Shown: piece after piece, positions 1 to 64,000 of the stretch
Layout: every line of letters starts with the position of its first letter
Position numbering within the stretch: position 1 is the stretch's first letter
Origin: Escherichia coli
GTDB taxonomy: Bacteria > Pseudomonadota > Gammaproteobacteria > Enterobacterales > Enterobacteriaceae
Assembly: GCA_031701365.1 (NCBI GenBank)
Contig: GCA_031701365.1_4118.1
Length of the DNA: 64,000 nt
Reading direction: 5' to 3' (one strand)
Notes under the pieces: generated by a model
What the model was told of the DNA's origin: nothing
The model's input: the letters and a program-made list of their open reading frames with translations, nothing else
Database searches by the model: none
Program-made: the position numbers and the translations under genes

Positions 1-108
1 GAGAAAAAAGGTAAATTGGAACGTGAACGTGCTAAACAGGAAATTGCACAACTTTCCTATGAACTGGAAGACACTCTTCGTGAAATTGCCGAAAAAGCTA
101 ACAAGTAA
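1..108 (+). CDS. 3' end of an upstream gene (partial; EKKGKLERERAKQEIAQLSYELEDTLREIAEKANK*)
   Basis: Open frame from window edge to TAA at 106-108; charged helical tail; followed by hairpin/promoter. Confidence 0.5.
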   Translation, partial: EKKGKLERERAKQEIAQLSYELEDTLREIAEKANK

Positions 109-111
109 TAG

Positions 112-140
112 TTGACATATGAGTGCGTTTTTAATATAAT
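112..140 (+). promoter_or_regulatory. sigma70-type promoter (TTGACA-17-TATAAT)
   Basis: TTGACA 112-117, 17-nt spacer, TATAAT 135-140; 45 nt upstream of ATG 188. Confidence 0.6.
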
Positions 141-163
141 CTTATTGAAAACGCACTCTTTTT
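121..163 (+). terminator. hairpin GAGTGCGTTTT/AAAACGCACTC + T-run, overlapping the promoter
   Basis: Inverted repeat 121-131/148-158 followed by TTTTTAA. Confidence 0.5.
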
Positions 164-187
164 AATGTACAGATAAGGAACTAACTT

Positions 188-877
188 ATGAAACGTCGTC
201 ATATTAGTGTTGATATTGAAGCTCTTGGAACACCTGAACTTTCCGGTTATGATATTATTATCCCAAATTACGCAGCAGTAGTAGTTCCAAGTAAACCTGA
301 AAATGACATTCGTCAGTTCTTATATATTAAATTACCATACCAGGATCAAGTTGCTACTGGTTTAAAATCAGACGCAGGTGCAATGGATTTTTGGATGAAT
401 ACATGTCAGAAAGAATACCCTAATGCATATGCTGAAGTTGCCAGTACTATGAAACTCAAAGCACCTGAACTGTATGGACCGAATGGTCAATCACGACGAT
501 TTTTTGCATACAGTAGTATTGTTGATTTCTGGAAAGAATTACGTTACAATGATTATGGTGAAGAAGTTCCTCATTCAGTCTGGGGCAACGGATGTAACTT
601 CGATTGTAGTATTTTACAAGCAAACCATTTAAAACTAATGAACGCTGGTGAGTTGTGGAAGTATGATGCACCTGAAAATGCACGCACATTGAAACGTTTA
701 TTGAATGAAGAAGCTCGTATTGAAATGGATGAAATCGTTTCGGTACAGTTGGATAAATTTATCACATATGCAAATACGTGTGGGATTAATGGGTTGGAGT
801 TACATCATCCACTATTTGATGCAGCACGTGAAGCAATCCAGATTTCATTCTGTCTAAACAAGCTTAAAATGGATTAA
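188..877 (+). CDS. DEDD-family 3'-5' exonuclease (DexA-like)
   Basis: 229 aa; N-terminal 'ISVDIEALGT' (Exo I D-x-E-like) and later H/D motifs; size matches phage DexA-type exonucleases; RBS AAGGA. Confidence 0.5.
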   Translation: MKRRHISVDIEALGTPELSGYDIIIPNYAAVVVPSKPENDIRQFLYIKLPYQDQVATGLKSDAGAMDFWMNTCQKEYPNAYAEVASTMKLKAPELYGPNGQSRRFFAYSSIVDFWKELRYNDYGEEVPHSVWGNGCNFDCSILQANHLKLMNAGELWKYDAPENARTLKRLLNEEARIEMDEIVSVQLDKFITYANTCGINGLELHHPLFDAAREAIQISFCLNKLKMD

Positions 878-880
878 TAC

Positions 881-1975
881 ATGAATTTCATTATTCTGTT
901 AATACCTGCTCTTATCGTTGTATTCGTTATGAAATACATGTACGATAAGCATATCAGTACTAAAGAACTATTGATTCATATTGGTTGTTGTCTGGTTGGT
1001 GCGGCTCTTGTTCTTGGTATTTCATACGCAATCAACTATAGCCAGCTTTATGATGTTGAGATTCTGAATGGTCAAGTAACTTCAAAATACAGCCACAAAG
1101 AATATTGCACACAATCTAGTTCATGTAAGCACTATACATGGCATGAGAAGTGCCATACGCGATATGATAGTAAAGGTAAATCACATCGTGAGTGTGAATC
1201 ATATAAGGTTTTTGATTACTCATATGAAGTTGATTGGTATGTGAAAAGTACAGTAGGTGAGTTTGAGATTGAACGTGTGAACCGTCAAGGTACAATGACA
1301 CCACCACGTTGGCAGCAAGTTATTATTGGTGACTATGCCGCAGCAGAGAGTTCATATATCAACTATCTATTTGCTGATAAGAACTCATTGTTTAGTCCTG
1401 AAGAACTACACAACATGTATGATGAAAAGTATCTTAGTACTATTCCAGAATACCCAAGTGTAGTTGATTATTACAAAACACATCACGTAATTAACACTAC
1501 AAATTACAACGTTGATGGTTACGATGAATACCTTCGTAATGAGCTAAAAACGATGGGTGCACGTAAGCAGGTAAACATCCAAGTACTAGTATATGATTAC
1601 AAAGATGTGGATTTTGTTGATGCTACCCTTGCATCGTGGCGTGGTGGTAAGAAGAATGATGTTATTATGTTCTTTGGTATTGACAATGATGGTAACGTTG
1701 TTAAATTCAACAGTACATCATTTGCACAAGGAATGAAGAATGAAGAGTTACATGCAAAGATGCGTATTGATGCATTAAATGAAAAATTAACTCTTGACTT
1801 ACTAGTTAAAGAAGTACATAATATTGACAAACATTTTGAGAGACTCTCTAATAAAGAGTTTGAGTACTTGTCAGTTAAAATGGAACCTAGAAAAGATGTT
1901 CTTATCGGTGCTTCCATTGTGTTGTTGATTCTGTCTATTTTTATTGGCCTTTATATGAGGGATAACGATTTATGA
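881..1975 (+). CDS. membrane protein, N- and C-terminal TM helices, Cys/His-rich segment
   Basis: 364 aa; hydrophobic N-terminus and C-terminus; 'CTQSSSCKHYTWHEKCHTRY...HRECESYK' cluster. Confidence 0.55.
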   Translation: MNFIILLIPALIVVFVMKYMYDKHISTKELLIHIGCCLVGAALVLGISYAINYSQLYDVEILNGQVTSKYSHKEYCTQSSSCKHYTWHEKCHTRYDSKGKSHRECESYKVFDYSYEVDWYVKSTVGEFEIERVNRQGTMTPPRWQQVIIGDYAAAESSYINYLFADKNSLFSPEELHNMYDEKYLSTIPEYPSVVDYYKTHHVINTTNYNVDGYDEYLRNELKTMGARKQVNIQVLVYDYKDVDFVDATLASWRGGKKNDVIMFFGIDNDGNVVKFNSTSFAQGMKNEELHAKMRIDALNEKLTLDLLVKEVHNIDKHFERLSNKEFEYLSVKMEPRKDVLIGASIVLLILSIFIGLYMRDNDL

Positions 1976-2526
1976 ATGGTAAACTCCTTGCGTTAATTGG
2001 TATTTTGGTAGTTATCGTACTAATGGTGTTTGGTTCTATTAGTATGTATGTTGGTGCACATGATCGTGCAGTTGAGTTTGAAGGAAACATTAAAAAGTAT
2101 TATGATGCATCAGAAAGTCAACTTAGCAATTATACTCTTACTATTCAAGATAAGGTTCAAGTAGCCGATAAGTATAAAGATGCGTTGAAAGAAACGATTG
2201 AATCATACTTTAAAGGGCGTGAAGGTGTTGACCAGAAGTTTGTAATGTCACAGATTCAACAACAGGTTCCAAATCTTGATCCTAAAATTTATCAGGAATT
2301 GATGGTGACAATTGAAACAGGACGTACAAAGTTCAACAATCTTCAGAAAATGAAAATTGACCAGTGTACTGATTATGCTAAGTTCCGCAAAGGCTTCTGG
2401 AATTCCAAAATTCTTGATTCGAATACGTTTCCAAGTGAAAATATTGAACACCTTTGTACAGTAGTATCTGATACACGTACCAAGAAAGCAATGGATACTG
2501 GTATTCAAGAATCAATTAAACTATAA
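1972..2526 (+). CDS. membrane-anchored protein (single N-terminal TM)
   Basis: 184 aa; ATGA overlap with upstream gene; hydrophobic N-terminus. Confidence 0.55.
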   Translation: MNGKLLALIGILVVIVLMVFGSISMYVGAHDRAVEFEGNIKKYYDASESQLSNYTLTIQDKVQVADKYKDALKETIESYFKGREGVDQKFVMSQIQQQVPNLDPKIYQELMVTIETGRTKFNNLQKMKIDQCTDYAKFRKGFWNSKILDSNTFPSENIEHLCTVVSDTRTKKAMDTGIQESIKL

Positions 2527-2535
2527 TTAAATGTT

Positions 2536-2560
2536 GGGAGTACTTTGTACTCCCCTTTTC
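2536..2560 (+). terminator. rho-independent terminator GGGAGTAC-TTT-GTACTCCC + TTTT
   Basis: Perfect 8-bp stem containing AGTACT half-sites, then T-run. Confidence 0.6.
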
Positions 2561-2573
2561 TATGGGGTGTACT

Positions 2574-3131
2574 ATGTTTTTAAAAAATACTTATGAATTA
2601 ATTAAAATGCTTCAAAATATGAATTCAGGTGGATTGTTTCCCTATTACTCTGAGGATGAAACTCATCGTTTAGTACTTAAATTGGATGAGACTGGACGTA
2701 TTATATCACTAAGAACAACAGTCCCCAGTATAGAACCAGTAATTACCAAATCGACTCAAAATTCAGGAACTGCTGTTCAAACACCACAAATGTACACGAT
2801 TAGCACTCCACCTATTAAACGAGTTGCTTGTATTGTGAATATAAAAGTATCTAAGGACTATCGTGACTTAATATCAGTAGAATGGTCAGAACTAACATCA
2901 TCATTGGCAGCTAATGGATTTGTAGTAACAAATCCAAGTCCAGCACAAAATGTGAAAGAAGGACAACAGATCATGAGTGCATTGTATCTTAGTAATGGTT
3001 GTGTTATCATCAATGGTAAGTTGTATAGCGATGCCGACCCCACTGCATTCACTGAAGATTTGATTAGTGATAAAGAATACAGCATTCTAGAAATTATGAA
3101 TTTGAAAAAGGTATATGAAAACCATGACTAG
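2574..3131 (+). CDS. hypothetical protein
   Basis: ORF track 2562..3131; ATG 2562 lies in the terminator T-run, so ATG 2574 with upstream GGGG is preferred. Confidence 0.5.
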   Translation: MFLKNTYELIKMLQNMNSGGLFPYYSEDETHRLVLKLDETGRIISLRTTVPSIEPVITKSTQNSGTAVQTPQMYTISTPPIKRVACIVNIKVSKDYRDLISVEWSELTSSLAANGFVVTNPSPAQNVKEGQQIMSALYLSNGCVIINGKLYSDADPTAFTEDLISDKEYSILEIMNLKKVYENHD

Positions 3132-3696
3132 ATTTCATCAAGATGATTTGCCATTTATCCAAGAACTAGAAGAACTGGTGATAAGTATTATGGATGAAAT
3201 TAGTACTTGGGATATAACAGTTTTTCGAAATGTATATGATAAAGTTGTGAATTTTAAAAATGTTAATATTGAAGTAAAACATAATAATTTTTACTTAACA
3301 AAACAATTCATTCTAACTCGACCAGGATCAAAGCCAGTTAAACGTAATTTATCATTCGGACACCTGATTGGTGCAGAAAATGTACATGATGAATGGGTTG
3401 ATTCAATCTATTCGTATACAAAAGAACTTATTCCTGATATTGAGAAAAGATATTATCTTAGTATCACATTAGATGAACAAGGAAAACTAAATGCGTATTC
3501 CATAAATTCATCAGCACACGTTCCATTACATTCAACGTCAATTGGTGATAAACAATTACTAATCGATTCATCAACATGGCACAATAGGGAAAGTTTCTCC
3601 GCTGAAACTTTTCAGTACTCGGTATCTGAACCAAAGTCTCCATTTGATTTTGTGTTTGTTAATAACATCCTTTTACGTTTTGGTGTAGGAGTCTAA
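3115..3696 (+). CDS. hypothetical protein (weak FFQ-like C-terminal motif 'AETFQYSVSE')
   Basis: 193 aa ORF, overlaps upstream stop. Confidence 0.5.
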   Translation: MKTMTRFHQDDLPFIQELEELVISIMDEISTWDITVFRNVYDKVVNFKNVNIEVKHNNFYLTKQFILTRPGSKPVKRNLSFGHLIGAENVHDEWVDSIYSYTKELIPDIEKRYYLSITLDEQGKLNAYSINSSAHVPLHSTSIGDKQLLIDSSTWHNRESFSAETFQYSVSEPKSPFDFVFVNNILLRFGVGV

Positions 3697-3698
3697 TT

Positions 3699-4052
3699 AT
3701 GCTAATTTATTTGAGTGTTCTTGTTATTTCATTACTGGTATCATTAGCAGTACTGAAAGCTGTTGCAATCGGTCGTAGTAAAATTGACAATACTGAAACG
3801 AGTTCCGTTCTAGATTTGATTATGGATCATCCTAAAGTCTGTGGTATTATTGTATTGTTTGTTATTCTGATTAATACGTATATTGTCAGGGATCATTTAT
3901 ATAATATGTATGATTGTAGTGTTAGATCTATATCACAAGGTGTTGAAACTGACTATAGCTGGTACTATGAGAAATGTAGATTTAAAAATCAGCATGGTAT
4001 TTGGGTTGATTTTGACAAACTACGTGGAACTCCTTCAGGAGAAGAAGAATAA
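3699..4052 (+). CDS. small membrane protein (two TM helices)
   Basis: 117 aa, hydrophobic N-terminal half. Confidence 0.5.
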   Translation: MLIYLSVLVISLLVSLAVLKAVAIGRSKIDNTETSSVLDLIMDHPKVCGIIVLFVILINTYIVRDHLYNMYDCSVRSISQGVETDYSWYYEKCRFKNQHGIWVDFDKLRGTPSGEEE

Positions 4053-4054
4053 TT

Positions 4055-4546
4055 ATGTTTGAGTTCCCAGAAGAGTCATTTGACTTTATTGACCCTACTG
4101 ATGATGGATACCGACACATTAACATTTATAGTAAAGCTAGAACTAAGTTAGGTAGAGATCTATCTAACTTTTCTTCGCATAGCTTCACACTTGAACCATA
4201 TGGTTGGTTCCCTTCAGTTGAAACATTTTACTTTTGGTTTTTAACTGGACAAAAACATGATGACCTTAGAAAAGTATCTGGTGCAGCAGCAAAAGCAGCC
4301 GCTAACAAATATATGCATGATCGAATTGAAATGACGGATGATTGTATTTCTATTATTCAAGATGCTATTTGTGCTAAGATAATTCAAAATCCAGAGTTAG
4401 CCGAAAGATTAAGAAAAAGCAAGTTACCTTTTTACCATTACTATGTATATGGTGGTAAAGTTGTAGATGTATCCGACGAACATGATTGGTTTGTTAAAAC
4501 ATTCGAATATATAAGAACGGTGTTAAAGGAAAACTATAATGGGTAA
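4055..4546 (+). CDS. hypothetical protein
   Basis: 163 aa ORF, tight spacing to neighbours. Confidence 0.5.
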   Translation: MFEFPEESFDFIDPTDDGYRHINIYSKARTKLGRDLSNFSSHSFTLEPYGWFPSVETFYFWFLTGQKHDDLRKVSGAAAKAAANKYMHDRIEMTDDCISIIQDAICAKIIQNPELAERLRKSKLPFYHYYVYGGKVVDVSDEHDWFVKTFEYIRTVLKENYNG

Positions 4547-4817
4547 ATGTTGGGTATGCTTCAAGGTGTTTGATGAAGAATATGAAATAATATTAGATGT
4601 ATTGCCACAGCAGTACATGGTGTGTAATGAAAAATACAAATTGGACACCTACCCGACCCCCAAGTACATGGGAATATGTCCTTTGTGTGATGCAAATGGC
4701 GTGTCCAATAGTGAGATTTCATTCACTAACCAAGCTACAACTAACTGTGTATCTGGGTATATAAGAGAGAATCGAGAATATTTTATTAGGAGATTATATG
4801 AACGACAAAATCTTTGA
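4539..4817 (+). CDS. small Cys-rich (zinc-ribbon-like) protein
   Basis: 92 aa; CxxC ... CxxC pairs (CWVC, CPLC). Confidence 0.45.
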   Translation: MGKCWVCFKVFDEEYEIILDVLPQQYMVCNEKYKLDTYPTPKYMGICPLCDANGVSNSEISFTNQATTNCVSGYIRENREYFIRRLYERQNL

Positions 4818-5028
4818 TACATATGACATCGATACTTTACTAACACCATCTGATAACAGTACTGTTAAAATGGACATGTACTGGATTGTCGTTGATAAAA
4901 AAGTATTTAGACATAAAATTACTAAAGTTTGGCAATGTAATAAAAACAAATCTATTGTTGAAGGATTGGCACAATGCATTCCTAATGCAGAGGTTTTATT
5001 TTTACCATACGCATATACAAAGGAATAA
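4798..5028 (+). CDS. hypothetical protein
   Basis: 76 aa ORF. Confidence 0.4.
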   Translation: MNDKIFDTYDIDTLLTPSDNSTVKMDMYWIVVDKKVFRHKITKVWQCNKNKSIVEGLAQCIPNAEVLFLPYAYTKE

Positions 5029-5029
5029 A

Positions 5030-5191
5030 ATGAAAAAAACTTGGAAAATATTCACAATACCTGCTATAATGTTGTTATTGGCACTTTTCACACCGCAGAG
5101 TCATGTATTGTCTCTTAATATTGTGGAAATAATTCTTCTTGTAATTCACTGTGTCGTGTGTTATAATTATGTAAAAGGTGATAAAGAATGA
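5030..5191 (+). CDS. small membrane protein
   Basis: ATG 5030 after AAGGA; 'MKKTWKIFTIPAIMLLLALF...'; track ORF 4886..5191 trimmed. Confidence 0.4.
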   Translation: MKKTWKIFTIPAIMLLLALFTPQSHVLSLNIVEIILLVIHCVVCYNYVKGDKE

Positions 5192-5610
5192 AGTTCTTTA
5201 AAATTCGAATTGGTGTAAGTTCTGGTTTATCTCATTGGGTATTTTATGATTTACCTGATAGTTATACTATTGATGATGTAATTGATTTATATACCGAAGA
5301 TCAACAATGGGTGTTAGATACCGAAACACATAGAATTGATTGTCAAGAGATTAGTGAAGAAGATTACAAGCACGGAAAGCAAGCCATGAAGTATTTTGAA
5401 ACAAATATCAAAATGCTGTCTGAAAACGTATTTCCTGTAAAAGAATGGGCAATTTTACTTGCTAATCCTAAAAAACCTGTTAGAATTGGTTATCCAAATT
5501 TTCATATGGTGTATCGTATGAATGATAAGCGAGAGCTTAACTATCAATACGATTACGATTCATCTAAGTTTGGAGTTCTTAAACAATTTTTAAAGGCTTA
5601 TCCAGTATGA
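5188..5610 (+). CDS. hypothetical protein
   Basis: 140 aa ORF, ATGA overlap. Confidence 0.5.
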   Translation: MKFFKIRIGVSSGLSHWVFYDLPDSYTIDDVIDLYTEDQQWVLDTETHRIDCQEISEEDYKHGKQAMKYFETNIKMLSENVFPVKEWAILLANPKKPVRIGYPNFHMVYRMNDKRELNYQYDYDSSKFGVLKQFLKAYPV

Positions 5611-5942
5611 GTGAAGATAGTAAAGAGTATATTTTACGTTGTTCTTGTGGCGATAAAATGGAGCATTGCGTTCACATTGCACAATTTGACTTGACAGAGG
5701 AATATGGAGATGATAAACTTGGTCAATGTCTGATAAGTATGCGTTTAAATCCTTTTTTAAAATGGTATAACCGTGTATGGGTTGCAGTAAAGTATGTTTT
5801 TGGTGTAAACGACTATCAATATGTAGAAGCAACAATTGATGTTGACATTCTAAAAGAAGTTGTGTTACAATTAGAAGATACTAGAACTGATGAGGTTAAA
5901 AAAGAACAAAGAGAAAAACGTACTGATGTGAAGGTTTTATGA
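5607..5942 (+). CDS. hypothetical protein (Cys/His cluster)
   Basis: 111 aa; 'CSCGDKMEHCVH'. Confidence 0.5.
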   Translation: MSEDSKEYILRCSCGDKMEHCVHIAQFDLTEEYGDDKLGQCLISMRLNPFLKWYNRVWVAVKYVFGVNDYQYVEATIDVDILKEVVLQLEDTRTDEVKKEQREKRTDVKVL

Positions 5943-6133
5943 GTACTGAACTTTATGAAAAAAAGTACTGTACAAATTGCTCAACTGAGTATACAATACA
6001 AGGTATGTTGATTTGTACAATATGTCAGTCAAAGAAATCAGCAACTTTCATCGTTGATGATAGATTTGGTGATTTGAAACAGTTTAAAGCAAACCGCAAT
6101 CTTCGTATTTTTAGCAATCTAAATAAGGAATAA
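5939..6133 (+). CDS. small zinc-ribbon-like protein
   Basis: 64 aa; CTNC ... CTIC. Confidence 0.45.
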   Translation: MSTELYEKKYCTNCSTEYTIQGMLICTICQSKKSATFIVDDRFGDLKQFKANRNLRIFSNLNKE

Positions 6134-6136
6134 TAT

Positions 6137-6565
6137 ATGAATATCGAACAAACTATCCGTGAACATTCTTTCTTCGCTCCAGAAACTGGTCGTGTTATTG
6201 AGAGCGTCAAAATCGAAGAACTAATGGTCAATGTTAAATACAAAGAACCAAATGATGAGATTAGCAGTACTTTTTGTGCTCTACGTGCACCATTCCGTAA
6301 TGAAAAAGCTAAGAAACCAGCATATGTTCTTGCCATTGCACTGGGTTGTGTTGTAAAACTTGCAGTTGATGAAAATCTTCTGAATATTAAAGTTGCACCA
6401 AGCAATGACGATGAAAACATTGATTTGAACTTTGATGGTTCTCTTGATGAAGATGTATTTTTCCAACAGTCACTTGTTTACGACTTCCGTACAGTGACAC
6501 ATTCTCACATCAAGTTCATTAATGAAATGGTTGAGATTGTTGCTGAATACGAAGAATCTCTCTAA
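6137..6565 (+). CDS. FFQ-motif family protein
   Basis: 142 aa; C-terminal 'DEDVFFQQSLVYDF'. Confidence 0.6.
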   Translation: MNIEQTIREHSFFAPETGRVIESVKIEELMVNVKYKEPNDEISSTFCALRAPFRNEKAKKPAYVLAIALGCVVKLAVDENLLNIKVAPSNDDENIDLNFDGSLDEDVFFQQSLVYDFRTVTHSHIKFINEMVEIVAEYEESL

Positions 6566-6576
6566 GTAAATACAAA

Positions 6577-6600
6577 AGCCTCCATCATGGAGGCTTTTAT
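6577..6600 (+). terminator. rho-independent terminator (AGCCTCCATG/CATGGAGGCT + TTTAT)
   Basis: Palindromic stem directly after stop at 6565. Confidence 0.6.
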
Positions 6601-6618
6601 CACATAAGGAAATGAAAT

Positions 6619-7170
6619 ATGATAGACCAAATTAAAATCCTTACAAAGCAAATCACTGATTTTCTTTCTGATAAAGATGGATTTAATACAGAAGTAAAAA
6701 TGCACGGTGTTAGTGTTGATGTAATTGCACCAAATGGTAATGTAACAAGTTACGACATGTATGAATTACTTCTTTATACTCTAGCAGTACGTAAACTAGG
6801 TAGTGATATTGAACTCAACATCAATACTGATGAAAGTGGAAATAAAATTTTTGCAATCAACACCAGTGCTAAATTCGATATCAGTACTGAAATTAAAAAA
6901 ATAAATGAAAGTTTTATTGGCTTTAAGCATGAATCAATTCAAAGTGTTTTTATTGGAAAGCAAACTTCTAATAGTGAATGCCCATATTGTGTAATGACTT
7001 TATATAAAGATGGAAACTGGATGCGTCAAGATTTAGTATTTGCTGAACTTCTGTATGCATTTACACATGAACTTAAAATCGAATTGGACGATAGTGTTTA
7101 TTGCTTTAAGAAAATTCGCAATATAACTAAAGATATACAAACCCAACTTAAAGAATTAAATGATAAATAA
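6619..7170 (+). CDS. hypothetical protein
   Basis: 183 aa ORF with RBS. Confidence 0.55.
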   Translation: MIDQIKILTKQITDFLSDKDGFNTEVKMHGVSVDVIAPNGNVTSYDMYELLLYTLAVRKLGSDIELNINTDESGNKIFAINTSAKFDISTEIKKINESFIGFKHESIQSVFIGKQTSNSECPYCVMTLYKDGNWMRQDLVFAELLYAFTHELKIELDDSVYCFKKIRNITKDIQTQLKELNDK

Positions 7171-7285
7171 ATATACCAGAAATGGTTAACATATCATGTT
7201 ACTTTCCTCCCTTACATAATAATGATGCGTTATTATATTTTCATTTTGTTCTTATTCCCCTTTTGGTACAAAATCATTTTAGTAC

Positions 7286-7310
7286 TGCCCCGTTCTTCGG
7301 GGCATTTTTA
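7286..7310 (+). terminator. rho-independent terminator (TGCCCCG-TTCTT-CGGGGCA + T-run)
   Basis: GC stem + TTTTTATT; lies inside track ORF 7182..7727, so that ORF start is trimmed. Confidence 0.6.
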
Positions 7311-7331
7311 TTATCTAAAATTCGAGTATAT

Positions 7332-7727
7332 ATGAAAAATAATATTGGAACTTCAATAATTAAACCACTTTCTTATTACCTTGAAAAATTTAGAAGCACA
7401 AATGGTAAAAAATTTAATAATATATTTCAGTTCTCTCACAAAGAATATATTACAATTGATCATTTTTCAAAGAAACTAATGTATGTAAATGATAATATTA
7501 ATATTATTAGATTATCTTTCGATATTGAGTTAGATAAATTAACATTTACTGAATACATTAATAAAAAAACTTCTTTTTTATGTCAATACAATAGGAAAGT
7601 ATATAGTAATATTTCTATGTATCTAAATGATGAATATCACTTTCAACAATCTACAATAGAAGAAGTATTATTCAGTACTGAAGAATTAAAAGAACTATAT
7701 TACTGGTATAATTATTTTACATCTTGA
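7332..7727 (+). CDS. FFQ-motif family protein
   Basis: ATG 7332 downstream of terminator; C-terminal 'DEYHFQQSTIEEV'. Confidence 0.55.
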   Translation: MKNNIGTSIIKPLSYYLEKFRSTNGKKFNNIFQFSHKEYITIDHFSKKLMYVNDNINIIRLSFDIELDKLTFTEYINKKTSFLCQYNRKVYSNISMYLNDEYHFQQSTIEEVLFSTEELKELYYWYNYFTS

Positions 7728-7782
7728 CATTATTGTGGGTTTATCCTACAATACATGATGATGCTGCATTGAGGATAAATTT

Positions 7783-8193
7783 ATGAGTTTAGATTTACAC
7801 AATGAAATAAAATATTTTTTAGATTTGAACATATCAGAATTGAACCACCACGTCAATCATATGACTAGTACTGTATGGTGGTCTAATGAACAAGACGACC
7901 CAATTATCCAACTAAGTGATGAATCGTCAATTATGCGATTTTATAAGATTAATTATAAAAAGAACATCAAGATCACATATGTACCATACAAAAACATACT
8001 ACTAGTCGAAACACTTAATCCAAGTTCTTTATTAAAAATCACCGATTTAGATACATTACAAACAAGTGAATCTTTATTCCAACGTTCATTAGTTGATGAT
8101 CTTGGTGGTATTACTTTTGAAGATATATTACAATTCAAGAAGATGTATAGTGAATTGTTAGAGATTAAAAACACTTTAGTAATGAGGAATTGA
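7783..8193 (+). CDS. FFQ-motif family protein
   Basis: 'SESLFQRSLVDDLGGITFEDILQF'. Confidence 0.6.
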   Translation: MSLDLHNEIKYFLDLNISELNHHVNHMTSTVWWSNEQDDPIIQLSDESSIMRFYKINYKKNIKITYVPYKNILLVETLNPSSLLKITDLDTLQTSESLFQRSLVDDLGGITFEDILQFKKMYSELLEIKNTLVMRN

Positions 8194-8194
8194 T

Positions 8195-8599
8195 ATGGTA
8201 AGTTTACTAGATATTGACAATACCAGTTTAGTGCTGGTGAAAAAAGGTTTAATTCCCAATTCTACAAAAATTGATTATGCTGTTATTGAAACAAATATGG
8301 GAAATATCTGGTATGATTCAGAAAGTGATATTGTGATTAGCTGTGTAGACAGTGATCGTTCTGAATGTTGTAGAGTCGGGCATGACGGACAATTTGTTTT
8401 TGAATTTCGTTATTGGAAGGACTCAAAATTTCACCAAGAACTGGTTGCATTGTCAAATGAACTGTATACAGAAGAAACTTTCTTCATGGAAAGTACTATT
8501 AATAATGTTGGTTCAGTAACGTATGAGCACTATAAAAAAGTATATGCACTATTCAGAGAAGTTATGAAAATTATCAGAACTGCTGAAGGTAAAGAATAA
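8195..8599 (+). CDS. FFQ-motif family protein
   Basis: 'TEETFFMESTINNVGSVTYEHY'. Confidence 0.6.
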   Translation: MVSLLDIDNTSLVLVKKGLIPNSTKIDYAVIETNMGNIWYDSESDIVISCVDSDRSECCRVGHDGQFVFEFRYWKDSKFHQELVALSNELYTEETFFMESTINNVGSVTYEHYKKVYALFREVMKIIRTAEGKE

Positions 8600-8600
8600 C

Positions 8601-8978
8601 ATGACTACTATATATGATATTTTGGGTGTTCTGAGTAAAAATATAGATGATGATTTTGTTATTGTTCAAGATACTAGAAATACATTTCAACTACCATTAG
8701 GTTCACCAGATAGGTTAATTTTTAATAGATACTCAAATGAACTAACTTACATCCATGATGGGATTGCAATTGTATCAGTTTCTATAAACGACTATACAAT
8801 ACGATATGTATATGACTTCAACGATTATTGTACAAGAATCCACAGTATTGATATTTCCGAAGAGGAACTATTCCAATTGTCAGTGATTGAGAAAAATGTA
8901 ATAGGAATTACAGAAATTGATATTATTAAAAAAGCATTAAACTATACAAATATAAGAATTAATGGTGGGTGCAGATGA
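8601..8978 (+). CDS. FFQ-motif family protein
   Basis: 'SEEELFQLSVIEKNVIGITEID'. Confidence 0.6.
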   Translation: MTTIYDILGVLSKNIDDDFVIVQDTRNTFQLPLGSPDRLIFNRYSNELTYIHDGIAIVSVSINDYTIRYVYDFNDYCTRIHSIDISEEELFQLSVIEKNVIGITEIDIIKKALNYTNIRINGGCR

Positions 8979-9430
8979 ATGTTGACGAAATAAAAAATCA
9001 TTTTGAAATTGCAATGTCATGTGAATTTGACACACAACGTGTTCATTACCCGAAAGAACATATACGCATTTGTTGTGAATTGTCAGATGATTGTAATATT
9101 TTTATTGGAAAAACCTATGACATGATCGATCTTTCATGTATAGATCCATTGGAAAGAAAAACAAAATATTTATATCTGTACAACACAACATCAGATACGA
9201 TTGCAATACAACTAATATCAACCACAACATCCCAAAGTTATTATAACATAACTGAGGTTAGTAGTTTAACGTTAACCGAAGAAGGATTCTTTCAACAATC
9301 GCTTATTCGTGAAATTGGTGTTAGTTATGATGAGTTAAATGTATTAGTAGATTGTTTTGAAAAATTGAGTACTTTTGTATTATCCCTTTTTAATATACAG
9401 TCGCAAAATCCAATGGTGGTGAAATGCTAA
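8969..9430 (+). CDS. FFQ-motif family protein
   Basis: 'TEEGFFQQSLIREIGVSYDELN'. Confidence 0.6.
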   Translation: MQMNVDEIKNHFEIAMSCEFDTQRVHYPKEHIRICCELSDDCNIFIGKTYDMIDLSCIDPLERKTKYLYLYNTTSDTIAIQLISTTTSQSYYNITEVSSLTLTEEGFFQQSLIREIGVSYDELNVLVDCFEKLSTFVLSLFNIQSQNPMVVKC

Positions 9431-9864
9431 ATCCAAGTAAATTTCTCCACTTACTTTCGATAACATCAATACCGGATCTTACCAGTGAAACTAATGAATA
9501 TCGTGAAGCTGGGGTGGTGTCTATGGAACTCGATACATTTGACCACAAATGCTATGTGACATATGACCCACCGCGTTATGGTAAAGAACATTCTTCTTTT
9601 ATTTTTGTATTCGTATACACTGTATATGATAATACAACACTTGATGATGTTTGTATTGACACTTACGAAATTTGTGATAATATCATAACTGATGACAACA
9701 ATAACTCATTTGATATGTCACTATATAACACAGAAGAATCGTTGTTTCAACTTAGTACTGTTATTGATGCACCATCATTAGAAGATATAAAACAATTTCA
9801 CGAACATCTTGACGCAGTTCGTGAGATGTTCTATAATCATTATCCAGAAGTAGAGTTCAATTAA
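9424..9864 (+). CDS. FFQ-motif family protein
   Basis: 'TEESLFQLSTVIDAPSLEDIKQF'. Confidence 0.6.
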   Translation: MLNPSKFLHLLSITSIPDLTSETNEYREAGVVSMELDTFDHKCYVTYDPPRYGKEHSSFIFVFVYTVYDNTTLDDVCIDTYEICDNIITDDNNNSFDMSLYNTEESLFQLSTVIDAPSLEDIKQFHEHLDAVREMFYNHYPEVEFN

Positions 9865-9878
9865 CTAAAGGTAATAAG

Positions 9879-10139
9879 ATGACTAAAGTAGTTCGTAAAC
9901 GCCACATGATGAACATGGATGAATTTCGCACATTTGACAAATATCGTACTATGTTTCGTATGCTTTCACAGGGCCGTCCAATCGTCATTGTAACAGAGAA
10001 TTACATGTCACCTGAGATTATGTTTGGTAATTATGAAAAGGTCTTCATGTTGTACGTGAAGCGTGGATTACTTACAATCAAGACATTAGCTGAAGCAACT
10101 GATGAAGATATGGATGGTGATAATACCTTTACCATGTGA
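9879..10139 (+). CDS. hypothetical protein
   Basis: 86 aa ORF with RBS. Confidence 0.5.
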   Translation: MTKVVRKRHMMNMDEFRTFDKYRTMFRMLSQGRPIVIVTENYMSPEIMFGNYEKVFMLYVKRGLLTIKTLAEATDEDMDGDNTFTM

Positions 10140-10178
10140 GGAAATATATGTCTGAAAAGCCAAAAGAACCATTAGATC

Positions 10179-10469
10179 GTGATGATGATTTTTATGACGA
10201 ACGATATGGAGATGATGATGAGTGAACATAGTGCTGTGCTTAAAAAGATTTTAAAGGATCTTGATGGTGAGTTTAATGTCACAGAAGAAGAATATCAGAA
10301 TTGGAAGAAAGGTTTTGAACAACTAACCGAGTACGATAAAGTGTTCAATATGATTGGCGTAATTAGCCAGTACTTACTCGGTGGAGGACGTGCAAGTGCT
10401 TCAATTCTGGCATCTGCAATCATCTGTACATCACGATGGTGTGATGAAAAAAGTTTGGAAGATTTCTAA
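10179..10469 (+). CDS. hypothetical protein (Met-rich N-terminus, start uncertain)
   Basis: 96 aa ORF; several candidate ATGs; a 25-aa acidic ORF 10148..10225 overlaps the start. Confidence 0.4.
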   Translation: MMMIFMTNDMEMMMSEHSAVLKKILKDLDGEFNVTEEEYQNWKKGFEQLTEYDKVFNMIGVISQYLLGGGRASASILASAIICTSRWCDEKSLEDF

Positions 10470-10521
10470 ATAAGATGCTATAATATATTATAGTACCTTA
10501 ACAATATAAAAAGGATTTTAT

Positions 10522-11382
10522 ATGAAACCTATCCGAGTACTTTCTCTTTTTAATGGAATGAGTGTGGGATATATGGCATTGCAAGATGCTGGTATCCCAG
10601 TTGAAAAATATTATTCATCCGAAATTGATAAGTACGCAATAGCTGAATCTCAATCTAACTTTCCTGATATTATCCAATTGGGTGATGTAACTAAGTGGAG
10701 AGAATGGGATATTGAGTGGGACAAAATAGATTTATTAATGGGTGGTTTCCCATGCCAAGCTTGGTCAGTTGCAGGTAAACAGGGTGGTTTAAATGATATA
10801 CGTGGGCAGTTATTTTTAGTAATGGTTGAAATTTTTGATCATATCAAAAGTCTCAATCCTAACTTGAAATTTCTGTTTGAAAATGTTAAAATGAAGGAAG
10901 ATTTCAAAGAATACATTAATAGTATTTTAGGAATCACGCCAGTACTGATAAACTCCCAGCATTATACGCCTCACTTCAGGCAGAGATATTACTGGTACAG
11001 TACTGATAAGCTTTTTATACCACCTGCATTATCCAATGCACCTAAACTTCAAGATATTATTGAAGATGGTTGGTACACTGACAGAACCGCTTCGTACTGT
11101 ATAGATGCTAACTATTTTAAAGGTGGTGATTGTAACCAGTACTTTAATAAATCCAGACGACAATTGGTGTTTCGTGACCCAGTGATCAGTCGTCAATATC
11201 TATTAGAGAATGGCAAAAGAAATATTGACTATAGACACTTAAGTGTAGTAGAATGTTGTAAATTACAGGGTGTTCCTGAAGATTTCTTTAAAGTGTCTAG
11301 TAAGACACAAGCATACAAAATGCTTGGGAATGGATGGACTATGCCAGTTATATCACATTTACTAAGAGAGATATTCTTTTGA
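10522..11382 (+). CDS. DNA (cytosine-5)-methyltransferase, orphan
   Basis: 286 aa; motif I-like 'LSLFNGMSVG', catalytic 'GGFPCQAWS' (PCQ), 'FENV' (ENV), C-terminal 'GNGWTMPV'. Confidence 0.75.
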   Translation: MKPIRVLSLFNGMSVGYMALQDAGIPVEKYYSSEIDKYAIAESQSNFPDIIQLGDVTKWREWDIEWDKIDLLMGGFPCQAWSVAGKQGGLNDIRGQLFLVMVEIFDHIKSLNPNLKFLFENVKMKEDFKEYINSILGITPVLINSQHYTPHFRQRYYWYSTDKLFIPPALSNAPKLQDIIEDGWYTDRTASYCIDANYFKGGDCNQYFNKSRRQLVFRDPVISRQYLLENGKRNIDYRHLSVVECCKLQGVPEDFFKVSSKTQAYKMLGNGWTMPVISHLLREIFF

Positions 11383-11864
11383 ACATAAACAAATACCAAA
11401 CTTATATAAAACGTACAGAAAGTTTCAAACGGCTGGCTGTAAAATCTGAATTAGAATTTAATTTGTATTATCCTAATATTGGTGATGAGGTATTTTATTG
11501 CTCTCATTCAAAGAATGGAACTTTACTTAAATCGGGTAAAGGAACTATTGTTGATATGACCGCAAATTTCAGAGGTAAACTTAATGTAATCTACAAAGTA
11601 CAAGATTCAAGTACTGAGTGTATTCATGAAGTGATGCATAACATACCTGCATATCCAAAAGATTTTGTTCAGCTAATATCTCGAAGGGAGAAACCTATGT
11701 TTTATTGTGGTTACGACAAATTAACCAAACAAATTATTCCTAATACTATGGGAAAATTTAAAAGTGATGTGAAATCTGAACTTGAAAAGAAATTTGGCAC
11801 GTCATGGGAAACTGAAAACGAGTTTATCGAAATTCGTTTAATTGAAATTACTATACTTGAATAA
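11334..11864 (+). CDS. hypothetical protein
   Basis: 176 aa ORF overlapping the methyltransferase 3' end by 49 nt; start uncertain. Confidence 0.45.
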   Translation: MDYASYITFTKRDILLNINKYQTYIKRTESFKRLAVKSELEFNLYYPNIGDEVFYCSHSKNGTLLKSGKGTIVDMTANFRGKLNVIYKVQDSSTECIHEVMHNIPAYPKDFVQLISRREKPMFYCGYDKLTKQIIPNTMGKFKSDVKSELEKKFGTSWETENEFIEIRLIEITILE

Positions 11865-11870
11865 TTACAA

Positions 11871-11894
11871 ATCCACGCAATGCGTGGATTTTTC
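11871..11894 (+). terminator. rho-independent terminator (ATCCACGC-AAT-GCGTGGAT + T-run)
   Basis: Perfect 8-bp stem then TTTTTC. Confidence 0.6.
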
Positions 11895-11906
11895 ATAGGT
11901 GCATAT

Positions 11907-12110
11907 ATGCCAAATCCTTATGTTAAAATTATTAATAATATTCTCGATTCATGGGAAGATGTTATTACTGGTAAAAAGAAACCATCACCAGTACATGCTT
12001 TATCTGGGAAACTTCAATTCAGAATGTCAAACCAAACTGAAACATTTAATAATCATGATATTTGCATTACATTAAAAACACCTATTAGTATTGTAATTAA
12101 AAAAAAATAA
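11907..12110 (+). CDS. hypothetical protein; possible N-terminal part of a frameshifted FFQ-family gene
   Basis: ATG 11907 after AGGTG; ends at TAA immediately after an A9 run (12099-12107). Confidence 0.4.
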   Translation: MPNPYVKIINNILDSWEDVITGKKKPSPVHALSGKLQFRMSNQTETFNNHDICITLKTPISIVIKKK

Positions 12111-12120
12111 AGATGATGAA

Positions 12121-12423
12121 TTGACATTATCTATTGGTCGTGATAAAATCATTTTAAGTAATTTGTCTGAAGAAGAATTCTTTCAAAGAAGTACTATTAT
12201 CGATATGAAAGATTTCACATATGAATCATTGGTTGAACTCAATACACGTTTTAACGATATTCAGGAACGATTGCGACCAATTCTTCGTATCGAAGAAGAA
12301 GCCTGGATTGAAAGTATTAGGAAGATGCAAGAAATGTTGAAAGAAAATATTAACAATCTGGGTAAAGCTACAATGGAATTTGGTAAAACTTTTAAACTGA
12401 ACTTTTTAAAGGATCGTAAATGA
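12121..12423 (+). CDS. FFQ-motif family protein fragment (TTG start in track; possibly fused to 11907..12110 by frameshift)
   Basis: 'SEEEFFQRSTIIDM' near N-terminus; frame open back to 12097 with no ATG. Confidence 0.4.
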   Translation: MTLSIGRDKIILSNLSEEEFFQRSTIIDMKDFTYESLVELNTRFNDIQERLRPILRIEEEAWIESIRKMQEMLKENINNLGKATMEFGKTFKLNFLKDRK

Positions 12424-12875
12424 AAATTGATAATTTGATTCATGTTTTAGGATCTTTACATAAAATATTATCACATCTACATGAGATAAAGAAACTGGGA
12501 TTTAACATCTCAAATTCAATTGAAACTACATTTAAATATCAATCAATTACTGGTGATGGTTATTACATAATCGAATATACTTATGAAACCGATCCAGACT
12601 TCTATCCTCTTACGTTGAGAATTTATCCAACAAATCCGAGAGGAATTCACGACATATCATCAATTTCACTTGATCCAGATGGTGAAACGAGTATTGAATA
12701 CAATAATGATTCAAAACCAGAATTTTACATTGATGATATTAAAATGATGTTCAACGATGAATATGTGTTCCAGCAAAGTACAGTGCATGATGTTGGAAGT
12801 ACTAATGGACAATTTTGGAATACATGTTATTATCATATGATTGAAATTTGTAAATTACTAAAAGGCGATGATTAA
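12420..12875 (+). CDS. FFQ-motif family protein
   Basis: 'DEYVFQQSTVHDVG'. Confidence 0.6.
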   Translation: MKIDNLIHVLGSLHKILSHLHEIKKLGFNISNSIETTFKYQSITGDGYYIIEYTYETDPDFYPLTLRIYPTNPRGIHDISSISLDPDGETSIEYNNDSKPEFYIDDIKMMFNDEYVFQQSTVHDVGSTNGQFWNTCYYHMIEICKLLKGDD

Positions 12876-13258
12876 TGAAATACAGCATTGAAGTACATTA
12901 CACTACAGGGGACACTGAAAATTGTTATGACGTTCTTAATACAATTGATATTCAATGGTCTTCTAAAGAGGAAGCAGTTGCTGCTTTACAGTGCCTAAAA
13001 GAGCATTGGGTGTTTTATATGAAGCAAGATAATTGCTATACTAAAGAACACGAAACTATCGTTGAAAATGCTAAACAAAAAGAGTGGTTTGACCCAATAT
13101 CACCAGAATATTCATTCTTGGTTAAAGTTGGCGATGTGACAGTTCCATTACGAACACCGTGGAACGGCTACTTTGAAACTCTTCATAATGCACGAGTTGT
13201 CGCTGTTGATAATCCTGAGCAAATCGATTTCGATTCATTGGACTGGAAAAAACTATGA
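12875..13258 (+). CDS. hypothetical protein
   Basis: 127 aa ORF. Confidence 0.5.
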   Translation: MKYSIEVHYTTGDTENCYDVLNTIDIQWSSKEEAVAALQCLKEHWVFYMKQDNCYTKEHETIVENAKQKEWFDPISPEYSFLVKVGDVTVPLRTPWNGYFETLHNARVVAVDNPEQIDFDSLDWKKL

Positions 13259-13698
13259 CAGTACTGCACCAATTGAAGAAGGTTAAGCATCCAGTTGTAT
13301 ACGAGGATTGGAAGCGACAAAAGACAATGGGTGATTTTTATTTCCCAAAATCTAAAGTTCTTGCGAATTCAAGATGTACATATGTCACACATAATGGTAA
13401 AGATACCGTATTTGTTGAAATGGGTTTCAATCCATCAAATACAATGTTCAGTACTAACCAGACATTTTACAAATTTCATATCAATAAAGATTCATTTTCA
13501 ATTATGATTATAAAATTTTTAGTTGAAGATCTGGTATACAGTGAAGAAAAAGTTCCTTTATCATTAGTGGATATTCCTTATGATAATTTAGAGGAAATGT
13601 ACTTCCAACAGTTGACAGTGCAAGAAAACTTCGGTATGATAGGACTTCAAGAGTTAGAGATGATTAAGCAAATTCGTGATATCTACTTTAAGGAGTAA
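13255..13698 (+). CDS. FFQ-motif family protein
   Basis: 'EEMYFQQLTVQENFG'. Confidence 0.6.
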   Translation: MTVLHQLKKVKHPVVYEDWKRQKTMGDFYFPKSKVLANSRCTYVTHNGKDTVFVEMGFNPSNTMFSTNQTFYKFHINKDSFSIMIIKFLVEDLVYSEEKVPLSLVDIPYDNLEEMYFQQLTVQENFGMIGLQELEMIKQIRDIYFKE

Positions 13699-13700
13699 CT

Positions 13701-13844
13701 ATGCCAGTACGTAACAGTACTTCACGCTTTACGCTTCAACAGAAAGCAGATCTTTTGAATATGGCTAACAAAGATTCTAATTTTTACTATCTAGTACTCG
13801 GTGGGTCAGTAGAAAAGATTGACCTACGTGAGTGTATGAAATAA
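13701..13844 (+). CDS. small protein (47 aa)
   Basis: ATG 13701 after AAGGAG; below track cutoff; hand-translated. Confidence 0.4.
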   Translation: MPVRNSTSRFTLQQKADLLNMANKDSNFYYLVLGGSVEKIDLRECMK

Positions 13845-13860
13845 CAAAAGGGGACTAAAA

Positions 13861-14031
13861 ATGAGTCTACGTGAATCATGGGAACAATTTAAAGAAGAGA
13901 TTGGTTATCGTGGTGTTAAGATTGAAAAAATCAATCGAACCGAAAGCATCAAAGCCAGTACTAATGGCACTACCTATGATCGTTATGATGAAAAGTATGG
14001 TTTGCATTCTAAACCGAAGGATACTGAATAA
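13861..14031 (+). CDS. small protein (56 aa)
   Basis: ATG with G-rich RBS; TAATG overlap with next ORF. Confidence 0.4.
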   Translation: MSLRESWEQFKEEIGYRGVKIEKINRTESIKASTNGTTYDRYDEKYGLHSKPKDTE

Positions 14032-14174
14032 TGGTATACACTAACATTTTTACTGGTATTATGCGTAAATTTATTAATGGTACTGGATACGTATCTAATG
14101 ACAACGGTAGTACATGGGTAAAAAATAATACGTCTGAATCTTTAGTAAAAAGTCTTCCGTATTATAAAGCTTGA
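14031..14174 (+). CDS. small protein (47 aa)
   Basis: Translationally coupled to previous ORF; stop TGA lies in next promoter -35. Confidence 0.35.
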   Translation: MVYTNIFTGIMRKFINGTGYVSNDNGSTWVKNNTSESLVKSLPYYKA

Positions 14175-14199
14175 CACATGAAAATGGAGTATATATAAT
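14171..14199 (+). promoter_or_regulatory. sigma70-type promoter (TTGACA-17-TATAAT)
   Basis: TTGACA 14171-76; TATAAT 14194-99. Confidence 0.6.
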
Positions 14200-14231
14200 A
14201 CTCCTATATTAATTAAACGAGGATATACGAA

Positions 14232-14804
14232 ATGGCTGGTGTTGATAAAATTTGTGAATTCAGTTCAGATTATGAAGGTTACGAGATGTACAAGTCCAAG
14301 CGTAATCACATTCAAGTACTGTCAAAGTACCGTAAAGAATTCCGAGGCCACAAAGCAACATTGTATGTTTTTGAGAATGGATATTCTGAAGTTTTCACAA
14401 GTGGTGGGTACAGTACAGCTAACATGGCACATATCAACCCAAACCCAACTGAAGATGATTGGAATAGTGGTAACGCTTTTCGTATTTCAATTTTGAATAA
14501 AATGAATCGTTACGACCGTTATTGTACATTCTTTGAAAATATTTCAGAATACAAGCAAGCATTAAAGAAATATAATCAACGCTTACTAATGAATTATGAT
14601 TACATTCTTCATGTGCCAACTGTTCCAGGTCAGGTTAATGGTCTGTATACGAATAGCACACATGATTTAACTGCGGTGAAGCGTCGCCTCAAACGTATGT
14701 TGGGTTGTCGTAATTTAACAATCAAGGTTATGCGTAATGAATCAATGTATAACTTTTTAGATGTACTACACTACACACTGAAGGATAATAATGGAAACAA
14801 TTAA
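14232..14804 (+). CDS. hypothetical protein
   Basis: 190 aa ORF downstream of promoter. Confidence 0.55.
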   Translation: MAGVDKICEFSSDYEGYEMYKSKRNHIQVLSKYRKEFRGHKATLYVFENGYSEVFTSGGYSTANMAHINPNPTEDDWNSGNAFRISILNKMNRYDRYCTFFENISEYKQALKKYNQRLLMNYDYILHVPTVPGQVNGLYTNSTHDLTAVKRRLKRMLGCRNLTIKVMRNESMYNFLDVLHYTLKDNNGNN

Positions 14805-14988
14805 GTTTATGTTTGAGGTGTTTGTTGCATTCATCTTATGTGCTGTGTCTATTACTATTTCTTTAATCCCAGTAATCGTTTACCAAGTTAATGGTGGGAC
14901 AGATCCAACAATTGATATTTTACTTCGTTGTTTCGGCTTTTTTATATGGTTGGCGATGTTTATGTACTACATGCATCTTGAGGATTGA
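14791..14988 (+). CDS. small membrane protein
   Basis: 65 aa, two hydrophobic helices. Confidence 0.5.
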   Translation: METIKFMFEVFVAFILCAVSITISLIPVIVYQVNGGTDPTIDILLRCFGFFIWLAMFMYYMHLED

Positions 14989-15821
14989 TTATGTCATTAG
15001 AAAAAATAATCATTTCTGAATTCCGAAAGTATATCATGGATTGTGATAGAGATGTGCAGCGTAAGTTCAATGAGTACCTTGACAAATATCCGTATTTGAT
15101 GTTTAATCCGTTTGAAACTGATGATGATTTATATCTTGGTTTTTACATAGGATTTACTCAACGAATTCTTCATAAAGATGAAATGAAACAATCTGAGATT
15201 TGGGTAGAAACTGACTCATCAGAGTCTAATGTTTTTTATCTTTATACATATTATGCCGAAATTGTTAGAGATACGACACCTGATGGTTGTCTATTTATAC
15301 AATCGTCTGATATTGAAAGAATATATATCGAACCTGTATCTTTAGATATGGTTGCCCAGCTTCCAACTATCCAACAGTTAGGTGCAGACGAATTAACTTA
15401 TTCTGTATTTGAATATCTAGGTAGAGATGATTTGACTCAAGAAATTGATAAAATGGTTTCTAAATATACTTCATCACTTATTTCAAATGGTAAACTTAAA
15501 TTAGAATTAATTTTTGAAGATACTAGTATTAATCCAGTAAGAGGGGTAACAATTGGAAAAGTTACCATACGTGTTGTTTACGATAATGAAGTATTAGGAT
15601 ATATTTCAAAACGTGGACATGATTTATGTATAATTAGTACATTCGTTGTTTCTCGTAAAAAATGGAATGATTTAATGCAAAAAATCGTGGACGGTAGTAA
15701 AATTCGTGATATAATATGTAATGACATGGTAATTATTAATCCTGATGTTGACTGTGATGTATATTTTCCAGTTCCTGGATTTACACGAGAAAACTTTAGT
15801 AAATTGAAGGATAAGAAATGA
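14985..15821 (+). CDS. hypothetical protein
   Basis: 278 aa ORF, ATGA overlap. Confidence 0.55.
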   Translation: MIMSLEKIIISEFRKYIMDCDRDVQRKFNEYLDKYPYLMFNPFETDDDLYLGFYIGFTQRILHKDEMKQSEIWVETDSSESNVFYLYTYYAEIVRDTTPDGCLFIQSSDIERIYIEPVSLDMVAQLPTIQQLGADELTYSVFEYLGRDDLTQEIDKMVSKYTSSLISNGKLKLELIFEDTSINPVRGVTIGKVTIRVVYDNEVLGYISKRGHDLCIISTFVVSRKKWNDLMQKIVDGSKIRDIICNDMVIINPDVDCDVYFPVPGFTRENFSKLKDKK

Positions 15822-16108
15822 AAATTTTAGAAGTCTTGCTAGAAAAAGATGCATCTGGTACTCTTTATGTTGGTAATGAGTTCAGTCCAGATCCAATTGA
15901 TATGTTACAGAGAATCCAAACACTGACTCAAAACATCTCGGTTAAAAAACCGTTTCAGAAAGAATTGGAAATCTTTTGTGATAAAGATATCGAACAGCAT
16001 GATAATGTGATTTCAGATATTAAAAGTCTATTGACAAAAAATGGTTATGTAGAGTATAATCCTCCTATCGTAATCGTTATTCCAGACTTCATGAAAGGAA
16101 CAATCTAA
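15818..16108 (+). CDS. hypothetical protein
   Basis: 96 aa ORF. Confidence 0.5.
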   Translation: MKILEVLLEKDASGTLYVGNEFSPDPIDMLQRIQTLTQNISVKKPFQKELEIFCDKDIEQHDNVISDIKSLLTKNGYVEYNPPIVIVIPDFMKGTI

Positions 16109-16377
16109 TGACTAAAGACGAAATGAAATCTCGCTTAAGCGAACTGAAGAAAGAACGTAAACTAGTACGTTTAGACTGGGATATCCTTAACAGGAAAGAT
16201 GAGCAATCATATGCTAACTGGAGTTCTGATAAAGTACGAAATGACCGTTCTAAAGAAGATGCAAAGCAATTCATGGCATTATCGAAGCGACTATCATCTT
16301 TGAACAGTGAAATTACTGGCCTTCAGAAAGAGATCATTTCCATTCTTAAAGCGGAGATTGAATCACTCTATGAATAA
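16108..16377 (+). CDS. hypothetical coiled-coil protein
   Basis: 89 aa, charged heptad-like sequence. Confidence 0.5.
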   Translation: MTKDEMKSRLSELKKERKLVRLDWDILNRKDEQSYANWSSDKVRNDRSKEDAKQFMALSKRLSSLNSEITGLQKEIISILKAEIESLYE

Positions 16378-16666
16378 ACATGAAGTAATTCATTTTGATG
16401 ATAAGATCTATATTCCAAATATTGATAGTACTGAAACATATTACCTAATCAATAAGATTATGGCTGAAACAAATACGTGTTGTCGTCAACAGCCAGGAAA
16501 ATATGAGTTCAGTCAGACTATTGGTTATTACCGATATGATATGTTAGAATCATTTACAATTGATAAGTCTAAAGTTATTGACATTCTTGTACAGAATGGA
16601 TATAATGAACAACGTGTAAATGATACGGATTTACCAGTTTCAAAAATTGTTCTTTCTAATAATTAA
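16370..16666 (+). CDS. hypothetical protein
   Basis: ATG 16370 overlapping previous stop by 8 nt (track ORF 16307 trimmed). Confidence 0.45.
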   Translation: MNKHEVIHFDDKIYIPNIDSTETYYLINKIMAETNTCCRQQPGKYEFSQTIGYYRYDMLESFTIDKSKVIDILVQNGYNEQRVNDTDLPVSKIVLSNN

Positions 16667-16669
16667 AAA

Positions 16670-16698
16670 TTGGACAAGAACAGATATTGTGATATAAT
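16670..16698 (+). promoter_or_regulatory. extended -10 promoter (TTGGAC-17-TGaTATAAT)
   Basis: TGTGATATAAT at 16688-98; same motif recurs at 36676-36687. Confidence 0.5.
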
Positions 16699-16781
16699 GT
16701 TTGTTATCGGCAGATATTAAAATGCAAACCATTCCTCAATGATGAGGGTTTTTCATAAAAAAGAAATAAAAGGGTATTAAA

Positions 16782-16991
16782 ATGGCTAAAGAAACTAACG
16801 CACAAGTACTAGATATCACCGACTTCGACCGCACTGTGAACTACATTCAATTCCAGATTCATCAAGCAGAAGAAGCTCTAGCAGTATTCCACGGTACTGG
16901 TGCAAGGCCAATCCGTTTTGCTCACTTGATTGCATGGAAGAAAAGTCTTCAAGAAGAACTATCTGAACTGCGTAAAGCAAATCGTAAGTAA
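16782..16991 (+). CDS. small protein flanked by hairpins
   Basis: 69 aa; terminator-like hairpins both sides (16728-16755, 17002-17032). Confidence 0.5.
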   Translation: MAKETNAQVLDITDFDRTVNYIQFQIHQAEEALAVFHGTGARPIRFAHLIAWKKSLQEELSELRKANRK

Positions 16992-17056
16992 TTTATCTTA
17001 CCGCCTCATCATTTTTGATGGGGCATTTTAATCATATAAAGTAAGAGGATTTATAA

Positions 17057-17563
17057 ATGAGTGTTGAATATTGGTTTTTGTTTGTGTGTATTGGTACACT
17101 TGCATTAATCACCATTGGATTGATTTTCAATACCATGATTAGTGGAAGTAAGTACTTTAAGACATTCCAACTTTTAATGTCTGCTATGCCATATAGTGCT
17201 GATGCCGAAAAAACAATTTCTCTAATTTTAGATAAGTTCGATGCAAATCTTTTGGTGGCTAAAATTTCAGCATGTGATACAAATATTTCATTTTACACTG
17301 TAGAGACAGAACAGAATGGGATTGATACACAATACTCAAATCCAGTAGTTGCTGAAATTTTCATTGGTTCAAAATATTATGCCTATGGATATGTAAGAAA
17401 ATATTATTCAGAAGCAAAAGCTGAGTTGACGAAGAAGCGACCATCAATAAAAACTTTAAAACGCATCATTGCGTTGGAAAAATCACTTCGTGGTCAAACA
17501 AGCGTTAATGAGCCACCATCAGTGATTAAATCCAAAAAAAGTAATGTTGTGGAGTTGGAGTAA
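17057..17563 (+). CDS. membrane-anchored protein
   Basis: 168 aa; N-terminal TM. Confidence 0.5.
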   Translation: MSVEYWFLFVCIGTLALITIGLIFNTMISGSKYFKTFQLLMSAMPYSADAEKTISLILDKFDANLLVAKISACDTNISFYTVETEQNGIDTQYSNPVVAEIFIGSKYYAYGYVRKYYSEAKAELTKKRPSIKTLKRIIALEKSLRGQTSVNEPPSVIKSKKSNVVELE

Positions 17564-17853
17564 TGGAACCAGAAAAATCAAGAAAAATTCTTATTGATGT
17601 CCAAACTAAATTACTAGATATTATGGAAATCATCAATGAGTTACCACAGGGTTATCAGTACAAAGTTCGTGAAATGTTATCTTGTGCCGAAACCGTTGTT
17701 TCTATGTACGATGATATTCAACATGGTATTATCCCTGATATTCTCAAAGATGACGTAAATATTAACACTGAGGTAAAAGAAACTAAATTAGAATCAGAAA
17801 CAGTATCTAATAAAAAAGTTCTAGACCTTAGTGGTATAAAAATTAATATCTAA
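17563..17853 (+). CDS. hypothetical protein
   Basis: 96 aa ORF. Confidence 0.5.
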   Translation: MEPEKSRKILIDVQTKLLDIMEIINELPQGYQYKVREMLSCAETVVSMYDDIQHGIIPDILKDDVNINTEVKETKLESETVSNKKVLDLSGIKINI

Positions 17854-17875
17854 AAAACATCCAATAGGAGAAGTA

Positions 17876-18025
17876 ATGAGTAATCAAAAAATCGACTTAG
17901 TAGTAAAACTTCAAGAGATTCAAGCACTAGCTAAAGACCTTGATAACACACGTGCATCAGTAGTTGATTCACTATGTGCAACAATCCTGACTGTTTTTAC
18001 AGATTACGAAAAGAAATCTGATTAA
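17876..18025 (+). CDS. small protein (49 aa)
   Basis: ATG after AGGAG; followed by terminator; hand-translated. Confidence 0.4.
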   Translation: MSNQKIDLVVKLQEIQALAKDLDNTRASVVDSLCATILTVFTDYEKKSD

Positions 18026-18041
18026 ACGTTACTTTGTAAAT

Positions 18042-18068
18042 ACCCAGTCAAGTACTGGGTATTTTTTT
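18042..18068 (+). terminator. rho-independent terminator (ACCCAGT-CAAGT-ACTGGGT + T7)
   Basis: Perfect stem and long T-run. Confidence 0.65.
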
Positions 18069-18079
18069 AAGGAAATAAA

Positions 18080-18472
18080 ATGACTGAATCAGAACTACAC
18101 GAAATGATAGATTTCATTTATGAAATGGTGCAAGATAAAAATAACATCAATACAATTACTACTGGACCAAGACAAATTGGTAACCAAATGACCTATTCGT
18201 TGTCTTTATGGTTACACCCTAACTTCAAGGTTGATTGTTTGTATTACCGTCCTGATATTGATGCCTATTATTTTATAAATCATGATGCATTAATGAAACC
18301 AAATAAGAAACCAGTTGATGATTCTTTTGTGACATATCCATTTTACCTTGCTCATTCAGATGAAGATGAATTTCAAAAATCTACAGTTTTAAACAAAGGT
18401 GAAATTTGCATCCCTTATGCACTTAAAGATAAAATGATTCACATCACCGAAGTTATGAAAACATGCTTGTAA
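18080..18472 (+). CDS. FFQ-motif family protein
   Basis: 'DEDEFQKSTVLNKGEI'. Confidence 0.55.
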   Translation: MTESELHEMIDFIYEMVQDKNNINTITTGPRQIGNQMTYSLSLWLHPNFKVDCLYYRPDIDAYYFINHDALMKPNKKPVDDSFVTYPFYLAHSDEDEFQKSTVLNKGEICIPYALKDKMIHITEVMKTCL

Positions 18473-18520
18473 GTGCAATGAATCTCTAGTATAATACTAT
18501 GACTTTTTTAAGGAGAACAT

Positions 18521-19090
18521 ATGAACTTTATTAAATTCAACACATCTGAGTTAGAAGCATACTTTAATACAAATAATAAATTCAATATTATTCTTAAAGA
18601 CGGAACAACTGTTATCGGAGTATCATTGCTTTCATTTGATGGCGAAAAACTCAAAACTGTTTATAAATTCACCAATCTTGATGGTGATTACTGGGATACA
18701 TCAGATGTATCTAAAATTTGTACACATTATGTATTTGAATCAATTGAAGTTGGTGATGGATGGGCATTGACCTGTAATGGTAATAAAGTATTTTCTGGTA
18801 ACATATTTGGGGTAATTTCAAGTAAAGAAATCGTAGACCATCATCTTCATGTTCTCAATAATAACGCCAACACTTATACACCTGATAATATCAAAATTCA
18901 CGATATTGTAACATATACTGATTATAATGGTTTCAGTCATAAAGCAATCGTAACTGAAGTTAAAAAACCAAAAAATTATTTCGACCACGGTTTAATTGAA
19001 GTATATATGGTAGGTGGCGACACACAATACTTTGAACATTTCACTTATACTGGTTGGGATAGATTTCTAACCGTTATTGAGGAATACTAA
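18521..19090 (+). CDS. hypothetical protein
   Basis: 189 aa ORF; promoter-like TTGTAA-17-TATAAT at 18467-18495. Confidence 0.55.
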   Translation: MNFIKFNTSELEAYFNTNNKFNIILKDGTTVIGVSLLSFDGEKLKTVYKFTNLDGDYWDTSDVSKICTHYVFESIEVGDGWALTCNGNKVFSGNIFGVISSKEIVDHHLHVLNNNANTYTPDNIKIHDIVTYTDYNGFSHKAIVTEVKKPKNYFDHGLIEVYMVGGDTQYFEHFTYTGWDRFLTVIEEY

Positions 19091-19091
19091 C

Positions 19092-19580
19092 ATGCCTATT
19101 CGTGGTGTACCAGAGCCATTAAATGAAGTATTAAAATATGTTAATATTGAACTGCGAGATGTAAATCTTCGAAGAAATAATATATATTACTTTAAATCAA
19201 CTGAAATGTGTTCAGTGCAAGTAATTATAGGTACATCTGTTAAGATAACTCGTGTACTTGATGGTAGTACAGATTTCGTCGAATACAACGTACTTACTAA
19301 CAAAGTAACACACACATATAAATGGAGTGGGTATAAAACTATTAAGTATGAGTTTGATGTTGCTAGAACTGAAGAAGAACGATTTATGTTAAGTACTATC
19401 AATCCAGCAAACTACCCTGAACTTGATACATTTTTGCTAATTTTAAAACTGTATAATGAAGCAAATGGGAAAGCTAAGGAGTATGATAGAATTATGTATG
19501 AACGCAAAAAAGAACGTGCTCAGAAAAGTTATGATCTTTATGATAACCCATATGTAAAATATAATAAGGGGAGAAAATGA
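19092..19580 (+). CDS. FFQ-motif family protein
   Basis: ATG 19092 after GAGGA; 'TEEERFMLSTINPANYPEL'. Confidence 0.55.
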   Translation: MPIRGVPEPLNEVLKYVNIELRDVNLRRNNIYYFKSTEMCSVQVIIGTSVKITRVLDGSTDFVEYNVLTNKVTHTYKWSGYKTIKYEFDVARTEEERFMLSTINPANYPELDTFLLILKLYNEANGKAKEYDRIMYERKKERAQKSYDLYDNPYVKYNKGRK

Positions 19581-19981
19581 ATAACGAAGTTGAAATTATC
19601 ATAACTCCACCTATACAAAGCCTTGATGTATCTATTAGTGATTTTTTAGAAAAATATTATGAATGGTTTAATGAAGATTCAGTAATTTATAACCATTCAT
19701 TACCTGATGGTTTCGTTGAGCTTATTGAATTAAATGCCAAATCACTATACTTCTGTGTTGAATACAATGATTATATGACAGATGAAGCATATCGTTTTCG
19801 TTGTACATTGTATCCTAACCATTTTTCCATTGGTTATAAAGACTATCAGTACTGCACCACTAACTACAGTGTAGAGGAAGAATTTCAGTACAATTTACTT
19901 TATCCAGATTTAGATTATACTATTGCAGTACTGTTATCTAAAATTATGGATTTTTATAAAGGTAAATACAGTGCAGCCTAA
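19577..19981 (+). CDS. FFQ-motif family protein (divergent)
   Basis: 'VEEEFQYNLLYPDL'. Confidence 0.5.
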   Translation: MNNEVEIIITPPIQSLDVSISDFLEKYYEWFNEDSVIYNHSLPDGFVELIELNAKSLYFCVEYNDYMTDEAYRFRCTLYPNHFSIGYKDYQYCTTNYSVEEEFQYNLLYPDLDYTIAVLLSKIMDFYKGKYSAA

Positions 19982-20152
19982 AACATTTGACGAGTGGTAT
20001 CAAATGCATTACAATATAAATGCAGGTGATGTATACTTCTTTAAGTTGGAGTTGTTTTTATTGTTAAATGATCCCGAATCGTACTATAACAATATCATTC
20101 ACTGTGATGATTTTAGTACATATTTTAGTATAGCCGTTATGGATATTAAGAG

Positions 20153-20329
20153 ATGACACATGAAGAATGGTTAGATGAACTAAAATTCAAACATAATCCT
20201 TTTGGTTTTGGTATACGCCAAGGTCATTATGATGTGTTAAAAGATAAACAACTTTTCAAATCATTTGTACTTGATGCGGATAGCAACCACTGGTTCATCT
20301 ATGAGCTTGCAATTAGAGACAAAAAATAG
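20153..20329 (+). CDS. MTHEEW-family mini-protein
   Basis: 58 aa starting MTHEEWL; hand-translated. Confidence 0.4.
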   Translation: MTHEEWLDELKFKHNPFGFGIRQGHYDVLKDKQLFKSFVLDADSNHWFIYELAIRDKK

Positions 20330-20334
20330 TAAGA

Positions 20335-20670
<336 letters not shown>

Positions 20671-20671
20671 A

Positions 20672-20854
20672 ATGACACACGAAGAATGGATGTCCAAACA
20701 GCATAAAGAACATGACTGCTTTGGGAATGGTATTCGTCAGGTACATTATGATATTCTCAAAGATATAAATTTATTCATAAAATATGTTTTGGATGAAAAT
20801 AAACATTGGTTTATATATGAGATTGCATATAGAAACTCAAATAAACAAAAATAA
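20672..20854 (+). CDS. MTHEEW-family mini-protein
   Basis: Starts MTHEEWM; ends 'HWFIYEIAYR' like the 20153 copy ('HWFIYELAIR'). Confidence 0.45.
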   Translation: MTHEEWMSKQHKEHDCFGNGIRQVHYDILKDINLFIKYVLDENKHWFIYEIAYRNSNKQK

Positions 20855-20868
20855 ATAAGGAATATATT

Positions 20869-21087
20869 ATGGAAACAACGTTATTTGAAGTTATTCAAGC
20901 ATTAAAAACTGGTGATGACATTCAAGTATTGCTACATGGTTATCGTTTAAAAGGCACTGTGGTTTTAGTTAATGACACAACGTTAGTTATTGCCGAAACA
21001 AATCCATATGATAGTAATCAAGTTGCTAATATCCATATTGATATTAAAAGCATTATTGGTGTAGGCGTAAATAAAAATCAAGAATAA
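20869..21087 (+). CDS. hypothetical protein
   Basis: 72 aa ORF. Confidence 0.45.
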   Translation: METTLFEVIQALKTGDDIQVLLHGYRLKGTVVLVNDTTLVIAETNPYDSNQVANIHIDIKSIIGVGVNKNQE

Positions 21088-21165
21088 CAAATGTTTTTGA
21101 AAAAACCAGAAAATGAATGATTTTTTTGGGACAACTCAAAAATATATGATATAATAATTAGTACA

Positions 21166-21255
<90 letters not shown>

Positions 21256-21259
21256 ATAT

Positions 21260-21361
<102 letters not shown>

Positions 21362-21364
21362 AAC

Positions 21365-21487
21365 CATGACGCATGAAGAATGGATGAATGACATTAATTT
21401 TAGATATGCAGGTTTCGGTAACTGGAGAAAGTATCATTGGGAAATCATGTCAGACCCAGCAGAATACGATAAACTTATAAACCATGA
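21365..21487 (+). CDS. MTHEEW-family mini-protein
   Basis: 40 aa starting MTHEEWM. Confidence 0.35.
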
Positions 21488-21526
21488 AGCGTATCCGTGG
21501 TTCTTTATTGAAATAATGGTACGAAC

Positions 21527-21692
<166 letters not shown>

Positions 21693-21700
21693 AAAAAAAG

Positions 21701-21733
<33 letters not shown>

Positions 21734-21734
21734 A

Positions 21735-22114
<380 letters not shown>

Positions 22115-22171
22115 CTAAATAATTCAGTACTGAGAATATTAATATGTTTAAAGATGAACGTCCAGATTTGT

Positions 22172-22209
<38 letters not shown>

Positions 22210-22214
22210 GAATT

Positions 22215-22557
22215 CCACAATCAGACGTATATGGTGTAAGTTACGTCGATGCTATCCAGAACAAGATCTCTGGTACTCTAGGAAGTGGTGAATGTTAACC
22301 TAGACGGGTTTGATAATTGGACGATAGGCAATTATTACTTGACTAGCAGGTTGAAACTAGAGGTGACAGTCCTTCACCAAACTGGAAAACCGGATGGACT
22401 TTTATTTAAAAGGGTAAGGCGTGGAAATATGTTTACAGAAGTTGCTTTTAGTAGCCTGTACGCACCACGTCAAGGTAGCCGAAAGGTAAGTTAAAACGGG
22501 TGGTTATAAAGCTGAATTAACAGCGGCGTTTAAAAGCGTCACCATCCATTTTTTTTT
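22215..22557 (+). ncRNA. candidate small stable RNA inside the tRNA cluster
   Basis: ~340 nt without a convincing ORF, higher GC, promoter directly upstream, ends in a T9 run (22549-22557). Confidence 0.3.
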
Positions 22558-22573
22558 AATTAAAGTTGGCAAT

Positions 22574-23067
<494 letters not shown>

Positions 23068-23070
23068 TAC

Positions 23071-23226
<156 letters not shown>

Positions 23227-23247
23227 CATAAACAATGAGAGGTATAA

Positions 23248-23765
<518 letters not shown>

Positions 23766-23805
23766 CAGGGGAGGTTGTGATTCCCGATTCAGTAGTTTTA
23801 AAGCT

Positions 23806-23914
<109 letters not shown>

Positions 23915-24075
23915 AGAGGTACTTAGAGTATACTCAGTTCACCTTTAGCTAAAATGGTCACGGTAGAATATTGTTGCAACAGTATTCAGTACTACTTTTT
24001 TAATTGACATAACTTTGAATGGAGTGTATTATGTTCCAAGAAGAAAACTGGGGTTTTTAACATAACGGGGAATGT

Positions 24076-24218
<143 letters not shown>

Positions 24219-24261
24219 AATGCGAAAGAGTATGGAGACTTGTTGGTTATCTTACTTCCTA

Positions 24262-24350
<89 letters not shown>

Positions 24351-24351
24351 T

Positions 24352-24813
<462 letters not shown>

Positions 24814-24821
<8 letters not shown>

Positions 24822-25179
24822 TCTAATAGTACGTATAATGCAAGATGTTTGTAATAACCTTTATACAGGCAATTTTGACGATCCGAACATAAAAATATTA
24901 TGTTATGATGGTTTTACAATGGTACATCCAGCCTATTCAAATAATATATACGTAGCATATACAAGTGAAAATCTATTGTATCAATTTGATATATATAGTA
25001 CAATGACAAAGATAATTTTGGATGCATCTAAACCAGCAATCTTTATTGCTTCTCATGATTACCATTATACTGAAGAATCACTATTTCAGTACTCAATGAT
25101 TAATGACATTGGTGGGTTGACATTGGATGAGGTTAATGCTATACTAGCTGTCTCACGTTTGGTTAAAACCCACAATTAG
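24814..25179 (+). CDS. FFQ-motif family protein
   Basis: 'TEESLFQYSMINDIGGLTLDEVNAIL'. Confidence 0.6.
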
Positions 25180-25188
25180 GAGATTCAT

Positions 25189-25380
25189 ATGTTCTGGAAT
25201 TTATTATGCTTGTTTGGTCGCACATTAGTACTTGCAATTATTCATACACCTGGCATTCGTAATTATGTTTCTTATGAATTTAAGAAAGATTATCACAACG
25301 GTACTGAAGTACGTGCCACTAAAATGTGCAAAGACTTCAATGTATCCGTTCCTCCATTTAAGAAGTACGAGGATGAATAA
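25189..25380 (+). CDS. small membrane-anchored protein
   Basis: 63 aa; hydrophobic N-terminus. Confidence 0.45.
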   Translation: MFWNLLCLFGRTLVLAIIHTPGIRNYVSYEFKKDYHNGTEVRATKMCKDFNVSVPPFKKYEDE

Positions 25381-25664
25381 TGGAATTCATTGTTGCACCT
25401 GATGAACTTAAAACATTCACGTTCAGAGATAATAATAATTATCCTTATACAAATCATTCATTGAATTCATTACATGTTATTTCAATCATTGCATCTGAAT
25501 ATAGAGATAATCCATGTATTGATTTTAAAACCACTGATGGTGAATATACATGGGTGATCCCAAAAGATAAATATAGTTATCAAGGGGCAGTAGATATTCG
25601 TGACTCGATTCTAAAACAAATCGAAGATGGAAATACTCATCCTAAACTAAAAACTCAGTACTGA
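25380..25664 (+). CDS. hypothetical protein
   Basis: 94 aa ORF, ATG overlaps previous stop. Confidence 0.5.
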   Translation: MEFIVAPDELKTFTFRDNNNYPYTNHSLNSLHVISIIASEYRDNPCIDFKTTDGEYTWVIPKDKYSYQGAVDIRDSILKQIEDGNTHPKLKTQY

Positions 25665-25819
25665 AATCGTTTAACCCGATAGCTTCTAGTCAGTACTGAT
25701 TCCTCCTTATGTATAGAAGCTATCACTTTTTACGTATAATGATATTACCCTCAAATTCATTATATTCGTTACCCTCTAACAGTATCTTTTTATTCCTCTT
25801 GGATGCTGTAATTTAGAAG

Positions 25820-25849
25820 TTGACATTTTAACTTCTTATATGTTATACT
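25820..25849 (+). promoter_or_regulatory. sigma70-type promoter (TTGACA-18-TATACT)
   Basis: TTGACA 25820-25; TATACT 25844-49. Confidence 0.45.
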
Positions 25850-25852
25850 TAA

Positions 25853-25879
25853 GGCTGATTCAATGAATCGGCCTTTTTT
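25853..25879 (+). terminator. hairpin GGCTGATTC-AAT-GAATCGGCC + T6 (leader terminator/attenuator-like)
   Basis: 9-bp stem with one G-U, then TTTTTT; between promoter and next start codon. Confidence 0.5.
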
Positions 25880-25897
25880 CTTATATAGGTGAATGCA

Positions 25898-26317
25898 ATG
25901 AGTTATTTGTTTACTTTAATTGATAAGTATGTTGACATTGTATACCGTCAAGTTTGTAGTGATACGTTTGAAACAAAAAACCCAATTAGAGATGGCATTT
26001 TTGATGTTGTCGTTGGATCATTTTTGAATGGGTACACCGAGTCATTATACAACAGTAATAATATTTTTATTTCAGTTCAATCAAGGCATACATCAGACTA
26101 TGCTGTTAGCATTGATATTTGGGAAAATAATATAGAAATAGACATAACGGAAAATACTAACATTTGTGTTGATGATACATTTAATCAATTAACTGAAGAA
26201 ATGTACTTGCAGTTGAATTTTGTACATGATCTTACAAATATCAGTTATGATACATTAAGGAAAATATGTTTTCTTAGTGGGGTGATTCGTAGTAATATGA
26301 GTAAGTATGGGAAGTGA
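25898..26317 (+). CDS. FFQ-motif family protein (divergent)
   Basis: ATG 25898 after AGGTG; 'TEEMYLQLNFVHDLTNISYDTL'. Confidence 0.5.
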   Translation: MSYLFTLIDKYVDIVYRQVCSDTFETKNPIRDGIFDVVVGSFLNGYTESLYNSNNIFISVQSRHTSDYAVSIDIWENNIEIDITENTNICVDDTFNQLTEEMYLQLNFVHDLTNISYDTLRKICFLSGVIRSNMSKYGK

Positions 26318-26735
26318 AATGTTAAAAATTCCACCTAAGTCGTTAACACATCTTATTGAATGTGGTGTAATATTTTCCGAAGGTGATACCTCATCATACA
26401 CATCGGTCGATGAACCTTATAATTTTTCATACCAATCTTATAAAAATAATTCTAAAATTTCTTGTAGAGAGGCTGAAAACATATTAATAGATGTTTCGTT
26501 ACATAATGTTCCGAAATTTTACATTGATATCTTTGGTGATTCTTTGACAATTCGAACATATGATTATTTTATTAACAAAGACCTCTTGAATCTTCCAATT
26601 GAACATGATAGTATAGATTCAGAACTTTTCTTTCAACTATCAACTGTTTATGATTTACAGGGTTTAACTGTTGAACAGTTGAATGGTATTTTTGAGATTT
26701 CACGAAACATACGAAGCAGGAACACAAATGTCTAA
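26307..26735 (+). CDS. FFQ-motif family protein
   Basis: 'DSELFFQLSTVYDLQGLTVEQLNGIF'. Confidence 0.6.
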   Translation: MGSEMLKIPPKSLTHLIECGVIFSEGDTSSYTSVDEPYNFSYQSYKNNSKISCREAENILIDVSLHNVPKFYIDIFGDSLTIRTYDYFINKDLLNLPIEHDSIDSELFFQLSTVYDLQGLTVEQLNGIFEISRNIRSRNTNV

Positions 26736-27138
26736 TATTTTAAATGAAAAAACAGTTGATGTGGCTATTGGCGTTCTTAACACTGCAACTTCATTTCAGA
26801 AGAAACACAGTGTTGTATACTTTGGTGAAGATTGTTGGCTGAGCTATACTAATAATTCGTTTATAATTCGTGTAGAGGCTGATGATATTGGATTAACCGT
26901 TCAGGTAGGATATACCAAAACTGGTAAACAAATCACTGTCATTGTCGATAAACTTACGTCTTCTTTTTATGATAGTATAAATGATTGTGAACACTATAGT
27001 TCAACATTTTATGATACCGAAGAAGAACATTTTATGGATAGTACTGTTAAAGAGTTAGCTATTCCATATAATCTAATGAAAGCCGTGAGTGATTTAATTT
27101 TAAAATATAAAAAAATAGGAGTTACTAATGCAATTTAA
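26728..27138 (+). CDS. FFQ-motif family protein
   Basis: ATG 26728 (AGGA upstream); 'TEEEHFMDSTVKELAIPYNL'. Confidence 0.5.
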   Translation: MSNILNEKTVDVAIGVLNTATSFQKKHSVVYFGEDCWLSYTNNSFIIRVEADDIGLTVQVGYTKTGKQITVIVDKLTSSFYDSINDCEHYSSTFYDTEEEHFMDSTVKELAIPYNLMKAVSDLILKYKKIGVTNAI

Positions 27139-27574
27139 TGGTAAAGTTTCCAAAGTAGGTTTGGTTTTTGAAAACTGTGAATTTGTTGATATTGATGTAA
27201 AGAATGTTTTATGGATGCATATTGCTGATGAGAAGACTCTTTGTAGCCGTTTTTCAAACGGACTGACAATTAGTACTGTAATCGGTGAGTTTGGTATTGC
27301 TTTACGAAGCAATACACCATCTGATTTCATGGATAACTCTACATTGTTGGAACGTTTGAAAATGCGTGACGTGACACACGTTTATCTTTATGATACTAAC
27401 GGTGTTATTCAACGTTATGTAGTCGAATGGGCTGATTACAACCTTAATGGGCAATATTCAGTTAACCAGCGTGTTCAACTAACGCCAGGTGGAAATATTG
27501 TGTTTGTTAGTTCAACTGGCAAATTAATCAGTGTAGATGATAAAAACATTGACCTATTCACAGCATATAACTAA
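27128..27574 (+). CDS. hypothetical protein
   Basis: 148 aa ORF. Confidence 0.5.
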   Translation: MQFNGKVSKVGLVFENCEFVDIDVKNVLWMHIADEKTLCSRFSNGLTISTVIGEFGIALRSNTPSDFMDNSTLLERLKMRDVTHVYLYDTNGVIQRYVVEWADYNLNGQYSVNQRVQLTPGGNIVFVSSTGKLISVDDKNIDLFTAYN

Positions 27575-27585
27575 TACGAGCTTCT

Positions 27586-28005
27586 ATGAAAACAATCAAA
27601 ATTCATTTCAAAGACACTTGGACAGAAGTAAGTACTGGTAATATTCAGGATATTTTATATAGTACTGAAACTATTCATGTTTATGATGAAGAAACTGCTG
27701 CCGAGCAGTTAAAAGTTTTGCATCGTAGTGTTGGTGAGCACACTGAATATGGAATTAAACATACTCGTGAATTACTTACTACTAATCACATTGAAACCCG
27801 TAAAGCAAACTTATCAAAAGAAGAAATGTTTGATTTCATCCTGAACCATAAAGTTCATATTGAACCTGATGGGTCGATATGGGAGAACACTGCTGGACAA
27901 AAAGTGCTGAAAAAATATCATGTTTCTATTGATAATGTAAAAATGTCAGGGTATGATTTGGAAGATGCAATTAATGAATATGTATCTAGGCAGAGGGCAA
28001 ATTGA
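27586..28005 (+). CDS. hypothetical protein
   Basis: 139 aa ORF. Confidence 0.5.
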   Translation: MKTIKIHFKDTWTEVSTGNIQDILYSTETIHVYDEETAAEQLKVLHRSVGEHTEYGIKHTRELLTTNHIETRKANLSKEEMFDFILNHKVHIEPDGSIWENTAGQKVLKKYHVSIDNVKMSGYDLEDAINEYVSRQRAN

Positions 28006-28376
28006 TGAGCTTGATAACATTTACAATTATTTGTTGCATTACTATTGTACTTTGTCGCCTGATTCATGTATACTCATATCATAAAGCGTTGCGAATCGAA
28101 CAAGAGATTTACAACGAAAACCGAGAACCAGAACCAGTCAAGAAGCCACCTTCCCCTTATGGGTTGAAACGTGAGATGCATTCTCAAAGTAAAAAGTGGG
28201 GTTATGCAATTACTAAAAATGGCTACATCTATACTGCAAGTAATGGTTATTTTCAAATTCACCACGAATTAGAAGTGGCAGTTCAAATTTTGTGGGAGAT
28301 GGAGGACATAGGTGGTTATGAGCGTACTAAGTTTGAATTCATATCAAATGATCCAGGAACTTCACGAGAAACATGA
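28002..28376 (+). CDS. membrane-anchored protein
   Basis: 124 aa; N-terminal TM. Confidence 0.5.
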   Translation: MMSLITFTIICCITIVLCRLIHVYSYHKALRIEQEIYNENREPEPVKKPPSPYGLKREMHSQSKKWGYAITKNGYIYTASNGYFQIHHELEVAVQILWEMEDIGGYERTKFEFISNDPGTSRET

Positions 28377-28521
28377 TATAATTGTTGATGTGGAGAAGAA
28401 GGAAGTCATTATGAAAAAGCAAGCATATAGAATTTTAGAAGACTTCCATCTAAAAGCATTTATAATGAAGTTCTGTACAGATGAACATCTTACCGGACGA
28501 GTAATACGTAAGGAGTTGTAA

Positions 28522-28863
28522 ATGAACTTAAGTTCAACAATTCAGTACTTGAGCAGTAACTTCGAGAAAATTATTTCTCGCGGTGGGATGATTGTACACC
28601 CAGAAACAGAGGAAATGTACATCATTGGATTTGATAAAAATTCTTATGATCAAGTACTTGTAATTTCCAAGTTAGAAAGTTATAATGAAGTTGTTCAGTT
28701 TTGCTGTACCGAATTTGGTATCTATATTAAAGACGCTGAAACAAATACAATTTCGCATTATTTTTATCACACATTGATGGGTACTAAAGATTTCGGTTTG
28801 AAGTTCGATGATTTAGTACAATGTCACTATATGTTTAAAACCTTCCCAGCTAGTGGGCACTAA
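28522..28863 (+). CDS. hypothetical protein
   Basis: 113 aa ORF. Confidence 0.5.
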   Translation: MNLSSTIQYLSSNFEKIISRGGMIVHPETEEMYIIGFDKNSYDQVLVISKLESYNEVVQFCCTEFGIYIKDAETNTISHYFYHTLMGTKDFGLKFDDLVQCHYMFKTFPASGH

Positions 28864-28876
28864 GGAGTATATCAAT

Positions 28877-29665
28877 ATGAGCAACATTTTCTTCAAAACT
28901 ATTTCTTTCAAAAAAGCATCTTACTCCTACGCCTACGTTGATGGTAAAGTGCTTAATATTGTACTGGATGGTGTTGATGTACCAGTTGAATTTAAAACAC
29001 ATGAAGAAGCAGTTGAAGGTGCTAAAGAATTGAATTCAATTCTTAATGGTGAAGTAAGTCAAAAACAAAATGTAAAATCTGATTTAGATGTACTTTTGGA
29101 AAAAATCAAAACTGGTGAAGTATTAGAAATTTTAGACAACTGTAATGAAAAACTTCGTAATGTAGTTAATAATGTTCGTGACCAGATTCAAGAAAAAGCA
29201 CTAGAGCAAGCATTCAAACATGTATCCAAGAATGCTGAATCTCGTATTGATGGTATGGTTAAAAATCTTGATGATGTACTATCCCATCTCTTTACTAAAG
29301 AATACGAACAAGAAGTTGAAGAAGAACCAGTAAAAGAAACCAAAAAAGAAAAACGTAGCTTTGGTTCAGGTGATGATGTGTTTGGCTTTACGAATGTCCG
29401 AACAAGTGCAGATGAACCAAAAGAAATTAGTGAGATGCTCATTGGTGACATGACAACTAAGCAGCTTCGTAATGAAATTGACAAGTTTGTAACTAGTTGT
29501 ATCAAATCAGAACGTGCACAAAGTATGTTTAAAAGCATTAGTGAGAACTTTGGTCCAGAAGCAACTGAGCAGGCACTAACTGCATTTAAAGAATTGATTT
29601 ATAATGTAGCCATTAGCAATCCAGATAAAACACTTGAAGAAGTTCTACGTGACAATTTCAAATAA
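28877..29665 (+). CDS. hypothetical charged/helical protein
   Basis: ATG 28877 after AAGGAG (track start 28853 is GTG); ~262 aa, E/K-rich. Confidence 0.55.
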   Translation: MSNIFFKTISFKKASYSYAYVDGKVLNIVLDGVDVPVEFKTHEEAVEGAKELNSILNGEVSQKQNVKSDLDVLLEKIKTGEVLEILDNCNEKLRNVVNNVRDQIQEKALEQAFKHVSKNAESRIDGMVKNLDDVLSHLFTKEYEQEVEEEPVKETKKEKRSFGSGDDVFGFTNVRTSADEPKEISEMLIGDMTTKQLRNEIDKFVTSCIKSERAQSMFKSISENFGPEATEQALTAFKELIYNVAISNPDKTLEEVLRDNFK

Positions 29666-29677
29666 TTAGATAAAATT

Positions 29678-29707
29678 AAAGCCACTACAATGTAGTGGCT
29701 TTTTTTA
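29678..29707. terminator. bidirectional rho-independent terminator
   Basis: Stem GCCACTA/TAGTGGC flanked by A-run and T-run; sits between convergent genes. Confidence 0.65.
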
Positions 29708-30862
29708 TTATGCGTTGTAACCAACTATTACGACTGAGCAGTCAAGCGGTTCTACTACTTTAAGAATTACATTATCATCTTCATCCACTTGTATTTCACT
29801 ATGAACTACATGATTGTCTGAAGAATATAATTGAACTTGTGGTAGTGCTTTACCATGTTCAGTTACTGGAACTGAGATAGAGTACATAGAGTCTTCACCG
29901 AGAACCCACTCACTTAAAGTATATTCTTTATGGAAAGGAGTAGTATGCAGTGTTTTTCCGATTATACTCAAAGAAACAGGTAAATTATCAGTTTGATACA
30001 CAGTAATATTACCTTCTGCGTCTACAGAAAGATCTACACCAACTTGATATAAGTCACCACTGTATGCTTGAAGTGCTAAGTACTGTCCACGATCATGAAC
30101 ATCAAATGGAACAACCGCAGAAAATACACCTTCCGAAACAGGTTCAAATTGGGATAGAAGAACTGATGTAACAAAATCAATATCCTCACCACTTTCAAGA
30201 ACATCAAATTCCACCACTTTAGTGTTATAATATGGAGAAGTGAGCGTAGCAGTACCTTTCCCTGATTGTGTGATAACATCAACTGGAATTGTAAATGCAT
30301 CATTAACAAATTGGGTAGTAAAGTATTCTGTTCCGTCTGGTAATACGATTGTTATTACCATACCATTAGTATCAATTTCTGAACCAGTATTGAATAATTT
30401 ACCACTAATTGAGTCATTACCAACAAATACTGGTGAAATGAGAATATTATCTATATCACGATCTATAATACCACATTCAGGTGTATACATATGATACAAG
30501 GTTTGTGAACTACCTAAAATTGTTTTATGTAGCATGAATTTATATACAAATCCAGTATCAGTTTCTTGTGGCTCTTCGGAATATCCACGAACAAAGAAAC
30601 AATTTTTATTAATTTCACTTAATAGTTGGTCATTAGTTTTATTGTAATTTAATAGATAACCTTTATTATCTTTAGTTGTTATTTGTACTTTACGATATAT
30701 TATATTAGTTCTGGGATCAACTAAATCATATAATCTATGGCTTCTTTGGCGATAGATTCTAATATTTTTTAGTCTAGTTCCATCGTTGAGGATTGCACCA
30801 TCAACAACATAACCACATTCACCAAACTTATAGCGTCCAGCCGCAGCAATTGACCTTGACAT
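29708..30862 (-). CDS. hypothetical protein, only complete minus-strand gene in the window
   Basis: 384 aa; strong SD (GGAGGG) before ATG; beta-rich, T/S/V/G-rich composition. Confidence 0.6.
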   Translation of the reverse strand: MSRSIAAAGRYKFGECGYVVDGAILNDGTRLKNIRIYRQRSHRLYDLVDPRTNIIYRKVQITTKDNKGYLLNYNKTNDQLLSEINKNCFFVRGYSEEPQETDTGFVYKFMLHKTILGSSQTLYHMYTPECGIIDRDIDNILISPVFVGNDSISGKLFNTGSEIDTNGMVITIVLPDGTEYFTTQFVNDAFTIPVDVITQSGKGTATLTSPYYNTKVVEFDVLESGEDIDFVTSVLLSQFEPVSEGVFSAVVPFDVHDRGQYLALQAYSGDLYQVGVDLSVDAEGNITVYQTDNLPVSLSIIGKTLHTTPFHKEYTLSEWVLGEDSMYSISVPVTEHGKALPQVQLYSSDNHVVHSEIQVDEDDNVILKVVEPLDCSVVIVGYNA

Positions 30863-30978
30863 TTATCCCTCCATTGGTATAATTATTATAACGTATTTAT
30901 TATGCATATCCAAAAAATGAGCTTGACGGGTGTATGATTTGGTGTTATCATGTAGTGAATGAATAATGAGGTGTTTTT

Positions 30979-31563
30979 ATGAATGTTATTGATAATAGAT
31001 TAGTACTGAAAAATGGAAAAATGACTGTTAAGTTATATAAAGATGAAGCTGATTCTTTCATGGCAAAAGCGATTGAAAAATCAGAACGATATAAACTTTT
31101 GGCTCCAGCCAGTAAATCGCCATATGGTTTTAATCATGCACATAGTCATTTTGTTGGTATGGTATGTGAGCACGCATCTTTAGTACTTTTTAATGAAATT
31201 GAAAACAATACTGGTATTAAACTTAATATCGATCCAGCATTCCAAAATGAAGCACGTGACGGTGAATGTGATATTAAGGTAAACAACCTTCGTATTGAAG
31301 TAAAAGGTATCAAGTATAAATCATGGACTGACTTTGGACCATGTGTTAGTACTCGACAGTTAAAAAATATCCAGAAAAAAGCTGACGTAATACTATGGGT
31401 ATTGTATAATGAGAAAAAACAAGAGTTCACGTTTGAGGGATTCAACTATGTAAAAGATATTAGTTCTATCCCAGTTATCCTCACTGGTGTACCAGGGCGA
31501 CCAATGATTGAAAATCACCCAGTACTCGGTATTATGAAACCACTACAGGAGTTACCATTGTGA
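30979..31563 (+). CDS. hypothetical protein
   Basis: 194 aa ORF; divergent from minus-strand gene. Confidence 0.55.
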   Translation: MNVIDNRLVLKNGKMTVKLYKDEADSFMAKAIEKSERYKLLAPASKSPYGFNHAHSHFVGMVCEHASLVLFNEIENNTGIKLNIDPAFQNEARDGECDIKVNNLRIEVKGIKYKSWTDFGPCVSTRQLKNIQKKADVILWVLYNEKKQEFTFEGFNYVKDISSIPVILTGVPGRPMIENHPVLGIMKPLQELPL

Positions 31564-31787
31564 TTACTGCAACTGTATATCAAGATATCAATGAAGAATT
31601 TCATTCTAAAATTGCGTTCTTATCATTTCCTGTACTCCCAGTAGTTGGGTCAACGTTGAATCTTACCATTTGTGGGTTTGAGAAATATTATAAAGTTCTA
31701 GATATTGAGTACTGTGCTGATGTGTATTCATGTAATAGTGAAATTGCAATTCCAGTATCAATCGATATTATTGTAAAAGAGGTTTGA
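31560..31787 (+). CDS. hypothetical protein
   Basis: 75 aa ORF. Confidence 0.45.
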   Translation: MITATVYQDINEEFHSKIAFLSFPVLPVVGSTLNLTICGFEKYYKVLDIEYCADVYSCNSEIAIPVSIDIIVKEV

Positions 31788-31789
31788 TT

Positions 31790-32245
31790 ATGTTTAAGAA
31801 TTTTATGGTTATCGTAGCAGTACTGTTTGGTACATCATGTTTTATTTCCCCAGTACACGCAGAAGAACAACGTCAAACTATTAAAACTATTGGGACTGGT
31901 AAAACTCCCCCTAAACGTACTGCTGACGAATACATGCCTGAAATGCGTGAACGTTATCGTCAGACATACAGGGAAAAACATGCTAATGATAAACCCATCA
32001 AGAAGCATAAATGGGAAGTTGTTAAATCTCCTTCATTTTGTGCTGGATATGCTAAAGTAAAGATTGAGCAGCACAAAAAACAGTACTATAAAGATATGTA
32101 TTCCTTCTATGACTCCAGAATTTCTGACACAGATATGATGGCAGGGAAGGTTGATAAAGAAGAATTTCTACAAGGCTATGATATGATGGACGATGACAAA
32201 ATCATGGAATGCGTTGAAGTGTATGAAAAATACAGAGGCTTCTGA
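31790..32245 (+). CDS. secreted protein (signal peptide)
   Basis: ATG 31790; 'MFKNFMVIVAVLFGTSCFISPVHA|EEQ'. Confidence 0.5.
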   Translation: MFKNFMVIVAVLFGTSCFISPVHAEEQRQTIKTIGTGKTPPKRTADEYMPEMRERYRQTYREKHANDKPIKKHKWEVVKSPSFCAGYAKVKIEQHKKQYYKDMYSFYDSRISDTDMMAGKVDKEEFLQGYDMMDDDKIMECVEVYEKYRGF

Positions 32246-32721
32246 TGTTAACAATAGTGTTGTTGGTTAGTCCATTTGTGTATTTTGTGCTGTATAATAT
32301 TTTTAGTAATGCTAATCATTTTAAATATGCACAAACAATTGCAAAACATGAAGGATTTTGGAATTTTTTCCCAGCGTTACTATGCTCATATCTATACCAT
32401 GAACGCTATTTCATTTTTCCTGAATATAAAAATTATGGTTATGATTCTAAAGTAAATGGTATAATTGAGTACTGTATAAGAAATTATATTAATAATAATG
32501 ATAACGTCCAAGTAAGAATAGGAAATGGTAATATATCAAGAATAGTTTTCATACCTGATATACAAGACCCAATATACTTATATCCATATGATTATAGTAT
32601 TAGTGTAGGTTGTTCGATACATGGTAGTAAATCTATGTACGATTATTTTATCTTACCACCAACACAAATTAGATTAATAGAAAAATATTTGAGGGAAAAG
32701 TTTGACAACAAAGATTCTTAG
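32245..32721 (+). CDS. membrane-anchored protein
   Basis: 158 aa; N-terminal TM. Confidence 0.5.
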   Translation: MLTIVLLVSPFVYFVLYNIFSNANHFKYAQTIAKHEGFWNFFPALLCSYLYHERYFIFPEYKNYGYDSKVNGIIEYCIRNYINNNDNVQVRIGNGNISRIVFIPDIQDPIYLYPYDYSISVGCSIHGSKSMYDYFILPPTQIRLIEKYLREKFDNKDS

Positions 32722-32762
32722 TATTATAATTAACACACCAAGTAACCCAAGGGGGATGGAAA

Positions 32763-33221
32763 ATGGATGTATTAGCTACAAATTTCAAACGTAATGTTGA
32801 AGAGCGTGAAGGTTATTTTAGTATTAGTGAAGTTGTCGATGACAATTTCAAACAATACATTTTTAATAGTGCAATTAAATTAAAATGCACAAAGGATTCA
32901 CCTGATCGTAGCTTTACTAAATGGATTGCATATTGGGAGGATTCACCAGTTGCAATTGAAATGACTGTGATTACAACAGTACTTGAAACTGGTTACATCA
33001 AAGCCATTATAGTTGATAAGAAAGTCCGTACTCTTGATGAAATTAATCCATATCCAGCCCGAAATTCTAAAGTTTTTGGTGTGTTGGTTGATGGTAAATT
33101 TATGATAGAAAAAGATGCAAAGGAATATGTAATTAATAAACTTCAAACTACATCAGAAAAAAAGGAAGTAGTGGACCAAAACTCTGTTGATGCAATCAAA
33201 AAAGCATGGGGACTAAAGTAA
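32763..33221 (+). CDS. hypothetical protein
   Basis: 152 aa ORF with RBS GGGGGATGG. Confidence 0.5.
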   Translation: MDVLATNFKRNVEEREGYFSISEVVDDNFKQYIFNSAIKLKCTKDSPDRSFTKWIAYWEDSPVAIEMTVITTVLETGYIKAIIVDKKVRTLDEINPYPARNSKVFGVLVDGKFMIEKDAKEYVINKLQTTSEKKEVVDQNSVDAIKKAWGLK

Positions 33222-33222
33222 T

Positions 33223-33645
33223 ATGTTCACACTAAGTAATGCAAAATATCTTTTTCTTATTAGTATTATTGGTTGGGTTATGGCTCCAGTGCTAAATGCA
33301 CTGGGGTTTTCCGATGAACATAAACTTTTAAATGTTTCAGGTTTAATTCAGGGTATTTCATGGTATACATTAATTACATTTTCAGTGTGCATCAATACAT
33401 TTGCCCGTGATTATCGACGTTTGTTATATCTGAAAGTATTTGGAACTACACGATATAGTTTTGTTTACACTTTCATTTTAGTACCGTGTATGTTATATGC
33501 ATTTGTATTTGATTACTATACATATCTATGGGTATGTGGAACTATGTTTGTTATGTTGGAATACATCAGAACTGTTCAAAACTCATATGCCGATGAGTTT
33601 CATGATCTAGAAGTTAAACGAAAATTAACGGAGCTAAACAAATGA
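33223..33645 (+). CDS. integral membrane protein (about 4 TM)
   Basis: 140 aa, multiple hydrophobic segments. Confidence 0.5.
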   Translation: MFTLSNAKYLFLISIIGWVMAPVLNALGFSDEHKLLNVSGLIQGISWYTLITFSVCINTFARDYRRLLYLKVFGTTRYSFVYTFILVPCMLYAFVFDYYTYLWVCGTMFVMLEYIRTVQNSYADEFHDLEVKRKLTELNK

Positions 33646-34067
33646 GAGGCTATAATAAGATTTGTATTTTTGTATTTTTAGTTTGTGCATTCAATTCGTT
33701 TGGTTACTACTGTACAGAAAATAATATTTCATATGGTTTAAATCCTTTGTGGTTTACAATTTCCAATGTAGCACAAATTGGTATTGCTCTTATGTCTGCA
33801 CTTATGTTCTGTCCAATTGTCACTATGGATACTGATCATGAAAGGCTTGGATTTCTCCGTGATACTGGAGACGAACCTTACAGTAGATTGATTGTGTTGT
33901 ATCCATTTATTGTTATTTTAGGTACTAACATCCAACTTGGGTCATTATCTAATAGTGTTACATCAGCAGCTATTGCTATATTTGCATTCACATTTTTTAT
34001 GGTACACAAATCAGTACTTAATTGGTATATCACAAAAATGGCAGAAGAAGGTACTAAAAATACTTGA
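33642..34067 (+). CDS. integral membrane protein (about 4 TM)
   Basis: 141 aa; stop TGA lies in downstream promoter -35. Confidence 0.5.
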   Translation: MRGYNKICIFVFLVCAFNSFGYYCTENNISYGLNPLWFTISNVAQIGIALMSALMFCPIVTMDTDHERLGFLRDTGDEPYSRLIVLYPFIVILGTNIQLGSLSNSVTSAAIAIFAFTFFMVHKSVLNWYITKMAEEGTKNT

Positions 34068-34092
34068 CATAATTTAGTATGTTATATATAAT
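34064..34092 (+). promoter_or_regulatory. sigma70-type promoter (TTGACA-17-TATAAT)
   Basis: TTGACA 34064-69; TATAAT 34087-92. Confidence 0.55.
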
Positions 34093-34126
34093 TATTTTGT
34101 TAAAAACAAATTAGAGTAAGGAACTT

Positions 34127-34378
34127 ATGAACATCGATAAGGTCAAAGAACTTAGTGCTGCACTAATTAAGAATGAAGAAGTTTGTGAAGAACTTCGCAG
34201 TACTATCAAAGTTGAGTACGCACGACTCCAAGGTATGCTTCAAGAATCAGAATGGGTAGTAACTAAATCTATCGAAGCAATCTATAAGGATATCGAATCC
34301 CTTTTCAACAAGAAAAGTAAGATTGAATCTGATTCATATAACAAACGTAAAGAGTTATCTACTGCACTTGGTATCTAA
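34127..34378 (+). CDS. small helical protein
   Basis: 83 aa. Confidence 0.5.
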   Translation: MNIDKVKELSAALIKNEEVCEELRSTIKVEYARLQGMLQESEWVVTKSIEAIYKDIESLFNKKSKIESDSYNKRKELSTALGI

Positions 34379-34384
34379 AAGTAT

Positions 34385-34413
34385 TTGACATAACAAATAA
34401 TATGGAGTACAAT
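34385..34413 (+). promoter_or_regulatory. sigma70-type promoter (TTGACA-17-TACAAT)
   Basis: TTGACA 34385-90; TACAAT 34408-13. Confidence 0.55.
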
Positions 34414-34452
34414 GTGCTCCTAATTTAATTATCAGCTAAAAAGGAAAACATT

Positions 34453-34713
34453 ATGAAATCTATTCTCGTTGCAGTTAACCTGGTTGCTTCCCCATCTTTC
34501 AACTTCAAACAAGTTGTTGCTGATAATCTGAAGAAGATCTGTCCAAACGCTGAATTGACTTTCTGTGTGTTTGATTCAGAAAAAGTAACTAAAGTTGATC
34601 TAAACTATCTTTTGAACGAAGTACAAAGCGTTTCTGGTGAAAGTAACTTAAAAGTTATTCATGAGATTGCAGAAGATTATGATGACACTCTAGTAATTTC
34701 GGAGAAATTCTAA
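34453..34713 (+). CDS. hypothetical protein
   Basis: 86 aa. Confidence 0.5.
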   Translation: MKSILVAVNLVASPSFNFKQVVADNLKKICPNAELTFCVFDSEKVTKVDLNYLLNEVQSVSGESNLKVIHEIAEDYDDTLVISEKF

Positions 34714-34718
34714 ATCAA

Positions 34719-35138
34719 ATGATTACATTCATTCAGTACTTAATCATTAAATTTTTTGGCTATTATACGATTGAGGGCAAAGCTACGCTTGCACATAAAA
34801 TCTTTGTAGCATTATGTACGGGTGATTATGACGTATTGAATAAGTACTGTAAATCTAAAGAATGTATTGATATAATGGCACTTCGTATCTATGAGTGCCG
34901 ATCCAATAGATACAATTTTTACCAGTACAGATTTGATAAAGAAGAATTTGATAGCATCAAAATGCTAAAGAATTTATGTAACAATAAAAAGAATATGCAT
35001 ATATCAGAATTTGTTGCTTTGTATTTTTATTTAAAAAGTTCATTGTATATGAACACGATGCAAAGATTCGATACTAGAATTAATGTATTCACCGATAAAG
35101 AATTTTATATATACGATAAATTCTTAGATAAGGTTTAA
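34719..35138 (+). CDS. hypothetical protein
   Basis: 139 aa. Confidence 0.5.
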   Translation: MITFIQYLIIKFFGYYTIEGKATLAHKIFVALCTGDYDVLNKYCKSKECIDIMALRIYECRSNRYNFYQYRFDKEEFDSIKMLKNLCNNKKNMHISEFVALYFYLKSSLYMNTMQRFDTRINVFTDKEFYIYDKFLDKV

Positions 35139-35139
35139 T

Positions 35140-35637
35140 ATGACAACTGTTTATATTGATAAACGATTAAATTTATTGATTACCGATTCTAGAGTTACGT
35201 CAACTATACCACGAAACTTATTTGGTTTTTTCCCACTAAGACCAAAATATCAATATGGAGTTGTTAATCAAAAAACTTTATATGTACATGACCGTTTATT
35301 CAGTGCTAGTGGGTCAGTAAGTGAAATTGATAAAGTACTGGATTGGTTAATTAATAAAGTACCAGTTATACCTGACAGAAAGTTAAGTTGCCATTGTGTG
35401 CTTCTTTCTAAAGATTATGTTATTCATATGATTTTAACTAAAGGAAAGTTTATTAAAAAACTTGAATATCTACATGAAGACTACACTTTCTTTATGGGAA
35501 GTGGTGGAGAATACATGCTAGATGCTGCTATTCATGAAGAACATACAACTTTATATGATAAAGTGTTTAGTACTTTCATGGATGTGCATAACCATGATTG
35601 CTTCACAGATGATAATATTAATGTATATCGATTTTGA
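35140..35637 (+). CDS. hypothetical protein immediately upstream of sigma factor
   Basis: 165 aa. Confidence 0.5.
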   Translation: MTTVYIDKRLNLLITDSRVTSTIPRNLFGFFPLRPKYQYGVVNQKTLYVHDRLFSASGSVSEIDKVLDWLINKVPVIPDRKLSCHCVLLSKDYVIHMILTKGKFIKKLEYLHEDYTFFMGSGGEYMLDAAIHEEHTTLYDKVFSTFMDVHNHDCFTDDNINVYRF

Positions 35638-35658
35638 TTTCGTCATTAGGAGATGTAA

Positions 35659-36624
35659 GTGAAAAAGCTTGATTTAAATACAATTGCCGAAGAAGTTCTG
35701 GATGAATGTTTTGCTAATGAAGAAGTCAACACACTAGAAGCCTTAGATTTCGTTGAAGATAAAGATGAAAATGAAGGTAAAGTACAAAGCAGTTTCAAAT
35801 ATAATATTACACTTAAGCGACCACCAAATGTTTCCAATGAAGATCTAATTCGTGATATTCAAGCTGGTATCAATGTAAAGAAAAACACTGAACTGTTAGT
35901 TCGTTACAATTATGGACTTATTATTGATGTAGCAAGTAAATGTACTTGTTATATCCCATTTGAAGATAAGATTTCATATGGTGTTGAGGGGTTCATGAGA
36001 GCACTAAAAACCTTTGATCTTAATAAGAATGTTAAGTTCATTACCTATGCTTCTTCTAGTATTTACATGACAGTTTATAACGAAAGTTCTGACGCTAACT
36101 ATATGGTACACTTCCCACGTTATATGAGTGTTCATAAGATCAAAGTAAAAAGATTCTGTCAGGAATATATGCGTAAACATGGTGTTCGCCCAACTCCTGA
36201 AATAATCTCAGAGGGTACTGGGATTGAGATTCAGCATGTTAATAACTGTTTGTTATTTCAAAGCGAATACACTTCTCTGGATGCACCATTAGACGGTGTT
36301 ACCGATGGTACACTAGGTGACATTATTCATTCACCTGCTTCTGATTTTAACCTCAATGTTGATAGTATCCGTGCACCTTTACGTTATGCTATCAATGAAC
36401 TGACCAACGAATTGAGTACTAAAGAACGTGAGATTATCCAGCGTGTTCATGGTCTAGGTGAATATGAACCTGAAACGCTTCGTGAGATTGCTGATAATGG
36501 TTTTGTTGATGATAATGGAAAATATGTTAAATCCCGTTCATCAATACACCGAAAGTACAGTGAAGCTATGCAAAAGCTTAAGAAGCTAGTACTTGCAAAA
36601 GGGTACGAATACGAAGATTTCTAA
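35659..36624 (+). CDS. sigma-70-family RNA polymerase sigma factor
   Basis: 321 aa, GTG start after AGGAG; region-2-like 'YGVEGFMRALKTFD...FITYASSSIYMTV', region-4-like 'LSTKEREIIQRVHGL...ETLREIA...SRSSIHRKYSEAMQKLKKL'. Confidence 0.6.
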   Translation: MKKLDLNTIAEEVLDECFANEEVNTLEALDFVEDKDENEGKVQSSFKYNITLKRPPNVSNEDLIRDIQAGINVKKNTELLVRYNYGLIIDVASKCTCYIPFEDKISYGVEGFMRALKTFDLNKNVKFITYASSSIYMTVYNESSDANYMVHFPRYMSVHKIKVKRFCQEYMRKHGVRPTPEIISEGTGIEIQHVNNCLLFQSEYTSLDAPLDGVTDGTLGDIIHSPASDFNLNVDSIRAPLRYAINELTNELSTKEREIIQRVHGLGEYEPETLREIADNGFVDDNGKYVKSRSSIHRKYSEAMQKLKKLVLAKGYEYEDF

Positions 36625-36630
36625 AGAAAA

Positions 36631-36657
36631 AAGGTTGGCTTATGCCAACCTTTTTTT
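36631..36657 (+). terminator. rho-independent terminator (AAGGTTGGC-TTAT-GCCAACCTT + T7)
   Basis: Perfect 9-bp stem and T-run after sigma gene stop. Confidence 0.7.
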
Positions 36658-36689
36658 ATGGGATGAAGTAAAAGTTTGTGATATAATTA

Positions 36690-37180
36690 TCTTGTACAAT
36701 TCTGTTGGCATGATATTCATGTACCTGATCCACTCGAAAACGTAGAGGGCAGTTGAGCAGTCCGACAGTGCGAACAGCAAAAGAAACCCGTTAGATGTGG
36801 GCATAGTTTGAACCCCTCACGGCAATGCGGCTGTATAAAGAACCACGTTAGGATAGCTGGTGGTTCCTTGATAGACATATAAGGATAACACCTTACGAAT
36901 TATCTAAGGGAGAGTTATCGAATTTTGTACAGGAAAGTTGCGTCCAAAATTTGAGTACTCACATTAAGTATTTGATTGCATAGATACTTAATGAAGATAC
37001 ACTATGTTTAAAAGTGTAGACCGTCATATGAAACTGAAGTAGAGAGAAACAGGATGACCCGCTTTCGCACTCGTTATGAGTAATCTTCAATGCAATAGCT
37101 CTGATACCATCAGCGTCAAATTTCCCTCCTTGTGGGGGGAAGAAAAATCCCTTCCTCAAATCCCGTCAATATTAAAAGTC
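36690..37180 (+). ncRNA. candidate structured non-coding RNA / non-coding island
   Basis: ~500 nt with stops in all plus frames, locally elevated GC, preceded by extended -10 (TGaTATAAT 36676-87), followed by promoter at 37182. Confidence 0.3.
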
Positions 37181-37274
37181 CTTGACAGTTATTAATCATT
37201 CGCGTAGAATACGTAGTATTAGAAGCGAACAGACATCTCGAAGAGATGGATGATTAACCATTAAGGAATATCCA

Positions 37275-37484
37275 ATGAATTCAGTAATCTTTTTAGTAGT
37301 CGCTTTCTCTGTTAATTCCGGTATACAAATAACCCCAATGAATTCCATGAATCAATGCATAGCAGTACGTGATAGTACATACGAACAAGTAAACAAAGAT
37401 ATTTGGATTACAGTTAATAAAGAACAAATGTGGTGTTACAATAGTAATACTAACACAAAGCTTATTGTAGGACAAACTCAATGA
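37275..37484 (+). CDS. small secreted/membrane protein
   Basis: 69 aa; hydrophobic N-terminus. Confidence 0.45.
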   Translation: MNSVIFLVVAFSVNSGIQITPMNSMNQCIAVRDSTYEQVNKDIWITVNKEQMWCYNSNTNTKLIVGQTQ

Positions 37485-37711
37485 GTTATGGTGTTCGTTT
37501 TGAGATTCGTTCTATTGTCATCGATGCAGAGAAACAAGTATCGTTAGATGGTGATATACGTGAAATTTATCTATCATGTATCCGTGCGAAATCTGAAGCA
37601 GATGCCTTAGTACAAATGTATAGTTTTAACTTTTCAAATGGATTCTATTTGGTACGAGTTGTTGAAGTTAAAAAAGTAATTCTTGGTTGTTGCATAGAAG
37701 GAATAATGTAA
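37481..37711 (+). CDS. hypothetical protein
   Basis: 76 aa ORF, ATGA overlap. Confidence 0.45.
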   Translation: MSYGVRFEIRSIVIDAEKQVSLDGDIREIYLSCIRAKSEADALVQMYSFNFSNGFYLVRVVEVKKVILGCCIEGIM

Positions 37712-38500
37712 ATGAGCACTATCGATGAACTGATTCAACGGAATTCAAAATATTACCAACCATCAGAAATTGTGGATAACATTACTAAATCTGAGTTTGG
37801 ACCGAACACACGCAAACTCATTCATGTAATGTCACGTGATGGCTTTAAATGTGATTGTTGTGGTGAATCAAATGTAGTATTCACTTTACACAAGCACAGT
37901 ACTAAAGAACGTTATAAATTCAGACCTTATGTACTTAAAGGGAAACGTCTTGTACGCATGACGTTAGACCATAACGTACTGGACTGTCTTCAGGGCGGTA
38001 ATGATAAAGAGAACATGACTGCATTGTGTGAAGATTGTAACGCATTACGTCAGCATAAGTTTGCTGAGTACAGTGAGTTTAAACACTGGTATCATAACGC
38101 GGATCGTTCAATCGAGCCTGACGTTAACTACTGCTTCATTGAGTACATTAAGAATGCAAAAGATACATACATTCTTAAATCAATGTCACCTATTACCGTG
38201 TTTCCTGAGAACCTATTCACTACATTAAAGAATAGTTTTATTGTAGGTGATATTGATGCATTCAAGTATTTTGACAAAGGTGCAAAACATTTTGAAATTC
38301 AATGTCTTAGTACTGCACTATGTGAACTCATTAAAATTTACATAAAAGAGTATTTGGGTATTGACAATGTACGTGTACCAGAGTATACTTTTTCTATTGA
38401 ATTCAATTGTGAATCAATCAAAGAGTTTGGAATTCTTTTCAATAAACAAATAGAACTTGCAATTCAAAACGAAATCAAGTACTATACTACTAACATTTAA
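37712..38500 (+). CDS. HNH endonuclease
   Basis: 262 aa; 'FKCDCCGES' (CxxC), 'TLDHNVLDCLQGGNDKENMTALCEDCNALRQHK' (DH...N...CxxC-N). Confidence 0.7.
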   Translation: MSTIDELIQRNSKYYQPSEIVDNITKSEFGPNTRKLIHVMSRDGFKCDCCGESNVVFTLHKHSTKERYKFRPYVLKGKRLVRMTLDHNVLDCLQGGNDKENMTALCEDCNALRQHKFAEYSEFKHWYHNADRSIEPDVNYCFIEYIKNAKDTYILKSMSPITVFPENLFTTLKNSFIVGDIDAFKYFDKGAKHFEIQCLSTALCELIKIYIKEYLGIDNVRVPEYTFSIEFNCESIKEFGILFNKQIELAIQNEIKYYTTNI

Positions 38501-38515
38501 TCAGAGGAAATTATC

Positions 38516-38698
38516 ATGCAAATCATCATTCTTATCGTTGGTATCATGTTGGGTGTTTATGGTCACTCATGGATGAACGAGAAGTTTCCTAATACGCGTC
38601 CTGAATATTGCAGTTCTAATGTATTCCAGAATGGTGAGAAACCAAAGGAAAGCATTGGTAAAAAGCTGGATAAAGTACTTGATGTGATCAATGAATAA
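38516..38698 (+). CDS. small membrane protein
   Basis: 60 aa; 'MQIIILIVGIMLGVYG'. Confidence 0.45.
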   Translation: MQIIILIVGIMLGVYGHSWMNEKFPNTRPEYCSSNVFQNGEKPKESIGKKLDKVLDVINE

Positions 38699-38708
38699 GG
38701 GCCATAAA

Positions 38709-38909
38709 ATGTTTAAACCGAATTCCAATGTTGGAAAGAAAGTTCAATTACTTGAGGATGTATCCACTCTGAGTGGGATTTTCCCAAGAGGTCACATCAT
38801 GACTATTATTGCCGAAACATCCCGTGGTTGGGACTTGGAAGATGCTGATGGTAATCGCATCCTTGAGGCTGGCTTCTATGGTCATCGTGAATATAAAATT
38901 ATCGATTAA
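38709..38909 (+). CDS. hypothetical protein
   Basis: ATG 38709 after AAGGG; track ORF 38691 trimmed. Confidence 0.45.
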   Translation: MFKPNSNVGKKVQLLEDVSTLSGIFPRGHIMTIIAETSRGWDLEDADGNRILEAGFYGHREYKIID

Positions 38910-39006
38910 GGATATAAAATGATGTTAGAGGCTATCGTTGGTATTGTTAGTTTTAGTCATCTGTGTTGCTTGCTTTGGGTATATGATGATTTTTGGTGAT
39001 TAATAC

Positions 39007-39034
39007 TTGACAGAAGATATCAGTACTGTATAAT
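39007..39034 (+). promoter_or_regulatory. CAGTACTG-class promoter (TTGACA-16-TATAAT)
   Basis: 'cttgacagaagatatcagtactgtataatgtttatatcaa'. Confidence 0.6.
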
Positions 39035-39079
39035 GTTTATATCAAACGAAATCCACTTTAACAAATGATAGGAAATATT

Positions 39080-39358
39080 ATGTCTTTTTCTAAAGAAGAA
39101 CGTGACCTTATTAAAAAAGCAATCTGGTTTTATGCTAATGAAGGGAAGTGCGATGAAGAAAAAGCACGTGAACTGTGTAATATCTTTGAGAAGAAACAAG
39201 ATCTAAAAGTGTATCGTATCCGTGATTTGGATGAAGGGGATCGTATTGTCCTAGCTGAAACAAAAGAAGAAGCAGAACAAATCTTCACTGATAAAAACGA
39301 AAATCCACATTGGATGGAAGAAGTCTGTGATGTTAAAAAAGGTACTTATATCGATTGA
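39080..39358 (+). CDS. hypothetical protein
   Basis: ATG 39080 with AGGA RBS; stop TGA embedded in next promoter -35. Confidence 0.5.
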   Translation: MSFSKEERDLIKKAIWFYANEGKCDEEKARELCNIFEKKQDLKVYRIRDLDEGDRIVLAETKEEAEQIFTDKNENPHWMEEVCDVKKGTYID

Positions 39359-39383
39359 CAGTACTGAATAATAGCAGTATAAT
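39355..39383 (+). promoter_or_regulatory. CAGTACTG-class promoter (TTGACA-17-TATAAT)
   Basis: 'ttgacagtactgaataatagcagtataatgtttatatcaa'. Confidence 0.6.
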
Positions 39384-39476
39384 GTTTATATCAAAGGGAA
39401 TGCAGTGAAAGGAAAGACAGCATAATCGTACTCGTCACTGCGTTTCCACCCTTTTAAATTAATTAAGGAATTAACT

Positions 39477-39785
39477 ATGTTTCAAACTAACACTCAAGGT
39501 TTTGTAATCATCGATTTGAATCAAAACAGCGGTTATTGGATGAAACCTACTGACGCATGTATGCAGTTTGATTTCTTAGGTTACAGAATTAGTGTAAGTA
39601 CTGGTGCTTCTGTACTGAGGGGTGGTTGTATCGTTGAACATCTGGTAACTGATCCAGAAGGTCGTGAGTATGAAATCGCAGGTTCAGTACAAGATGCCAT
39701 TATGTTTGTATGTCAGCGTGAAATGAATGGTTCGAACTCAAATGCACTGACTCATGCTCTTTCTCAAGAAGTGGAGGTTCGTTAA
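39477..39785 (+). CDS. hypothetical protein
   Basis: 102 aa; leader hairpin 39400-39440 upstream. Confidence 0.5.
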   Translation: MFQTNTQGFVIIDLNQNSGYWMKPTDACMQFDFLGYRISVSTGASVLRGGCIVEHLVTDPEGREYEIAGSVQDAIMFVCQREMNGSNSNALTHALSQEVEVR

Positions 39786-40036
39786 TGAAATACATTGTAG
39801 CAGTACTCGTCGCATTTTTACTCACTGCATGTGATGCTTCAACCAAAGAACGCACAAGTGATTTTGAACTCCCTACTGAATTAAAAGAAGCAGGATGTAA
39901 GATTTATCGTATGCAACAGGAAGGTGCTGGTGCAACGTTGTATACAGTTTATTGTCCTAATGCAAACACCAGTACTGGATACACTAGCGGAAAAACACGA
40001 ATCAACACTTCAGTGATTAATGGAGTACAACAATGA
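39785..40036 (+). CDS. putative lipoprotein
   Basis: 'MKYIVAVLVAFLLTAC|DAS' lipobox-like L-T-A-C. Confidence 0.55.
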   Translation: MKYIVAVLVAFLLTACDASTKERTSDFELPTELKEAGCKIYRMQQEGAGATLYTVYCPNANTSTGYTSGKTRINTSVINGVQQ

Positions 40037-40401
40037 GCCTTGATACAACCCGTGCAACAGATTTATTCACTCGTCTGAATGATGAAGAATATCTTGCTGA
40101 AATAAAGTACAAGCTTGAAAAACTGGCTCGAAGTGCTGAAGTAATTGAAGTTAAAGGTCATTTACCAATGGATCAATTCCATACGTTCAAAGAAGATATG
40201 GTTTATTATCCAAATGAAATTTGGATTGAGTGGGAACATTGGACTAACAAAACTCTACGCATTGAAGGTTATTGTGTGAATTATGAATCTGAACCTGGTG
40301 ATGTTACAAAAACTCTCTCCATTTGGTGTACAAAAACACATGAACTAGTTGAGGTGAATTTGAATTATATGAAAGGTTTCCGTTGGGGTGATATTCAATG
40401 A
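40033..40401 (+). CDS. hypothetical protein
   Basis: 122 aa. Confidence 0.5.
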   Translation: MSLDTTRATDLFTRLNDEEYLAEIKYKLEKLARSAEVIEVKGHLPMDQFHTFKEDMVYYPNEIWIEWEHWTNKTLRIEGYCVNYESEPGDVTKTLSIWCTKTHELVEVNLNYMKGFRWGDIQ

Positions 40402-40673
40402 TTAAAAAACTATTGACAGTTGTCTTTGTATTCTGTACAATGTTTCTTACAGCATGTAATGATGACGGCAGGTTTAGTGCAAAAGACTTAGTTCGTCAGG
40501 ATTGTAAATTCACAGGCAAGTCTTTTATTAACGAGTATGAAATATGTACACAATCAGGTCGTATCTGTGGTGGTTGGGAAAAACGTCAGGAGCGATTGTA
40601 TGTATATGAATGCCCTGGACATCACAACAAAGTACTAAGCACACACAAACTTGTTTATGATAAGGTTGAATAA
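40398..40673 (+). CDS. putative lipoprotein
   Basis: 'MIKKLLTVVFVFCTMFLTAC|NDD' lipobox-like. Confidence 0.55.
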   Translation: MIKKLLTVVFVFCTMFLTACNDDGRFSAKDLVRQDCKFTGKSFINEYEICTQSGRICGGWEKRQERLYVYECPGHHNKVLSTHKLVYDKVE

Positions 40674-40888
40674 TGACTACCAATGAAATGATGCAGGTTA
40701 TTTGGGATAAAGGTTGTGATATTAAAATCACTAGTACTGATGTTCGTGTATTCAAAACTGAATATATGGAGTACTTGGATCTTGATACTTATAATAATAT
40801 TGTATCAATTGAACACAAAGGTGCAGTACTGGAAACGATTGATGTAGTACTCAAGAAAGCTACCGACCTATTAGGAGTGGCAGTGTGA
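40673..40888 (+). CDS. hypothetical protein
   Basis: 71 aa. Confidence 0.45.
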   Translation: MTTNEMMQVIWDKGCDIKITSTDVRVFKTEYMEYLDLDTYNNIVSIEHKGAVLETIDVVLKKATDLLGVAV

Positions 40889-41039
40889 ATAACAAAGAGT
40901 GGGAAGATTACCGCAAGAAGTGCCGAGAGTTTGATAAAGAACTCACAGGTACAGTGAACGCGGTAATGTGGGTATCTGCAATTATTTCAGTACTTGGTTT
41001 GGGTGCTATTATTATTAATAAATTATTCTAAGGACTAAT

Positions 41040-41240
41040 ATGTTTACTTTATATCTTGCAGTAGTACTAACTAATGGTGAAATCACTCGCACCGTTGGTG
41101 AAGGTGTATATAAAACACCTGATCAGTGTTACTCTGCAACTCATTGGCCTCGTGATGCTGGTGATGAATCTCGCACTGAATACAAATGTATGAAGATTAA
41201 AGGTGACTTTGTAAATCTAAAGGTTATTGAGACTAAGTAA
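41040..41240 (+). CDS. small protein (hydrophobic N-terminus)
   Basis: 66 aa. Confidence 0.45.
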   Translation: MFTLYLAVVLTNGEITRTVGEGVYKTPDQCYSATHWPRDAGDESRTEYKCMKIKGDFVNLKVIETK

Positions 41241-41758
41241 TGGATATTAATGAGTTGTTGAAATTAGTGTTTAATCGTGAACGCCGCGATACAAGACCAA
41301 TTGAATATCAAGATGTGATACGCATTGAAACTGATTTCTGTTATGGTAAAACAACTCATGATCTTTTGAATCTCTCTGGAAAACGATATGCTGATATTTG
41401 TTTTTCAGAGAGAAGTGATGGTTCAGAAATAACAAGTACTGATATTGTTTGTTACGCACGCAGTGCTGATAAATCTTATGAAATAGAACTTATATATTCC
41501 CCTAGTTCTAAAACAAATCATCACCGCCATATTTTATATGATGTTTACACACCACCTGGTATTGCTGAATATTTTGTTATTGATTATAGTACTGAAGAAA
41601 ATGTGTTTCAACAAAGTTTGATTCATAACTTTGAGGTGAATGATCCATTAGTACCAAAGTTGTTCAAACTACTTGACACCATCGATGTTGACTTTGAATT
41701 TGTTATGTGCATTAGAACTTCTTTATTCAATGAATTCATGGAACTTTTTAATATATGA
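41240..41758 (+). CDS. FFQ-motif family protein
   Basis: 'TEENVFQQSLIHNFEV'. Confidence 0.55.
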   Translation: MDINELLKLVFNRERRDTRPIEYQDVIRIETDFCYGKTTHDLLNLSGKRYADICFSERSDGSEITSTDIVCYARSADKSYEIELIYSPSSKTNHHRHILYDVYTPPGIAEYFVIDYSTEENVFQQSLIHNFEVNDPLVPKLFKLLDTIDVDFEFVMCIRTSLFNEFMELFNI

Positions 41759-41976
41759 ATAGATACTATGTTGTGTATGAACACGTCTCTGAATTTAATA
41801 ACATACGCGGGTTTTCCAGAGTAGTCACCAAGATGGATGTATTCATTCGTGCTCTTAGTGAAGTAGATGCACTGTTTAAATTGTTTGATGAAATTACAAA
41901 GTATAACACACCTAAAACACACCGCTATGTGGAAACTGTACATTGCATTATGCTAACTGAAAGTGATGAGGAATGA
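41755..41976 (+). CDS. hypothetical protein
   Basis: 73 aa. Confidence 0.45.
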   Translation: MNRYYVVYEHVSEFNNIRGFSRVVTKMDVFIRALSEVDALFKLFDEITKYNTPKTHRYVETVHCIMLTESDEE

Positions 41977-41979
41977 TAA

Positions 41980-42198
41980 ATGAATTTATATCTAGTTGAA
42001 GGTTTAGTACAAGTCTATAAACCAGAAGGTGAAGGTCAACGTTTTTCACACGTAGAAGAATTTAAGTACGTTGTACAGGCTGATGGTCAGTACGATGCGG
42101 AAATTCAAGTAGATGAATCATTCCGTAAGAAAAATGAAATTGGTAAATTTCAATACCAGAACTTACAATACAAAGTATGGCCTAGCATAAATGACTAA
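41980..42198 (+). CDS. hypothetical protein
   Basis: 72 aa. Confidence 0.45.
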   Translation: MNLYLVEGLVQVYKPEGEGQRFSHVEEFKYVVQADGQYDAEIQVDESFRKKNEIGKFQYQNLQYKVWPSIND

Positions 42199-42406
42199 GA
42201 TGTGGTGGTGTCATGGTGTATATAACGTGTATGTAAATGGTAGATATAAAATGTCTAGTACCTATGCAAGACGTGTTAATGCGAACAACCAAGTTGATGC
42301 TGCCTGTGAGATCATTGAGTGGTATGCTGAGTTCAATGCACCTGACTATATGTACGAAATAGTTACAATAAATGTTGTACAAATCGATACATCTTTGATA
42401 CAATAA
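42191..42406 (+). CDS. hypothetical protein
   Basis: 71 aa. Confidence 0.45.
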   Translation: MTKMWWCHGVYNVYVNGRYKMSSTYARRVNANNQVDAACEIIEWYAEFNAPDYMYEIVTINVVQIDTSLIQ

Positions 42407-42437
42407 CCACATCAAAAAAATGCATATGAGGATACTT

Positions 42438-43100
42438 ATGTTAGTTAATCTTAATTTCATCACTTCACCTGACTGGGCATTACGTGGGGTTTCTTTAAAC
42501 TTCAAGGAAACTATGTTTGATTACATTGGTGAGTGTACATTGGTAAATGCAACTTTTGACCCAAATCATCCGTTCTGGGCTGAAATTCATGATCCAACTG
42601 TAAACAACAATACATCTGTTATGACTATTGTCCAGACTAAACATGCAGGTATCCTTGCAGGTTATCGACCTGGACATGCAATTGAACACTTCACTGATTA
42701 CGATGTAGTGGATGAATACCCAATGATCCATGAAGATGGAAGTCTATACACATCTGAAGACTTCCGTGCTATCTTTAATAGTACTGATGATATTCTACCA
42801 AGTGGACGTCCACGTCCTGAGTCTTATCTTATGCATTCATCTTATGGTGTAGCAGATACGCTTGAACAGATTATGAAGAAGTACAAGAACCTAATTGAAG
42901 GTCCAGAAGAAATTGTCCTGTGCTATCACCCAGTACTGAAGTCTGAACAACCAAAGGATGGTGGATGGCGTTGGCATAAGAATGGTGATTATATTGGTAC
43001 TAAACGAAGTAAAGAACGTTTTGAGTACTTGTATGATGAACCAGATGTTGATGTGGTTTTGTGTTATAATTTTATTAAGGTGAAAAAGAAATGTATCTAG
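42438..43100 (+). CDS. hypothetical protein
   Basis: ATG 42438 after GAGGA; ~220 aa. Confidence 0.5.
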   Translation: MLVNLNFITSPDWALRGVSLNFKETMFDYIGECTLVNATFDPNHPFWAEIHDPTVNNNTSVMTIVQTKHAGILAGYRPGHAIEHFTDYDVVDEYPMIHEDGSLYTSEDFRAIFNSTDDILPSGRPRPESYLMHSSYGVADTLEQIMKKYKNLIEGPEEIVLCYHPVLKSEQPKDGGWRWHKNGDYIGTKRSKERFEYLYDEPDVDVVLCYNFIKVKKKCI

Positions 43101-43330
43101 TACTAAGTTTTGTTGTTGCACTATTGTTTATGTTTTATCCTACACTAGTAGCATTAGCCACTAAACGACCGATTGTAGATATTACTACTGTATTCTTGCT
43201 AAACGTGGCATTAGTACTGGTTTCTATTATCATTCCCGTGAGCTTTACTGTTATTGATATTGTGTCGGTATTACTCTTCGTAATCAGTTATCTTATGCTT
43301 ATTGAAGAAAAACCAGTTGACAACCATTAG
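43091..43330 (+). CDS. small membrane protein
   Basis: 79 aa, two TM. Confidence 0.5.
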   Translation: MYLVLSFVVALLFMFYPTLVALATKRPIVDITTVFLLNVALVLVSIIIPVSFTVIDIVSVLLFVISYLMLIEEKPVDNH

Positions 43331-43344
43331 TAGTACTGTATAAT
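43317..43344 (+). promoter_or_regulatory. CAGTACTG-class promoter (TTGACA-16-TATAAT)
   Basis: 'ttgacaaccattagtagtactgtataatgg'. Confidence 0.55.
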
Positions 43345-43390
43345 GGTTCCTGTAGTCTGAAACTTAACACTTAAACTTGAGGTAAAAAAT

Positions 43391-43717
43391 ATGCTATCAG
43401 TACTAATTTCAATTCCGTCTTTAATTCTGATTTGGCTTCTGGTTTACGAATGCTTTATTACTGATGATAATGATAAAAAAGAGTTCTCTGAGTTGTTTAT
43501 GCTTGATTCACCAATTGTACGTATTTTCTATACAGTCGTTGTGGTTTCAGTAATTGTATGGGTTTTGAGTTTTATCTTTCCACTCGGTGCAGTAGTTAAA
43601 ACTTTGGATTTGGTTGAGAACTTTGTTGCAATTATGTGGCTAATCAAAGCACTATTTGCAGGAAATGTTAAAATTTGGATTGATATTATCAAATTCAAGT
43701 TCACGAATAAGATGTAA
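43391..43717 (+). CDS. integral membrane protein
   Basis: 108 aa, 3 hydrophobic helices. Confidence 0.5.
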   Translation: MLSVLISIPSLILIWLLVYECFITDDNDKKEFSELFMLDSPIVRIFYTVVVVSVIVWVLSFIFPLGAVVKTLDLVENFVAIMWLIKALFAGNVKIWIDIIKFKFTNKM

Positions 43718-43795
43718 CAGTCAAAATACCTCTATAGTATTAAATACTTCTGTACTATATATATGTACAGAAGTATTTCTCGTTAGAGGTTTGTT

Positions 43796-44155
43796 ATGAA
43801 AAGTTATATAAAATTAATAGCACTTGTGTGTGCATTATTTTCATGTTTTAGTTATGGTGCAGCAGCAGAAACATATTGTCGTAGTACTAAGGGAACGTGG
43901 CATGTATTGACTAACGACCCTAGAAATGGTAAAAATATAGTTGTTGATGGCGTGATTTATCGTTTTAAAGTAGAAAGTATTATTGGTAATAAAAAAATCT
44001 CGACTTATAGAGATGATTCTGGTACATTAGCAAACGTAATATTAATTGTAGACCCAAGAACTGGTAATGGTGATATCTATATAGTAATTTACTTGGACTC
44101 ATCGGTACGCCGTGACCTAGATATAGATAAATTGAACTTACACTGTGAAATATAG
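43796..44155 (+). CDS. secreted two-cysteine protein (family member 1)
   Basis: Signal peptide 'MKSYIKLIALVCALFSCFSYGAAA'; mature Cys near N- and C-termini; 'VVDGVIYRFKVESI'. Confidence 0.55.
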   Translation: MKSYIKLIALVCALFSCFSYGAAAETYCRSTKGTWHVLTNDPRNGKNIVVDGVIYRFKVESIIGNKKISTYRDDSGTLANVILIVDPRTGNGDIYIVIYLDSSVRRDLDIDKLNLHCEI

Positions 44156-44166
44156 GACTTAAAAAA

Positions 44167-44544
44167 ATGGTAAACACTATTTTACTTTTGTTGTTGAATA
44201 TTCCAATTATTCTGTCTTTTTTAATTTCTATTTTTATGGCAGGATATTGTTTAGTTGCAGTAATTCATTTTATTTTAACAAACAAATATGTCCTAATTTC
44301 TAAGCTTGATTCTATTTTTGCTTGCGATTCAATGGCTTATAACTTATGGTTAATTTGTTCTTGCATTATGGGAGTAACTTTCCTTCTGCATGTATTTGAT
44401 GTCCTTGACCAAAAGTTCGTATACATCAGTACTGGATTGGCACTTTATCCTGCTACGTGGTACTTGATTTACGTTGGTGATATATGGTATAGTACTTATA
44501 AAGAATATCAGCACAAGAAATCACTTAACGTTGGAGGAAAATAA
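44167..44544 (+). CDS. integral membrane protein
   Basis: 125 aa, multiple TM. Confidence 0.5.
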   Translation: MVNTILLLLLNIPIILSFLISIFMAGYCLVAVIHFILTNKYVLISKLDSIFACDSMAYNLWLICSCIMGVTFLLHVFDVLDQKFVYISTGLALYPATWYLIYVGDIWYSTYKEYQHKKSLNVGGK

Positions 44545-44546
44545 TC

Positions 44547-44897
44547 ATGAAAACTATTTTATTTTTTGTATGTATGTTAATGTGTGGGTTGTCATATGCT
44601 GAACCATTAGAAGGTTTAGTTTGTACAGATGGTAATATTAAACATATCTATCAAGGTGATAGTGACGATAGAGATATTGTATATATTGATGGACAATCAT
44701 ATACGTTTGTTAAAGAGCATACAGTAGGCGACATTAGCTTCACTGAGTTTTCCAACGATACAGACCCTAACTTCTTAGCGTTTATTGAAGTAGATGTGTA
44801 TGAAGATAGTAATGGTACACAATATGCTAAATTAGTTATGATGCGTCGTGGTGCTAAAGAAACTAGTTTTGGTGGCTTGTGTAAATATAAGGATTGA
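44547..44897 (+). CDS. secreted two-cysteine protein (family member 2)
   Basis: Signal peptide 'MKTILFFVCMLMCGLSYA'; 'YIDGQSYTFVKEHTV'; C-terminal Cys. Confidence 0.55.
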   Translation: MKTILFFVCMLMCGLSYAEPLEGLVCTDGNIKHIYQGDSDDRDIVYIDGQSYTFVKEHTVGDISFTEFSNDTDPNFLAFIEVDVYEDSNGTQYAKLVMMRRGAKETSFGGLCKYKD

Positions 44898-44901
44898 TAT
44901 T

Positions 44902-45093
44902 ATGTTGATTTATCAAGGTGATAATATTCGTGTTATGCAGCATCCCTACTTACAAATCTTTGATGTGCAGCAGTATATGGAAGGTGATGACCCAAGAACC
45001 TATGGTCGTAAGTATGATTACTTCACTGTAAAGCAGTGTAAAAATATTAACGAAGTACGACAATTAGTTCAAGAACTTCAAAACAAAGGTTGA
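44902..45093 (+). CDS. hypothetical protein
   Basis: ATG 44902; stop TGA inside the PeSL stem/-35. Confidence 0.45.
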   Translation: MLIYQGDNIRVMQHPYLQIFDVQQYMEGDDPRTYGRKYDYFTVKQCKNINEVRQLVQELQNKG

Positions 45094-45119
45094 CTTCGGT
45101 CAGCCTTTTTTGTTATAAT
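45086..45119 (+). promoter_or_regulatory. PeSL-like cassette: hairpin AAGGTTGAC-TTCG-GTCAGCCTT + T-run fused to promoter (TTGACT-18-TATAAT)
   Basis: Stem contains the -35; TATAAT 45114-19. Confidence 0.65.
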
Positions 45120-45147
45120 TCTATTAATAAATTAGAGGATTTTAATT

Positions 45148-45588
45148 ATGTATGTATATCGTTTTGAACTTAAATTTAGTTACATCGAACCTGACTTAAA
45201 ACCAGCCCTAACTGTTGGCCCGTTTGCACGGTATTCAGCCAGATACAGTACTAAAAATGGATTTGACCGTTTGCTCATGACTACACCTTCTCAATTCCAA
45301 CCTGAACCAACTGAGGATGGGATCTATTCAATCAAAAGTGGATGGGTATTTGGCTGTCAAAGTTTGAAAGATTTGTTCAGATTCTTCACTATGGACTTAG
45401 GTAAATTGCATCGTGCTGGGTTTGCTATATCTGTATATGAAGTTCCAGACCACCATGTAGACATTGGTCGTAATCAAGTTCAGTACTATTGCGGTAGTGC
45501 TAAATTAGTTCGTATCATGTCAGTTAAGGAAGCAAAGGATGAGTTCCGACAAAGTAAAAGAGAAACAAATGAGGTAATATATGGATAA
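45148..45588 (+). CDS. hypothetical protein
   Basis: 146 aa. Confidence 0.5.
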   Translation: MYVYRFELKFSYIEPDLKPALTVGPFARYSARYSTKNGFDRLLMTTPSQFQPEPTEDGIYSIKSGWVFGCQSLKDLFRFFTMDLGKLHRAGFAISVYEVPDHHVDIGRNQVQYYCGSAKLVRIMSVKEAKDEFRQSKRETNEVIYG

Positions 45589-45925
45589 AACTCAAATAGA
45601 ATTAAAGAAATTTGTTTCATTCTATCTTCCTGATGACCCACGTAATTCACAAAAAGATATTGAATATTATAATATCCTATCTAAACAGTTAATGAGAAAG
45701 TTTCAACAGTGTTTAACAATATTCAATACAGATGGAAGACGTAGATACCGAATCGTTTCAATGAATGATGAAAACGCAAATTTCTTTGATTACGATGTGG
45801 TTTTTAGAGCATATAATGATGATCGTATAAAATTAAATTATGATCAAATTATACTTGACCTGAATGTTATATGTGTTATAATCACTCACGTAGCCGAACT
45901 TAATGGTTTTAAAGAATGGTATTGA
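45581..45925 (+). CDS. hypothetical protein
   Basis: 114 aa. Confidence 0.5.
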   Translation: MDKTQIELKKFVSFYLPDDPRNSQKDIEYYNILSKQLMRKFQQCLTIFNTDGRRRYRIVSMNDENANFFDYDVVFRAYNDDRIKLNYDQIILDLNVICVIITHVAELNGFKEWY

Positions 45926-45939
45926 ATAGAGGATAACAT

Positions 45940-46206
45940 ATGAAGCTTAAATTACAATATAATGGATTTACTTTACGTAATGATACTGAATTTATTAATC
46001 GTTCTCCTGGTGCTGAACTGTTTTTACGAGAGATGAACATTCCTTTCATCATTACTACAGTGGGCGACCGTGAAGTTCTACAATACGCAGAGCATCCGAT
46101 CATTGATGTTCCTTGGTACTCTGAGCATATGTACATGGATATGGCACGTCGCTACAACTGTAAGTTCGTAGTTGAAGGTGATAAAATTACAGTCGAATTT
46201 AAATAA
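45940..46206 (+). CDS. hypothetical protein
   Basis: 88 aa. Confidence 0.5.
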   Translation: MKLKLQYNGFTLRNDTEFINRSPGAELFLREMNIPFIITTVGDREVLQYAEHPIIDVPWYSEHMYMDMARRYNCKFVVEGDKITVEFK

Positions 46207-46217
46207 GGTAAATTAAA

Positions 46218-46511
46218 ATGATCAGTACTTCAGTTAATGAAAGCATCGTCGCTGACGTAGAAATGGTTAAAGAATGTGCAGATGAAACTCTTCGTGATAT
46301 GTACATTAATGATTTAATTACTGAATACGGTAGTCGTGGTGTACACGAATTTATTCGTTTAAGTGGAGAGTTGATGAAAAATCGAATTCGTATGAAGCTT
46401 AACGTACATCCAAAAGCATGGGCATTTACATTAAAATACGCAGAAGATATTGTGAATTTGCGTCGAACTGAAGTATATGAACGTTTGCACAATGGTATGT
46501 TAGATAAATGA
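46218..46511 (+). CDS. hypothetical protein
   Basis: 97 aa. Confidence 0.5.
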   Translation: MISTSVNESIVADVEMVKECADETLRDMYINDLITEYGSRGVHEFIRLSGELMKNRIRMKLNVHPKAWAFTLKYAEDIVNLRRTEVYERLHNGMLDK

Positions 46512-46520
46512 TTGTAAAAT

Positions 46521-46550
46521 AGGAATTCTTAAATGAATTCCTTTTTGTTT
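46521..46550 (+). terminator. rho-independent terminator (AGGAATTC-loop-GAATTCCT + T-run)
   Basis: Perfect 8-bp stem then TTTTTGTTT. Confidence 0.65.
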
Positions 46551-46563
46551 ATAAGGTATAGTA

Positions 46564-46785
46564 ATGAAATATATAGTACTTGTACTGATATTATTCAGTA
46601 CTGTTGTAAGTGCTAAACAAAAAGAATATATTAAATGTATAAATTATGAAGAGAAATATGTTGAAACATATAAAAAAAGTATAATTAAAAACGTTTCGAT
46701 TACTAACAGAGCAACAATCATTGTACTTAAAAATGGGTTAATTATGCTATATAAACCACACGTTAAATGTGAAATTATTAATTGA
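46564..46785 (+). CDS. small secreted protein
   Basis: 'MKYIVLVLILFSTVVSA|KQ'. Confidence 0.5.
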   Translation: MKYIVLVLILFSTVVSAKQKEYIKCINYEEKYVETYKKSIIKNVSITNRATIIVLKNGLIMLYKPHVKCEIIN

Positions 46786-46792
46786 GGAAAAT

Positions 46793-47365
46793 ATGAATCG
46801 TAAAGGTCGTTTTAAAGTATCAAAAAAGAACAAAAGTTCTAGGTTTAAACCTATTGTTTTAACAGTTAAATCTAACAAAGAATTAACTGCACTTAGTAAA
46901 AAGATAATTTCATCTAAGATTGAAGTATCATACGTAAATTCATTAAAATATATGAATATAAAACCACTGGACAAACTCATTTCACTTATATTTCAGCGTA
47001 ATGATTTTGAGATATCAGTAGATGATTATAGAGCCTATAATGCTGGTTTCATTAATGTTACTTGTAATAAAAAGCTAACTGAGTTGGAAAACTTGTCATG
47101 TATAGTAAATCTAGATAAAGGTGTAGTGAAATACAATTTTGTACATTTTACTAATATTAATAATGGCATGGGTGTACAATCCAGACCTATAGTACCTACA
47201 TGTGATGTTACTAAATTAGCAAAGCTCAATGATGAAGAATATTTTCAAGAAAGTATTGTGACTGAGCATTTAGATGATATAATAGCTACTTACAAAGAGT
47301 GTATATGGGTTTTGAATGCTATAAAGCCTAAATTGTGTTTAATGAATATTGTTCGTGATTTATGA
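46793..47365 (+). CDS. FFQ-motif family protein
   Basis: ATG 46793 after GAGGA; 'DEEYFQESIVTEHLDDII'. Confidence 0.55.
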   Translation: MNRKGRFKVSKKNKSSRFKPIVLTVKSNKELTALSKKIISSKIEVSYVNSLKYMNIKPLDKLISLIFQRNDFEISVDDYRAYNAGFINVTCNKKLTELENLSCIVNLDKGVVKYNFVHFTNINNGMGVQSRPIVPTCDVTKLAKLNDEEYFQESIVTEHLDDIIATYKECIWVLNAIKPKLCLMNIVRDL

Positions 47366-47378
47366 ATGGGGAATCGTA

Positions 47379-47822
47379 ATGAGTTGGGTAAATGTTAATA
47401 GTATTGAACTTAACGAACAAGATATTTTTGCATTTGTAAATTTAACCAATAATACAGTACTAAAAGGGCGTTTGTTCAGTGCGAGTGATGGATATAAATG
47501 GATCTCTTTGATGGATGATAGTGGTGTGATTTATAATGTAATGCAATTACCCCAATGGGTATATAGTAACACTGCCGACGATGTTCTTGCCGCAGTTATG
47601 CGTGAGTTTGAAAAACTCCCAGGTGGTGATATCAAAAACAAAGTTTTTAATGCAGAACGTAAAAATTATACAGCACAGCAATTGGAATCCCTTGCCATTG
47701 CTGCTTATCAAGCTGCTATTAAGAAGCCAGAGTGCGTTATTCTTAAGTATGTACCAGACTTAAAACTTACGTTGGAAGACATGGATGCATTCATTTTTAC
47801 ATCTGAACTTGATCAGTACTAA
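47379..47822 (+). CDS. hypothetical protein
   Basis: ATG 47379 after GGGGA. Confidence 0.5.
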   Translation: MSWVNVNSIELNEQDIFAFVNLTNNTVLKGRLFSASDGYKWISLMDDSGVIYNVMQLPQWVYSNTADDVLAAVMREFEKLPGGDIKNKVFNAERKNYTAQQLESLAIAAYQAAIKKPECVILKYVPDLKLTLEDMDAFIFTSELDQY

Positions 47823-47937
47823 TTTAACTTTGGGACAACCATTCTTATTATGATATAATGTTTTATGTCATTCGATATAAATGACAACGGAACTATAAAT
47901 ATTATAGTAAAATTTATCTCTTATAGGAGTTATAAAA

Positions 47938-48321
47938 ATGGTTGATAAATGGAATAAGAAAGATCCATCACATGATGTTGATATTTCTGGTCTAGACAAT
48001 GCACATAAGCACAAGTATCTAGATTCACTAGGTCTTCTAAAACCAGACCAAAGTCTTGCACATGATCGTCCATCCCGTGAAAAAGCATTTAGCCTAGAAT
48101 CACTAGGTCATGAGCTTAATCGTGTGTTTGAGGATCACCCAATCTATGTACGTGATATTATCGAGAAACTTAAAGTAACTCCTAAAGAGCACTTTAAAGC
48201 AACAGTACACTCTGCATTCCGTGCATTGCATGATTCTCTCAAGAAAACTCACAATCTTCGTAAAATTCATGATGAAATCGTGAATGCAATCGAAAGTGAA
48301 AAACATAAGTTCAAGAAGTAA
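47938..48321 (+). CDS. basic charged protein, paralog of 48566..49843
   Basis: Shares 'Y(L/V)(D/N)SLGLL' and 'KEL(K/Q)..PKE..K' segments with the next gene. Confidence 0.5.
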   Translation: MVDKWNKKDPSHDVDISGLDNAHKHKYLDSLGLLKPDQSLAHDRPSREKAFSLESLGHELNRVFEDHPIYVRDIIEKLKVTPKEHFKATVHSAFRALHDSLKKTHNLRKIHDEIVNAIESEKHKFKK

Positions 48322-48327
48322 TAAAAA

Positions 48328-48361
48328 GGGGTTGACTAAGGTCAGCCCTTTGTTGTATCAT
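48328..48361 (+). promoter_or_regulatory. PeSL-like cassette (GGGGTTGAC-TAAG-GTCAGCCC; TTGACT-18-TATCAT)
   Basis: Variant loop TAAG; no strong T-run. Confidence 0.5.
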
Positions 48362-48390
48362 AACTTCTCAATATAACTGAGGTATCATAT

Positions 48391-48504
48391 ATGCAAGGTT
48401 TGAAATTTGTAGTTGCTGCACTCATCGCCGCAGTACTGGTTGGTGGTGTATTCTATGTAGTGGATCAAAAAGTAAATCCACCTGCACAAGAACAATCTAA
48501 GTAA
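48391..48504 (+). CDS. small membrane peptide (37 aa) between two PeSL cassettes
   Basis: 'MQGLKFVVAALIAAVLVGGVFYVV...'; hand-translated. Confidence 0.4.
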   Translation: MQGLKFVVAALIAAVLVGGVFYVVDQKVNPPAQEQSK

Positions 48505-48510
48505 CAAAAT

Positions 48511-48543
48511 AAGGTTGACTTCGGTCAGCCTTTTCTTTATACT
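48511..48543 (+). promoter_or_regulatory. PeSL-like cassette (AAGGTTGAC-TTCG-GTCAGCCTT; TTGACT-17-TATACT)
   Basis: Stem + T-run + -10 at 48538-43. Confidence 0.65.
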
Positions 48544-48565
48544 ATAAATATAGACATAGAGAAAA

Positions 48566-49843
48566 ATGAAATCTATGGAGAGAAATCAAATGCCAAGTAA
48601 TTTTACTGATAAAAATGGTGGTAACATGGCTGGTCACTCGGATAAATGGAGTGAACGCAACCGCCGACCAAATAGTTATCAAGCAGGTCAAGGTTCACGT
48701 GGATCACGTAACCAAGGAACTGGTCTAGCTGGTAAAGCAAACGCAGAAGCAGGTGAAGTTAAGAGTACTGAGAACATGACTGAGCTAGAAAAGCTACGTT
48801 ATGTTAATTCATTGGGACTTCTTAATGCTACACAAAAACAACGCCTAGCTGATATGGAACGTGAAGAAAAAGAAAAGTCTGCTCCTGCGAAAGAAGAACC
48901 AAAACAAGAAGCACCAAAGGCGGTTAACCCTGTCAAAGAATTGTCTGATAAGTTAGGTAAGATTTTTGCTAATAAACCACAACTTATCCAAGGTATTGTG
49001 AAAGAATTGCAATCTGTACCTAAAGAAGAATTAAAAGTCAAAGCACAAGCTGTACTTGATGCAATGAGTGGAAATACCAGTACTGAACCAACTGAAGTAT
49101 TCAGTACTATAATGCGTGCACTTGAAGGTACACCACAAGGTGATGTGCCTTCACAAGAGGAAGTAAGTCTTGAAAGCGTACTTAAAACATTTGATAGTAT
49201 TGGTAAAGAAGACCGTGCTAATGCTCAACAAGTTAAGAATGTACTAGCTAAGTTAGAAAACCGTCTGGAAGGTAAAGACGATAAGATTAAATTAGTATCT
49301 GATGCAGTTAACGATGCACTTAAATCTTATGTACAAGGTGAAAAGAGTCGTTTTGTAACTGCAATGGATGCTGCATTCAATACTATGAAAAAGTATGAAG
49401 CTGATCATGGTGAGAAGGTTACACGAGATGGTTATCTGATGCGTGATGATGAAGAAGGTGCAGTAGAACAGAACGATGTTCATTCAGACGAAGAAATTGA
49501 TGACATGGAAGCTGAACTGTCACAAGACCGCCAAATGACTGAAAAATCCCATAACGAACTACAGAAATTAATGCAATGGGTTGCAGATGTTGGTGAAAAA
49601 GCTGGTGCTGATAAGAAGAGTATAAATCGAAATCTTAGTTGGATTAAAGATAAAGTTGGTAACAACGCTCGTAAACTACAAAAAGCGTGGACTGATGTAG
49701 TGAATGGTGCTGTTGACATTGATGTTGAATCCGGTGAGGCATATGATTATGCATTGACTACACTTGATGACTCTTTCCGTGATTACGAAAATGGAAATGT
49801 AACTCCTTGGGAAAAGGACATCATGAGCAAATACGGTAAATGA
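48566..49843 (+). CDS. highly charged A/K/E-rich protein (internal-protein-like composition)
   Basis: 425 aa; low-complexity charged regions; paralogous segments with 47938..48321. Confidence 0.55.
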   Translation: MKSMERNQMPSNFTDKNGGNMAGHSDKWSERNRRPNSYQAGQGSRGSRNQGTGLAGKANAEAGEVKSTENMTELEKLRYVNSLGLLNATQKQRLADMEREEKEKSAPAKEEPKQEAPKAVNPVKELSDKLGKIFANKPQLIQGIVKELQSVPKEELKVKAQAVLDAMSGNTSTEPTEVFSTIMRALEGTPQGDVPSQEEVSLESVLKTFDSIGKEDRANAQQVKNVLAKLENRLEGKDDKIKLVSDAVNDALKSYVQGEKSRFVTAMDAAFNTMKKYEADHGEKVTRDGYLMRDDEEGAVEQNDVHSDEEIDDMEAELSQDRQMTEKSHNELQKLMQWVADVGEKAGADKKSINRNLSWIKDKVGNNARKLQKAWTDVVNGAVDIDVESGEAYDYALTTLDDSFRDYENGNVTPWEKDIMSKYGK

Positions 49844-49851
49844 TAAAACAA

Positions 49852-49885
49852 AAGGTTGACTTCGGTCAGCCTTTTTTTGTAAATA
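49852..49885 (+). promoter_or_regulatory. PeSL-like cassette (AAGGTTGAC-TTCG-GTCAGCCTT + T7; weak -10)
   Basis: Identical stem to other copies; -10 region degenerate. Confidence 0.55.
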
Positions 49886-49914
49886 CAAAAGAGGAATTAA
49901 GAAGAGGGATTACA

Positions 49915-50166
49915 ATGAAAAAATATATTATATTTGGAATTGTATTATTTTCCAGTACTGCTTATGGTGCAGATTATCATTGCTCCGTAGCAAGGCAGGA
50001 TTTCAGAAATGGGGAGTTCTATACTACCTCATACACAAAAGGAATAATACACGACACCGACAGAACTATTGGATTTAATGCGTTTGACAACAAAGATTCA
50101 TATACTTCAGGTATACTATCTGAGCGTAAGACTGATGTAATGGGAATAGAAAAAGAGTTCCGGTGA
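49915..50166 (+). CDS. small secreted protein
   Basis: ATG 49915; 'MKKYIIFGIVLFSSTAYG|ADYHC'. Confidence 0.5.
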   Translation: MKKYIIFGIVLFSSTAYGADYHCSVARQDFRNGEFYTTSYTKGIIHDTDRTIGFNAFDNKDSYTSGILSERKTDVMGIEKEFR

Positions 50167-50176
50167 TTCCGTAGCA

Positions 50177-50500
50177 ATGTGCAATGACATTGAAAGTACT
50201 AAAACAATTTATTATAATAATGAACGTAACTATCGTTTTCATAATTTAACCACAAATAAAAGTTTACTATTTTACAATTGTAAAGAAGTAATACTCCCAT
50301 CAGACAATAGCTGTACTCCAACTAATCAACCCCCAGCACAATGTAATACTCCCTCTGAACCTGATAAAAATAAAAAAGACAAAGATAAAGATAAAAAAGA
50401 AGACAAAAAACCTTTAAAAGATAAAAAGAAAGATAAAAAACCTAATCCGTTTAAAAATAATAAACCAGCACAACCCGATATGACGTGTAAAATAAAATAA
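50177..50500 (+). CDS. Lys/Asp-rich low-complexity protein
   Basis: 107 aa; 'KNKKDKDKDKKEDKKPLKDKKKDKKP'. Confidence 0.45.
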   Translation: MCNDIESTKTIYYNNERNYRFHNLTTNKSLLFYNCKEVILPSDNSCTPTNQPPAQCNTPSEPDKNKKDKDKDKKEDKKPLKDKKKDKKPNPFKNNKPAQPDMTCKIK

Positions 50501-50509
50501 GGATATATA

Positions 50510-50929
50510 ATGAAAAAGATTTTTTTAAGTATTATTTTAGTACTTTTTAGTTTTAATGTATATGCAACAGATGCTAAACAGGTTGCAAATACAGTAAAAG
50601 ATGTTATAGTAGATAATGCTCCTACATTAGAGGAAATTGGGGTAAAAACTTGTGATATAGTAATATATAATTTAGTTAATGATGAACGAGTTATGTTGAA
50701 TACGTATGAACAAGTAGTCCCATTGGTTGAATCTGGTGATGCTTTTAGCTTTACATATAAAGTTAAATTAACAGGAGGGGTTGAAGTTAATCTTGACATT
50801 GATACCGCTTCAGTACTAAAAGATAAACTAGGATATGTGTTCAATCGTATTCGTGAAGAAGGTCATCTTAAGTATGTTTATGAAAGTAAAATACTAAAAC
50901 GTGCAATAGTTATAGAAAACTGTAAATGA
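50510..50929 (+). CDS. secreted protein
   Basis: 'MKKIFLSIILVLFSFNVYA|TDA'. Confidence 0.5.
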   Translation: MKKIFLSIILVLFSFNVYATDAKQVANTVKDVIVDNAPTLEEIGVKTCDIVIYNLVNDERVMLNTYEQVVPLVESGDAFSFTYKVKLTGGVEVNLDIDTASVLKDKLGYVFNRIREEGHLKYVYESKILKRAIVIENCK

Positions 50930-50937
50930 TAATAAAA

Positions 50938-50970
50938 GGGTTGACTTCGGTCAGCCTTTTTTGTTATGAT
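50938..50970 (+). promoter_or_regulatory. PeSL-like cassette (GGGTTGAC-TTCG-GTCAGCC + T-run; TTGACT-18-TATGAT)
   Basis: Same stem-loop; -10 at 50965-70. Confidence 0.6.
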
Positions 50971-50998
50971 GTTGATATTAACTACAGAGGATAAAGTA

Positions 50999-51640
50999 AT
51001 GACTAAGCAAGAAATATTCAAAACTTTAATTGACATTTTGCGTCCATCAAAAACTCGTTGTGCGATGGAGTTTGATATTCCTTATGCTGAACGCGTAATC
51101 TTTCCACAAGTTAAAGCTGCTGGACTTACTTTGCTTGGAATGGGGATGTACTCTGTAGTAGTTGAACATAAAAACTATCCTGGGCGTGCATTTAAAGTAA
51201 CCACATCCCGTTGGGATGGTTTTCGTGCTTATGCAAAGTACTGCATTGAAAACGCAGGAACCAAGTTTCTTCCAGTGATCTACAGTGCAAACGAACAAGG
51301 AAACTTTGGATGGTATGAGATGGACAAGTACTATCCTATAATTAAACAAAAAAATAATTATGATGACTTTGTTAGTACTAAAATTGGAGATTTATATTCT
51401 TATGCACATGCTGGTCAGTACGCTACTTCAGTGAATGATATGCGTGGAAATTCTGAAGAGATTGCTATTGCGACGGTCGCTGCTAACATCATGAAAGAGT
51501 TTCACGGGCGTTTTGTACCAGACATTCATTCCAGTAATGTCATGATGGATAAAGATGGCAATGTATTCATTACTGATCCTCTTTCGTGTGATGTACGTAG
51601 AGAAATACCAGTTACTGAAGAAGATCCAGTTTTTTATTGA
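50999..51640 (+). CDS. protein-kinase-like fold protein (putative small kinase)
   Basis: Gly-loop-like 'LGMGMYSVVV', 'RAFKV' lysine, catalytic-loop-like 'DIHSSNVMMDKDGNVFITDP'. Confidence 0.45.
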   Translation: MTKQEIFKTLIDILRPSKTRCAMEFDIPYAERVIFPQVKAAGLTLLGMGMYSVVVEHKNYPGRAFKVTTSRWDGFRAYAKYCIENAGTKFLPVIYSANEQGNFGWYEMDKYYPIIKQKNNYDDFVSTKIGDLYSYAHAGQYATSVNDMRGNSEEIAIATVAANIMKEFHGRFVPDIHSSNVMMDKDGNVFITDPLSCDVRREIPVTEEDPVFY

Positions 51641-51701
51641 CAGAACTGATGTTCTGGTGTATTCTTAATAAACCATAAAAATTGCGGTAAAGGATAAAAT
51701 C

Positions 51702-51983
51702 ATGCGTTCATTTGAAAACTTAATAGGTAAGCATCTTTTATCTGAAATTGATGCAGACGTTAAAGAATTATCCAAATCAAAAAGTTACATTCATTTGGAT
51801 GAACTGTTTATTAAGTACGGTGAGATTGGTTTTAAGTCATTATTTGTTTTTACTATGAAAGTACATAGTTTAAAGTACTTCGATTTGAGTGCTAAAGATG
51901 GTGAACCGAATCTATATTACATGTATTACCTTAAGAACAAAGATGAAGCTAATACATTACTCTCTGAATATATATTGGGGTAA
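51702..51983 (+). CDS. hypothetical protein
   Basis: 93 aa. Confidence 0.5.
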   Translation: MRSFENLIGKHLLSEIDADVKELSKSKSYIHLDELFIKYGEIGFKSLFVFTMKVHSLKYFDLSAKDGEPNLYYMYYLKNKDEANTLLSEYILG

Positions 51984-51985
51984 AA

Positions 51986-52324
51986 ATGGAACAATATTTT
52001 GAATTAATAAACAAAGTATCATTTTATGTAGTATCTTTGGTTTGGGTGTATTATATGTTTTGCTACATTATTGCATTCTTCCGATACACTACTTTATATG
52101 AACGTATCTACTATGATGCCCCAATTTCATTCTTGATGTTTTGTGCATGTACGTGGGGAATATTAGAAGTACTGATATGTGGGTATAGTACTGATGAATT
52201 AAATCTGGTATCGGTCTTGACTGGGTTTTCATTTGTTGTTATGATAGCTGCCGTTCCAGTATGGTTGTTCTTTGGACTAGTTCATCGCATTGATATATGG
52301 CGTTCTAATATCCCTGAAAAGTAA
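51986..52324 (+). CDS. small 3-TM membrane protein family, member A
   Basis: 112 aa; basic patch after TM1; C-terminal 'RSNIPEK'. Confidence 0.6.
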   Translation: MEQYFELINKVSFYVVSLVWVYYMFCYIIAFFRYTTLYERIYYDAPISFLMFCACTWGILEVLICGYSTDELNLVSVLTGFSFVVMIAAVPVWLFFGLVHRIDIWRSNIPEK

Positions 52325-52333
52325 GGATTTGTA

Positions 52334-52675
52334 ATGATTTATTACACTAACATGTTTGCCTATGCTGTTGCTTGCATTTACATTGTTTACTTCTTATTCG
52401 GTGGAGTACTGTGCTTCTTTAAGTACAAAACGTTGTTCAACCGAATGTACCCAAATCATCCAATTGTAGTTGTACTTTTGATTCTTTCAGTTTCTCAAAT
52501 AATCGTTGAAACTACAATGGGTATCAGTAGTGTACATTATAGTTTTGGTACTATAGTAATTATTACTATGCTTATTGCATACATTTTAGTACTTGGATAT
52601 GGTATCTTTGGTAATATTGGTATGAAAATGTATCATCGAATTAAAACATTACGTGATAATCTACCGGAGCGTTGA
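52334..52675 (+). CDS. small 3-TM membrane protein family, member B
   Basis: 'FFKYKTLFNRMYP'; C-terminal 'RDNLPER'. Confidence 0.6.
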   Translation: MIYYTNMFAYAVACIYIVYFLFGGVLCFFKYKTLFNRMYPNHPIVVVLLILSVSQIIVETTMGISSVHYSFGTIVIITMLIAYILVLGYGIFGNIGMKMYHRIKTLRDNLPER

Positions 52676-52676
52676 T

Positions 52677-53021
52677 ATGTATAATTTGAACCTAATCTCA
52701 TATATTATAACAACACTGTTTACATTCTATGCCTTTGTTGGTATAATCCTACTGTACTTTAAATTTTATAAAGTGTTTAACCGTTTCTATCCTTCAATGG
52801 AGAATGAGTTTTTCTTTGTGTTGTACGTAGGTTACACATTAATGGCTACATGTTTCACTGTAGCCGATGGTGTCATCGGCATTAAAACTGATTCCCCAAA
52901 TGGTAGTACGCTGGTTGCATTTATTCTTACCGGATTCCTTGCAACTTATATTGCCTTCATTACAACATGGTCAGTGGTTGAATTTCTCTTGCGACTACGA
53001 AAGAATATGCCGAATCGATAG
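52677..53021 (+). CDS. small 3-TM membrane protein family, member C
   Basis: ATG 52677 after GGAG; 'YFKFYKVFNRFYP'; C-terminal 'RKNMPNR'. Confidence 0.6.
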   Translation: MYNLNLISYIITTLFTFYAFVGIILLYFKFYKVFNRFYPSMENEFFFVLYVGYTLMATCFTVADGVIGIKTDSPNGSTLVAFILTGFLATYIAFITTWSVVEFLLRLRKNMPNR

Positions 53022-53030
53022 GAGACATAT

Positions 53031-53285
53031 ATGTTTGCATTGCGTAACAAAAACACTAAAGAATTATTATGTATTGATACCGTATGGGATTGTGCGGGTT
53101 CAACTACAGTTCTTGAAGAAGGAACTGGATATTGCGTGTTTGTTGTACATGATAGGAATGAACTCGAATTATTACTTGCTGAGTTCAATGCTGGTGGTAA
53201 TCCTAACAGTACTGAATACCCTGAGATTATCAATCCAGCACCTCCAGGTTCATATGAAATCCTACCACTATGGGTGTTGAAATAA
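53031..53285 (+). CDS. hypothetical protein
   Basis: 84 aa. Confidence 0.5.
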   Translation: MFALRNKNTKELLCIDTVWDCAGSTTVLEEGTGYCVFVVHDRNELELLLAEFNAGGNPNSTEYPEIINPAPPGSYEILPLWVLK

Positions 53286-53665
53286 TGCGACAAATGTACA
53301 AAGTAACCGAGCTAAACAAGCGTCTGGTTAAACAATCTATGTTTGAGGATAAAGAGTCTTACTATAACTTTAAACGTGCTGTAGAGGCTGCTATCCACAT
53401 CCAGAAGCTTAAAGAACGTGGTTGTATTATTCTGGAAAATGGTTCGGAAGTTGTAACGGATGACTTTAGTGTAGCGTTTGATGTTTCACCTGATGGGACG
53501 CTATCAATGCCCCGCTTAGGAACTGGAAACATGACTGTTTGGGTTGGCTTCACTATGGGGAATGTACCTGGTACTGTGTACGTAGATGATGCGGAATTGA
53601 AAGACAGTTTCAAAAACTTATCTTATCTTGAACCACAATACGCACATGAAATGAATTTATTTTGA
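53285..53665 (+). CDS. hypothetical protein
   Basis: ATG 53285 (TAATG overlap). Confidence 0.5.
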   Translation: MRQMYKVTELNKRLVKQSMFEDKESYYNFKRAVEAAIHIQKLKERGCIILENGSEVVTDDFSVAFDVSPDGTLSMPRLGTGNMTVWVGFTMGNVPGTVYVDDAELKDSFKNLSYLEPQYAHEMNLF

Positions 53666-53666
53666 G

Positions 53667-53694
53667 TTGACAAACACATTCAGTACTGTATAAT
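53667..53694 (+). promoter_or_regulatory. CAGTACTG-class promoter (TTGACA-16-TATAAT)
   Basis: 'gttgacaaacacattcagtactgtataatgcttatcaa'. Confidence 0.6.
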
Positions 53695-53742
53695 GCTTAT
53701 CAAGGGGGATGAACTTCTCATCCCTACAATCGAGGAACTACC

Positions 53743-54297
53743 ATGATTACTTTTAAGAAAACTGCTAACCACATCCATGAAATCTACATTAACGGTCATA
53801 AAGCTGGCCTTCTTCGTTTACTCGCCCATCACCCTGATGCTACCGTATCTGATAATGAACCTAAAGATTGGCGTGTCTTTTTCTTTGGAAAGTACAGTGA
53901 TTTTCAAGTATCAAACCTGAAGAACATTCGTTCAGTATGCACGTTAACTGAAATTAAAGAAAAGTTAGCACAAGCATTGAAAACTAATCCAGATGGTGTT
54001 CTTCCACCTGATAACTTTGTAGAGAAAGGTTATGCCTTAGCTCATTTCAAAGATGGTACTATTCAATCTATCAGTACTGAATATGAATATCATTGGACTG
54101 AGTACTTCACTTATGGTTCGAGTAATACATTGATGGATTCACGTAGTAAATTGGAAGAAGTACTGACTCGTATGAATGAACGCGAGCGTCAGTTATATGA
54201 CAAACCAGAAATGTGGAGTTCAACTTACATTGACCGTATTGACTATGTTATTATGACTCCAATCTTTGACACTGCTTACTATGATTCTTTGAAATAA
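53743..54297 (+). CDS. hypothetical protein
   Basis: 184 aa. Confidence 0.55.
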   Translation: MITFKKTANHIHEIYINGHKAGLLRLLAHHPDATVSDNEPKDWRVFFFGKYSDFQVSNLKNIRSVCTLTEIKEKLAQALKTNPDGVLPPDNFVEKGYALAHFKDGTIQSISTEYEYHWTEYFTYGSSNTLMDSRSKLEEVLTRMNERERQLYDKPEMWSSTYIDRIDYVIMTPIFDTAYYDSLK

Positions 54298-54308
54298 GGA
54301 TAACTTAT

Positions 54309-54485
54309 ATGAAACTACGTACTCGTAATCGACTGATGGATGCACTGTACCATGAACAGCTTTCACTGAATGAAGTGAAGCGTCAGTTAATGTACACATA
54401 TCAGTTTCCCGCTCGCATTGCAAAACAACGTGCTAAAGAATTGCTGAAAGAAGCAATCGAGTACTGGGAATCTGATTCGTACTAA
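54309..54485 (+). CDS. small basic helical protein (58 aa)
   Basis: Hand-translated; below track cutoff. Confidence 0.35.
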   Translation: MKLRTRNRLMDALYHEQLSLNEVKRQLMYTYQFPARIAKQRAKELLKEAIEYWESDSY

Positions 54486-54513
54486 TTGTCACGTTAATTA
54501 AGTGAGGCGATAA

Positions 54514-54765
54514 ATGAAAATTTTATTAGTTCTAATACTACTAATTGTTTTACCATTTACGTTAGTATCCCCTGAACTTGCATGGAATGTGTTTGTGTAC
54601 TTACTATGTACTATGGTGGTAAATGGTATCTTGTTCTTAGTTCTATTCATAAATGGAATAGGACACGGTGGAGGATGGACCAGTACTGCTAATATTGTAC
54701 ATAAAACCACTATGTCTTTATTTGTAGTGTGGAATTTATTCTGGACTTGGTTTGTGTTCTTCTAA
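54514..54765 (+). CDS. small membrane protein
   Basis: 83 aa; 3 hydrophobic segments. Confidence 0.5.
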   Translation: MKILLVLILLIVLPFTLVSPELAWNVFVYLLCTMVVNGILFLVLFINGIGHGGGWTSTANIVHKTTMSLFVVWNLFWTWFVFF

Positions 54766-54773
54766 TTAAAAAT

Positions 54774-55145
54774 ATGAATATAGATTTGAAAGGTGCAACA
54801 CGAACTGTTATCCTCATTGGTGAATATGCTATCAAGATTCCAACCTTTAAAAGTTGGAAGCTATTCTTAACAGGGATGATAGCTAACCTCAATGAACGTT
54901 CGTGGATGCAGTACTCCAATCGTAGTGATACTGGTATCTGTCCTACTTTGTGGTCATCATGTACTGGACTAGTAACTGTACAGAAACGTTGTAAGCCAGT
55001 TCAACATAGGGGTTTATTTTGGGTGGAGTTGTGTGCTTTAGCATTGAATTCAGAGTTAAGTACTGACTTCTTTTATTCAGATGCGAAGCCAGAAAACTTT
55101 GGTTATCTGAATGGTAAGTTAGTTAAACTTGATTACGGAGATTAA
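54774..55145 (+). CDS. truncated protein-kinase-like ORF (N-lobe through DFG-like motif)
   Basis: 'GEYAIKIP' (beta3 Lys-like), 'SDAKPENFGYLNGKLVKLDYGD*' (D-x-K-P-x-N then DYG, stop directly after). Confidence 0.4.
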   Translation: MNIDLKGATRTVILIGEYAIKIPTFKSWKLFLTGMIANLNERSWMQYSNRSDTGICPTLWSSCTGLVTVQKRCKPVQHRGLFWVELCALALNSELSTDFFYSDAKPENFGYLNGKLVKLDYGD

Positions 55146-55227
55146 TATGTACGCGTGAAAGTCTAGTAGAAATTGAATACGACTAAGTAAACCAAGATTT
55201 TTTTGAAGTTACACAAAGGAACATAAC

Positions 55228-55422
55228 ATGTTATTAGTATATTCAAAGCGTTTCTGGATTTCATTTATTGTACTATCGCTAATCGGCTTCGGTGTGAGTA
55301 TACTCTTTTCGTGGGATGATTTGGATACATGGTATTATGAAGTTCCGTGGTACATGAAGATGGCTCCTTGTTACGCGGCATTGTTCGTGTCCTTCCTTAT
55401 TGTTGTCTTCAGTGAGGATTAG
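55228..55422 (+). CDS. small membrane protein
   Basis: 64 aa. Confidence 0.45.
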   Translation: MLLVYSKRFWISFIVLSLIGFGVSILFSWDDLDTWYYEVPWYMKMAPCYAALFVSFLIVVFSED

Positions 55423-55489
55423 TTGATGTAGTGGCAGTCAACTCGATGGGTATGAGATTGTTAAGTTGGGAATTATTGAGTAAAAGGTA

Positions 55490-55518
55490 TTGACACCGTT
55501 CCCATTTAACAGTATTAT
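55490..55518 (+). promoter_or_regulatory. sigma70-type promoter (TTGACA-17-TATTAT) with conserved leader
   Basis: Leader 'tgtacaccaagtaatgaggaat' nearly identical to 55859-55880. Confidence 0.5.
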
Positions 55519-55555
55519 GTATGTACACCAAGTAATGAGGAATAGGAGTGAAACA

Positions 55556-55816
55556 ATGTTAACACCTGAACAGCAAGAAGCCCAAATCGCTAAACACAGC
55601 CTTGACTTTCCTAACGGTATGACAGTTAAAGAACTGAAAGCACTCATTGCTGATTGGCCTGAAACTAACCAATACGGTGAAGATACTAAAGTACTGATCA
55701 GCACTCAAGATGGTATTGATTGCACAGTGCATTCATCTTGGTGCAGTGAAGTTCGTTTCAATGCAAACGATGAACTGGTATATGATCTTAGTTTGGATGT
55801 AGAAGACCGCAATTAA
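55556..55816 (+). CDS. hypothetical protein
   Basis: ATG 55556 after GAGGAATAGGAG. Confidence 0.5.
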   Translation: MLTPEQQEAQIAKHSLDFPNGMTVKELKALIADWPETNQYGEDTKVLISTQDGIDCTVHSSWCSEVRFNANDELVYDLSLDVEDRN

Positions 55817-55887
55817 GACAAATAAAAGGATTGACACTAGTTCTATAGTATTGTAACATGTGTACACCAAATAATGAGGAATCTGAA

Positions 55888-56247
55888 ATGGCATCTTTAA
55901 CTGAAATCACTGAACTGAATCCACTGGCAATTAGTACTGTTCAACGCACAAAGACGTTTTACTTTCGTCCAGTCGATGGTTGGAAGCGTGGTGAGAATGG
56001 CGACTATCGTGTTCTGGAAGATAATCTCGTTGAACGTGTGAATTCAGAACTTAATGTTTATGAAGGTGTTACGGTTGTACGTTCACATTCTCGTTATTTC
56101 GAATACTACATTGAGTCTTCATCGGTAAATGAAAACCGTTCATTTTCTGTTGACAATACTGATGCACTGCGTAATGCAGTATCTATTTTGTGCAATATTG
56201 CAGAAGAAATGGGTTTAACTATCGTAACGATTGGTGAGTTAGCATGA
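55888..56247 (+). CDS. hypothetical protein
   Basis: ATG 55888 after duplicated leader/RBS cassette. Confidence 0.5.
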   Translation: MASLTEITELNPLAISTVQRTKTFYFRPVDGWKRGENGDYRVLEDNLVERVNSELNVYEGVTVVRSHSRYFEYYIESSSVNENRSFSVDNTDALRNAVSILCNIAEEMGLTIVTIGELA

Positions 56248-56441
56248 TTAAAACTTTTATTCTTACAATGGTATTTGGTTCTTATGGTTATGGTGGTGGT
56301 GTGGCGACCGTTGAGTATCCAGTATACGAAGATTGCAAAGCTGCTGCTGAAGTGTTTGTAAAAACAACTAAAGATTTGGCTACCGTTACTGATGCCAAAG
56401 CGTGGTGTACAACTAAAAATACACCAGAAACTAAGAAGTAA
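56244..56441 (+). CDS. small secreted/membrane protein
   Basis: 65 aa; hydrophobic N-terminus then Gly-rich. Confidence 0.45.
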   Translation: MIKTFILTMVFGSYGYGGGVATVEYPVYEDCKAAAEVFVKTTKDLATVTDAKAWCTTKNTPETKK

Positions 56442-56448
56442 AAAATAA

Positions 56449-56482
56449 AGGGTTGACAGTAGTCATCCCTTTTTGCTATAAT
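56449..56482 (+). promoter_or_regulatory. PeSL-like cassette (AGGGTTGAC-AGTA-GTCATCCCT + T-run; TTGACA-18-TATAAT)
   Basis: Directly upstream of denV; shares 'ctttttgctataat(c/t)atttcatc' with copies 7 and 8. Confidence 0.65.
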
Positions 56483-56510
56483 CATTTCATCGAAACGAGA
56501 GGATGAAAAC

Positions 56511-56948
56511 ATGACACGCATTAACTTAGTACACGTTAAAGAACTTGCTGACCAACATCTGATGGCTGAATACCGTGAACTCCCACGTGTGTTTGGTGCT
56601 GTACAAAAACATGTTCAAGCAGGTAAACGAGTACGTGATTTCAAAATTAACAGTACTTATCTGTTAGGTTCAGGTCATGTAACATTCTTCTATAACAAGT
56701 TATTGTACTTACAGAAGCGTCATATTGATATTGTTAACGAATGTTTGCGTCGTGGTATGAAGATTCAAAACATTGAAGTAAACGACATTAGCAGCTTCCC
56801 TGCGGAGTTTTGCCAGGACTATGTGCCATCTGATTCAGAGATTAAAATGTCTCGTGACCGTTTGATTGAGAAGCTCCAGATGAAGCCTACGTGGTATAAG
56901 TTTACTGATGTTGAGTTACCTGAGTACTATACCGAGATGATTAAGTAA
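56511..56948 (+). CDS. denV: endonuclease V, pyrimidine-dimer DNA glycosylase (T4 DenV homolog)
   Basis: 145 aa; 'MTRINL...[33 protein letters not shown]...GHVTFFY' matches the T4 endonuclease V sequence as I recall it, including N-terminal Thr2 and catalytic-region residues. Confidence 0.9.
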
Positions 56949-56961
56949 ATAGAGATTAAAA

Positions 56962-57177
56962 ATGATACTTGACACTTCTAGATACAAGTTTTCAAACAAC
57001 CAGAACACAAATAGAACACACACCATGAAATGGTGGTTGAGACATCGTGATAAGGTTTTGAACACACACACCGTATCAGAACTTATCTCGGCAATTATAG
57101 AATTAAGCGATGATGATTGTGTTGAAAACAATATATATAATTTATGGAATGATTATATTAACATAACTAAGGGTTGA
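56962..57177 (+). CDS. hypothetical protein
   Basis: 71 aa. Confidence 0.45.
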   Translation: MILDTSRYKFSNNQNTNRTHTMKWWLRHRDKVLNTHTVSELISAIIELSDDDCVENNIYNLWNDYINITKG

Positions 57178-57203
57178 CTTCGGTCAGCCCTTTTTGCTAT
57201 AAT
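57171..57203 (+). promoter_or_regulatory. PeSL-like cassette (GGGTTGAC-TTCG-GTCAGCCC + T5; TTGACT-18-TATAAT)
   Basis: ~45-bp identical to copy at 59198. Confidence 0.7.
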
Positions 57204-57229
57204 TATTTCATCAACACAAGAGGTAACAA

Positions 57230-57466
57230 ATGAAACTATCTTTTATACGATTAGCTGAATTCTTCGGTACTGATATTATTACTTTACAACAAATTGCAGA
57301 CAATACTTCATTAAGTACACAAGAAGTACTTGACTTAGATGTAATTAAGTGTGATAATACTTCCATCGATTTCAAAGAAGGTCTTGTCGAAAAAGATAAG
57401 ATTCAGGCTAAGATTAATGGTGCTGGACGGGTTCAGTACTGGAAAGGAGTTTTGAGTAATGTATAA
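57230..57466 (+). CDS. hypothetical protein
   Basis: 78 aa. Confidence 0.5.
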   Translation: MKLSFIRLAEFFGTDIITLQQIADNTSLSTQEVLDLDVIKCDNTSIDFKEGLVEKDKIQAKINGAGRVQYWKGVLSNV

Positions 57467-58835
57467 CAATGAACATAAAAAATTAATTGAAAATTTTGAT
57501 GGTTATGTATATATAAAGTCAGAAAAACTTAATAACAACTGTTATATACATTATAATCATCCTGAACGTTATCTTCCAGTCAAAATTGAATTATCTGATC
57601 TTGTTAAAAGTGTTAAAAAAAATAAAAATCAACTAGCTCCACTACGAACAAAAGAAGAAATAGTTGAAATTGTTAGAAATAAATTTATTAATAAAAAACA
57701 ATATTCAATAAAAAAAATTGATTATAATAAAAGAAGTTCTGAGTGTATTGTTCATTATGATGACAATTCTGGAATTACATATACAGTTTCATTACAAACT
57801 TTAATATATAAAAATTGGGAACCAGAGACAGCTAAGCCAAGAAAGACATTGAATATGCATATTGAATATGCAAAGAAAAAATTACATGAATTAGGTCATG
57901 AATTTATAAAATTTAATAGTGATAAAATTGATAAAAAAACATATGTTATTTACAAACATAGCTCAAGAATATTACCATGTGAAATACAATATTACGAATT
58001 GCGTAGATGTGATGATAAATTAATACCTCATTTGACTATAGATGAAATAAAAGCAAAAGTTGAGCATGAAGCATCAATACAAAATGTAATAATAACAGAT
58101 ATTATAGAATGTATAAATTTATCATATTCTAATATAAAATATAAATTACCTGAAAATAATGATATAGGTGGTGAAGTACAATATATAAGTATGATTAAGG
58201 ATGGATTTTCGTTTAGACATAAAAATAATATCAAAACTGATAATTTTTATTATAATTATGGTGTGGAGTTTTGTAAAAAAAATGGTTTGGTATTCATAAA
58301 AGTGATTGAGTATAATAAAAAAATGACAAAATATCATTTTAAAATGCTAAATGGTGAAGATTGGAAACCAACTTATAGCTCTTTGGCACATAGTGGTTCT
58401 TTATGTAAAGGTGGATACCAAAATAATAATGCTGCCCGTGTATATGTGAATAATGACCATTGTGGTGAAGCTGACAATGCTGGGAAAACCATGCAAAAAA
58501 AATTCAATAATAGATTAACGGTTAGAAATAATTCATTTTATAAAAATTATGGTATTAAAAATTTTTGGAAAAATGAATTATTGATTTTATTTAATAATAA
58601 AAATGGTGGTAAATTAGCTACTGAATTGGAAAAAATAATTCATACAACTGCATTATGTGGAAGACCACATGGAAGAACCGGTTATTATGAAAAAGGCGAT
58701 GGGTGCACAGAAACATTCAACAACATCCATCGACCTAAAGTTAACGAAGCCATTAAAAAGTTCTTAGCAGAACATGAAGGTGAGTACATTATCGAACGTG
58801 ATATCAATGGTATTTTTGGTGAAGTAATTTTGTAA
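57459..58835 (+). CDS. AT-rich Lys/Asn/Tyr-rich protein with internal ~40-aa repeats (possible acquired/mobile gene; nuclease role unproven)
   Basis: 458 aa; four repeats of 'x-Y-x-I-K-...-Y-x-I-H-Y'-like module; Cys/His-containing C-terminal region; local composition markedly more AT-rich than flanks. Confidence 0.5.
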   Translation: MYNNEHKKLIENFDGYVYIKSEKLNNNCYIHYNHPERYLPVKIELSDLVKSVKKNKNQLAPLRTKEEIVEIVRNKFINKKQYSIKKIDYNKRSSECIVHYDDNSGITYTVSLQTLIYKNWEPETAKPRKTLNMHIEYAKKKLHELGHEFIKFNSDKIDKKTYVIYKHSSRILPCEIQYYELRRCDDKLIPHLTIDEIKAKVEHEASIQNVIITDIIECINLSYSNIKYKLPENNDIGGEVQYISMIKDGFSFRHKNNIKTDNFYYNYGVEFCKKNGLVFIKVIEYNKKMTKYHFKMLNGEDWKPTYSSLAHSGSLCKGGYQNNNAARVYVNNDHCGEADNAGKTMQKKFNNRLTVRNNSFYKNYGIKNFWKNELLILFNNKNGGKLATELEKIIHTTALCGRPHGRTGYYEKGDGCTETFNNIHRPKVNEAIKKFLAEHEGEYIIERDINGIFGEVIL

Positions 58836-58855
58836 AACAAAAGAGGTTAATTAAA

Positions 58856-59182
58856 ATGAAAAAGTTAATGTTAGTTATGTTAATGTGTTTATCAACAACA
58901 GTGAATGCAAAAACTGAAGCATCAACAACATGTAAATCCACAAAAACTGACACTATCTACAATTTGTATTTGGATGTAACAACACAAACAGCAAAAATAG
59001 ATGGAAAGAAGTTTATGTTTGAAAGTCAAGAAGTATTTAAAGATGGAAGTGGTTCGTATACTATTTTTTCAAATGATAAATTGAATCAAAAATTAAAAGT
59101 TTTTGTTATTAAACCTAATAAGATAAAATATATTATTACCTATAATGGTAAAAATATTGATATGGGTAATTGTGTGTATTAA
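58856..59182 (+). CDS. secreted two-cysteine protein (family member 3)
   Basis: 'MKKLMLVMLMCLSTTVNA|KTE'; 'KIDGKKFMFESQEV'; C-terminal 'GNCVY'. Confidence 0.55.
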   Translation: MKKLMLVMLMCLSTTVNAKTEASTTCKSTKTDTIYNLYLDVTTQTAKIDGKKFMFESQEVFKDGSGSYTIFSNDKLNQKLKVFVIKPNKIKYIITYNGKNIDMGNCVY

Positions 59183-59197
59183 ATATGTTTATAAAAA

Positions 59198-59230
59198 GGG
59201 TTGACTTCGGTCAGCCCTTTTTGCTATAAT
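59198..59230 (+). promoter_or_regulatory. PeSL-like cassette (GGGTTGAC-TTCG-GTCAGCCC + T5; TTGACT-18-TATAAT)
   Basis: Identical to 57171 copy through 'gctataattatttcatcaac'. Confidence 0.7.
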
Positions 59231-59258
59231 TATTTCATCAACTGATGAGGATAACGAA

Positions 59259-60029
59259 ATGACCAGAGAAGCACGCAGCATTCAAATCCAGAAAAACTTC
59301 AACTCCATGATGGTTGCTCTTGAGTGTTTGCTCGATGATAGCAGTACTGTAAAAAGTATGGTTGTCAGTGGTGCTCCTGGTGTTGGTAAGACTTACACCT
59401 TGTCCCAACGTCTCCAGAAGGCTCATGACGCAGCAGAATGGAACGTAGCTACTATCAGTGGTAAGATGACTACACTGGCTCTGTACGAAGTTCTGTACAA
59501 GAATCGTCACAGCACCAACGTATTAGTACTTGATGATATGGATAGCATCTTTGAATCAGAAGATGGTATGAACCTACTCAAAGCTGTTTTGGATAGTGGT
59601 AAGCGTACTGTATCTTATATGACTAGCTCTAAGTACTTGAGCACTAACGGCATTCCTAATAGCTTTGATTTTAATGGTCGCATCGTATTCATTACTAACA
59701 AAGATTTAGCGTTAGATGCTAAAGCTAAAACTAAAATGTCTGCTCATTATGCTGCTCTTATGTCTCGTTCTGTGTACGTGGATTTACAGATTCAGACTAA
59801 AAGTGATATCATGATTCATATTGAAAATGTAATGACTAAGACTAATATCCTTGCATCTAAAGGTGTTAACAGTAACGGTAGTAAAGCAATTCTGAACTGG
59901 ATGTTAAAACATGAAGATAATCTTCGTGCACCATCCCTGCGTATGCCTTTGTTGATTTCAGCAGTATATAACAACAATCCGTATGATTGGGAAGAACAAT
60001 GTGAAAACTTGTTCCTTGAGAAAATCTAA
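59259..60029 (+). CDS. P-loop NTPase (AAA-like ATPase)
   Basis: Walker A 'SGAPGVGKT', Walker B 'VLVLDDMD'. Confidence 0.65.
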   Translation: MTREARSIQIQKNFNSMMVALECLLDDSSTVKSMVVSGAPGVGKTYTLSQRLQKAHDAAEWNVATISGKMTTLALYEVLYKNRHSTNVLVLDDMDSIFESEDGMNLLKAVLDSGKRTVSYMTSSKYLSTNGIPNSFDFNGRIVFITNKDLALDAKAKTKMSAHYAALMSRSVYVDLQIQTKSDIMIHIENVMTKTNILASKGVNSNGSKAILNWMLKHEDNLRAPSLRMPLLISAVYNNNPYDWEEQCENLFLEKI

Positions 60030-60038
60030 TTACATATG

Positions 60039-60070
60039 TTGACAGTACTACCATCGTGTAGTACTATAAT
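60039..60070 (+). promoter_or_regulatory. AGTACT-containing promoter (TTGACA ... TACTATAAT)
   Basis: 'gttgacagtactaccatcgtgtagtactataatggg'; exact -10 ambiguous. Confidence 0.45.
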
Positions 60071-60096
60071 GGGAGTATAATCTGCGGAGAAGAAAT

Positions 60097-60438
60097 ATGC
60101 TTGAGTTTTTTAATTCAGATACAATGCTTGGTATCACGCTAATTTACATGTTTGTATTTTTGTGTTATCATTCAATTGTAATTAGTCTGTGGTATTTTAA
60201 AAGGAAAATTGTTTTTAAATTGTATTCGGATGATAATGTAGTCTTAGTTTTATATAGTATTATCCAAGGTGGGTTTATTTTATTTGGTGTGATGACATAT
60301 GCGATTTACATGTTACAAATTGATAATACACCACACATTACACAATATCTTGTGTTTTCAGGTCTAATCGTGTGGTTATTGGTGTGTACTATGTATTTTA
60401 TTATTAAAGCTCGTGATAACTTTAAATGGGGATTCTAA
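60097..60438 (+). CDS. small 3-TM membrane protein family, member D
   Basis: 'MLEFFNSDTMLGITLIYMFVFLCYH...WYFKRKIVFKLY'. Confidence 0.6.
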   Translation: MLEFFNSDTMLGITLIYMFVFLCYHSIVISLWYFKRKIVFKLYSDDNVVLVLYSIIQGGFILFGVMTYAIYMLQIDNTPHITQYLVFSGLIVWLLVCTMYFIIKARDNFKWGF

Positions 60439-60776
60439 TGTTAGAATTTTTTAAATCAGATACAATGATTAGTATTACTTTGATTTATCTTTTTGGTTTT
60501 TTCTTTTATCATGCACTGGTTGTAGTACTATGGTATTTTAAAAAGAAAATTGTTTTTAAACTGTATCCAGTGAGGAATTCATCACTAGTTCTTTACACAC
60601 TTGTTCAAGGTTTGTTTGCAATTGTTGGTCTTATGGCACACTTAATTTATTGTGCTAATCCTCACTTGAACTCAATCTCACAATATATTGTATTCTTTGG
60701 GTTGTTCATTTGGTTAGTTGTATACTTAATCCATCTCATTATTCATGGTAGAGATAAAATTCGCGGAGACTTCTAA
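60438..60776 (+). CDS. small 3-TM membrane protein family, member E
   Basis: 'MLEFFKSDTMISITLIYLFGFFFYH...WYFKKKIVFKLY'; close paralog of D. Confidence 0.6.
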   Translation: MLEFFKSDTMISITLIYLFGFFFYHALVVVLWYFKKKIVFKLYPVRNSSLVLYTLVQGLFAIVGLMAHLIYCANPHLNSISQYIVFFGLFIWLVVYLIHLIIHGRDKIRGDF

Positions 60777-61123
60777 TGTTTGAAGCTTATCTTGAGTTTT
60801 TAAGGAGTAGTCCAGTTGCACATTCACTTGCAGGGATTATTCTAACAACTTATGTATCATTTTGGGTAGTTATGTTTCTAGGATGGTATTTTAAACGACA
60901 ATTCTATAAACGTAATGGTGAAGATTTTATGAATTCTGCCATTAATCAATCGTTGTTTGCATCAACATTGATTGCATGTATTGTAGCAACACTCACAGGA
61001 AAGGTACTACCAGCTTTTTCCGCAGTTTACGGCACACTTGGGATGATATGTTTAACTTTTATATTGACCATTAAAATTTGTTGTGTTATGATTGAACTTC
61101 GAAATAAGATACCGGAGGAATGA
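60776..61123 (+). CDS. small 3-TM membrane protein family, member F
   Basis: 'WYFKRQFYKRN'; C-terminal 'RNKIPEE'. Confidence 0.6.
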   Translation: MFEAYLEFLRSSPVAHSLAGIILTTYVSFWVVMFLGWYFKRQFYKRNGEDFMNSAINQSLFASTLIACIVATLTGKVLPAFSAVYGTLGMICLTFILTIKICCVMIELRNKIPEE

Positions 61124-61458
61124 TGGAGTACTTTATTGATTTACTTCCGTGGTATATGAAAGTTAGTACCATGTACTATATTATTAGTGCTGGATTCTAC
61201 TTTCTGATGTGGTTCTTTAAACGACCAATTTCAGTATTCATCGCTGATAACATGCTGCAATTAAAATTACATGTATGGTTCTTGGCTTCTATGATTATGC
61301 CAACTATTCACTACTCGCTAATTAGTAGAGGGTTTCGTTCTAATGGTGAACCTGTAGTGCTTGTATTCTATTGGGTTTCAACTATAGTATATATTGGACT
61401 TTTTTTGTTGCCAGTGGTTCATAAATTACGTTCTAAAGTTCCTGATGCGAGGTACTAA
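61120..61458 (+). CDS. small 3-TM membrane protein family, member G
   Basis: 'WFFKRPISVF'; C-terminal 'RSKVPDARY'. Confidence 0.6.
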   Translation: MMEYFIDLLPWYMKVSTMYYIISAGFYFLMWFFKRPISVFIADNMLQLKLHVWFLASMIMPTIHYSLISRGFRSNGEPVVLVFYWVSTIVYIGLFLLPVVHKLRSKVPDARY

Positions 61459-61772
61459 TGGATATAGTAACATTGATTTACACGTTGTATTCATTCTATT
61501 TCATTATGTGTTGGGTTGGATTTTTATTTGTACTCAAGATGTTTGATTATGTTGAAAAACAGATAAAAGAATTTTGTATTCCTTTTATCGGTTCAACCAT
61601 TATTAGTGTTTCTTGTGTGTATTTTTTGGTTTTTGATCCACCAGATAACACTGCAATGATTGACTTGATGTTACTACCAACAACTGTTACTTTTTTATGT
61701 AGTCTGATGCCGCCGATTAGCCGTGGACTAACAGAATTTAGACGCAATCAAAAGCGTAAACGAGGGATGTAA
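61458..61772 (+). CDS. small membrane protein family, member H
   Basis: 104 aa; basic C-terminal tail. Confidence 0.55.
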   Translation: MDIVTLIYTLYSFYFIMCWVGFLFVLKMFDYVEKQIKEFCIPFIGSTIISVSCVYFLVFDPPDNTAMIDLMLLPTTVTFLCSLMPPISRGLTEFRRNQKRKRGM

Positions 61773-62140
61773 TGGAAATTGCTCTTATTATCTTAACTGC
61801 TATGTTGTTTATTAGTACTGTGGTTATAATTGGTAAATTCTTTTGTGTATCATTTTTAGAAACGGTATACGATGAAATTGCTGATGATTATGAACTACAA
61901 GCCGGATTTTTCATTACGTATTGGCTTAGTTTATTTTGTCTAGTCATTGCTTGGATTTTACATATCTTTAAATGGGGTATGGTAGACGGTGATCCTATTA
62001 TGGCAATTATTGTTCTAGTGTTTGGTATCCTTGGTGGTGCAGTGCATAATCTAATGGTTATCTGGCAAACTGTTCAATATGTTTTGGTTCCCTATTTCGA
62101 AAAGATGCACAGTACAATTAAAAAACGTAAACGAGGTTAG
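61772..62140 (+). CDS. small membrane protein family, member I
   Basis: 122 aa; basic tail 'KKRKRG'. Confidence 0.55.
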   Translation: MEIALIILTAMLFISTVVIIGKFFCVSFLETVYDEIADDYELQAGFFITYWLSLFCLVIAWILHIFKWGMVDGDPIMAIIVLVFGILGGAVHNLMVIWQTVQYVLVPYFEKMHSTIKKRKRG

Positions 62141-62141
62141 T

Positions 62142-62504
62142 ATGAACGGGATAGAATTATCTTTCGTTGGTCAATTACTAGTAATGGCGTATACATTTAT
62201 ATTCTCACTGAATGCATTCGTGTGCATTGGGAAGTACTTCCATAAGCGACCATTATCAAATATATATGATGTAATCCAAAAGAGATATAGTCCAGCATAT
62301 ACTGTGTTGGGTACAGTATTCAATTTTGGTTTTATTGTATTAATAATTGGACTGTTCACATCATCTTTGAATACAATAACCTTCGGTCTTATGATATGTT
62401 CATTGGTATTAGCAGTAATTATATGTTGTTTAGTACTGCACCTTGTGGTACTATTGTATATAAAGATCTCTGAAATCCACCAACGTTTGGGTATGAGGAA
62501 ATAA
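62142..62504 (+). CDS. small membrane protein family, member J
   Basis: ATG 62142; 'GKYFHKRP' after TM1. Confidence 0.55.
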   Translation: MNGIELSFVGQLLVMAYTFIFSLNAFVCIGKYFHKRPLSNIYDVIQKRYSPAYTVLGTVFNFGFIVLIIGLFTSSLNTITFGLMICSLVLAVIICCLVLHLVVLLYIKISEIHQRLGMRK

Positions 62505-62505
62505 T

Positions 62506-62877
62506 ATGAGTTACCGTGAGATATTTTCCATTATTTCAATTATTATGTTCAGTACTGGAACACTGGTATGGTTATTATACTTCTTCTGTATTAATCCAGT
62601 GTATAATATGTTATGTAATATTAAATCAAGTGCCGGATATATCACTTTTATGGTCTTTATGGGATATTATTGTCTAAGCATTTTAGGTGTTGTTTTGGTT
62701 GTTATATTTGATGTGGGACCAAATAGTGATGGTATGGAAATACATGAATTAATAACCATGTTTGGATGTATGATACCAACAGCACTACTGTTTGTAGCTA
62801 CTGGTAGTGGATTGATAAAATTATATAATTATTTAAAATCCATTCATAATTCCATTCATAATAAGCGTATGTCATAA
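62506..62877 (+). CDS. small membrane protein family, member K
   Basis: 123 aa; 3 TM; basic tail. Confidence 0.55.
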   Translation: MSYREIFSIISIIMFSTGTLVWLLYFFCINPVYNMLCNIKSSAGYITFMVFMGYYCLSILGVVLVVIFDVGPNSDGMEIHELITMFGCMIPTALLFVATGSGLIKLYNYLKSIHNSIHNKRMS

Positions 62878-62918
62878 TAAAAATCCAGTACTATTAAGTA
62901 CTGGATGTATAAGGAGTT

Positions 62919-63581
62919 ATGATGAAATCAAAATTAGGTTTGTTTTATAAAAACTATTTTGTTAAACAACGTAAATTTATAAAAAAATATTTCTCTGGCG
63001 AGAAGTCTAGTCCTATAATCTTTAAAAGACCAAGTTATAATACTTACTTAGCTGGTGCTAAACAGTCTAAGAAATTTATTACTCTTTTACATAAAAACAA
63101 AATTAAAGCTTCTTATGTTGAAACGAGAAGAAACTCATCAATAACTCCTGGTGATTTTATTGAGTACGGATGTTTCAATATTAAGTACAATGATAATACA
63201 TACTTTATGGATATTGATTGTAATACATCCAATCTTTTTAACATTGTAGTAAATCCATTAAAACAATATAATGTTTATGGTGATTCTATTATCAAATTAA
63301 TCAAAAACAAAGATAGCTTTGATTTTGAAATAAATGTTTTAGATGATAATTTTGACGAAGTACCAGTAAACCCTGAAATCTGTGATATTTTAAACAGTTT
63401 AAAAGGTAGTACCTACAATATATCATCTGATTTAATGTTTCAGTACTCATTAATCCATAAAGATATTGAAAAGTATATTGAATGCTCCAAAATTTTGAAT
63501 TATCTTTACGATGAATTTAAAAAGAGTTCTAAAATAACCGCATACACTTTGTACAATATTCCTAAAATGGTGAATCTTTGA
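62919..63581 (+). CDS. hypothetical protein (AT-rich)
   Basis: 220 aa; preceded by AGTACT palindromic hairpin 62883-62910. Confidence 0.5.
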   Translation: MMKSKLGLFYKNYFVKQRKFIKKYFSGEKSSPIIFKRPSYNTYLAGAKQSKKFITLLHKNKIKASYVETRRNSSITPGDFIEYGCFNIKYNDNTYFMDIDCNTSNLFNIVVNPLKQYNVYGDSIIKLIKNKDSFDFEINVLDDNFDEVPVNPEICDILNSLKGSTYNISSDLMFQYSLIHKDIEKYIECSKILNYLYDEFKKSSKITAYTLYNIPKMVNL

Positions 63582-64000
63582 CAAATACAGTACTGGCAAC
63601 TCCACCGTCTGTAATATATTGTCCAGTACTGTAAATTTGTATACCATCGGTTAAGTAAGTTCTGTATAAAGTTGCTGTAACATATACGTTATTCATATTC
63701 ATCTCTATTGGTAGTACACATTTGGTATAGGCTGAGACATCTGTTTGTGTACCTATACCTAATTGACCTGCGTTATCGCCTGTGTTATAACCAGTTGCGT
63801 AAACACCTAATGAAGTTATAATATGATTAGAAAAATATGAATAACCCACACTGCTTCTTATTATATCACCTGGTGCTTGTGTTGTTTGTCTTAACGAAAT
63901 ATATGTTTGTGATGTAGAACCATTTGCTAACTGACCAAAGTATTGTCCACCACCATGATATGCAAATAATTTATTAGTACTATTATTATTTGCTATAGCA
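63562..64000 (-). CDS. tail-fibre/adhesin-like late protein, C-terminal part (partial; 5' end beyond window)
   Basis: Minus-strand frame open from 63562 to the window edge; G/Y/T/S-rich ('GGGQYFGQLANGSTSQTYISL...GYNTGDNAGQLGIGTQTD'); convergent with plus-strand genes. Confidence 0.5.
   Translation of the reverse strand, partial: AIANNNSTNKLFAYHGGGQYFGQLANGSTSQTYISLRQTTQAPGDIIRSSVGYSYFSNHIITSLGVYATGYNTGDNAGQLGIGTQTDVSAYTKCVLPIEMNMNNVYVTATLYRTYLTDGIQIYSTGQYITDGGVASTVFVKDSPF

What the first reader, a model, noticed from the sequence alone, without database searches (positions are those of the whole stretch)
37712..38500. HNH endonuclease gene in a small operon downstream of the non-coding island
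The protein has a clear HNH signature (CxxC ... DH ... N ... CxxC-N). Established knowledge: free-standing HNH genes in T4-type phages are commonly homing endonucleases or packaging-associated nucleases. Proximity to the 600-bp non-coding island and to the sigma-factor gene raises the possibility that this is a mobile insertion.
Basis: partly seen in the sequence, partly recalled or inferred. Interest (0 to 1): 0.45.

Follow-up and report, generated by a model that had tools for sequence, protein, structure and literature searches.

The report
Free-standing HNH nuclease gene, jumbo phage
The gene is a real, intact HNH DNA-cutting enzyme that public records of this giant E. coli phage already annotate; some close relatives have lost all or part of it, and the "non-coding island" beside it is a separate, undescribed structured RNA gene.

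Summary
The ORF at 37712-38500 (+, 262 aa) is the ortholog of Escherichia phage 121Q gp170, which GenBank annotates as "HNH endonuclease". The window is about 99% identical to 121Q, a Rak2-like jumbo myovirus (Asteriusvirus), not a T4-type phage in the strict sense.

- **Active site:** all HNH residues are invariant in a 23-member family alignment. A confident AlphaFold model matches Cas9, McrA and phage HNH domains.
- **Architecture:** an N-terminal nuclease domain under strong purifying selection, plus a roughly 90-aa helical C-terminal domain of unknown fold that occurs as two very divergent, swapped alleles.
- **Polymorphism:** it is real. JNE01, Turkey5 and EC22.5-2 lack gp169+HNH at identical breakpoints. 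Phage A4 has an in-frame deletion of the nuclease domain only.
- **Direction of change:** the HNH-less allele looks like a deletion remnant, so there is no evidence of a recent insertion.
- **Likely role:** a Mob/Seg-like selfish or competition nuclease, but this is unproven. A packaging role is not supported.
- **The island:** it is not an insertion scar. It holds a roughly 480-nt, multicopy RNA gene with strong covariation support and no Rfam match, present whether or not the HNH gene is there.

The HNH finding itself is ordinary. The RNA deserves its own follow-up.

The parts
37712..38500 (+). HNH endonuclease gene (262 aa; ortholog of 121Q gp170)
   Evidence: ORF; 99.2% aa identity to 121Q gp170, annotated 'HNH endonuclease'; phrog_35175 E=9e-188.
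37850..38041 (+). Catalytic core, C47 to N110: a CxxC...CxxC zinc knuckle, D86-H87, N101 and N110 (H-N-N variant)
38228..38497 (+). C-terminal helical domain (aa 173-262), unknown fold; occurs as divergent, exchangeable alleles
38361..38389 (+). Promoter-like site inside the HNH coding region (TTGACA-17-TATACT), probably serving gp171/gp172
   Evidence: 11/12 consensus matches. A colinear 44-nt match (38361-38404) survives in the spacer of the HNH-less EC22.5-2 allele: 0/300 shuffles reach its score within the deleted region. It is only one of several top hits window-wide.
37481..37711 (+). gp169 (76 aa, unknown function), joined to the HNH gene by TAAATG and lost together with it
   Evidence: phrog_28392, unknown function. 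Absent together with HNH in JNE01, Turkey5 and EC22.5-2. Present but only 52% identical in A4.
37275..37484 (+). gp168 (69 aa as the longest ORF; 121Q annotates a shorter start at 37347), first cistron of the operon
   Evidence: Its last ~30 nt are replaced in the HNH-less allele, and the preceding ~150 nt are exchanged along with it in EC22.5-2.
37182..37210 (+). Sigma70-like promoter of the gp168-gp169-HNH operon (TTGACA-17-TAGAAT)
   Evidence: 11/12 matches. The position is conserved downstream of the RNA element in the other copies.
37454..38491 (+). Presence/absence cassette (end of gp168, gp169, HNH), replaced by an 86-94 bp spacer in HNH-less phages
   Evidence: Same left breakpoint (37453) and right breakpoints within 5 nt (38492-38497) against JNE01 and Turkey5 and EC22.5-2.
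37724..38254 (+). Segment (codons 5-181, the nuclease domain) removed by an in-frame deletion in phage A4
   Evidence: A4_184 reads MSTI|NAFKHLDKG.... It matches phrog_35175 positions 180-259 at E=8e-22 and is 89% identical to the WPEC5-type C-terminus.
37300..38600 (.). Recombination tract that swaps HNH+ and HNH- alleles between otherwise near-identical genomes
   Evidence: EC22.5-2 is mostly 97-100% identical to the window outside this tract. Inside it, EC22.5-2 is 98-100% identical to JNE01 across gp168 and about 82-88% across the short alignable spacer.
38516..38909 (+). Downstream small ORFs gp171 (38516-38698) and gp172 (38691-38909), kept in all alleles
   Evidence: The HNH-gp171 adjacency is conserved in 121Q-type, WPEC5-type and the distant contig L031.
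36688..37176 (+). Context, not part of the HNH unit: a ~480-nt conserved structured RNA gene, the core of the 'non-coding island'
   Evidence: 95-100% identical among phages whose flanking genes are 50-80% identical. 68 predicted pairs, 33 with compensatory changes; 97.8% of cells paired against 82.6% in shuffles (0/500) and 33-47% in slid controls. An extended -10 box TGaTATAAT lies at 36679-36687. No Rfam match.

Best explanation
**What it is.** The gene encodes an intact, early-expressed, free-standing HNH (H-N-N variant) DNA endonuclease. It belongs to a small two-domain family found so far only in Rak2-like jumbo phages.

**How it is expressed (shown).** It is the third cistron of an operon of abutting or overlapping ORFs, gp168-gp169-HNH, behind a sigma70-type promoter at 37182-37210.

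**How it cuts (inferred from the family).** The N-terminal beta-beta-alpha-metal domain is stabilised by a Cys4 zinc knuckle (C47, C50, C106, C109). H87 acts as general base. D86 and N110 hold the Mg2+ ion.

**Target choice (inferred).** The ~90-aa helical C-terminal domain, which exists as two ancient, swapped alleles, probably binds the target DNA and sets specificity.

**Role (inferred).** The most likely role is that of a Mob/Seg-like selfish or competition nuclease. In mixed infections it would cut the DNA of related phages that lack the cassette or carry another allele. The cassette would then be copied or lost by recombinational repair through the flanking homologous DNA. The ultraconserved RNA gene immediately upstream is a ready-made left homology arm.

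**History (partly shown).** In this lineage the gene is an old resident of the locus. It is now being lost piecemeal in some phages.
For: **Identity and fold**
- Searches identify it as gp170.
- The catalytic and zinc residues are invariant in 23 homologs.

**Constraint**
- The nuclease domain has dN/dS 0.06 against the WPEC5 allele and 0.11 against a 59%-identical ortholog.

**Expression**
- Promoter and tightly joined ORFs.
- The CBB genome paper places the homologous region among early genes with RpoD-like promoters. It also calls the CBB homologs free-standing HNH homing endonucleases (PMC5259590).

**Signs of mobility or turnover**
- Three phages lack the cassette at identical breakpoints.
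- A ~1.3-kb tract with co-exchanged flanks sits in a near-identical genome.
- A4 has lost only the nuclease domain.
- The gene appears split in SD-1_S14 and CMSTMSU.
- Family members sit in other gene contexts, and some genomes carry two, in Serratia BF, CBB, GAP32 and Yersinia phages.

**Domain modularity**
- N-terminus 96.5% identical against C-terminus 47.5% between the two allele types.
Against: - No cleavage or homing data exist.
- The HNH-less allele looks like a deletion remnant rather than an unoccupied target (weakened).
- The one recent exchange seen (EC22.5-2) moved the HNH-less allele into a 121Q-like background, which is the opposite of homing. That record is flagged UNVERIFIED_ORG, so a chimeric assembly is possible.
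- An ortholog of 59% identity at the same locus, together with strong purifying selection, fits a retained useful gene as well as it fits a selfish one.
- No known homing-endonuclease DNA-binding module was found.
- The whole early region is a recombination mosaic, so indels here need no nuclease to explain them.
Confidence: 0.5

Rival explanations
1. It is a resident accessory nuclease with a phage-beneficial job, such as early degradation of host or competitor DNA or superinfection exclusion. It is not itself mobile. The presence/absence pattern reflects ordinary deletions and homologous recombination in a hyperplastic early-gene region.
For: - It is expressed from an early sigma70-type promoter next to the phage sigma factor.
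- It sits at the same locus in three lineages down to 59% identity.
- Both domains are under purifying selection.
- The HNH-less allele resembles a deletion scar.
- The whole region is a mosaic of alleles.
Against: - It is dispensable: at least JNE01, Turkey5 and A4, and EC22.5-2 if that assembly is sound, are isolated phages without an intact copy.
- Related genera carry paralogs in different contexts.
- Free-standing HNH genes with this pattern are generally selfish (established knowledge of the T4 mob/seg genes).
Confidence: 0.33
2. It is a catalytically inactive HNH-fold protein that acts as a DNA-binding regulator. The C-terminal domain would be the functional part.
For: - The C-terminal domain survives alone as an intact ORF in A4, with dN/dS 0.14 against the WPEC5 allele.
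- The terminal metal ligand is Asn rather than His.
Against: - The full catalytic set (D86, H87, N101, N110) and the Cys4 site are invariant across the family.
- H-N-N variants such as I-HmuI are active enzymes (established knowledge).
- The nuclease domain is the most constrained part of the gene.
Confidence: 0.07
3. It is an RNA-associated or RNA-guided nuclease that works with the ~480-nt structured RNA encoded about 540 bp upstream.
For: - It lies next to a large structured RNA.
- The closest structural neighbours are Cas9 and IscB HNH domains.
- There is a weak NCBIfam hit to the HNH segment of IscB (E=3.8e-4).
- HNH-family ORFs lie 0.5-5.6 kb downstream of the sigma-adjacent RNA paralog in several genera.
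Against: - There is no RuvC domain. The IscB model scores 19.7 bits against a cut-off of 175.
- The RNA is kept at 92-100% identity in HNH-less phages.
- About 30 other RNA loci have no HNH-family gene in the flanks that were fetched.
- No variable, guide-like end is evident at the RNA's conserved 5' end.
- The co-occurrence is explained by synteny of a single locus.
Confidence: 0.03
4. It is a packaging-associated HNH that assists the terminase, as in HK97 gp74-type phages.
Against: - The gene lies among small early ORFs beside a sigma factor. No terminase or portal gene lies within 6 kb upstream or 7 kb downstream.
- It is 262 aa with two domains, not a ~100-130 aa single domain.
- Some viable relatives lack it.
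Confidence: 0.02

Closest known systems
Annotated orthologs and family members in Rak2-like jumbo phages (121Q gp170; PBECO4; Serratia BF gp391; Pectobacterium CBB_528/CBB_535; Yersinia fHe-Yen9-04 g517)
   Same: Same protein (99% identical to 121Q gp170) or the same two-domain family, with identical HNH signature residues. GenBank annotates them as HNH endonucleases, and the CBB paper calls the CBB genes free-standing homing endonucleases.
   Different: None of them has been tested biochemically. The family members in other genera sit in different gene neighbourhoods and are only 25-40% identical.
T4 free-standing HNH and GIY-YIG homing endonucleases (MobA-E, SegA-G)
   Same: A stand-alone nuclease ORF between phage genes, sporadically distributed among relatives, with flanking markers exchanged along with it. 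The catalytic domain is N-terminal and the presumed DNA-binding part is C-terminal. The Mob/Seg properties come from established knowledge.
   Different: No sequence-level membership was shown. The C-terminal domain has no recognised module such as NUMOD or IENR1. The empty allele looks like a scar rather than a target. Homing is untested.
I-HmuI (phage SPO1 intron-encoded H-N-N nicking endonuclease)
   Same: The H-N-N variant of the motif, with Asn in place of the last His (N110). It is phage-encoded. The I-HmuI details come from established knowledge.
   Different: I-HmuI is intron-encoded and lacks the Cys4 zinc knuckle. No significant sequence match to any PDB chain was found.
HNH domains of Cas9, IscB and McrA (closest solved structures)
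   Different: No RuvC domain and no guide-RNA dependence is indicated. Identity is 8-18%. The resemblance is at the level of the fold, not family membership.

Membership tests
HNH / beta-beta-alpha-metal (His-Me finger) nucleases | Beta-beta-alpha-metal fold | tested here: met
HNH / beta-beta-alpha-metal (His-Me finger) nucleases | General-base His (in a D-H dipeptide), the conserved Asn, and a terminal His or Asn metal ligand | tested here: met
   D86, H87, N101 and N110 are invariant in 23 homologs and present in the window protein.
HNH / beta-beta-alpha-metal (His-Me finger) nucleases | Two CxxC pairs forming a structural zinc site (zinc-knuckle subclass) | tested here: met
   C47, C50, C106 and C109 are invariant.
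HNH / beta-beta-alpha-metal (His-Me finger) nucleases | Score above the Pfam gathering threshold for PF01844 or PF14279 | tested here: inconclusive
   The window protein scores 15.7 against 21.4 bits and 15.1 against 27.5 bits. However, 19/23 and 16/23 family members hit HNH_5 and HNH at E<0.01.
HNH / beta-beta-alpha-metal (His-Me finger) nucleases | Metal-dependent DNA cleavage | not testable with these tools
   Needs purified protein.
Free-standing homing endonuclease (T4 Mob/Seg type) | A stand-alone ORF with a homing-endonuclease-family nuclease domain, not inside an intron or intein | tested here: met
   It is a separate cistron between gp169 and gp171. Rfam finds no intron.
Free-standing homing endonuclease (T4 Mob/Seg type) | Presence/absence polymorphism among close relatives with conserved flanks | tested here: met
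   JNE01, Turkey5 and EC22.5-2 lack 37454-38491. EC22.5-2's flanks are mostly 97-100% identical to the window.
Free-standing homing endonuclease (T4 Mob/Seg type) | The endonuclease-less allele is an intact, cleavable target site | tested here: inconclusive
   The spacer in HNH-less phages keeps a colinear 44-nt match to 38361-38404, which suggests a deletion remnant. The match includes promoter hexamers and is not unique window-wide.
Free-standing homing endonuclease (T4 Mob/Seg type) | Site-specific cleavage near the insertion site, and super-Mendelian inheritance with co-conversion in crosses | not testable with these tools
   There is only one natural ~1.3-kb exchange tract, and its direction is toward loss.
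Free-standing homing endonuclease (T4 Mob/Seg type) | A recognised DNA-binding module (NUMOD, IENR1, AP2 and the like) | tested here: not met
Terminase-associated HNH (HK97 gp74 type) | Gene adjacent to the terminase/portal genes; a small single-domain protein | tested here: not met
   The neighbours are a sigma factor and small hypothetical ORFs over the 15.8 kb examined. The protein is 262 aa with two domains.
RNA-guided HNH nucleases (IscB / Cas9) | A RuvC domain interrupted by the HNH domain, and an obligate partner RNA | tested here: not met
   The NCBIfam IscB model matches only the HNH segment, 19.7 bits against a cut-off of 175. The neighbouring RNA occurs without HNH in most loci and in HNH-less phages.

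The most novel reading that the evidence does not exclude
The nuclease may be functionally tied to the ultraconserved RNA gene next door. Its natural cleavage target would be the DNA of that ~480-nt RNA gene, just as Seg/Mob enzymes target tRNA genes or other conserved genes. The dispersed RNA-gene paralogs would then serve as landing pads and homology arms for the cassette. That would explain why HNH-family ORFs lie downstream of the sigma-adjacent RNA paralog in several genera. The swappable C-terminal domain would re-target the enzyme. A still less likely version (about 0.02-0.03) is that the protein binds the RNA itself.
Probability: 0.1. Interest if true: 0.6.

Novelty: already known. Interest (0 to 1): 0.3.

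Why it matters
For the HNH gene itself, little changes. Public jumbo-phage records already annotate it as an HNH endonuclease, and this analysis confirms that the annotation is sound.

The modest added value is an evolutionary picture. The domains are modular: a conserved nuclease domain joined to an ancient, swapped C-terminal domain. A nuclease-less remnant is kept as an ORF in A4. A clean ~1.3-kb allele-exchange tract exists between near-identical genomes. Together these supply natural HNH+ and HNH- partners (121Q-type against EC22.5-2 or JNE01) for a direct test of homing or exclusion in jumbo phages.

The more important by-product is the RNA. The adjacent 'non-coding island' is a large, covariation-supported, multicopy RNA family with no Rfam match. 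In the collections searched it is confined to Rak2-like jumbo phages.

Tried and rejected
- **AF2 with only 4 close homologs** gave an unusable model (pLDDT 48.8). It was redone with 23 diverse homologs.
- **The afdb50 fold library** was not available.
- **PADLOC** gave no defence-system match for HNH, gp168, gp169 or gp171-173.
- **NCBIfam** gave only a sub-threshold match to the HNH segment of IscB, so IscB membership is rejected.
- **P0024**, a 971-aa protein with 14 repeats matching aa 174-213, is a low-complexity repeat artefact and was ignored.
- **Other copies in the window:** there is no paralog of either HNH domain and no second RNA copy.
- **PA5oct transcripts:** I tested whether the island RNA is homologous to the RNA-seq-supported ncRNA001/002 of the related jumbo phage PA5oct. 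nhmmer found no similarity in PA5oct 1-30000.
- **Rfam**, including a lax-filter scan of the island alone, found nothing.
- **Single-sequence folding of the island** was uninformative on both strands (z about -2). Comparative analysis was decisive instead.
- **Literature searches** for a description of the RNA or of gp170 function found only genome papers.
- **The 'deletion scar' reading** of the HNH-less spacer was checked against the whole window and downgraded to suggestive.

Full report
**Where the window comes from.** Window 35600-39400 is 99.2% identical to Escherichia phage 121Q (KM507819), and 96-99% identical to about 20 other Escherichia and Salmonella jumbo-phage records. These are Rak2-like jumbo myoviruses of about 350 kb, genus Asteriusvirus. 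They are only distant members of the T4 superfamily. In 121Q the ORF in question is gp170, annotated 'HNH endonuclease'. Its neighbours are gp167 (an RNA polymerase sigma factor), a ~720-bp unannotated gap, and gp168, gp169, gp171 and gp172, all hypothetical.

**Checking the observation.** The ORF at 37712-38500 (+, 262 aa) exists as described.
- It matches phrog_35175 'HNH endonuclease' end to end (E=9e-188) and 13 further HNH PHROGs.
- On its own it is below Pfam's gathering score for HNH and HNH_5 (15.7 and 15.1 bits).
- An exhaustive HMMER search of 1.84 billion representative proteins found only 140 relatives at E<=1e-3. About 20 of them are full-length two-domain proteins of 280-330 aa.
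- In an alignment of 23 members, 22-78% identical to the window protein, the invariant columns are M1, C47, C50, T84, D86, H87, L90, G95, N101, C106, C109, N110, R113 and F123. That is a Cys4 zinc knuckle plus the D-H...N...N catalytic set.
- 19 of 23 members hit Pfam HNH_5 and 16 of 23 hit HNH.
- With that alignment AlphaFold2 gives a confident model (pLDDT 91.0, pTM 0.68).

**Anatomy and expression.** A sigma70-like promoter (TTGACA-17-TAGAAT, 11/12) lies at 37182-37210. gp168 (37275-37484) overlaps gp169 (37481-37711) by ATGA. The gp169 stop abuts the HNH start (TAAATG), with an AAGGA Shine-Dalgarno sequence upstream. A second promoter-like site (TTGACA-17-TATACT, 38361-38389) lies inside the HNH C-terminal coding region, upstream of gp171 and gp172. 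The CBB genome paper describes the homologous region of that phage as an early-gene block rich in RpoD-like promoters. It lists three free-standing HNH homing endonuclease genes there (PMC5259590). No terminase or portal gene is nearby, so a packaging role is not supported.

**Two domains with different histories.** Between the 121Q-type protein and the WPEC5-type protein (P0002), residues 1-170 are 96.5% identical. Residues 176-262 are only 47.5% identical.
- The nuclease part has dS 0.32 and dN/dS 0.06.
- The C-terminal part has dS 1.07 and dN 0.46.
- Neighbouring genes range from dS 0.04 (gp173) to 1.45 (sigma).
- Against a 59%-identical ortholog (P0003), both domains still show dN/dS of 0.1-0.3.

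**Insertion polymorphism.** The locus occurs in four states.

| State | Phages | Description |
|---|---|---|
| 1 | about 20 records, including the window phage | 121Q-type, full length |
| 2 | about 9 records | WPEC5-type, full length |
| 3 | A4 | In-frame deletion of codons 5-181; leaves MSTI fused to NAFKHLDKG... as an 87-aa ORF (A4_184) |
| 4 | JNE01, Turkey5, EC22.5-2 | Window 37454-38491 (end of gp168, gp169, HNH) replaced by an 86-94 bp spacer carrying a TTGACA-17-TATAAT or TATACT promoter, at the same breakpoints |

A4_184 matches phrog_35175 positions 180-259 and is 89% identical to the WPEC5-type C-terminus, with dN/dS 0.14. The copies in SD-1_S14 and CMSTMSU appear split into pieces. 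Those may be frameshifts or sequencing errors.

**The EC22.5-2 tract.** EC22.5-2 is the most telling case. It is about 100% identical to the window from 35600 to ~37290, and mostly 97-100% identical (with a dip to 83-88% at 38866-38985) from ~38600 onward. Between those points it follows the HNH-less phage JNE01: 98-100% identical across gp168 and about 82-88% across the short alignable spacer. That is a very recent ~1.3-kb exchange tract carrying the HNH-less allele, with ~150 bp (left) and ~100 bp (right) of co-exchanged flank. Its left end abuts the ultraconserved island. Two caveats apply. The record is flagged UNVERIFIED_ORG. And the only other record with the same 73%-coverage, two-piece match (ECO103 4-12-1) has the same length, so it may be the same phage.

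**Direction of change.** Positions 35-78 of the EC22.5-2 spacer (an HNH-less allele) align colinearly with 38361-38404 inside the HNH gene. 0 of 300 shuffles reach the score within the deleted region. This suggests the 'empty' allele is a deletion derivative that kept the internal promoter. The match includes the promoter hexamers and is not the single best hit window-wide, so I rate it as suggestive only. In the metagenomic contig L031, an ortholog of 59% identity sits at the same place: sigma factor, island, a few ORFs, HNH, then a gp171-like ORF. Its upstream neighbour is different. Together these indicate long residence at this locus with repeated partial or complete loss, rather than a recent insertion. 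Family members in Serratia BF, CBB, GAP32, Yersinia and Erwinia phages sit in other gene contexts, and some genomes carry two. That is the main evidence that the family has moved on a longer timescale.

**What the island is.**
- After the sigma gene's terminator hairpin (36626-36657; annotated as a terminator in phage UE-S1) comes an extended -10 promoter (TGaTATAAT, 36679-36687). Then comes a ~480-nt element (36688-37176) that is 95-100% identical among phages whose flanking genes are only 50-80% identical.
- It is multicopy, with 3-5 places per genome in Escherichia, Salmonella, Erwinia, Serratia, Pectobacterium, Cronobacter, Yersinia, Xanthomonas and Klebsiella jumbo phages.
- A motif scan retrieved 20 loci from IMG/VR and 20 from metagenomes, but none from 185,579 bacterial and archaeal species genomes.
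- RNAalifold on 19 copies predicts 68 base pairs, 33 of them with compensatory double changes.
- In the pair count, 97.8% of cells are paired, against 82.6% in shuffles (0/500) and 33-47% when partners are slid. The covariation score is 0.47, against 0.07-0.12 for the slid controls.
- G-U pairs and the promoters identify the + strand as the transcribed one.
- Nearly every distinct upstream region carries a TGnTATAAT box (or a TATAAT cut by the 50-nt extract), and about a third also have a TGAAAC -35-like element.
- Rfam 15 has no match.
- The other 121Q copies lie in unannotated gaps at about 192.8 kb and 326.6 kb. The second sits between two minus-strand genes, so the element is not simply a 5' leader.

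**How the island relates to the HNH gene.** HNH-less phages keep the RNA at 92-100% identity. About 30 RNA loci have no HNH-family ORF in the flanks that were fetched. Only the sigma-adjacent paralog has one, 0.5-5.6 kb downstream, and that is explained by synteny. The island is therefore an independent RNA gene plus promoters. It is not evidence of an insertion, though its extreme conservation makes it a natural homology arm for allele exchange.

**Mechanism and verdict.**
- *Shown:* the gene is intact, constrained, has an HNH fold, sits behind a sigma70-type promoter in an early-gene context, and is free-standing, polymorphic and modular.
- *Inferred:* it cuts DNA by the standard HNH mechanism, with H87 as general base, D86 and N110 holding the metal, and a Cys4 zinc site. 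The C-terminal domain is taken to select the target.
- *Role:* the most likely role is a Mob/Seg-like selfish or competition nuclease (confidence 0.5). The main rival is a non-mobile accessory early nuclease whose polymorphism reflects ordinary deletion and recombination (0.33). Inert regulator (0.07), RNA-associated nuclease (0.03) and packaging cofactor (0.02) are unlikely.
- *Novelty:* the finding is real but ordinary, and already annotated in public records.

Noticed in passing
window 36688-37176 (+); other copies e.g. L016:1725-2227 (+), L028:2873-3383 (+), L019:6036-6528 (+), L011:2237-2726 (+), L020:2683-3176 (+): A ~480-nt conserved, multicopy (3-5 per genome) structured RNA family in Rak2-like jumbo phages. 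It has 68 predicted pairs, 33 with compensatory changes. 97.8% of cells are paired against 82.6% in shuffles (0/500), and the covariation score is 0.47 against about 0.1 for slid controls. It has no Rfam match and no exact motif hit in 185,579 species genomes. It is more conserved (95-100%) than the flanking protein genes (50-80%). Its function is unknown. This looks like an undescribed large ncRNA class and deserves its own evaluation.
   Followed up: partly
window 36679-36687, and upstream of every RNA copy (L009-L050): Each RNA paralog is preceded within 50 nt by an extended -10 box, TG(A/C/G)TATAAT; about a third also have a TGAAAC -35-like hexamer. In several paralogs a hairpin plus U-run lies between the promoter and the conserved 5' end. 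In others a terminator-like hairpin plus U-run is inserted near the 3' end, around alignment columns 512-550 of A3.
   Followed up: partly
L005:2183-2446 (phage A4, A4_184): A nuclease-less remnant of the HNH gene: the start codon plus 4 codons fused in frame to the C-terminal domain (87 aa). It is still an intact ORF, with dN/dS 0.14 against the WPEC5-type allele, so the C-terminal domain may function on its own.
   Followed up: partly
window 35659-36624 (+): The phage sigma-70-family factor gene is unusually divergent among otherwise close relatives: 57-74% aa identity and dS 1.45 against WPEC5. Yet it is immediately followed by the near-invariant RNA gene. Distinct sigma alleles (121Q-like, A4-like, JNE01/WPEC5-like) are shuffled among genomes.
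   Followed up: partly
window 39007-39034 and 39355-39383 (+): Two perfect 12/12 sigma70 consensus promoters (TTGACA-16/17-TATAAT) lie within 350 bp, flanking the gp173 ORF. Phage Turkey5 lacks the segment between them (window ~39057-39377).
   Followed up: no
window 39065-39358 (+): The homolog of this 97-aa ORF is annotated 'sigma-70 family RNA polymerase sigma factor' in phage A4 (A4_187). Pfam gives no sigma-domain hit here, and PHROG labels it unknown function (phrog_24324), so that annotation looks unsupported.
   Followed up: yes
window 20357-24340 (+): A cluster of six tRNA genes: Gly-TCC, Ser-TGA, Ser-GCT, Met-CAT, Asn-GTT and Thr-TGT.
   Followed up: no
L052:1464-1621 (phage UE-S1, ON568341 80759-80916): The only public annotation found over the RNA element is an unlabelled 'repeat_region' covering 158 bp of its 5' part. 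Several other records instead call short 'hypothetical protein' ORFs across it, which are probably spurious.
   Followed up: no
L009:6811-7323 and 8939-9808 (Serratia phage BF gp397, gp391); L011:6249-6500 (CBB): In other genera, one short and one full-length member of the same HNH family lie 3.5-5.6 kb downstream of the sigma-adjacent RNA paralog. The region downstream of this RNA gene seems to be a recurrent home for HNH genes.
   Followed up: partly

Follow-up and report, generated by a model that had tools for sequence, protein, structure and literature searches.

Jumbo phages carry hundreds of small early genes, almost all of them unannotated. The DNA analysed here, a stretch of 64,000 nucleotides (the window), belongs to a jumbo coliphage resembling 121Q and PBECO4 (Asteriusvirus) and encodes several small proteins with export signals, which raises the question of whether these are related and what they might do in the envelope of an infected cell. 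A preliminary description had grouped three of them (A, B, and C) as a family of secreted two-cysteine proteins in an accessory region, placed two lipoproteins beside them, and proposed superinfection exclusion or envelope remodelling. All five ORFs were found:

39785..40036, plus strand: lipoprotein 1, 83 aa; FLLTAC followed by Asp at +2, two further Cys; PHROG 902
40398..40673, plus strand: lipoprotein 2, 91 aa; MFLTAC followed by Asn, four further Cys
43796..44155, plus strand: protein A, 119 aa; 121Q gp188; PHROG 25709
43796-43867, plus strand: predicted signal peptide of A; mature part 95 aa, Cys4 and Cys93, pI 7.0
44547..44897, plus strand: protein B, 116 aa; 121Q gp190; PHROG 27330
44547-44600, plus strand: predicted signal peptide of B; mature part 98 aa, Cys8 and Cys94, pI 4.4
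58856..59182, plus strand: protein C, 108 aa; 121Q gp222; distant, sporadic family member by sequence
58856-58909, plus strand: predicted signal peptide of C; mature part 90 aa, Cys8 and Cys88, pI 9.2

Export signals and conserved cysteines

The ATG starts of A, B, and C are each preceded by a GAGG-type Shine-Dalgarno sequence at a spacing of 7-9 nt. A and B are full-length members of PHROG 25709 and PHROG 27330 (E 5e-64 and 2e-63, respectively). Starts in these PHROG profiles and in the 121Q annotation fall within the signal peptide, and the truncated start codons of the 121Q reference annotation are corrected here. In a rule-based call, each protein begins with an MK(K) n-region, followed by 9-15 residues of hydrophobic core and a small-x-small site, with cleavage predicted at AAA/ETYC in A, SYA/EPLE in B, and VNA/KTEA in C. 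A signal peptide is retained in orthologues with identity as low as 31%, while its own sequence is not conserved. All three proteins are predicted from sequence to be exported via Sec to the periplasm.

Across 20 family members the two Cys are the sole invariant columns, and a disulfide between them is likely in A, B, and C. The pattern [VI]DG..[YF].F lies at residue 50 of A, 47 of B, and 48 of C, and these are its only three matches in the 347 ORFs (31,053 residues) of the window; composition alone would give ~0.06, although the count is partly circular given that the pattern was built from A, B, and C themselves. The signal peptide, early Cys, central motif, and C-terminal Cys that had been described as shared were thus all recovered by the rule-based call and the motif search.

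The lipobox-like LTAC noted earlier in the two lipoproteins is a canonical lipobox ([LVI][ASTVI][GAS]C) in both, and it is kept in homologues from four other phage groups (ISGC, LVGC, LVGC, ITGC, and LTGC). By sequence, both belong to PHROG 902, a family separate from A, B, and C with 585 phage records that include Ounavirinae, Vequintavirinae, vibriophages, and Eneladusvirus. They share with it the lipobox followed by conserved C...CP cysteines, and lipoprotein 2 is probably a distant paralogue of lipoprotein 1. Weak matches to two other families do not establish membership: Cor (PHROG 1119) matched just residues 1-48 of lipoprotein 1 (E 0.0046), and the TrbK entry-exclusion lipoprotein scored 16.6 bits against a cutoff of 23, both mainly on the signal peptide. 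Past the signal peptide, neither lipoprotein has homology to Cor, Llp, or TrbK.

Family relationship and distribution

With signal peptides included, pairwise BLASTP gave E values of 5e-6 (A-B), 0.004 (A-C), and 0.001 (B-C). Alignment of the mature parts had been suggested as a check on the family. Mature-only hhalign of the A-family against the B-family gave a probability of 92% (E 6e-7), making A and B clear paralogues on mature sequence alone. The place of C was weighed against the reading that its likeness is convergent or due to chance, with the family limited to A and B and C an unrelated small secreted protein. Compared singly with A or B by hhalign, C is weak (E about 0.02, probability 2%), as that reading would have it; the partly circular motif test and the A and B sequences in the alignment behind the model of C also speak in its favour. 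We built a mature-only HMM from A, B, and the Erwinia phage Hallingskeid homologue and searched it against 1299 ORFs. C ranked right behind all members (E 0.003-0.005), the following match had an E of 0.29, and shuffled mature C attained the score of C in 3/20,000 trials (empirical p ~1.5e-4). C also matches the UE-S1 A orthologue (9e-4) and the Hallingskeid homologue (0.019), its two Cys and motif coincide in position with those of A and B, and all five AlphaFold models of C have a pLDDT of at least 74. A chance likeness is highly improbable on this evidence, and by sequence C is a distant, sporadic member of the A/B family. The same profile and shuffle analysis left window ORFs 46564, 49915, and 50510 unsupported as members, as well as the Ecwhy_1 ORF L004 10527-10823, which has a signal peptide and two Cys (3.9 bits; 2084/20,000 shuffles reach its score).

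PHROGs holds A and B in separate groups and has none for C; here two PHROGs and one orphan are united as a single family with a predicted fold. The family is tiny, at about 11 small clusters with a signal peptide and two Cys in a profile search of 1.84e9 protein representatives. Large multi-stretch matches of 594-1844 aa in that search were rejected as compositional noise from repetitive proteins, several of which have Ig-like domains. In our searches all members came from RaK2-like jumbo phages or metagenomic contigs. No significant match to A, B, or C emerged from Pfam, NCBIfam, PADLOC, or PDB sequences, and the Pfam scan had zero matches even at E <= 1.

A and B are present, with their order conserved, in all 46-48 matching records, among them RaK2-like phages of both E. 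coli and Klebsiella, and are core genes of these phages rather than accessory ones. C alone is accessory, with copies in 121Q, PBECO4, and UB that ride in a homing-endonuclease hot spot. The family proposed at the outset therefore holds, with A, B, and C related by sequence, export predicted, and the disulfide likely, while the accessory location applies to C and not to A and B. The B allele is replaced in phage A4, which we counted in favour of a periplasmic binder. The record of phage CRJP21 annotates B as a 'structural protein', which we counted against a periplasmic binder; our literature search gave no paper on CRJP21 that would explain this label, and the family genes are not discussed in the Sharanji paper.

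Predicted fold and likeness to MliC and PliC

The mature proteins (90-98 residues) are predicted to be eight-stranded antiparallel β-barrels. Models of both A (pLDDT 77, pTM 0.68) and C (AlphaFold; pLDDT 81, pTM 0.69) have this barrel of ~90 aa, and the invariant Cys fall on predicted strands 1 and 8. The A model agrees with a BFVD model built independently for the slurp01 B orthologue (TM 0.69). The alignment behind the C model included A and B, so that model is not independent evidence for the fold. Structurally, the C model is closest to the bacterial lysozyme inhibitors MliC/PliC and their fold relatives, which also rank high for the A model.

In MliC and PliC, the SxSGAxY (SGxxY) motif sits on loop 4 and enters the lysozyme active site, and the enzymes they are known to target belong to the c-type (GH22) lysozymes rather than to GH24. 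A regular-expression search for SxSGAxY/SGxxY gave 0 matches in the 20 family members; where MliC and PliC carry SGxxY, loop 4 of the family bears a conserved (T/I)(V/I)G(D/N) turn. YxxxTKG, found on strand 6 in MliC and PliC, had one non-conserved chance match in these members (residues 3-9 of the window's mature A). When the family was compared by hhalign with 64 distinct enterobacterial MliC sequences, the probability was <1%; the MliC profile was shallow (82-100% identity). A tblastn search of 50,697 records with E. coli MliC as query turned up no homologue in phages.

PliC, too, is made with a signal peptide and measures ~90 aa when mature; it contains two Cys, and a disulfide stabilises its eight-stranded barrel (PMC2267010), and the β1-β8 disulfide is common to MliC, PliC, and ACP (PMC5507604). 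Like MliC/PliC (PF09864, COG3895), Neisseria ACP, and Brucella PhiA, the family is by prediction exported, periplasmic, and barrel-shaped, at about 85-100 aa when mature; a disulfide between its two invariant Cys, if formed, would join the first and last strands as in MliC/PliC. MliC and PliC carry a Sec or lipoprotein signal, and A, B, and C likewise carry signal peptides by rule-based prediction, with AXA-type cleavage sites. Unlike in MliC/PliC, their Cys-Cys spacing is longer (80-89 residues, compared with 65 in E. coli MliC), and their genes belong to virulent jumbo phages. PhiA has the same fold without SGxxY, and in vitro it neither bound nor inhibited SagA or HEWL (PMC8334348); therefore, the fold alone does not predict inhibitor activity. 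We found no description of phage-encoded MliC/PliC-fold proteins in the literature searched.

Gene neighbourhood and candidate roles

The genes around A, B, and C are arranged as follows:

43317..43344, plus strand: sigma-70 promoter with consensus TTGACA-16-TATAAT (12/12), heading the unit gp187-A-gp189-B-gp191
43391..43717, plus strand: gp187-like small membrane protein, 108 aa, about 3 hydrophobic segments; first gene of the unit
44167..44544, plus strand: gp189-like membrane protein between A and B, 125 aa
44902..45093, plus strand: gp191-like soluble protein, 63 aa; last gene of the unit
45085..45108, plus strand: intrinsic terminator hairpin; the next promoter has its -35 box within it (composite element)
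57174..57203, plus strand: promoter (11/12, with TG) for the 57230 ORF, the endonuclease at 57459-58835, and C
59199..59230, plus strand: copy of the composite terminator-promoter element, 17 nt past the stop codon of C

In 121Q, UE-S1, Ecwhy_1, Turkey5, A4, RaK2, CRJP21, and two metagenomic contigs, a promoter of at least 11/12 is found at much the same distance from the A start (-463 to -506). The terminator is conserved too. Because transcription starts from a conserved host-type sigma-70 promoter, A and B are presumably expressed early. Identity to Ecwhy_1 across the envelope cassette is 44-78%, compared with about 90% in neighbours; the gp187-like gene is at 60%, and the gp189-like gene, at 44%, is the fastest-diverging of the cassette. 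This flags the envelope-targeted genes as the fastest-evolving of this early region.

We give a probability of about 40% to A, B, and C being phage-specific, Sec-exported periplasmic barrel paralogues that bind a protein stoichiometrically, with a peptidoglycan hydrolase as the best-guess target. The relationship, export signals, and fold come from sequence statistics and prediction, while the target and biological role are drawn from fold analogy. After export and signal-peptide cleavage, each mature protein would fold as a barrel with the disulfide stapling the seam between the first and last strands. A and B, whose genes are interleaved with those of the small inner-membrane proteins gp187 and gp189, would be made early. 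In the infected cell's periplasm, A, B, and C would then bind a lysozyme (the GH24 tail enzyme of a superinfecting phage or one encoded by the resident phage itself) or a lytic enzyme of the host, with an outcome like that of T4 Spackle by another fold. By this analogy their effect may be to shield the wall of the infected cell or to shut out rival phages. The proposed superinfection exclusion or envelope remodelling is compatible with the predicted early expression, the MliC/PliC-like predicted fold, and fast cassette divergence.

T4 provides the precedent of an early periplasmic disulfide protein that inhibits the tail lysozyme (PMC7677548). Spackle (gp61.3) excludes superinfecting phages through periplasmic inhibition of a GH24 tail lysozyme and is early and small, with a cleaved signal peptide and one disulfide, traits that A, B, and C share by prediction (PMC7677548, PMC7650644). 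Spackle is, however, a 75-aa α-helical bundle, whereas the models here are all-β; there is no sequence relation, A, B, and C have no Spackle match in PHROG or Pfam, and the functional analogy is hypothetical. If they are periplasmic hydrolase inhibitors, they would do the job of Spackle in a second way that is structurally unrelated, and would make superinfection exclusion and envelope protection in jumbo phages open to testing. A more speculative extension, which we consider doubtful, is that RaK2-like phages evolved, or captured beyond sequence recognition, PliC-fold counterparts of Spackle: early periplasmic inhibitors of GH24 tail lysozymes, charge-diversified (A neutral, B acidic, C basic) as co-infecting jumbo phages competed in an arms race and exchanged alleles by recombination.

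The neighbouring genes suggest a different role, in which A and B partner gp187 and gp189 in an inner-membrane/periplasm module that blocks DNA entry like Imm or times lysis like RI or an antiholin, and no hydrolase is inhibited. The orthologues of A and B are separated by a gene in RaK2, A4, Turkey5, Ecwhy_1, and metagenomic contigs (BLASTP matches the gp189-like homologue in Ecwhy_1, A4, and RaK2), one promoter-terminator unit is common to gp187, A, gp189, and B, and the membrane genes diverge fastest in the neighbourhood together with A and B. We still consider this module rather unlikely. Comparison of gp187 with gp189 rejected them as paralogues, so there is no duplicated TM-plus-barrel unit; on the P0024 contig an A-like gene occurs with no membrane-protein gene upstream of it; C and the Hallingskeid homologue have different gene neighbourhoods; and Pfam, PHROGs, and NCBIfam gave no similarity to Imm, RI, or holins.

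Two further roles were weighed. Lipocalin- or avidin-like barrels that remodel the envelope by sequestering or carrying a small ligand or envelope lipid, instead of inhibiting an enzyme, are distinctly unlikely: a 90-aa barrel with a β1-β8 disulfide fits the MliC/PliC class best for C, and the wide spread of pI among the paralogues suits macromolecular surfaces over one common small ligand. The predicted early periplasmic location, fast divergence, sporadic paralogue C, and nearby lipoproteins would suit proteins that, like Llp and Cor, mask the periplasmic face of outer-membrane receptors or porins and block adsorption or DNA injection by other phages. Yet A, B, and C are soluble and lack lipidation, they have no Llp or Cor family match (the weak Cor match is to lipoprotein 1 alone), and Llp is absent from the fold matches of the A and C models, which makes receptor masking very unlikely.

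The Asteriusvirus gene set includes a basic GH24 lysozyme of the T4 type, which the 121Q annotation calls a tail lysozyme (PMC12805682). The acidity of mature B against this basic enzyme is an observation that we counted in favour of hydrolase binding.

A family of small two-cysteine proteins with predicted export

The preliminary description grouped three small ORFs, here called A, B and C, as one family of secreted two-cysteine proteins and set two lipoproteins beside them. All five ORFs are present as claimed and correspond to the following gene products of phage 121Q.

43796-44155, + strand: A, gp188
44547-44897, + strand: B, gp190
58856-59182, + strand: C, gp222
39785-40036: lipoprotein ORF, gp175
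40398-40673: lipoprotein ORF, gp177

A, B and C each have an ATG start with a GAGG-type ribosome-binding site ahead of it. A simple n-region, h-region and small-x-small rule predicts that each carries a signal peptide, cut at AAA↓E in A, SYA↓E in B and VNA↓K in C. The mature proteins, of 95 (A), 98 (B) and 90 (C) residues, contain exactly two Cys, near the two ends as described: 4 and 93 in A, 8 and 94 in B, and 8 and 88 in C. Orthologues in Ecwhy_1, Turkey5, A4, UE-S1 and RaK2 differ considerably in the sequence of the signal peptide, yet every one retains it together with an AXA-like site. The 121Q annotation places the start of gp188 30 nt after A's ATG, at a GTG, and that of gp190 27 nt after B's, at another ATG, so that both signal peptides are truncated; PHROG profiles begin at the same internal positions.

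A, B, C and the lipoproteins are "hypothetical" in all public records checked, save single labels for B, namely "structural protein" in CRJP21 and "membrane protein" in K64-1 and Muenster. The CRJP21 label (L009 1801-2151) is odd beside a Sec signal peptide, and a literature search found no publication supporting it. As annotated, PBECO4 gp305 is only a 60-aa fragment of C, and in CMSTMSU, a record marked UNVERIFIED, a frameshift splits the A orthologue (L007 2218-2612).

On sequence grounds, A and B are certainly paralogues. BLASTP with signal peptides kept gave E-values of 5e-6 for A-B, 0.004 for A-C and 0.001 for B-C, and the A-B similarity held when signal peptides were removed and ortholog alignments were compared by hhalign (92% probability, E 6e-7). 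The rival reading is that C is unrelated to A and B, and hhalign pairs it only weakly with either one taken singly (E about 0.02). An HMM of mature sequences only, built from A, B and the homologue of Erwinia phage Hallingskeid, searched among 1299 ORFs, ranks C right after all true members (E 0.003-0.005), with the next match below it at E 0.29. Shuffled versions of mature C reached its score in 3 of 20,000 cases, and C also matches the UE-S1 orthologue of A (9e-4). C is probably a distant member of the family. The proposed central segment, [VI]DG..[YF].F, occurs three times in the 347 window ORFs, in A, B and C only (residues 47-50), against ~0.06 matches expected by chance, a count that is partly circular because the pattern was taken from these same proteins. 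Across a 20-sequence family alignment, no column is invariant except those of the two cysteines.

A, B and C have no match in Pfam, NCBIfam, PADLOC or PDB sequences. When 1.84 billion representative proteins were searched with a profile, no more than about 11 small relatives (80-132 aa) came back; a signal peptide and two Cys are present in those that are full-length. Large multi-stretch matches to repetitive proteins, several with Ig-like domains, were discounted as compositional noise. A, B and C are a real phage-specific family, previously unmerged, with a known fold class; for the family, export and barrel claims, we put the probability at about 0.8.

Predicted fold and candidate role

AlphaFold2 on the mature family alignment gave an eight-stranded all-beta model of A (pLDDT 77, pTM 0.68), which places Cys4 in the first strand and Cys93 in the eighth. 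For C, a 19-sequence alignment gave the same topology (pLDDT 81, with five of five models at 74 or above), and here Cys8 falls in the first strand and Cys88 in the last. For the B orthologue of slurp01, BFVD offers a model computed independently, and the A model matches it with a TM of 0.69. Conserved family residues (G28, F33, G40, D50 and Y71 in A numbering) map to turns and core.

PliC, a periplasmic lysozyme inhibitor, has 90 mature residues and two Cys, and MliC is an 8-stranded, disulfide-stabilised barrel (PMC2267010). The beta1-beta8 disulfide is kept in MliC, PliC and their fold relative ACP (PMC5507604). In its predicted size, location, topology and Cys placement, the phage family therefore resembles the MliC/PliC class. 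Loop 4 of the family model, with a conserved (T/I)(V/I)G(D/N) turn where SGxxY would be, is the putative structural equivalent of the inhibitory loop. The family has no Pfam match to MliC/PliC, hhalign against 64 distinct enterobacterial MliC sequences gave a probability below 1%, the SxSGAxY/SGxxY and YxxxTKG motifs are not present, and tblastn with MliC as query returned zero phage homologues. We class the family's architecture as MliC/PliC-like without counting the family itself as a member of MliC/PliC. ACP, which lacks the canonical motifs, inhibits lysozyme (PMC5507604), and PhiA, also without SGxxY, was inactive in vitro in both binding and inhibition (PMC8334348). The modelled fold is thus a hint of an activity, not proof.

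In the mechanism we propose, A, B and C would leave the cytoplasm early, acquire their disulfide through the Dsb system and work in the periplasm as soluble binding proteins, with peptidoglycan hydrolases as the leading target class. To our knowledge, all periplasmic proteins of exactly this architecture belong to the inhibitor class. Hydrolases are favored because of this shared architecture and the precedent of T4 Spackle, an early periplasmic disulfide protein that blocks a superinfecting phage's GH24 tail lysozyme (PMC7677548). The Asteriusvirus gene set includes a basic GH24 lysozyme that carries the annotation tail lysozyme (PMC12805682). Of the three mature proteins, B is acidic (pI 4.4), A neutral and C basic. 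A hydrolase-inhibitor role, drawn by analogy, is tentative and on balance somewhat less likely than not. A, B and C may instead be a partner module of membrane proteins, A and B being interleaved with the small membrane proteins gp187 and gp189, or they may be ligand-binding barrels or receptor-masking proteins. A role for the family is plausible and testable, though unproven.

Distribution, expression and divergence

Over 43000-46000, the window shares 98% identity with Escherichia phages 121Q, PBECO4, ECO103 4-12-1 and relatives, which are Asteriusvirus, RaK2-like jumbo myoviruses of ~350 kb. A and B are found in every matching jumbo-phage record (46-48 records), spanning E. coli, Salmonella and Klebsiella RaK2-like phages, with one gene between them in each related phage checked. 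C is limited to 121Q, PBECO4 and UB. The stretch in which it sits is bounded by denV and an nrdC.10-like gene, and the ORF immediately ahead of C (57459-58835) encodes a 458-aa endonuclease. This 3.6-kb stretch (56500-60100) is a mosaic hot spot, covered to at most 51% by any database phage and with homing or HNH endonucleases that differ from phage to phage.

43317-43344: perfect TTGACA-16-TATAAT promoter, ahead of gp187, A, gp189, B and gp191 (43391-45093)
45085-45108: terminator after gp191, with a composite-element copy at 45088
45088, 48330, 48513, 49854, 50939, 57172 and 59199, + strand: composite element GGTTGACTTCGGTCAGCC, repeated seven times

All nine related loci that have the upstream membrane-protein gene, among them RaK2 and two metagenomic contigs, carry a promoter of at least 11/12 matching positions, 463-506 nt ahead of the start of A. 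Across the window, the + strand has 39 near-consensus sigma-70 promoters (at least 11/12) and the - strand 2. The composite element is a terminator-promoter hairpin, expected by chance in 0.01 copies; in the copies examined, a -35 TTGACT lies within the terminator stem, followed by a T-run and TATAAT. C is the last gene of the unit between the copies at 57172 and 59199. The promoter bias and hairpins are what one would expect of a dense early region transcribed by the host RNA polymerase, and it is from this promoter/terminator pattern that we infer early timing.

Compared with Ecwhy_1, most neighboring genes are ~85-99% identical and the cassette is much lower (gp187 60%, A 62%, gp189 44%, B 78%), as are other signal-peptide or multi-TM ORFs in the window. 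Such fast divergence fits genes facing other phages or the cell surface; relaxed constraint may also explain the cassette's low identity. Phage A4 (L003) carries a divergent B of its own (20734-21087), after which comes a remnant (21098-21262) identical to the C-terminal half of an Ecwhy_1-type B, a sequence arrangement that indicates allele replacement through recombination.

Lipoproteins and other small envelope genes

ORF 39785 matches PHROG 902 (E 2.6e-14) and has homologues in 585 phage records, all hypothetical, from Ounavirinae, Vequintavirinae, Demerecviridae vibriophages, Eneladusvirus and others; ORF 40398 is limited to jumbo phages. The lipobox Cys assigned to both ORFs is borne out as invariant, and ORF 40398 shares it with the PHROG 902 family along with a second Cys and a C-P pair, while an insert carries two more Cys. 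In most members, position +2 behind the lipidated Cys is Asp, which E. coli reads as an inner-membrane retention signal; by this established rule the lipoproteins are predicted to stay in the inner membrane. They are unrelated to A, B and C. Weak matches to Cor and TrbK, mainly in the signal peptide, fell below cutoffs.

Other small signal-peptide ORFs, several with Cys near each end, lie at 46564-46785, 49915-50166 (+50177-50500), 50510-50929 and 31790-32245, and have no detectable kinship to A, B and C; a single gene, split in two, may account for ORFs 49915 and 50177. These ORFs are fast-diverging, at 41-67% identity to Ecwhy_1. Tandem arrays of three and eight genes (51986-53021 and 60097-62877) encode small multi-pass membrane proteins (104-141 aa), apparently paralogous to one another; many of these also diverge fast between related phages (24-91% identity).

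Follow-up and report, generated by a model that had tools for sequence, protein, structure and literature searches.

The window, a 64-kb stretch of DNA, belongs to a jumbo coliphage, an Asteriusvirus (121Q/PBECO4-like). The intergenic regions among its small early genes, in a block at 45-59 kb, contain eight candidate cassettes, all on the plus strand and directly 3' of stop codons. The conserved TTGAC starts at 45090, 48332, 48515, 49856, 50941, 56453, 57174 and 59201 (C1 to C8), and all eight copies listed in the original prediction are present. The cassettes span roughly 50 bases and have the same order of elements: an A-tract, GG(G)TTGAC, a 4-nt loop, GTCAGCC(C) and a T-run. The -35 hexamer is TTGACT in all cassettes except C6 (TTGACA). 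The -10 hexamer is TATAAT in C1, C6, C7 and C8, TATCAT in C2, TATACT in C3 and TATGAT in C5, with a spacer of 18 nt (17 in C3) and an extended -10 TG in five of the eight copies. Downstream of the cassettes, GAGG or GGAG lies 6-9 nt 5' of ATG. The predicted RNA folds have energies of -12.9 to -19.5 kcal/mol and z-scores of -3.6 to -6.6.

The hairpin of C1 (45082..45119) occupies 45082-45111. Its TTGACT at 45090-45095 is followed after 18 nt by a TG-extended TATAAT at 45114-45119, a Shine-Dalgarno box at 45135 and ATG at 45148 (dG -14.1, z -5.0). The upstream ORF stops at the TGA within TTGAC (45091-45093), and in C7 the ORF at 56962-57177 likewise ends in the TGA of TTGAC. C2 (48321..48361) combines a TAAG-loop hairpin (dG -18.3) with a -35 box at 48332-48337 and TATCAT at 48356-48361; it is predicted to drive a hydrophobic mini-ORF of 37 aa at about 48391-48504 (plus strand), a homologue of which is annotated in ELP-22. 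C3 (48511..48543; hairpin 48511-48532, -35 box 48515-48520, 17-nt spacer, TATACT 48538-48543) is followed on the same strand by a virion structural protein gene ending at 49843 (phrog_20398). Neither C2 nor C3 has the TG, and their U-runs are weaker. In C4 (49847..49878), the hairpin (dG -15.7) is followed by a 7-T run, and no usable -10 box accompanies the TTGACT at 49856, the best one matching 3 of 6 positions; the next gene starts at about 49915. C4 is a predicted terminator-only ('half') copy that has lost its -10. C5 (50934..50970; hairpin 50934-50961, dG -18.7; -35 box 50941-50946; TG-extended TATGAT 50965-50970) precedes a plus-strand T7 gp0.7-like protein kinase gene (ATG at 50999, phrog_15752).

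C6 (56447..56482; TTGACA 56453-56458, TATAAT 56477-56482) precedes denV, with ATG at 56511. Its stem, GGGTTGACA-GTA-GTCATCCC, has diverged, with one mismatch and the 3' arm GTCATCC, and its fold is the weakest of the eight (dG -12.9, z -3.6). C7 (57169..57215) has its hairpin at 57169-57192, the -35 box at 57174-57179, TATAAT at 57198-57203 and the leader ATTTCATCAAC. C8 (59192..59242), with a 14-bp hairpin at 59192-59223, a -35 box at 59201-59206 and TATAAT at 59225-59230, has the strongest fold (dG -19.5, z -6.6).

Statistically, the cassettes are non-random. The loose pattern TTGAC-N4-GTCA has 8 matches in the window against 0.81 expected, with a maximum of 4 in shuffled sequences; the 18-mer GGTTGACTTCGGTCAGCC has six exact matches and one with two mismatches (0.00 expected); and a profile made from the eight copies finds the same eight sites and no others in 64 kb. 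Eight random sites would fall within at most 14.1 kb of the 64 kb with P ~2e-4, and seven of eight copies having a -10 of at least 5/6 at spacer 17 or 18 corresponds to P ~5e-11 if independent; such P values overstate independence, since the copies are paralogues and the IMG/VR sites considered below are phylogenetically related. The description of the cassettes as near-identical was overstated, as pairs have 30-51 identical positions over 60 nt. C7 and C8, predicted to be identical over about 45 bp, do coincide over 47 nt (57169-57215 and 59196-59242), and are the sole near-identical pair. The shared stem with a TTCG loop holds for six of the eight copies, the exceptions being C2 (TAAG) and C6 (AGTA, with the mismatched arm). 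Likewise, the TTGAC was expected to serve as a -35 box 17-18 nt before a -10 box, and this arrangement is found in seven of the eight, the exception being C4.

Genes next to the last cassettes, all on the plus strand, agree with the original prediction in that denV (56511-56948; Pfam Pyr_excise, E = 7e-15) and an AAA-type ATPase gene (59259-60029, ATG at 59259, after C8) are flanked by cassettes. Together with a 71-aa ORF (56962-57177), denV forms the cargo (56511..57177) of a relocated module: in 7/7 aligned relatives, the cassette with denV lies upstream of two small genes that precede it in the window. The C7-C8 cargo (57230..59182) consists of three ORFs, a conserved 78-aa gene (57230-57466), a variable 458-aa endonuclease-family ORF (57459-58835; phrog_681, E = 2e-12) and a 108-aa ORF (58856-59182). 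In five relatives, five other large genes stand in place of the 458-aa ORF, which is missing from SP27 and SD-15_S21. A plus-strand mosaic stretch at 55155..56441 is found in the window only. Within it lie a small gene (55229-55422, plus strand), with a half cassette upstream of its homologue in relatives, the 3'-terminal remnant of a gp216-like gene (55447-55486), and two predicted sigma-70-type promoters without a hairpin (55490-55518 and 55831-55859); its further ORFs have no counterpart in the 7 aligned relatives.

The original prediction regarded the block as a set of shuffled modules. Comparison of the order of cassette-flanked genes in eleven relatives bears this out: modules have been deleted, replaced and, in one case, relocated with their junctions exactly at cassettes. 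UE-S1 has chimeric cassettes joining the left flank of C2 to the C3 gene and the left flank of C4 to the C5 gene; in SP27, the left flank of C7 is joined to the C8 gene; and in Ec-M-J, the C6 left flank of the window is fused to the C7 gene, which means that a module of cassette, denV and 71-aa ORF has been inserted in the window. Among the relatives, the ATPase gene has six different left contexts, and denV and the gene after C7 have four each. Half-cassette scars, broken between AAAGGGTTGACTTCGGT and TACACAAAGG, follow denV in SP27, 121Q and G17, and ELP-22 has a variant broken after GTCA.

It is possible, although rather unlikely, that the cassettes are functional but passive in these events, the mosaicism at 55-59 kb being driven by homing-endonuclease genes and illegitimate recombination, with viable junctions simply falling between genes. 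Indeed, the most variable cargo is the endonuclease-family gene, whose counterparts in relatives are annotated as homing or HNH endonucleases; its left breakpoint (57447-57468) is a gene junction with no cassette, and an HNH gene is inserted directly upstream of C6 in WPEC3 and Ec-M-J. Breakpoints away from cassettes also occur at 49480-49590, 54486-54771, 55154-55208 and 57459. Of 23 breakpoint clusters, 4 fall in cassettes, although these make up just 2.3% of the sequence (P = 0.0017). When the reference is the other intergenic gaps, the enrichment (4/8 cassette gaps vs 7/40, about 4.7-fold, one-sided P = 0.068) is only suggestive. The shuffling argument, however, rests on the chimeric junction sequences, not on this enrichment. 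There are four independent clean cassette-to-cassette fusions; the C2/C3 and C4/C5 fusions of UE-S1 involve modules without an endonuclease gene, and the C7/C8 fusion of SP27 also removes non-endonuclease genes. The crossovers lie inside the repeat, as seen from the chimeric flanks and from scars broken in the loop or the 3' arm, and one left flank pairs with two or three different right flanks and vice versa. Finally, a Pfam search of the 458-aa ORF found no canonical HNH or GIY-YIG domain.

By form, the hairpin with its U-run is a canonical candidate intrinsic terminator. ARNOLD terminators with energies of -13.5 to -17 kcal/mol are annotated at these hairpins in phage G17, and the GGGTTGACTTCGGTCAGCCC hairpins of phage CBB are listed as terminators Torf515, Torf518 and Torf520 (PMC5259590). 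The palindrome could instead be mainly a protein site on DNA, an operator or a target of a recombinase or nuclease, with the RNA hairpin secondary; this seems improbable. An inverted repeat over the -35 box is in a typical operator position, a stem-specific DNA-binding protein was speculated upon in Arbiol 2010 (PMC2839356), and endonuclease genes adjoin cassettes (SegD in KVP40, HNH in WPEC3 and Ec-M-J, the variable C7-C8 ORF). However, T opposite G makes the repeat imperfect as DNA in 7/8 window copies and in 99/144 promoter-bearing IMG/VR sites, yet gives a legal G-U pair in the coding-strand RNA. The loops vary freely, yet 79 of these 144 sites have UNCG or GNRA loops, which are especially stable RNA tetraloops. 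Moreover, the U-run follows directly, the A-tract lengthens the RNA stem, and the elements stand right behind stop codons. At the two free positions of the 3' arm, pairing with U is kept in 95% and 88% of sites, for the most part through A/G changes; as the -35 box dictates the 5' arm and the site sets are pattern-selected, these figures do not constitute a true covariation test of the core stem. The 3'-arm pairing and the stable tetraloops point to selection on the stem at the RNA level, and an additional DNA-level role may exist besides.

A search of IMG/VR yielded 230 unique viral sites, selected by the hairpin pattern alone, regardless of a -10 box. A -10 box matching the consensus in 5/6 or more positions is found at spacer 17 in 87/230 sites and at spacer 18 in 57/230, together 144, while each other spacer within 8-32 has 0-15 such sites; the consensus around it is TGcTATAATA. 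As the -10 is thus locked in position, the promoter half appears to be integral. Slightly less probable still is that these are intrinsic terminators only, with incidental -35/-10 likeness in AT-rich intergenic DNA and the genes served by distant promoters and read-through: public annotations (G17, UE-S1, the CBB supplement) call the elements terminators alone, sigma-70-like matches across the region are at the chance level (82 found vs 85.7 expected), and C4 has no -10 box, but the positional lock, the conserved extended -10 TG, a 5' arm that is always TTGAC where any sequence would do for a terminator stem, the Shine-Dalgarno box and ATG at a fixed short distance, and the strong promoter activity of PeSLs of the same layout in reporter assays (PMC2839356) argue against it. 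TTGACT and the 18-nt spacer are slightly off the promoter optimum. In PA5oct, a distant relative, TTGAC/TATAATA promoters are backed by RNA-seq (PMC7318152).

The cassette is probably a compact PeSL-type overlap of a terminator and an early promoter, serving also as portable homology for module shuffling. Transcribed from upstream, the A-tract, GG(G)UUGAC, UUCG loop, GUCAGCC(C) and U-run would form a 9-14-bp hairpin followed by uridines and end the upstream unit. As double-stranded DNA, the 5' arm would act as the -35 box TTGACT, the 3' arm and T-run as the 17-18-nt spacer, and (TG)n-TATAAT as the -10 box, with the host sigma-70 RNA polymerase restarting some 7 nt beyond it and transcribing a 22-30-nt leader with GAGG and ATG. 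The block would thereby be split into insulated units of a promoter and one or more genes. The original prediction that each copy ends one unit and starts the next agrees with the hairpins, U-runs and locked -10 boxes, except at C4, which would only terminate. Direct repeats of 30-47 bp occur within the block only as cassettes, which could therefore act as portable homology: recombination between two of them would remove, add or swap the module in between and keep expression signals intact. General homologous recombination alone would be sufficient to explain the junctions.

An extended -10 sigma-70 promoter with a proximal UP-like A-tract is a known E. coli architecture. The cassettes share with it TTGACT, the 17-18-nt spacing, TGnTATAAT and an A-tract at the proximal UP subsite, which may play a UP-like role; what sets them apart is that the -35 box and spacer double as a predicted RNA hairpin with its U-run. 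In Rak2-like phages (G17 MK327931, UE-S1 ON568341, CBB PMC5259590), the annotated Rho-independent terminators are the same hairpins at orthologous positions, noted as terminators without a promoter overlap or a role in rearrangements; the RpoD-like promoters of CBB are given as a distinct set of sites (PMC5259590).

For the PeSLs of Vibrio phages KVP40 and nt-1, Comeau et al. 2014 (PMC4122927) give a stem A3-4G3-loop-C3T3-4 and a -10 TAWWAT, both of which fit the window cassettes. Their text has the stem-loop 'just upstream of' the promoter, with -35 TTGYVH, which is hard to reconcile with the KVP40 sequences: at least eight sites AAAGGG-TTGAC-N4-GTCAG-CCCTTTC..G-TATTAT have TTGAC in the stem as in the window, often with the same G-U wobble. 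They differ in their varying loops (AGAT, TACG, GCTT), shorter U-run (CCCTTTC) and -10 TATTAT.

The proposed likeness to PeSLs holds for phages RB49 and phi1, in which these are experimentally strong promoters and terminators and mediate deletions and mini-circles (PMC2839356); Arbiol 2010 names a subclass with the stem-loop overlapping the -35 box. In both systems the elements are intergenic and co-oriented and combine an AT-rich tract with a near-consensus sigma-70 promoter and a terminator stem-loop (both predicted in the window) and a Shine-Dalgarno box with ATG. They recur in many copies across hyperplastic regions of small early ORFs and mark junctions at which close relatives differ by a deletion, insertion or replacement. 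In RB49, a G-run and a C-run form the stems, which take five different positions with respect to the promoter, whereas the window cassettes have a single layout and an almost uniform sequence, GG(G)TTGAC-UUCG-GUCAGCC(C); activity and mini-circles are experimental in RB49/phi1, while the window cassettes are known from sequence. The host phage is a Rak2-like jumbo phage, not a T4-type member of the Straboviridae, and its cassettes fit as a predicted further member, in a giant E. coli phage, of a kind already known from T4-like phages.

The loose pattern TTGAC-N4-GTCA occurs eight times in the window, compared to 0.81 expected, and always on the + strand. The eight cassettes of the original prediction are thus borne out. 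Their TTGAC boxes are located at 45090, 48332, 48515, 49856, 50941, 56453, 57174 and 59201, and the copies are denoted C1-C8 in this order. All copies of the 18-mer GGTTGACTTCGGTCAGCC, six exact ones and a seventh that differs at two loop positions, are likewise on the + strand; none would be expected by chance. All cassettes of the 64-kb window are confined to 14.1 kb (P about 2e-4 for eight random sites). An IMG/VR scan with the 18-mer found seven exact copies in phage 121Q, six of them in the orthologous block and one at about 144.9 kb. Therefore the concentration in this block is strong, not exclusive, and a rule that all copies belong to the block is rejected. A profile HMM built on the eight copies found no ninth one in the 64-kb window. 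The sole weak extra match, at 36627, was rejected because it has a different hairpin and terminator with a separate promoter downstream. Region 36627-36690 contains the terminator GGTTGGC-TTAT-GCCAACC with seven T, and then TGTGATATAAT about 40 nt further downstream; this is the classical arrangement, with a stem-loop upstream of a promoter-like site and no overlap.

In each cassette an A-tract leads into the stem, whose arms GG(G)TTGAC and GTCAGCC(C) enclose a 4-nt loop, and a T-run comes next. The A-tract, 3-6 A long, immediately precedes GG(G)TTGAC in all eight copies. The predicted RNA hairpins have 9-14 bp and dG from -12.9 to -19.5 kcal/mol, with z-scores of -3.6 to -6.6 relative to dinucleotide shuffles. 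All fit the definition of an intrinsic terminator, in which a G+C-rich stem of 5-14 bp with a loop of 3-8 nt leads directly into U-rich sequence, on the strand that is transcribed and past a stop codon. The U-runs are interrupted in C2 (TTTGTTG) and C3 (TTTTCTTT). No Rfam family was found at the cassettes when the whole window was scanned at the gathering score; the scan yielded five tRNA matches only. The 5' arm contains the -35 box TTGACT (TTGACA in C6), and the -10 box follows after 18 nt (17 in C3). The latter is TATAAT in C1, C6, C7 and C8, TATCAT in C2, TATACT in C3 and TATGAT in C5. Five of the eight copies have the extended -10 TG, and GAGG or GGAG is located 6-9 nt ahead of the ATG.

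Some details of the original prediction have to be modified. The copies are near-identical in the core, and C7 and C8, predicted to coincide over about 45 bp, are identical over 47 nt; the description does not extend to the whole cassettes, as the pairwise identity is 30-51 over 60 nt. The loop TTCG is replaced by TAAG in C2 and AGTA in C6, and the stem of C6 has a mismatched 3' arm, GTCATCC. The -10 box at 17-18 nt, with 5-6 matches out of six, holds in seven copies, but not in C4, where the best candidate has 3/6 matches and is not usable. C4 is probably a degraded "half" element that would terminate only. Such half elements have also been described for promoter-early stem-loops (PeSLs), the terminator-promoter cassettes of T4-type phages (PMC4122927).

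All eight copies follow a stop codon in the coding-strand orientation and are intergenic, and the gene calls in related phages agree with this. In C1 and C7 the cassette overlaps the stop codon. The TGA inside the -35 box TTGAC (45091-45093 and 57175-57177) is the stop of ORFs 44848-45093 and 56962-57177, and the annotations of ELP-22 and WPEC3 give the homologues the same stop. Therefore a terminating ribosome would occupy the 5' arm. It is tempting to speculate that it might modulate termination at these two copies.

We show that a single sequence of 35-50 nt carries, in overlapping register, the signals of a predicted canonical intrinsic terminator and a predicted near-consensus extended -10 sigma-70 promoter. 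Transcripts coming from upstream would terminate in the U-run, which is also the promoter spacer, and the host sigma-70 RNA polymerase would restart about 7 nt beyond the -10 box. The cassette would then insulate a unit of a promoter and its gene or genes.

The promoter half needs separate support. Sigma-70-like matches are not enriched in the region (82 compared to 85.7 expected), and therefore a positional test was required. IMG/VR was scanned for the hairpin alone (AGGTTGAC-N4-GTCNNCCTTT and GGGTTGAC-N4-GTCNNCCCTT), the -10 box not being demanded, which gave 230 unique sites among the matches listed. A -10 box was then defined as at least 5/6 matches with A2 and T6, and spacers of 8 to 32 were counted. 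Among the listed sites, it occurs at spacer 17 in 87/230 and at spacer 18 in 57/230, and at any other spacer in at most 15. The consensus of the listed sites aligned on the -10 box is TGcTATAATA, with the extended -10 TG conserved. The fixed spacer and the conserved TG imply that the -10 box belongs to the element in many phages, and the candidate -10 boxes of the window are no accident of this window.

The palindrome seems to be selected as a coding-strand RNA hairpin, and not as a symmetric DNA site. This is indicated by several features. Firstly, the 5' arm is always TTGAC. Secondly, the two free positions of the 3' arm are A or G, pairing with U, in 95% and 88% of the promoter-bearing sites among the matches listed; these are the only positions informative for covariation in the core stem, because the -35 box fixes the 5' arm and the site sets were chosen by pattern. 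Thirdly, the loop is UNCG or GNRA, which are especially stable RNA tetraloops, in 79 of the 144 promoter-bearing IMG/VR sites among the matches listed. Finally, pairing of the A-tract with the U-run lengthens the stem, and uridines follow. Among the same listed sites, a wobble G occurs in 99/144 promoter-bearing and 25/86 other ones, a count that is confounded by relatedness, and perfect palindromes with a -10 box exist too; a role of this G in killing an antisense -35 box is a speculation. The orthologous hairpins are annotated as terminators in G17 (by ARNOLD) and also in UE-S1. The supplement of the CBB paper lists these hairpins as terminators and gives RpoD-like promoters in a separate list (PMC5259590).

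The block matches the Asteriusvirus jumbo coliphages 121Q, PBECO4, SP27, slurp01, phAPEC6 and ELP-22 at 96-98% identity. None of the phage records covers at least 80% of 45000-60000 at this identity, and therefore close relatives differ by indels here. Every gene of the block is read from the + strand, and small hypothetical ORFs predominate. Among the others, C3 precedes a gene for a virion structural protein and C5 one for a T7 gp0.7-like kinase; further ones are denV (56511-56948, Pyr_excise), an endonuclease-family ORF (57459-58835) whose PHROG match reads "endonuclease" and no more, and an AAA-type ATPase (59259-60029). Classical homing endonucleases were considered for the variable genes between C7 and C8 and rejected, as the ORF of the window has no Pfam HNH or GIY-YIG match; Pfam CapR domains occur only in the 121Q version of this gene. 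Three paralogous ORFs, each of about 113-116 aa, lie in tandem at 60097-61123, where the copy content differs among relatives; 60097-60225 and 60438-60566 are 78% identical.

The window was aligned with seven relatives, and the flanks of every cassette were compared in eleven. Clean chimeric cassettes were observed in four situations. UE-S1 has a single cassette between the left flank of C2 and the gene that follows C3 in the window, and has lost the 183-bp mini-module. In the same phage, the left flank of C4 is fused to the kinase gene after C5, and the module of three genes in between is missing. SP27 has lost a 2-kb module, with the left flank of C7 fused to the ATPase gene after C8; the situation in UE-S1 is equivalent. 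Finally, in Ec-M-J the left flank of the window's C6 is fused to the gene after C7; hence, relative to Ec-M-J, the window carries an inserted module of a cassette, denV and a 71-aa ORF. Two small genes precede the cassette and denV in the window, but all seven aligned relatives have the cassette with denV on the upstream side of this pair. Across the genomes compared, the ATPase gene after C8 has six left contexts, denV four and the gene after C7 four, and several left contexts are paired with two or three right contexts. The large ORF between C7 and C8 is replaced in relatives by five other genes of 372-628 aa, or by nothing. Relatives have a half cassette after denV, AAAGGGTTGACTTCGGT joined to TACACAAAGGAACATAACATG, broken in the loop or the 3' arm; the window has its right-hand sequence without the half cassette itself. 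Small variants (TATAATc/tATTTC; GTCAGCC vs GTCGGCC) form a patchwork across the C6, C7 and C8 positions among phages, which is consistent with gene conversion between cassettes.

Four of the 23 breakpoint clusters fall in cassettes, which make up 2.3% of the sequence (P = 0.0017). If intergenic gaps are compared, breakpoints are found in 4/8 cassette gaps and 7/40 others (one-sided P = 0.068). The sequences of the junctions are stronger evidence than this enrichment test. Breakpoints off the cassettes are located at 49480-49590 (inside the structural gene), 54486-54771 (a single-gene deletion), 55154-55208 and 57459 (a gene junction). The module shuffling suggested originally is supported by the chimeric cassettes and the multiple flank combinations, and the comparative evidence for it, from cassette to cassette, is unusually clear. 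The IMG/VR sites show that the candidate -10 box is coupled to the hairpin across phages, and the flank comparisons show that the copies are the exact points at which modules have been gained, lost and relocated. With 30-47 bp of shared sequence, the repeats would be substrates for ordinary homologous recombination.

Related phages were searched, as proposed in the original prediction: a 53-nt query taken from C8 matched 714 places in 184 phage records. There are 6-9 copies per genome in Asteriusvirus, up to 13 in Klebsiella Rak2-like phages, 9-10 in Salmonella Munch-like phages, 3-4 in KVP40-like Vibrio phages, and single copies in Aeromonas-65-like phages and Vequintavirinae (CR3, CB7). Brochothrix phage A9 (SPO1-like) has short exact cores followed by a -10 box. 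This breadth may result from transfer or from convergence on an optimal, forced design. For convergence, the -35 box forces TTGAC, RNA stability forces UUCG or GNRA loops, and termination forces the U-run. By a rough estimate, the single matches in Gram-positive phages are within chance among the many UUCG terminators. On the other side are the near-identical cores in these lineages and the unit of the cassette and denV, which is found in RaK2, CBB and the window, i.e. in three genera, with unrelated left flanks; the mismatched arm GTCATCC of the diverged C6 is shared with the RaK2 copy. These are the grounds for a reading in which the approximately 50-bp cassette is no regulatory motif of one lineage, but an "expression plug" that unrelated large myoviruses exchange horizontally and have in common by descent. 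We consider it unlikely. Candidate carriers of the plug are the Rak2-like and KVP40-like phages, the Aeromonas-65-like T4 relatives, the Vequintavirinae and even the Brochothrix SPO1-like phage, and it may move together with the downstream gene as a cassette-bounded module, possibly as mini-circles. Under the same reading, the conserved G-U wobble could kill the mirror-image -35 box of the opposite strand, and the adjoining, ever-changing endonuclease genes could target the hairpin.

Several other repeated elements were observed. The leader (T)CATCGAAAC(G/A)AAAC just past the -10 box of C6 (56483-56497) recurs in cassettes of unrelated phages, i.e. Asteriusvirus, KVP40 and Vequintavirinae CR3. 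GAAAC is present at most 21 nt after the -10 box in 27/144 IMG/VR sites among the matches listed, compared to 2/230 upstream control windows. In many cassettes outside the window, in particular in 121Q (about 144.9 kb), RaK2, CBB and uncultured contigs, a leader hairpin (c)tAaCCCAyaGGGTGc, absent from the window, follows the -10 box by about 20-30 nt; it may be an element of the 5'-UTR.

A second repeated promoter family, (C/G)TTGAC(A/T)-N8-9-TCAGTACTG-TATAAT-GnTTAT, has no hairpin. It fits the sigma-70 consensus, and its conserved palindromic spacer CAGTACTG provides the extended -10 TG. Its copies are at 21701, 22110, 22180, 22941, 39006, 43315 and 53666, all on the + strand. Four of them are in the tRNA cluster 20357-24340 (six genes, Gly-tcc, Ser-tga, Ser-gct, Met-cat, Asn-gtt and Thr-tgt), one immediately ahead of tRNA-Ser at 22977. 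At 112-158, TTGACA-N17-TATAAT overlaps a hairpin with a 15-bp stem, GAGTGCGTTTTTAATATAATCTTATTGAAAACGCACTC, with the -10 box in the loop and TTTTT thereafter; the sequence of this promoter/terminator overlap is unrelated to the cassettes. Two more TTGACA-N17 promoters without hairpins are located in a mosaic stretch at 55490-55518 (-10 box TATTAT) and 55831-55859 (TAACAT). They have the common downstream leader GT(A/G)TGTACACCAA, and a similar site precedes the homologous gene in SP27, 121Q, G17 and PBECO4. Finally, at 24589-24659 three tandem 21-nt repeats similar to AATGTGATCATGAAGAATGTG lie in a coding sequence and encode a repeated Cys/His/acidic heptad.

For the early region of 121Q/PBECO4-type jumbo coliphages, which has no other annotation, the cassettes provide a concrete, testable transcription map; these phages are under study for therapy. 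The map predicts eight terminators and seven early promoters with nucleotide precision. Rak2-like jumbo phages and other large myoviruses share the overlapping design, often with the identical 18-mer, and since such sites have been annotated as terminators only, the promoter annotation is incomplete in dozens of deposited genomes. As natural insulated landing pads, the cassettes are of interest for engineering: in relatives, modules appear to have been removed or inserted at them without disruption of the adjoining genes.

In phages RB49 and phi1, a PeSL is defined as an intergenic AT-rich tract with a sigma-70 promoter, a terminator stem-loop, a Shine-Dalgarno box and an ATG (PMC2839356). These PeSLs are concentrated in hyperplastic regions, at indel junctions; one of the five subclasses has the stem-loop overlapping the -35 box, and promoter strength, termination and mini-circles have been shown experimentally (PMC2839356). 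Later work added PeSLs of T4/PST and KVP40/nt-1; in nt-1 the stem has the consensus A3-4G3-loop-C3T3-4 and the -10 box is TAWWAT (PMC4122927). We found at least eight sites in KVP40 with the layout of the window, AAAGGG-TTGAC-N4-GTCAG-CCCTTTC..G-TATTAT. In the searchable literature, four phage or virus papers mention PeSLs, and none of them concerns Rak2-like phages; the RaK2 genome paper mentions neither promoters nor terminators. A literature search found no discussion of promoters in the Asteriusvirus genome papers, and a full-text search with the motif string gave nothing relevant. This silence on PeSLs, together with the annotation as terminators only, indicates a known class in a new lineage.

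Every sequence-testable PeSL feature is present in the window: the upstream AT-rich tract, the intergenic position, the -35/-10 pair, the stable hairpin with its U-run overlapping the -35 box, the crowding of eight copies as in a hyperplastic region, and crossovers inside the element at insertion, deletion and replacement junctions between close relatives. The observation holds, and in essence it was interpreted correctly, with the activity predicted from sequence. The host lineage is the one difference. PeSLs are by scope an element of T4-type phages (Straboviridae), whereas the best matches of the window are Asteriusvirus (121Q, PBECO4, SP27), Caudoviricetes outside that family. This is a matter of scope and not of a structural criterion, and it would extend the host range of the class. 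The array is well supported as a candidate set of PeSL-type terminator-promoter cassettes in a jumbo coliphage, and PeSL-type shuffling extends beyond T4-type phages. It does not define a new class, but extends the known one.
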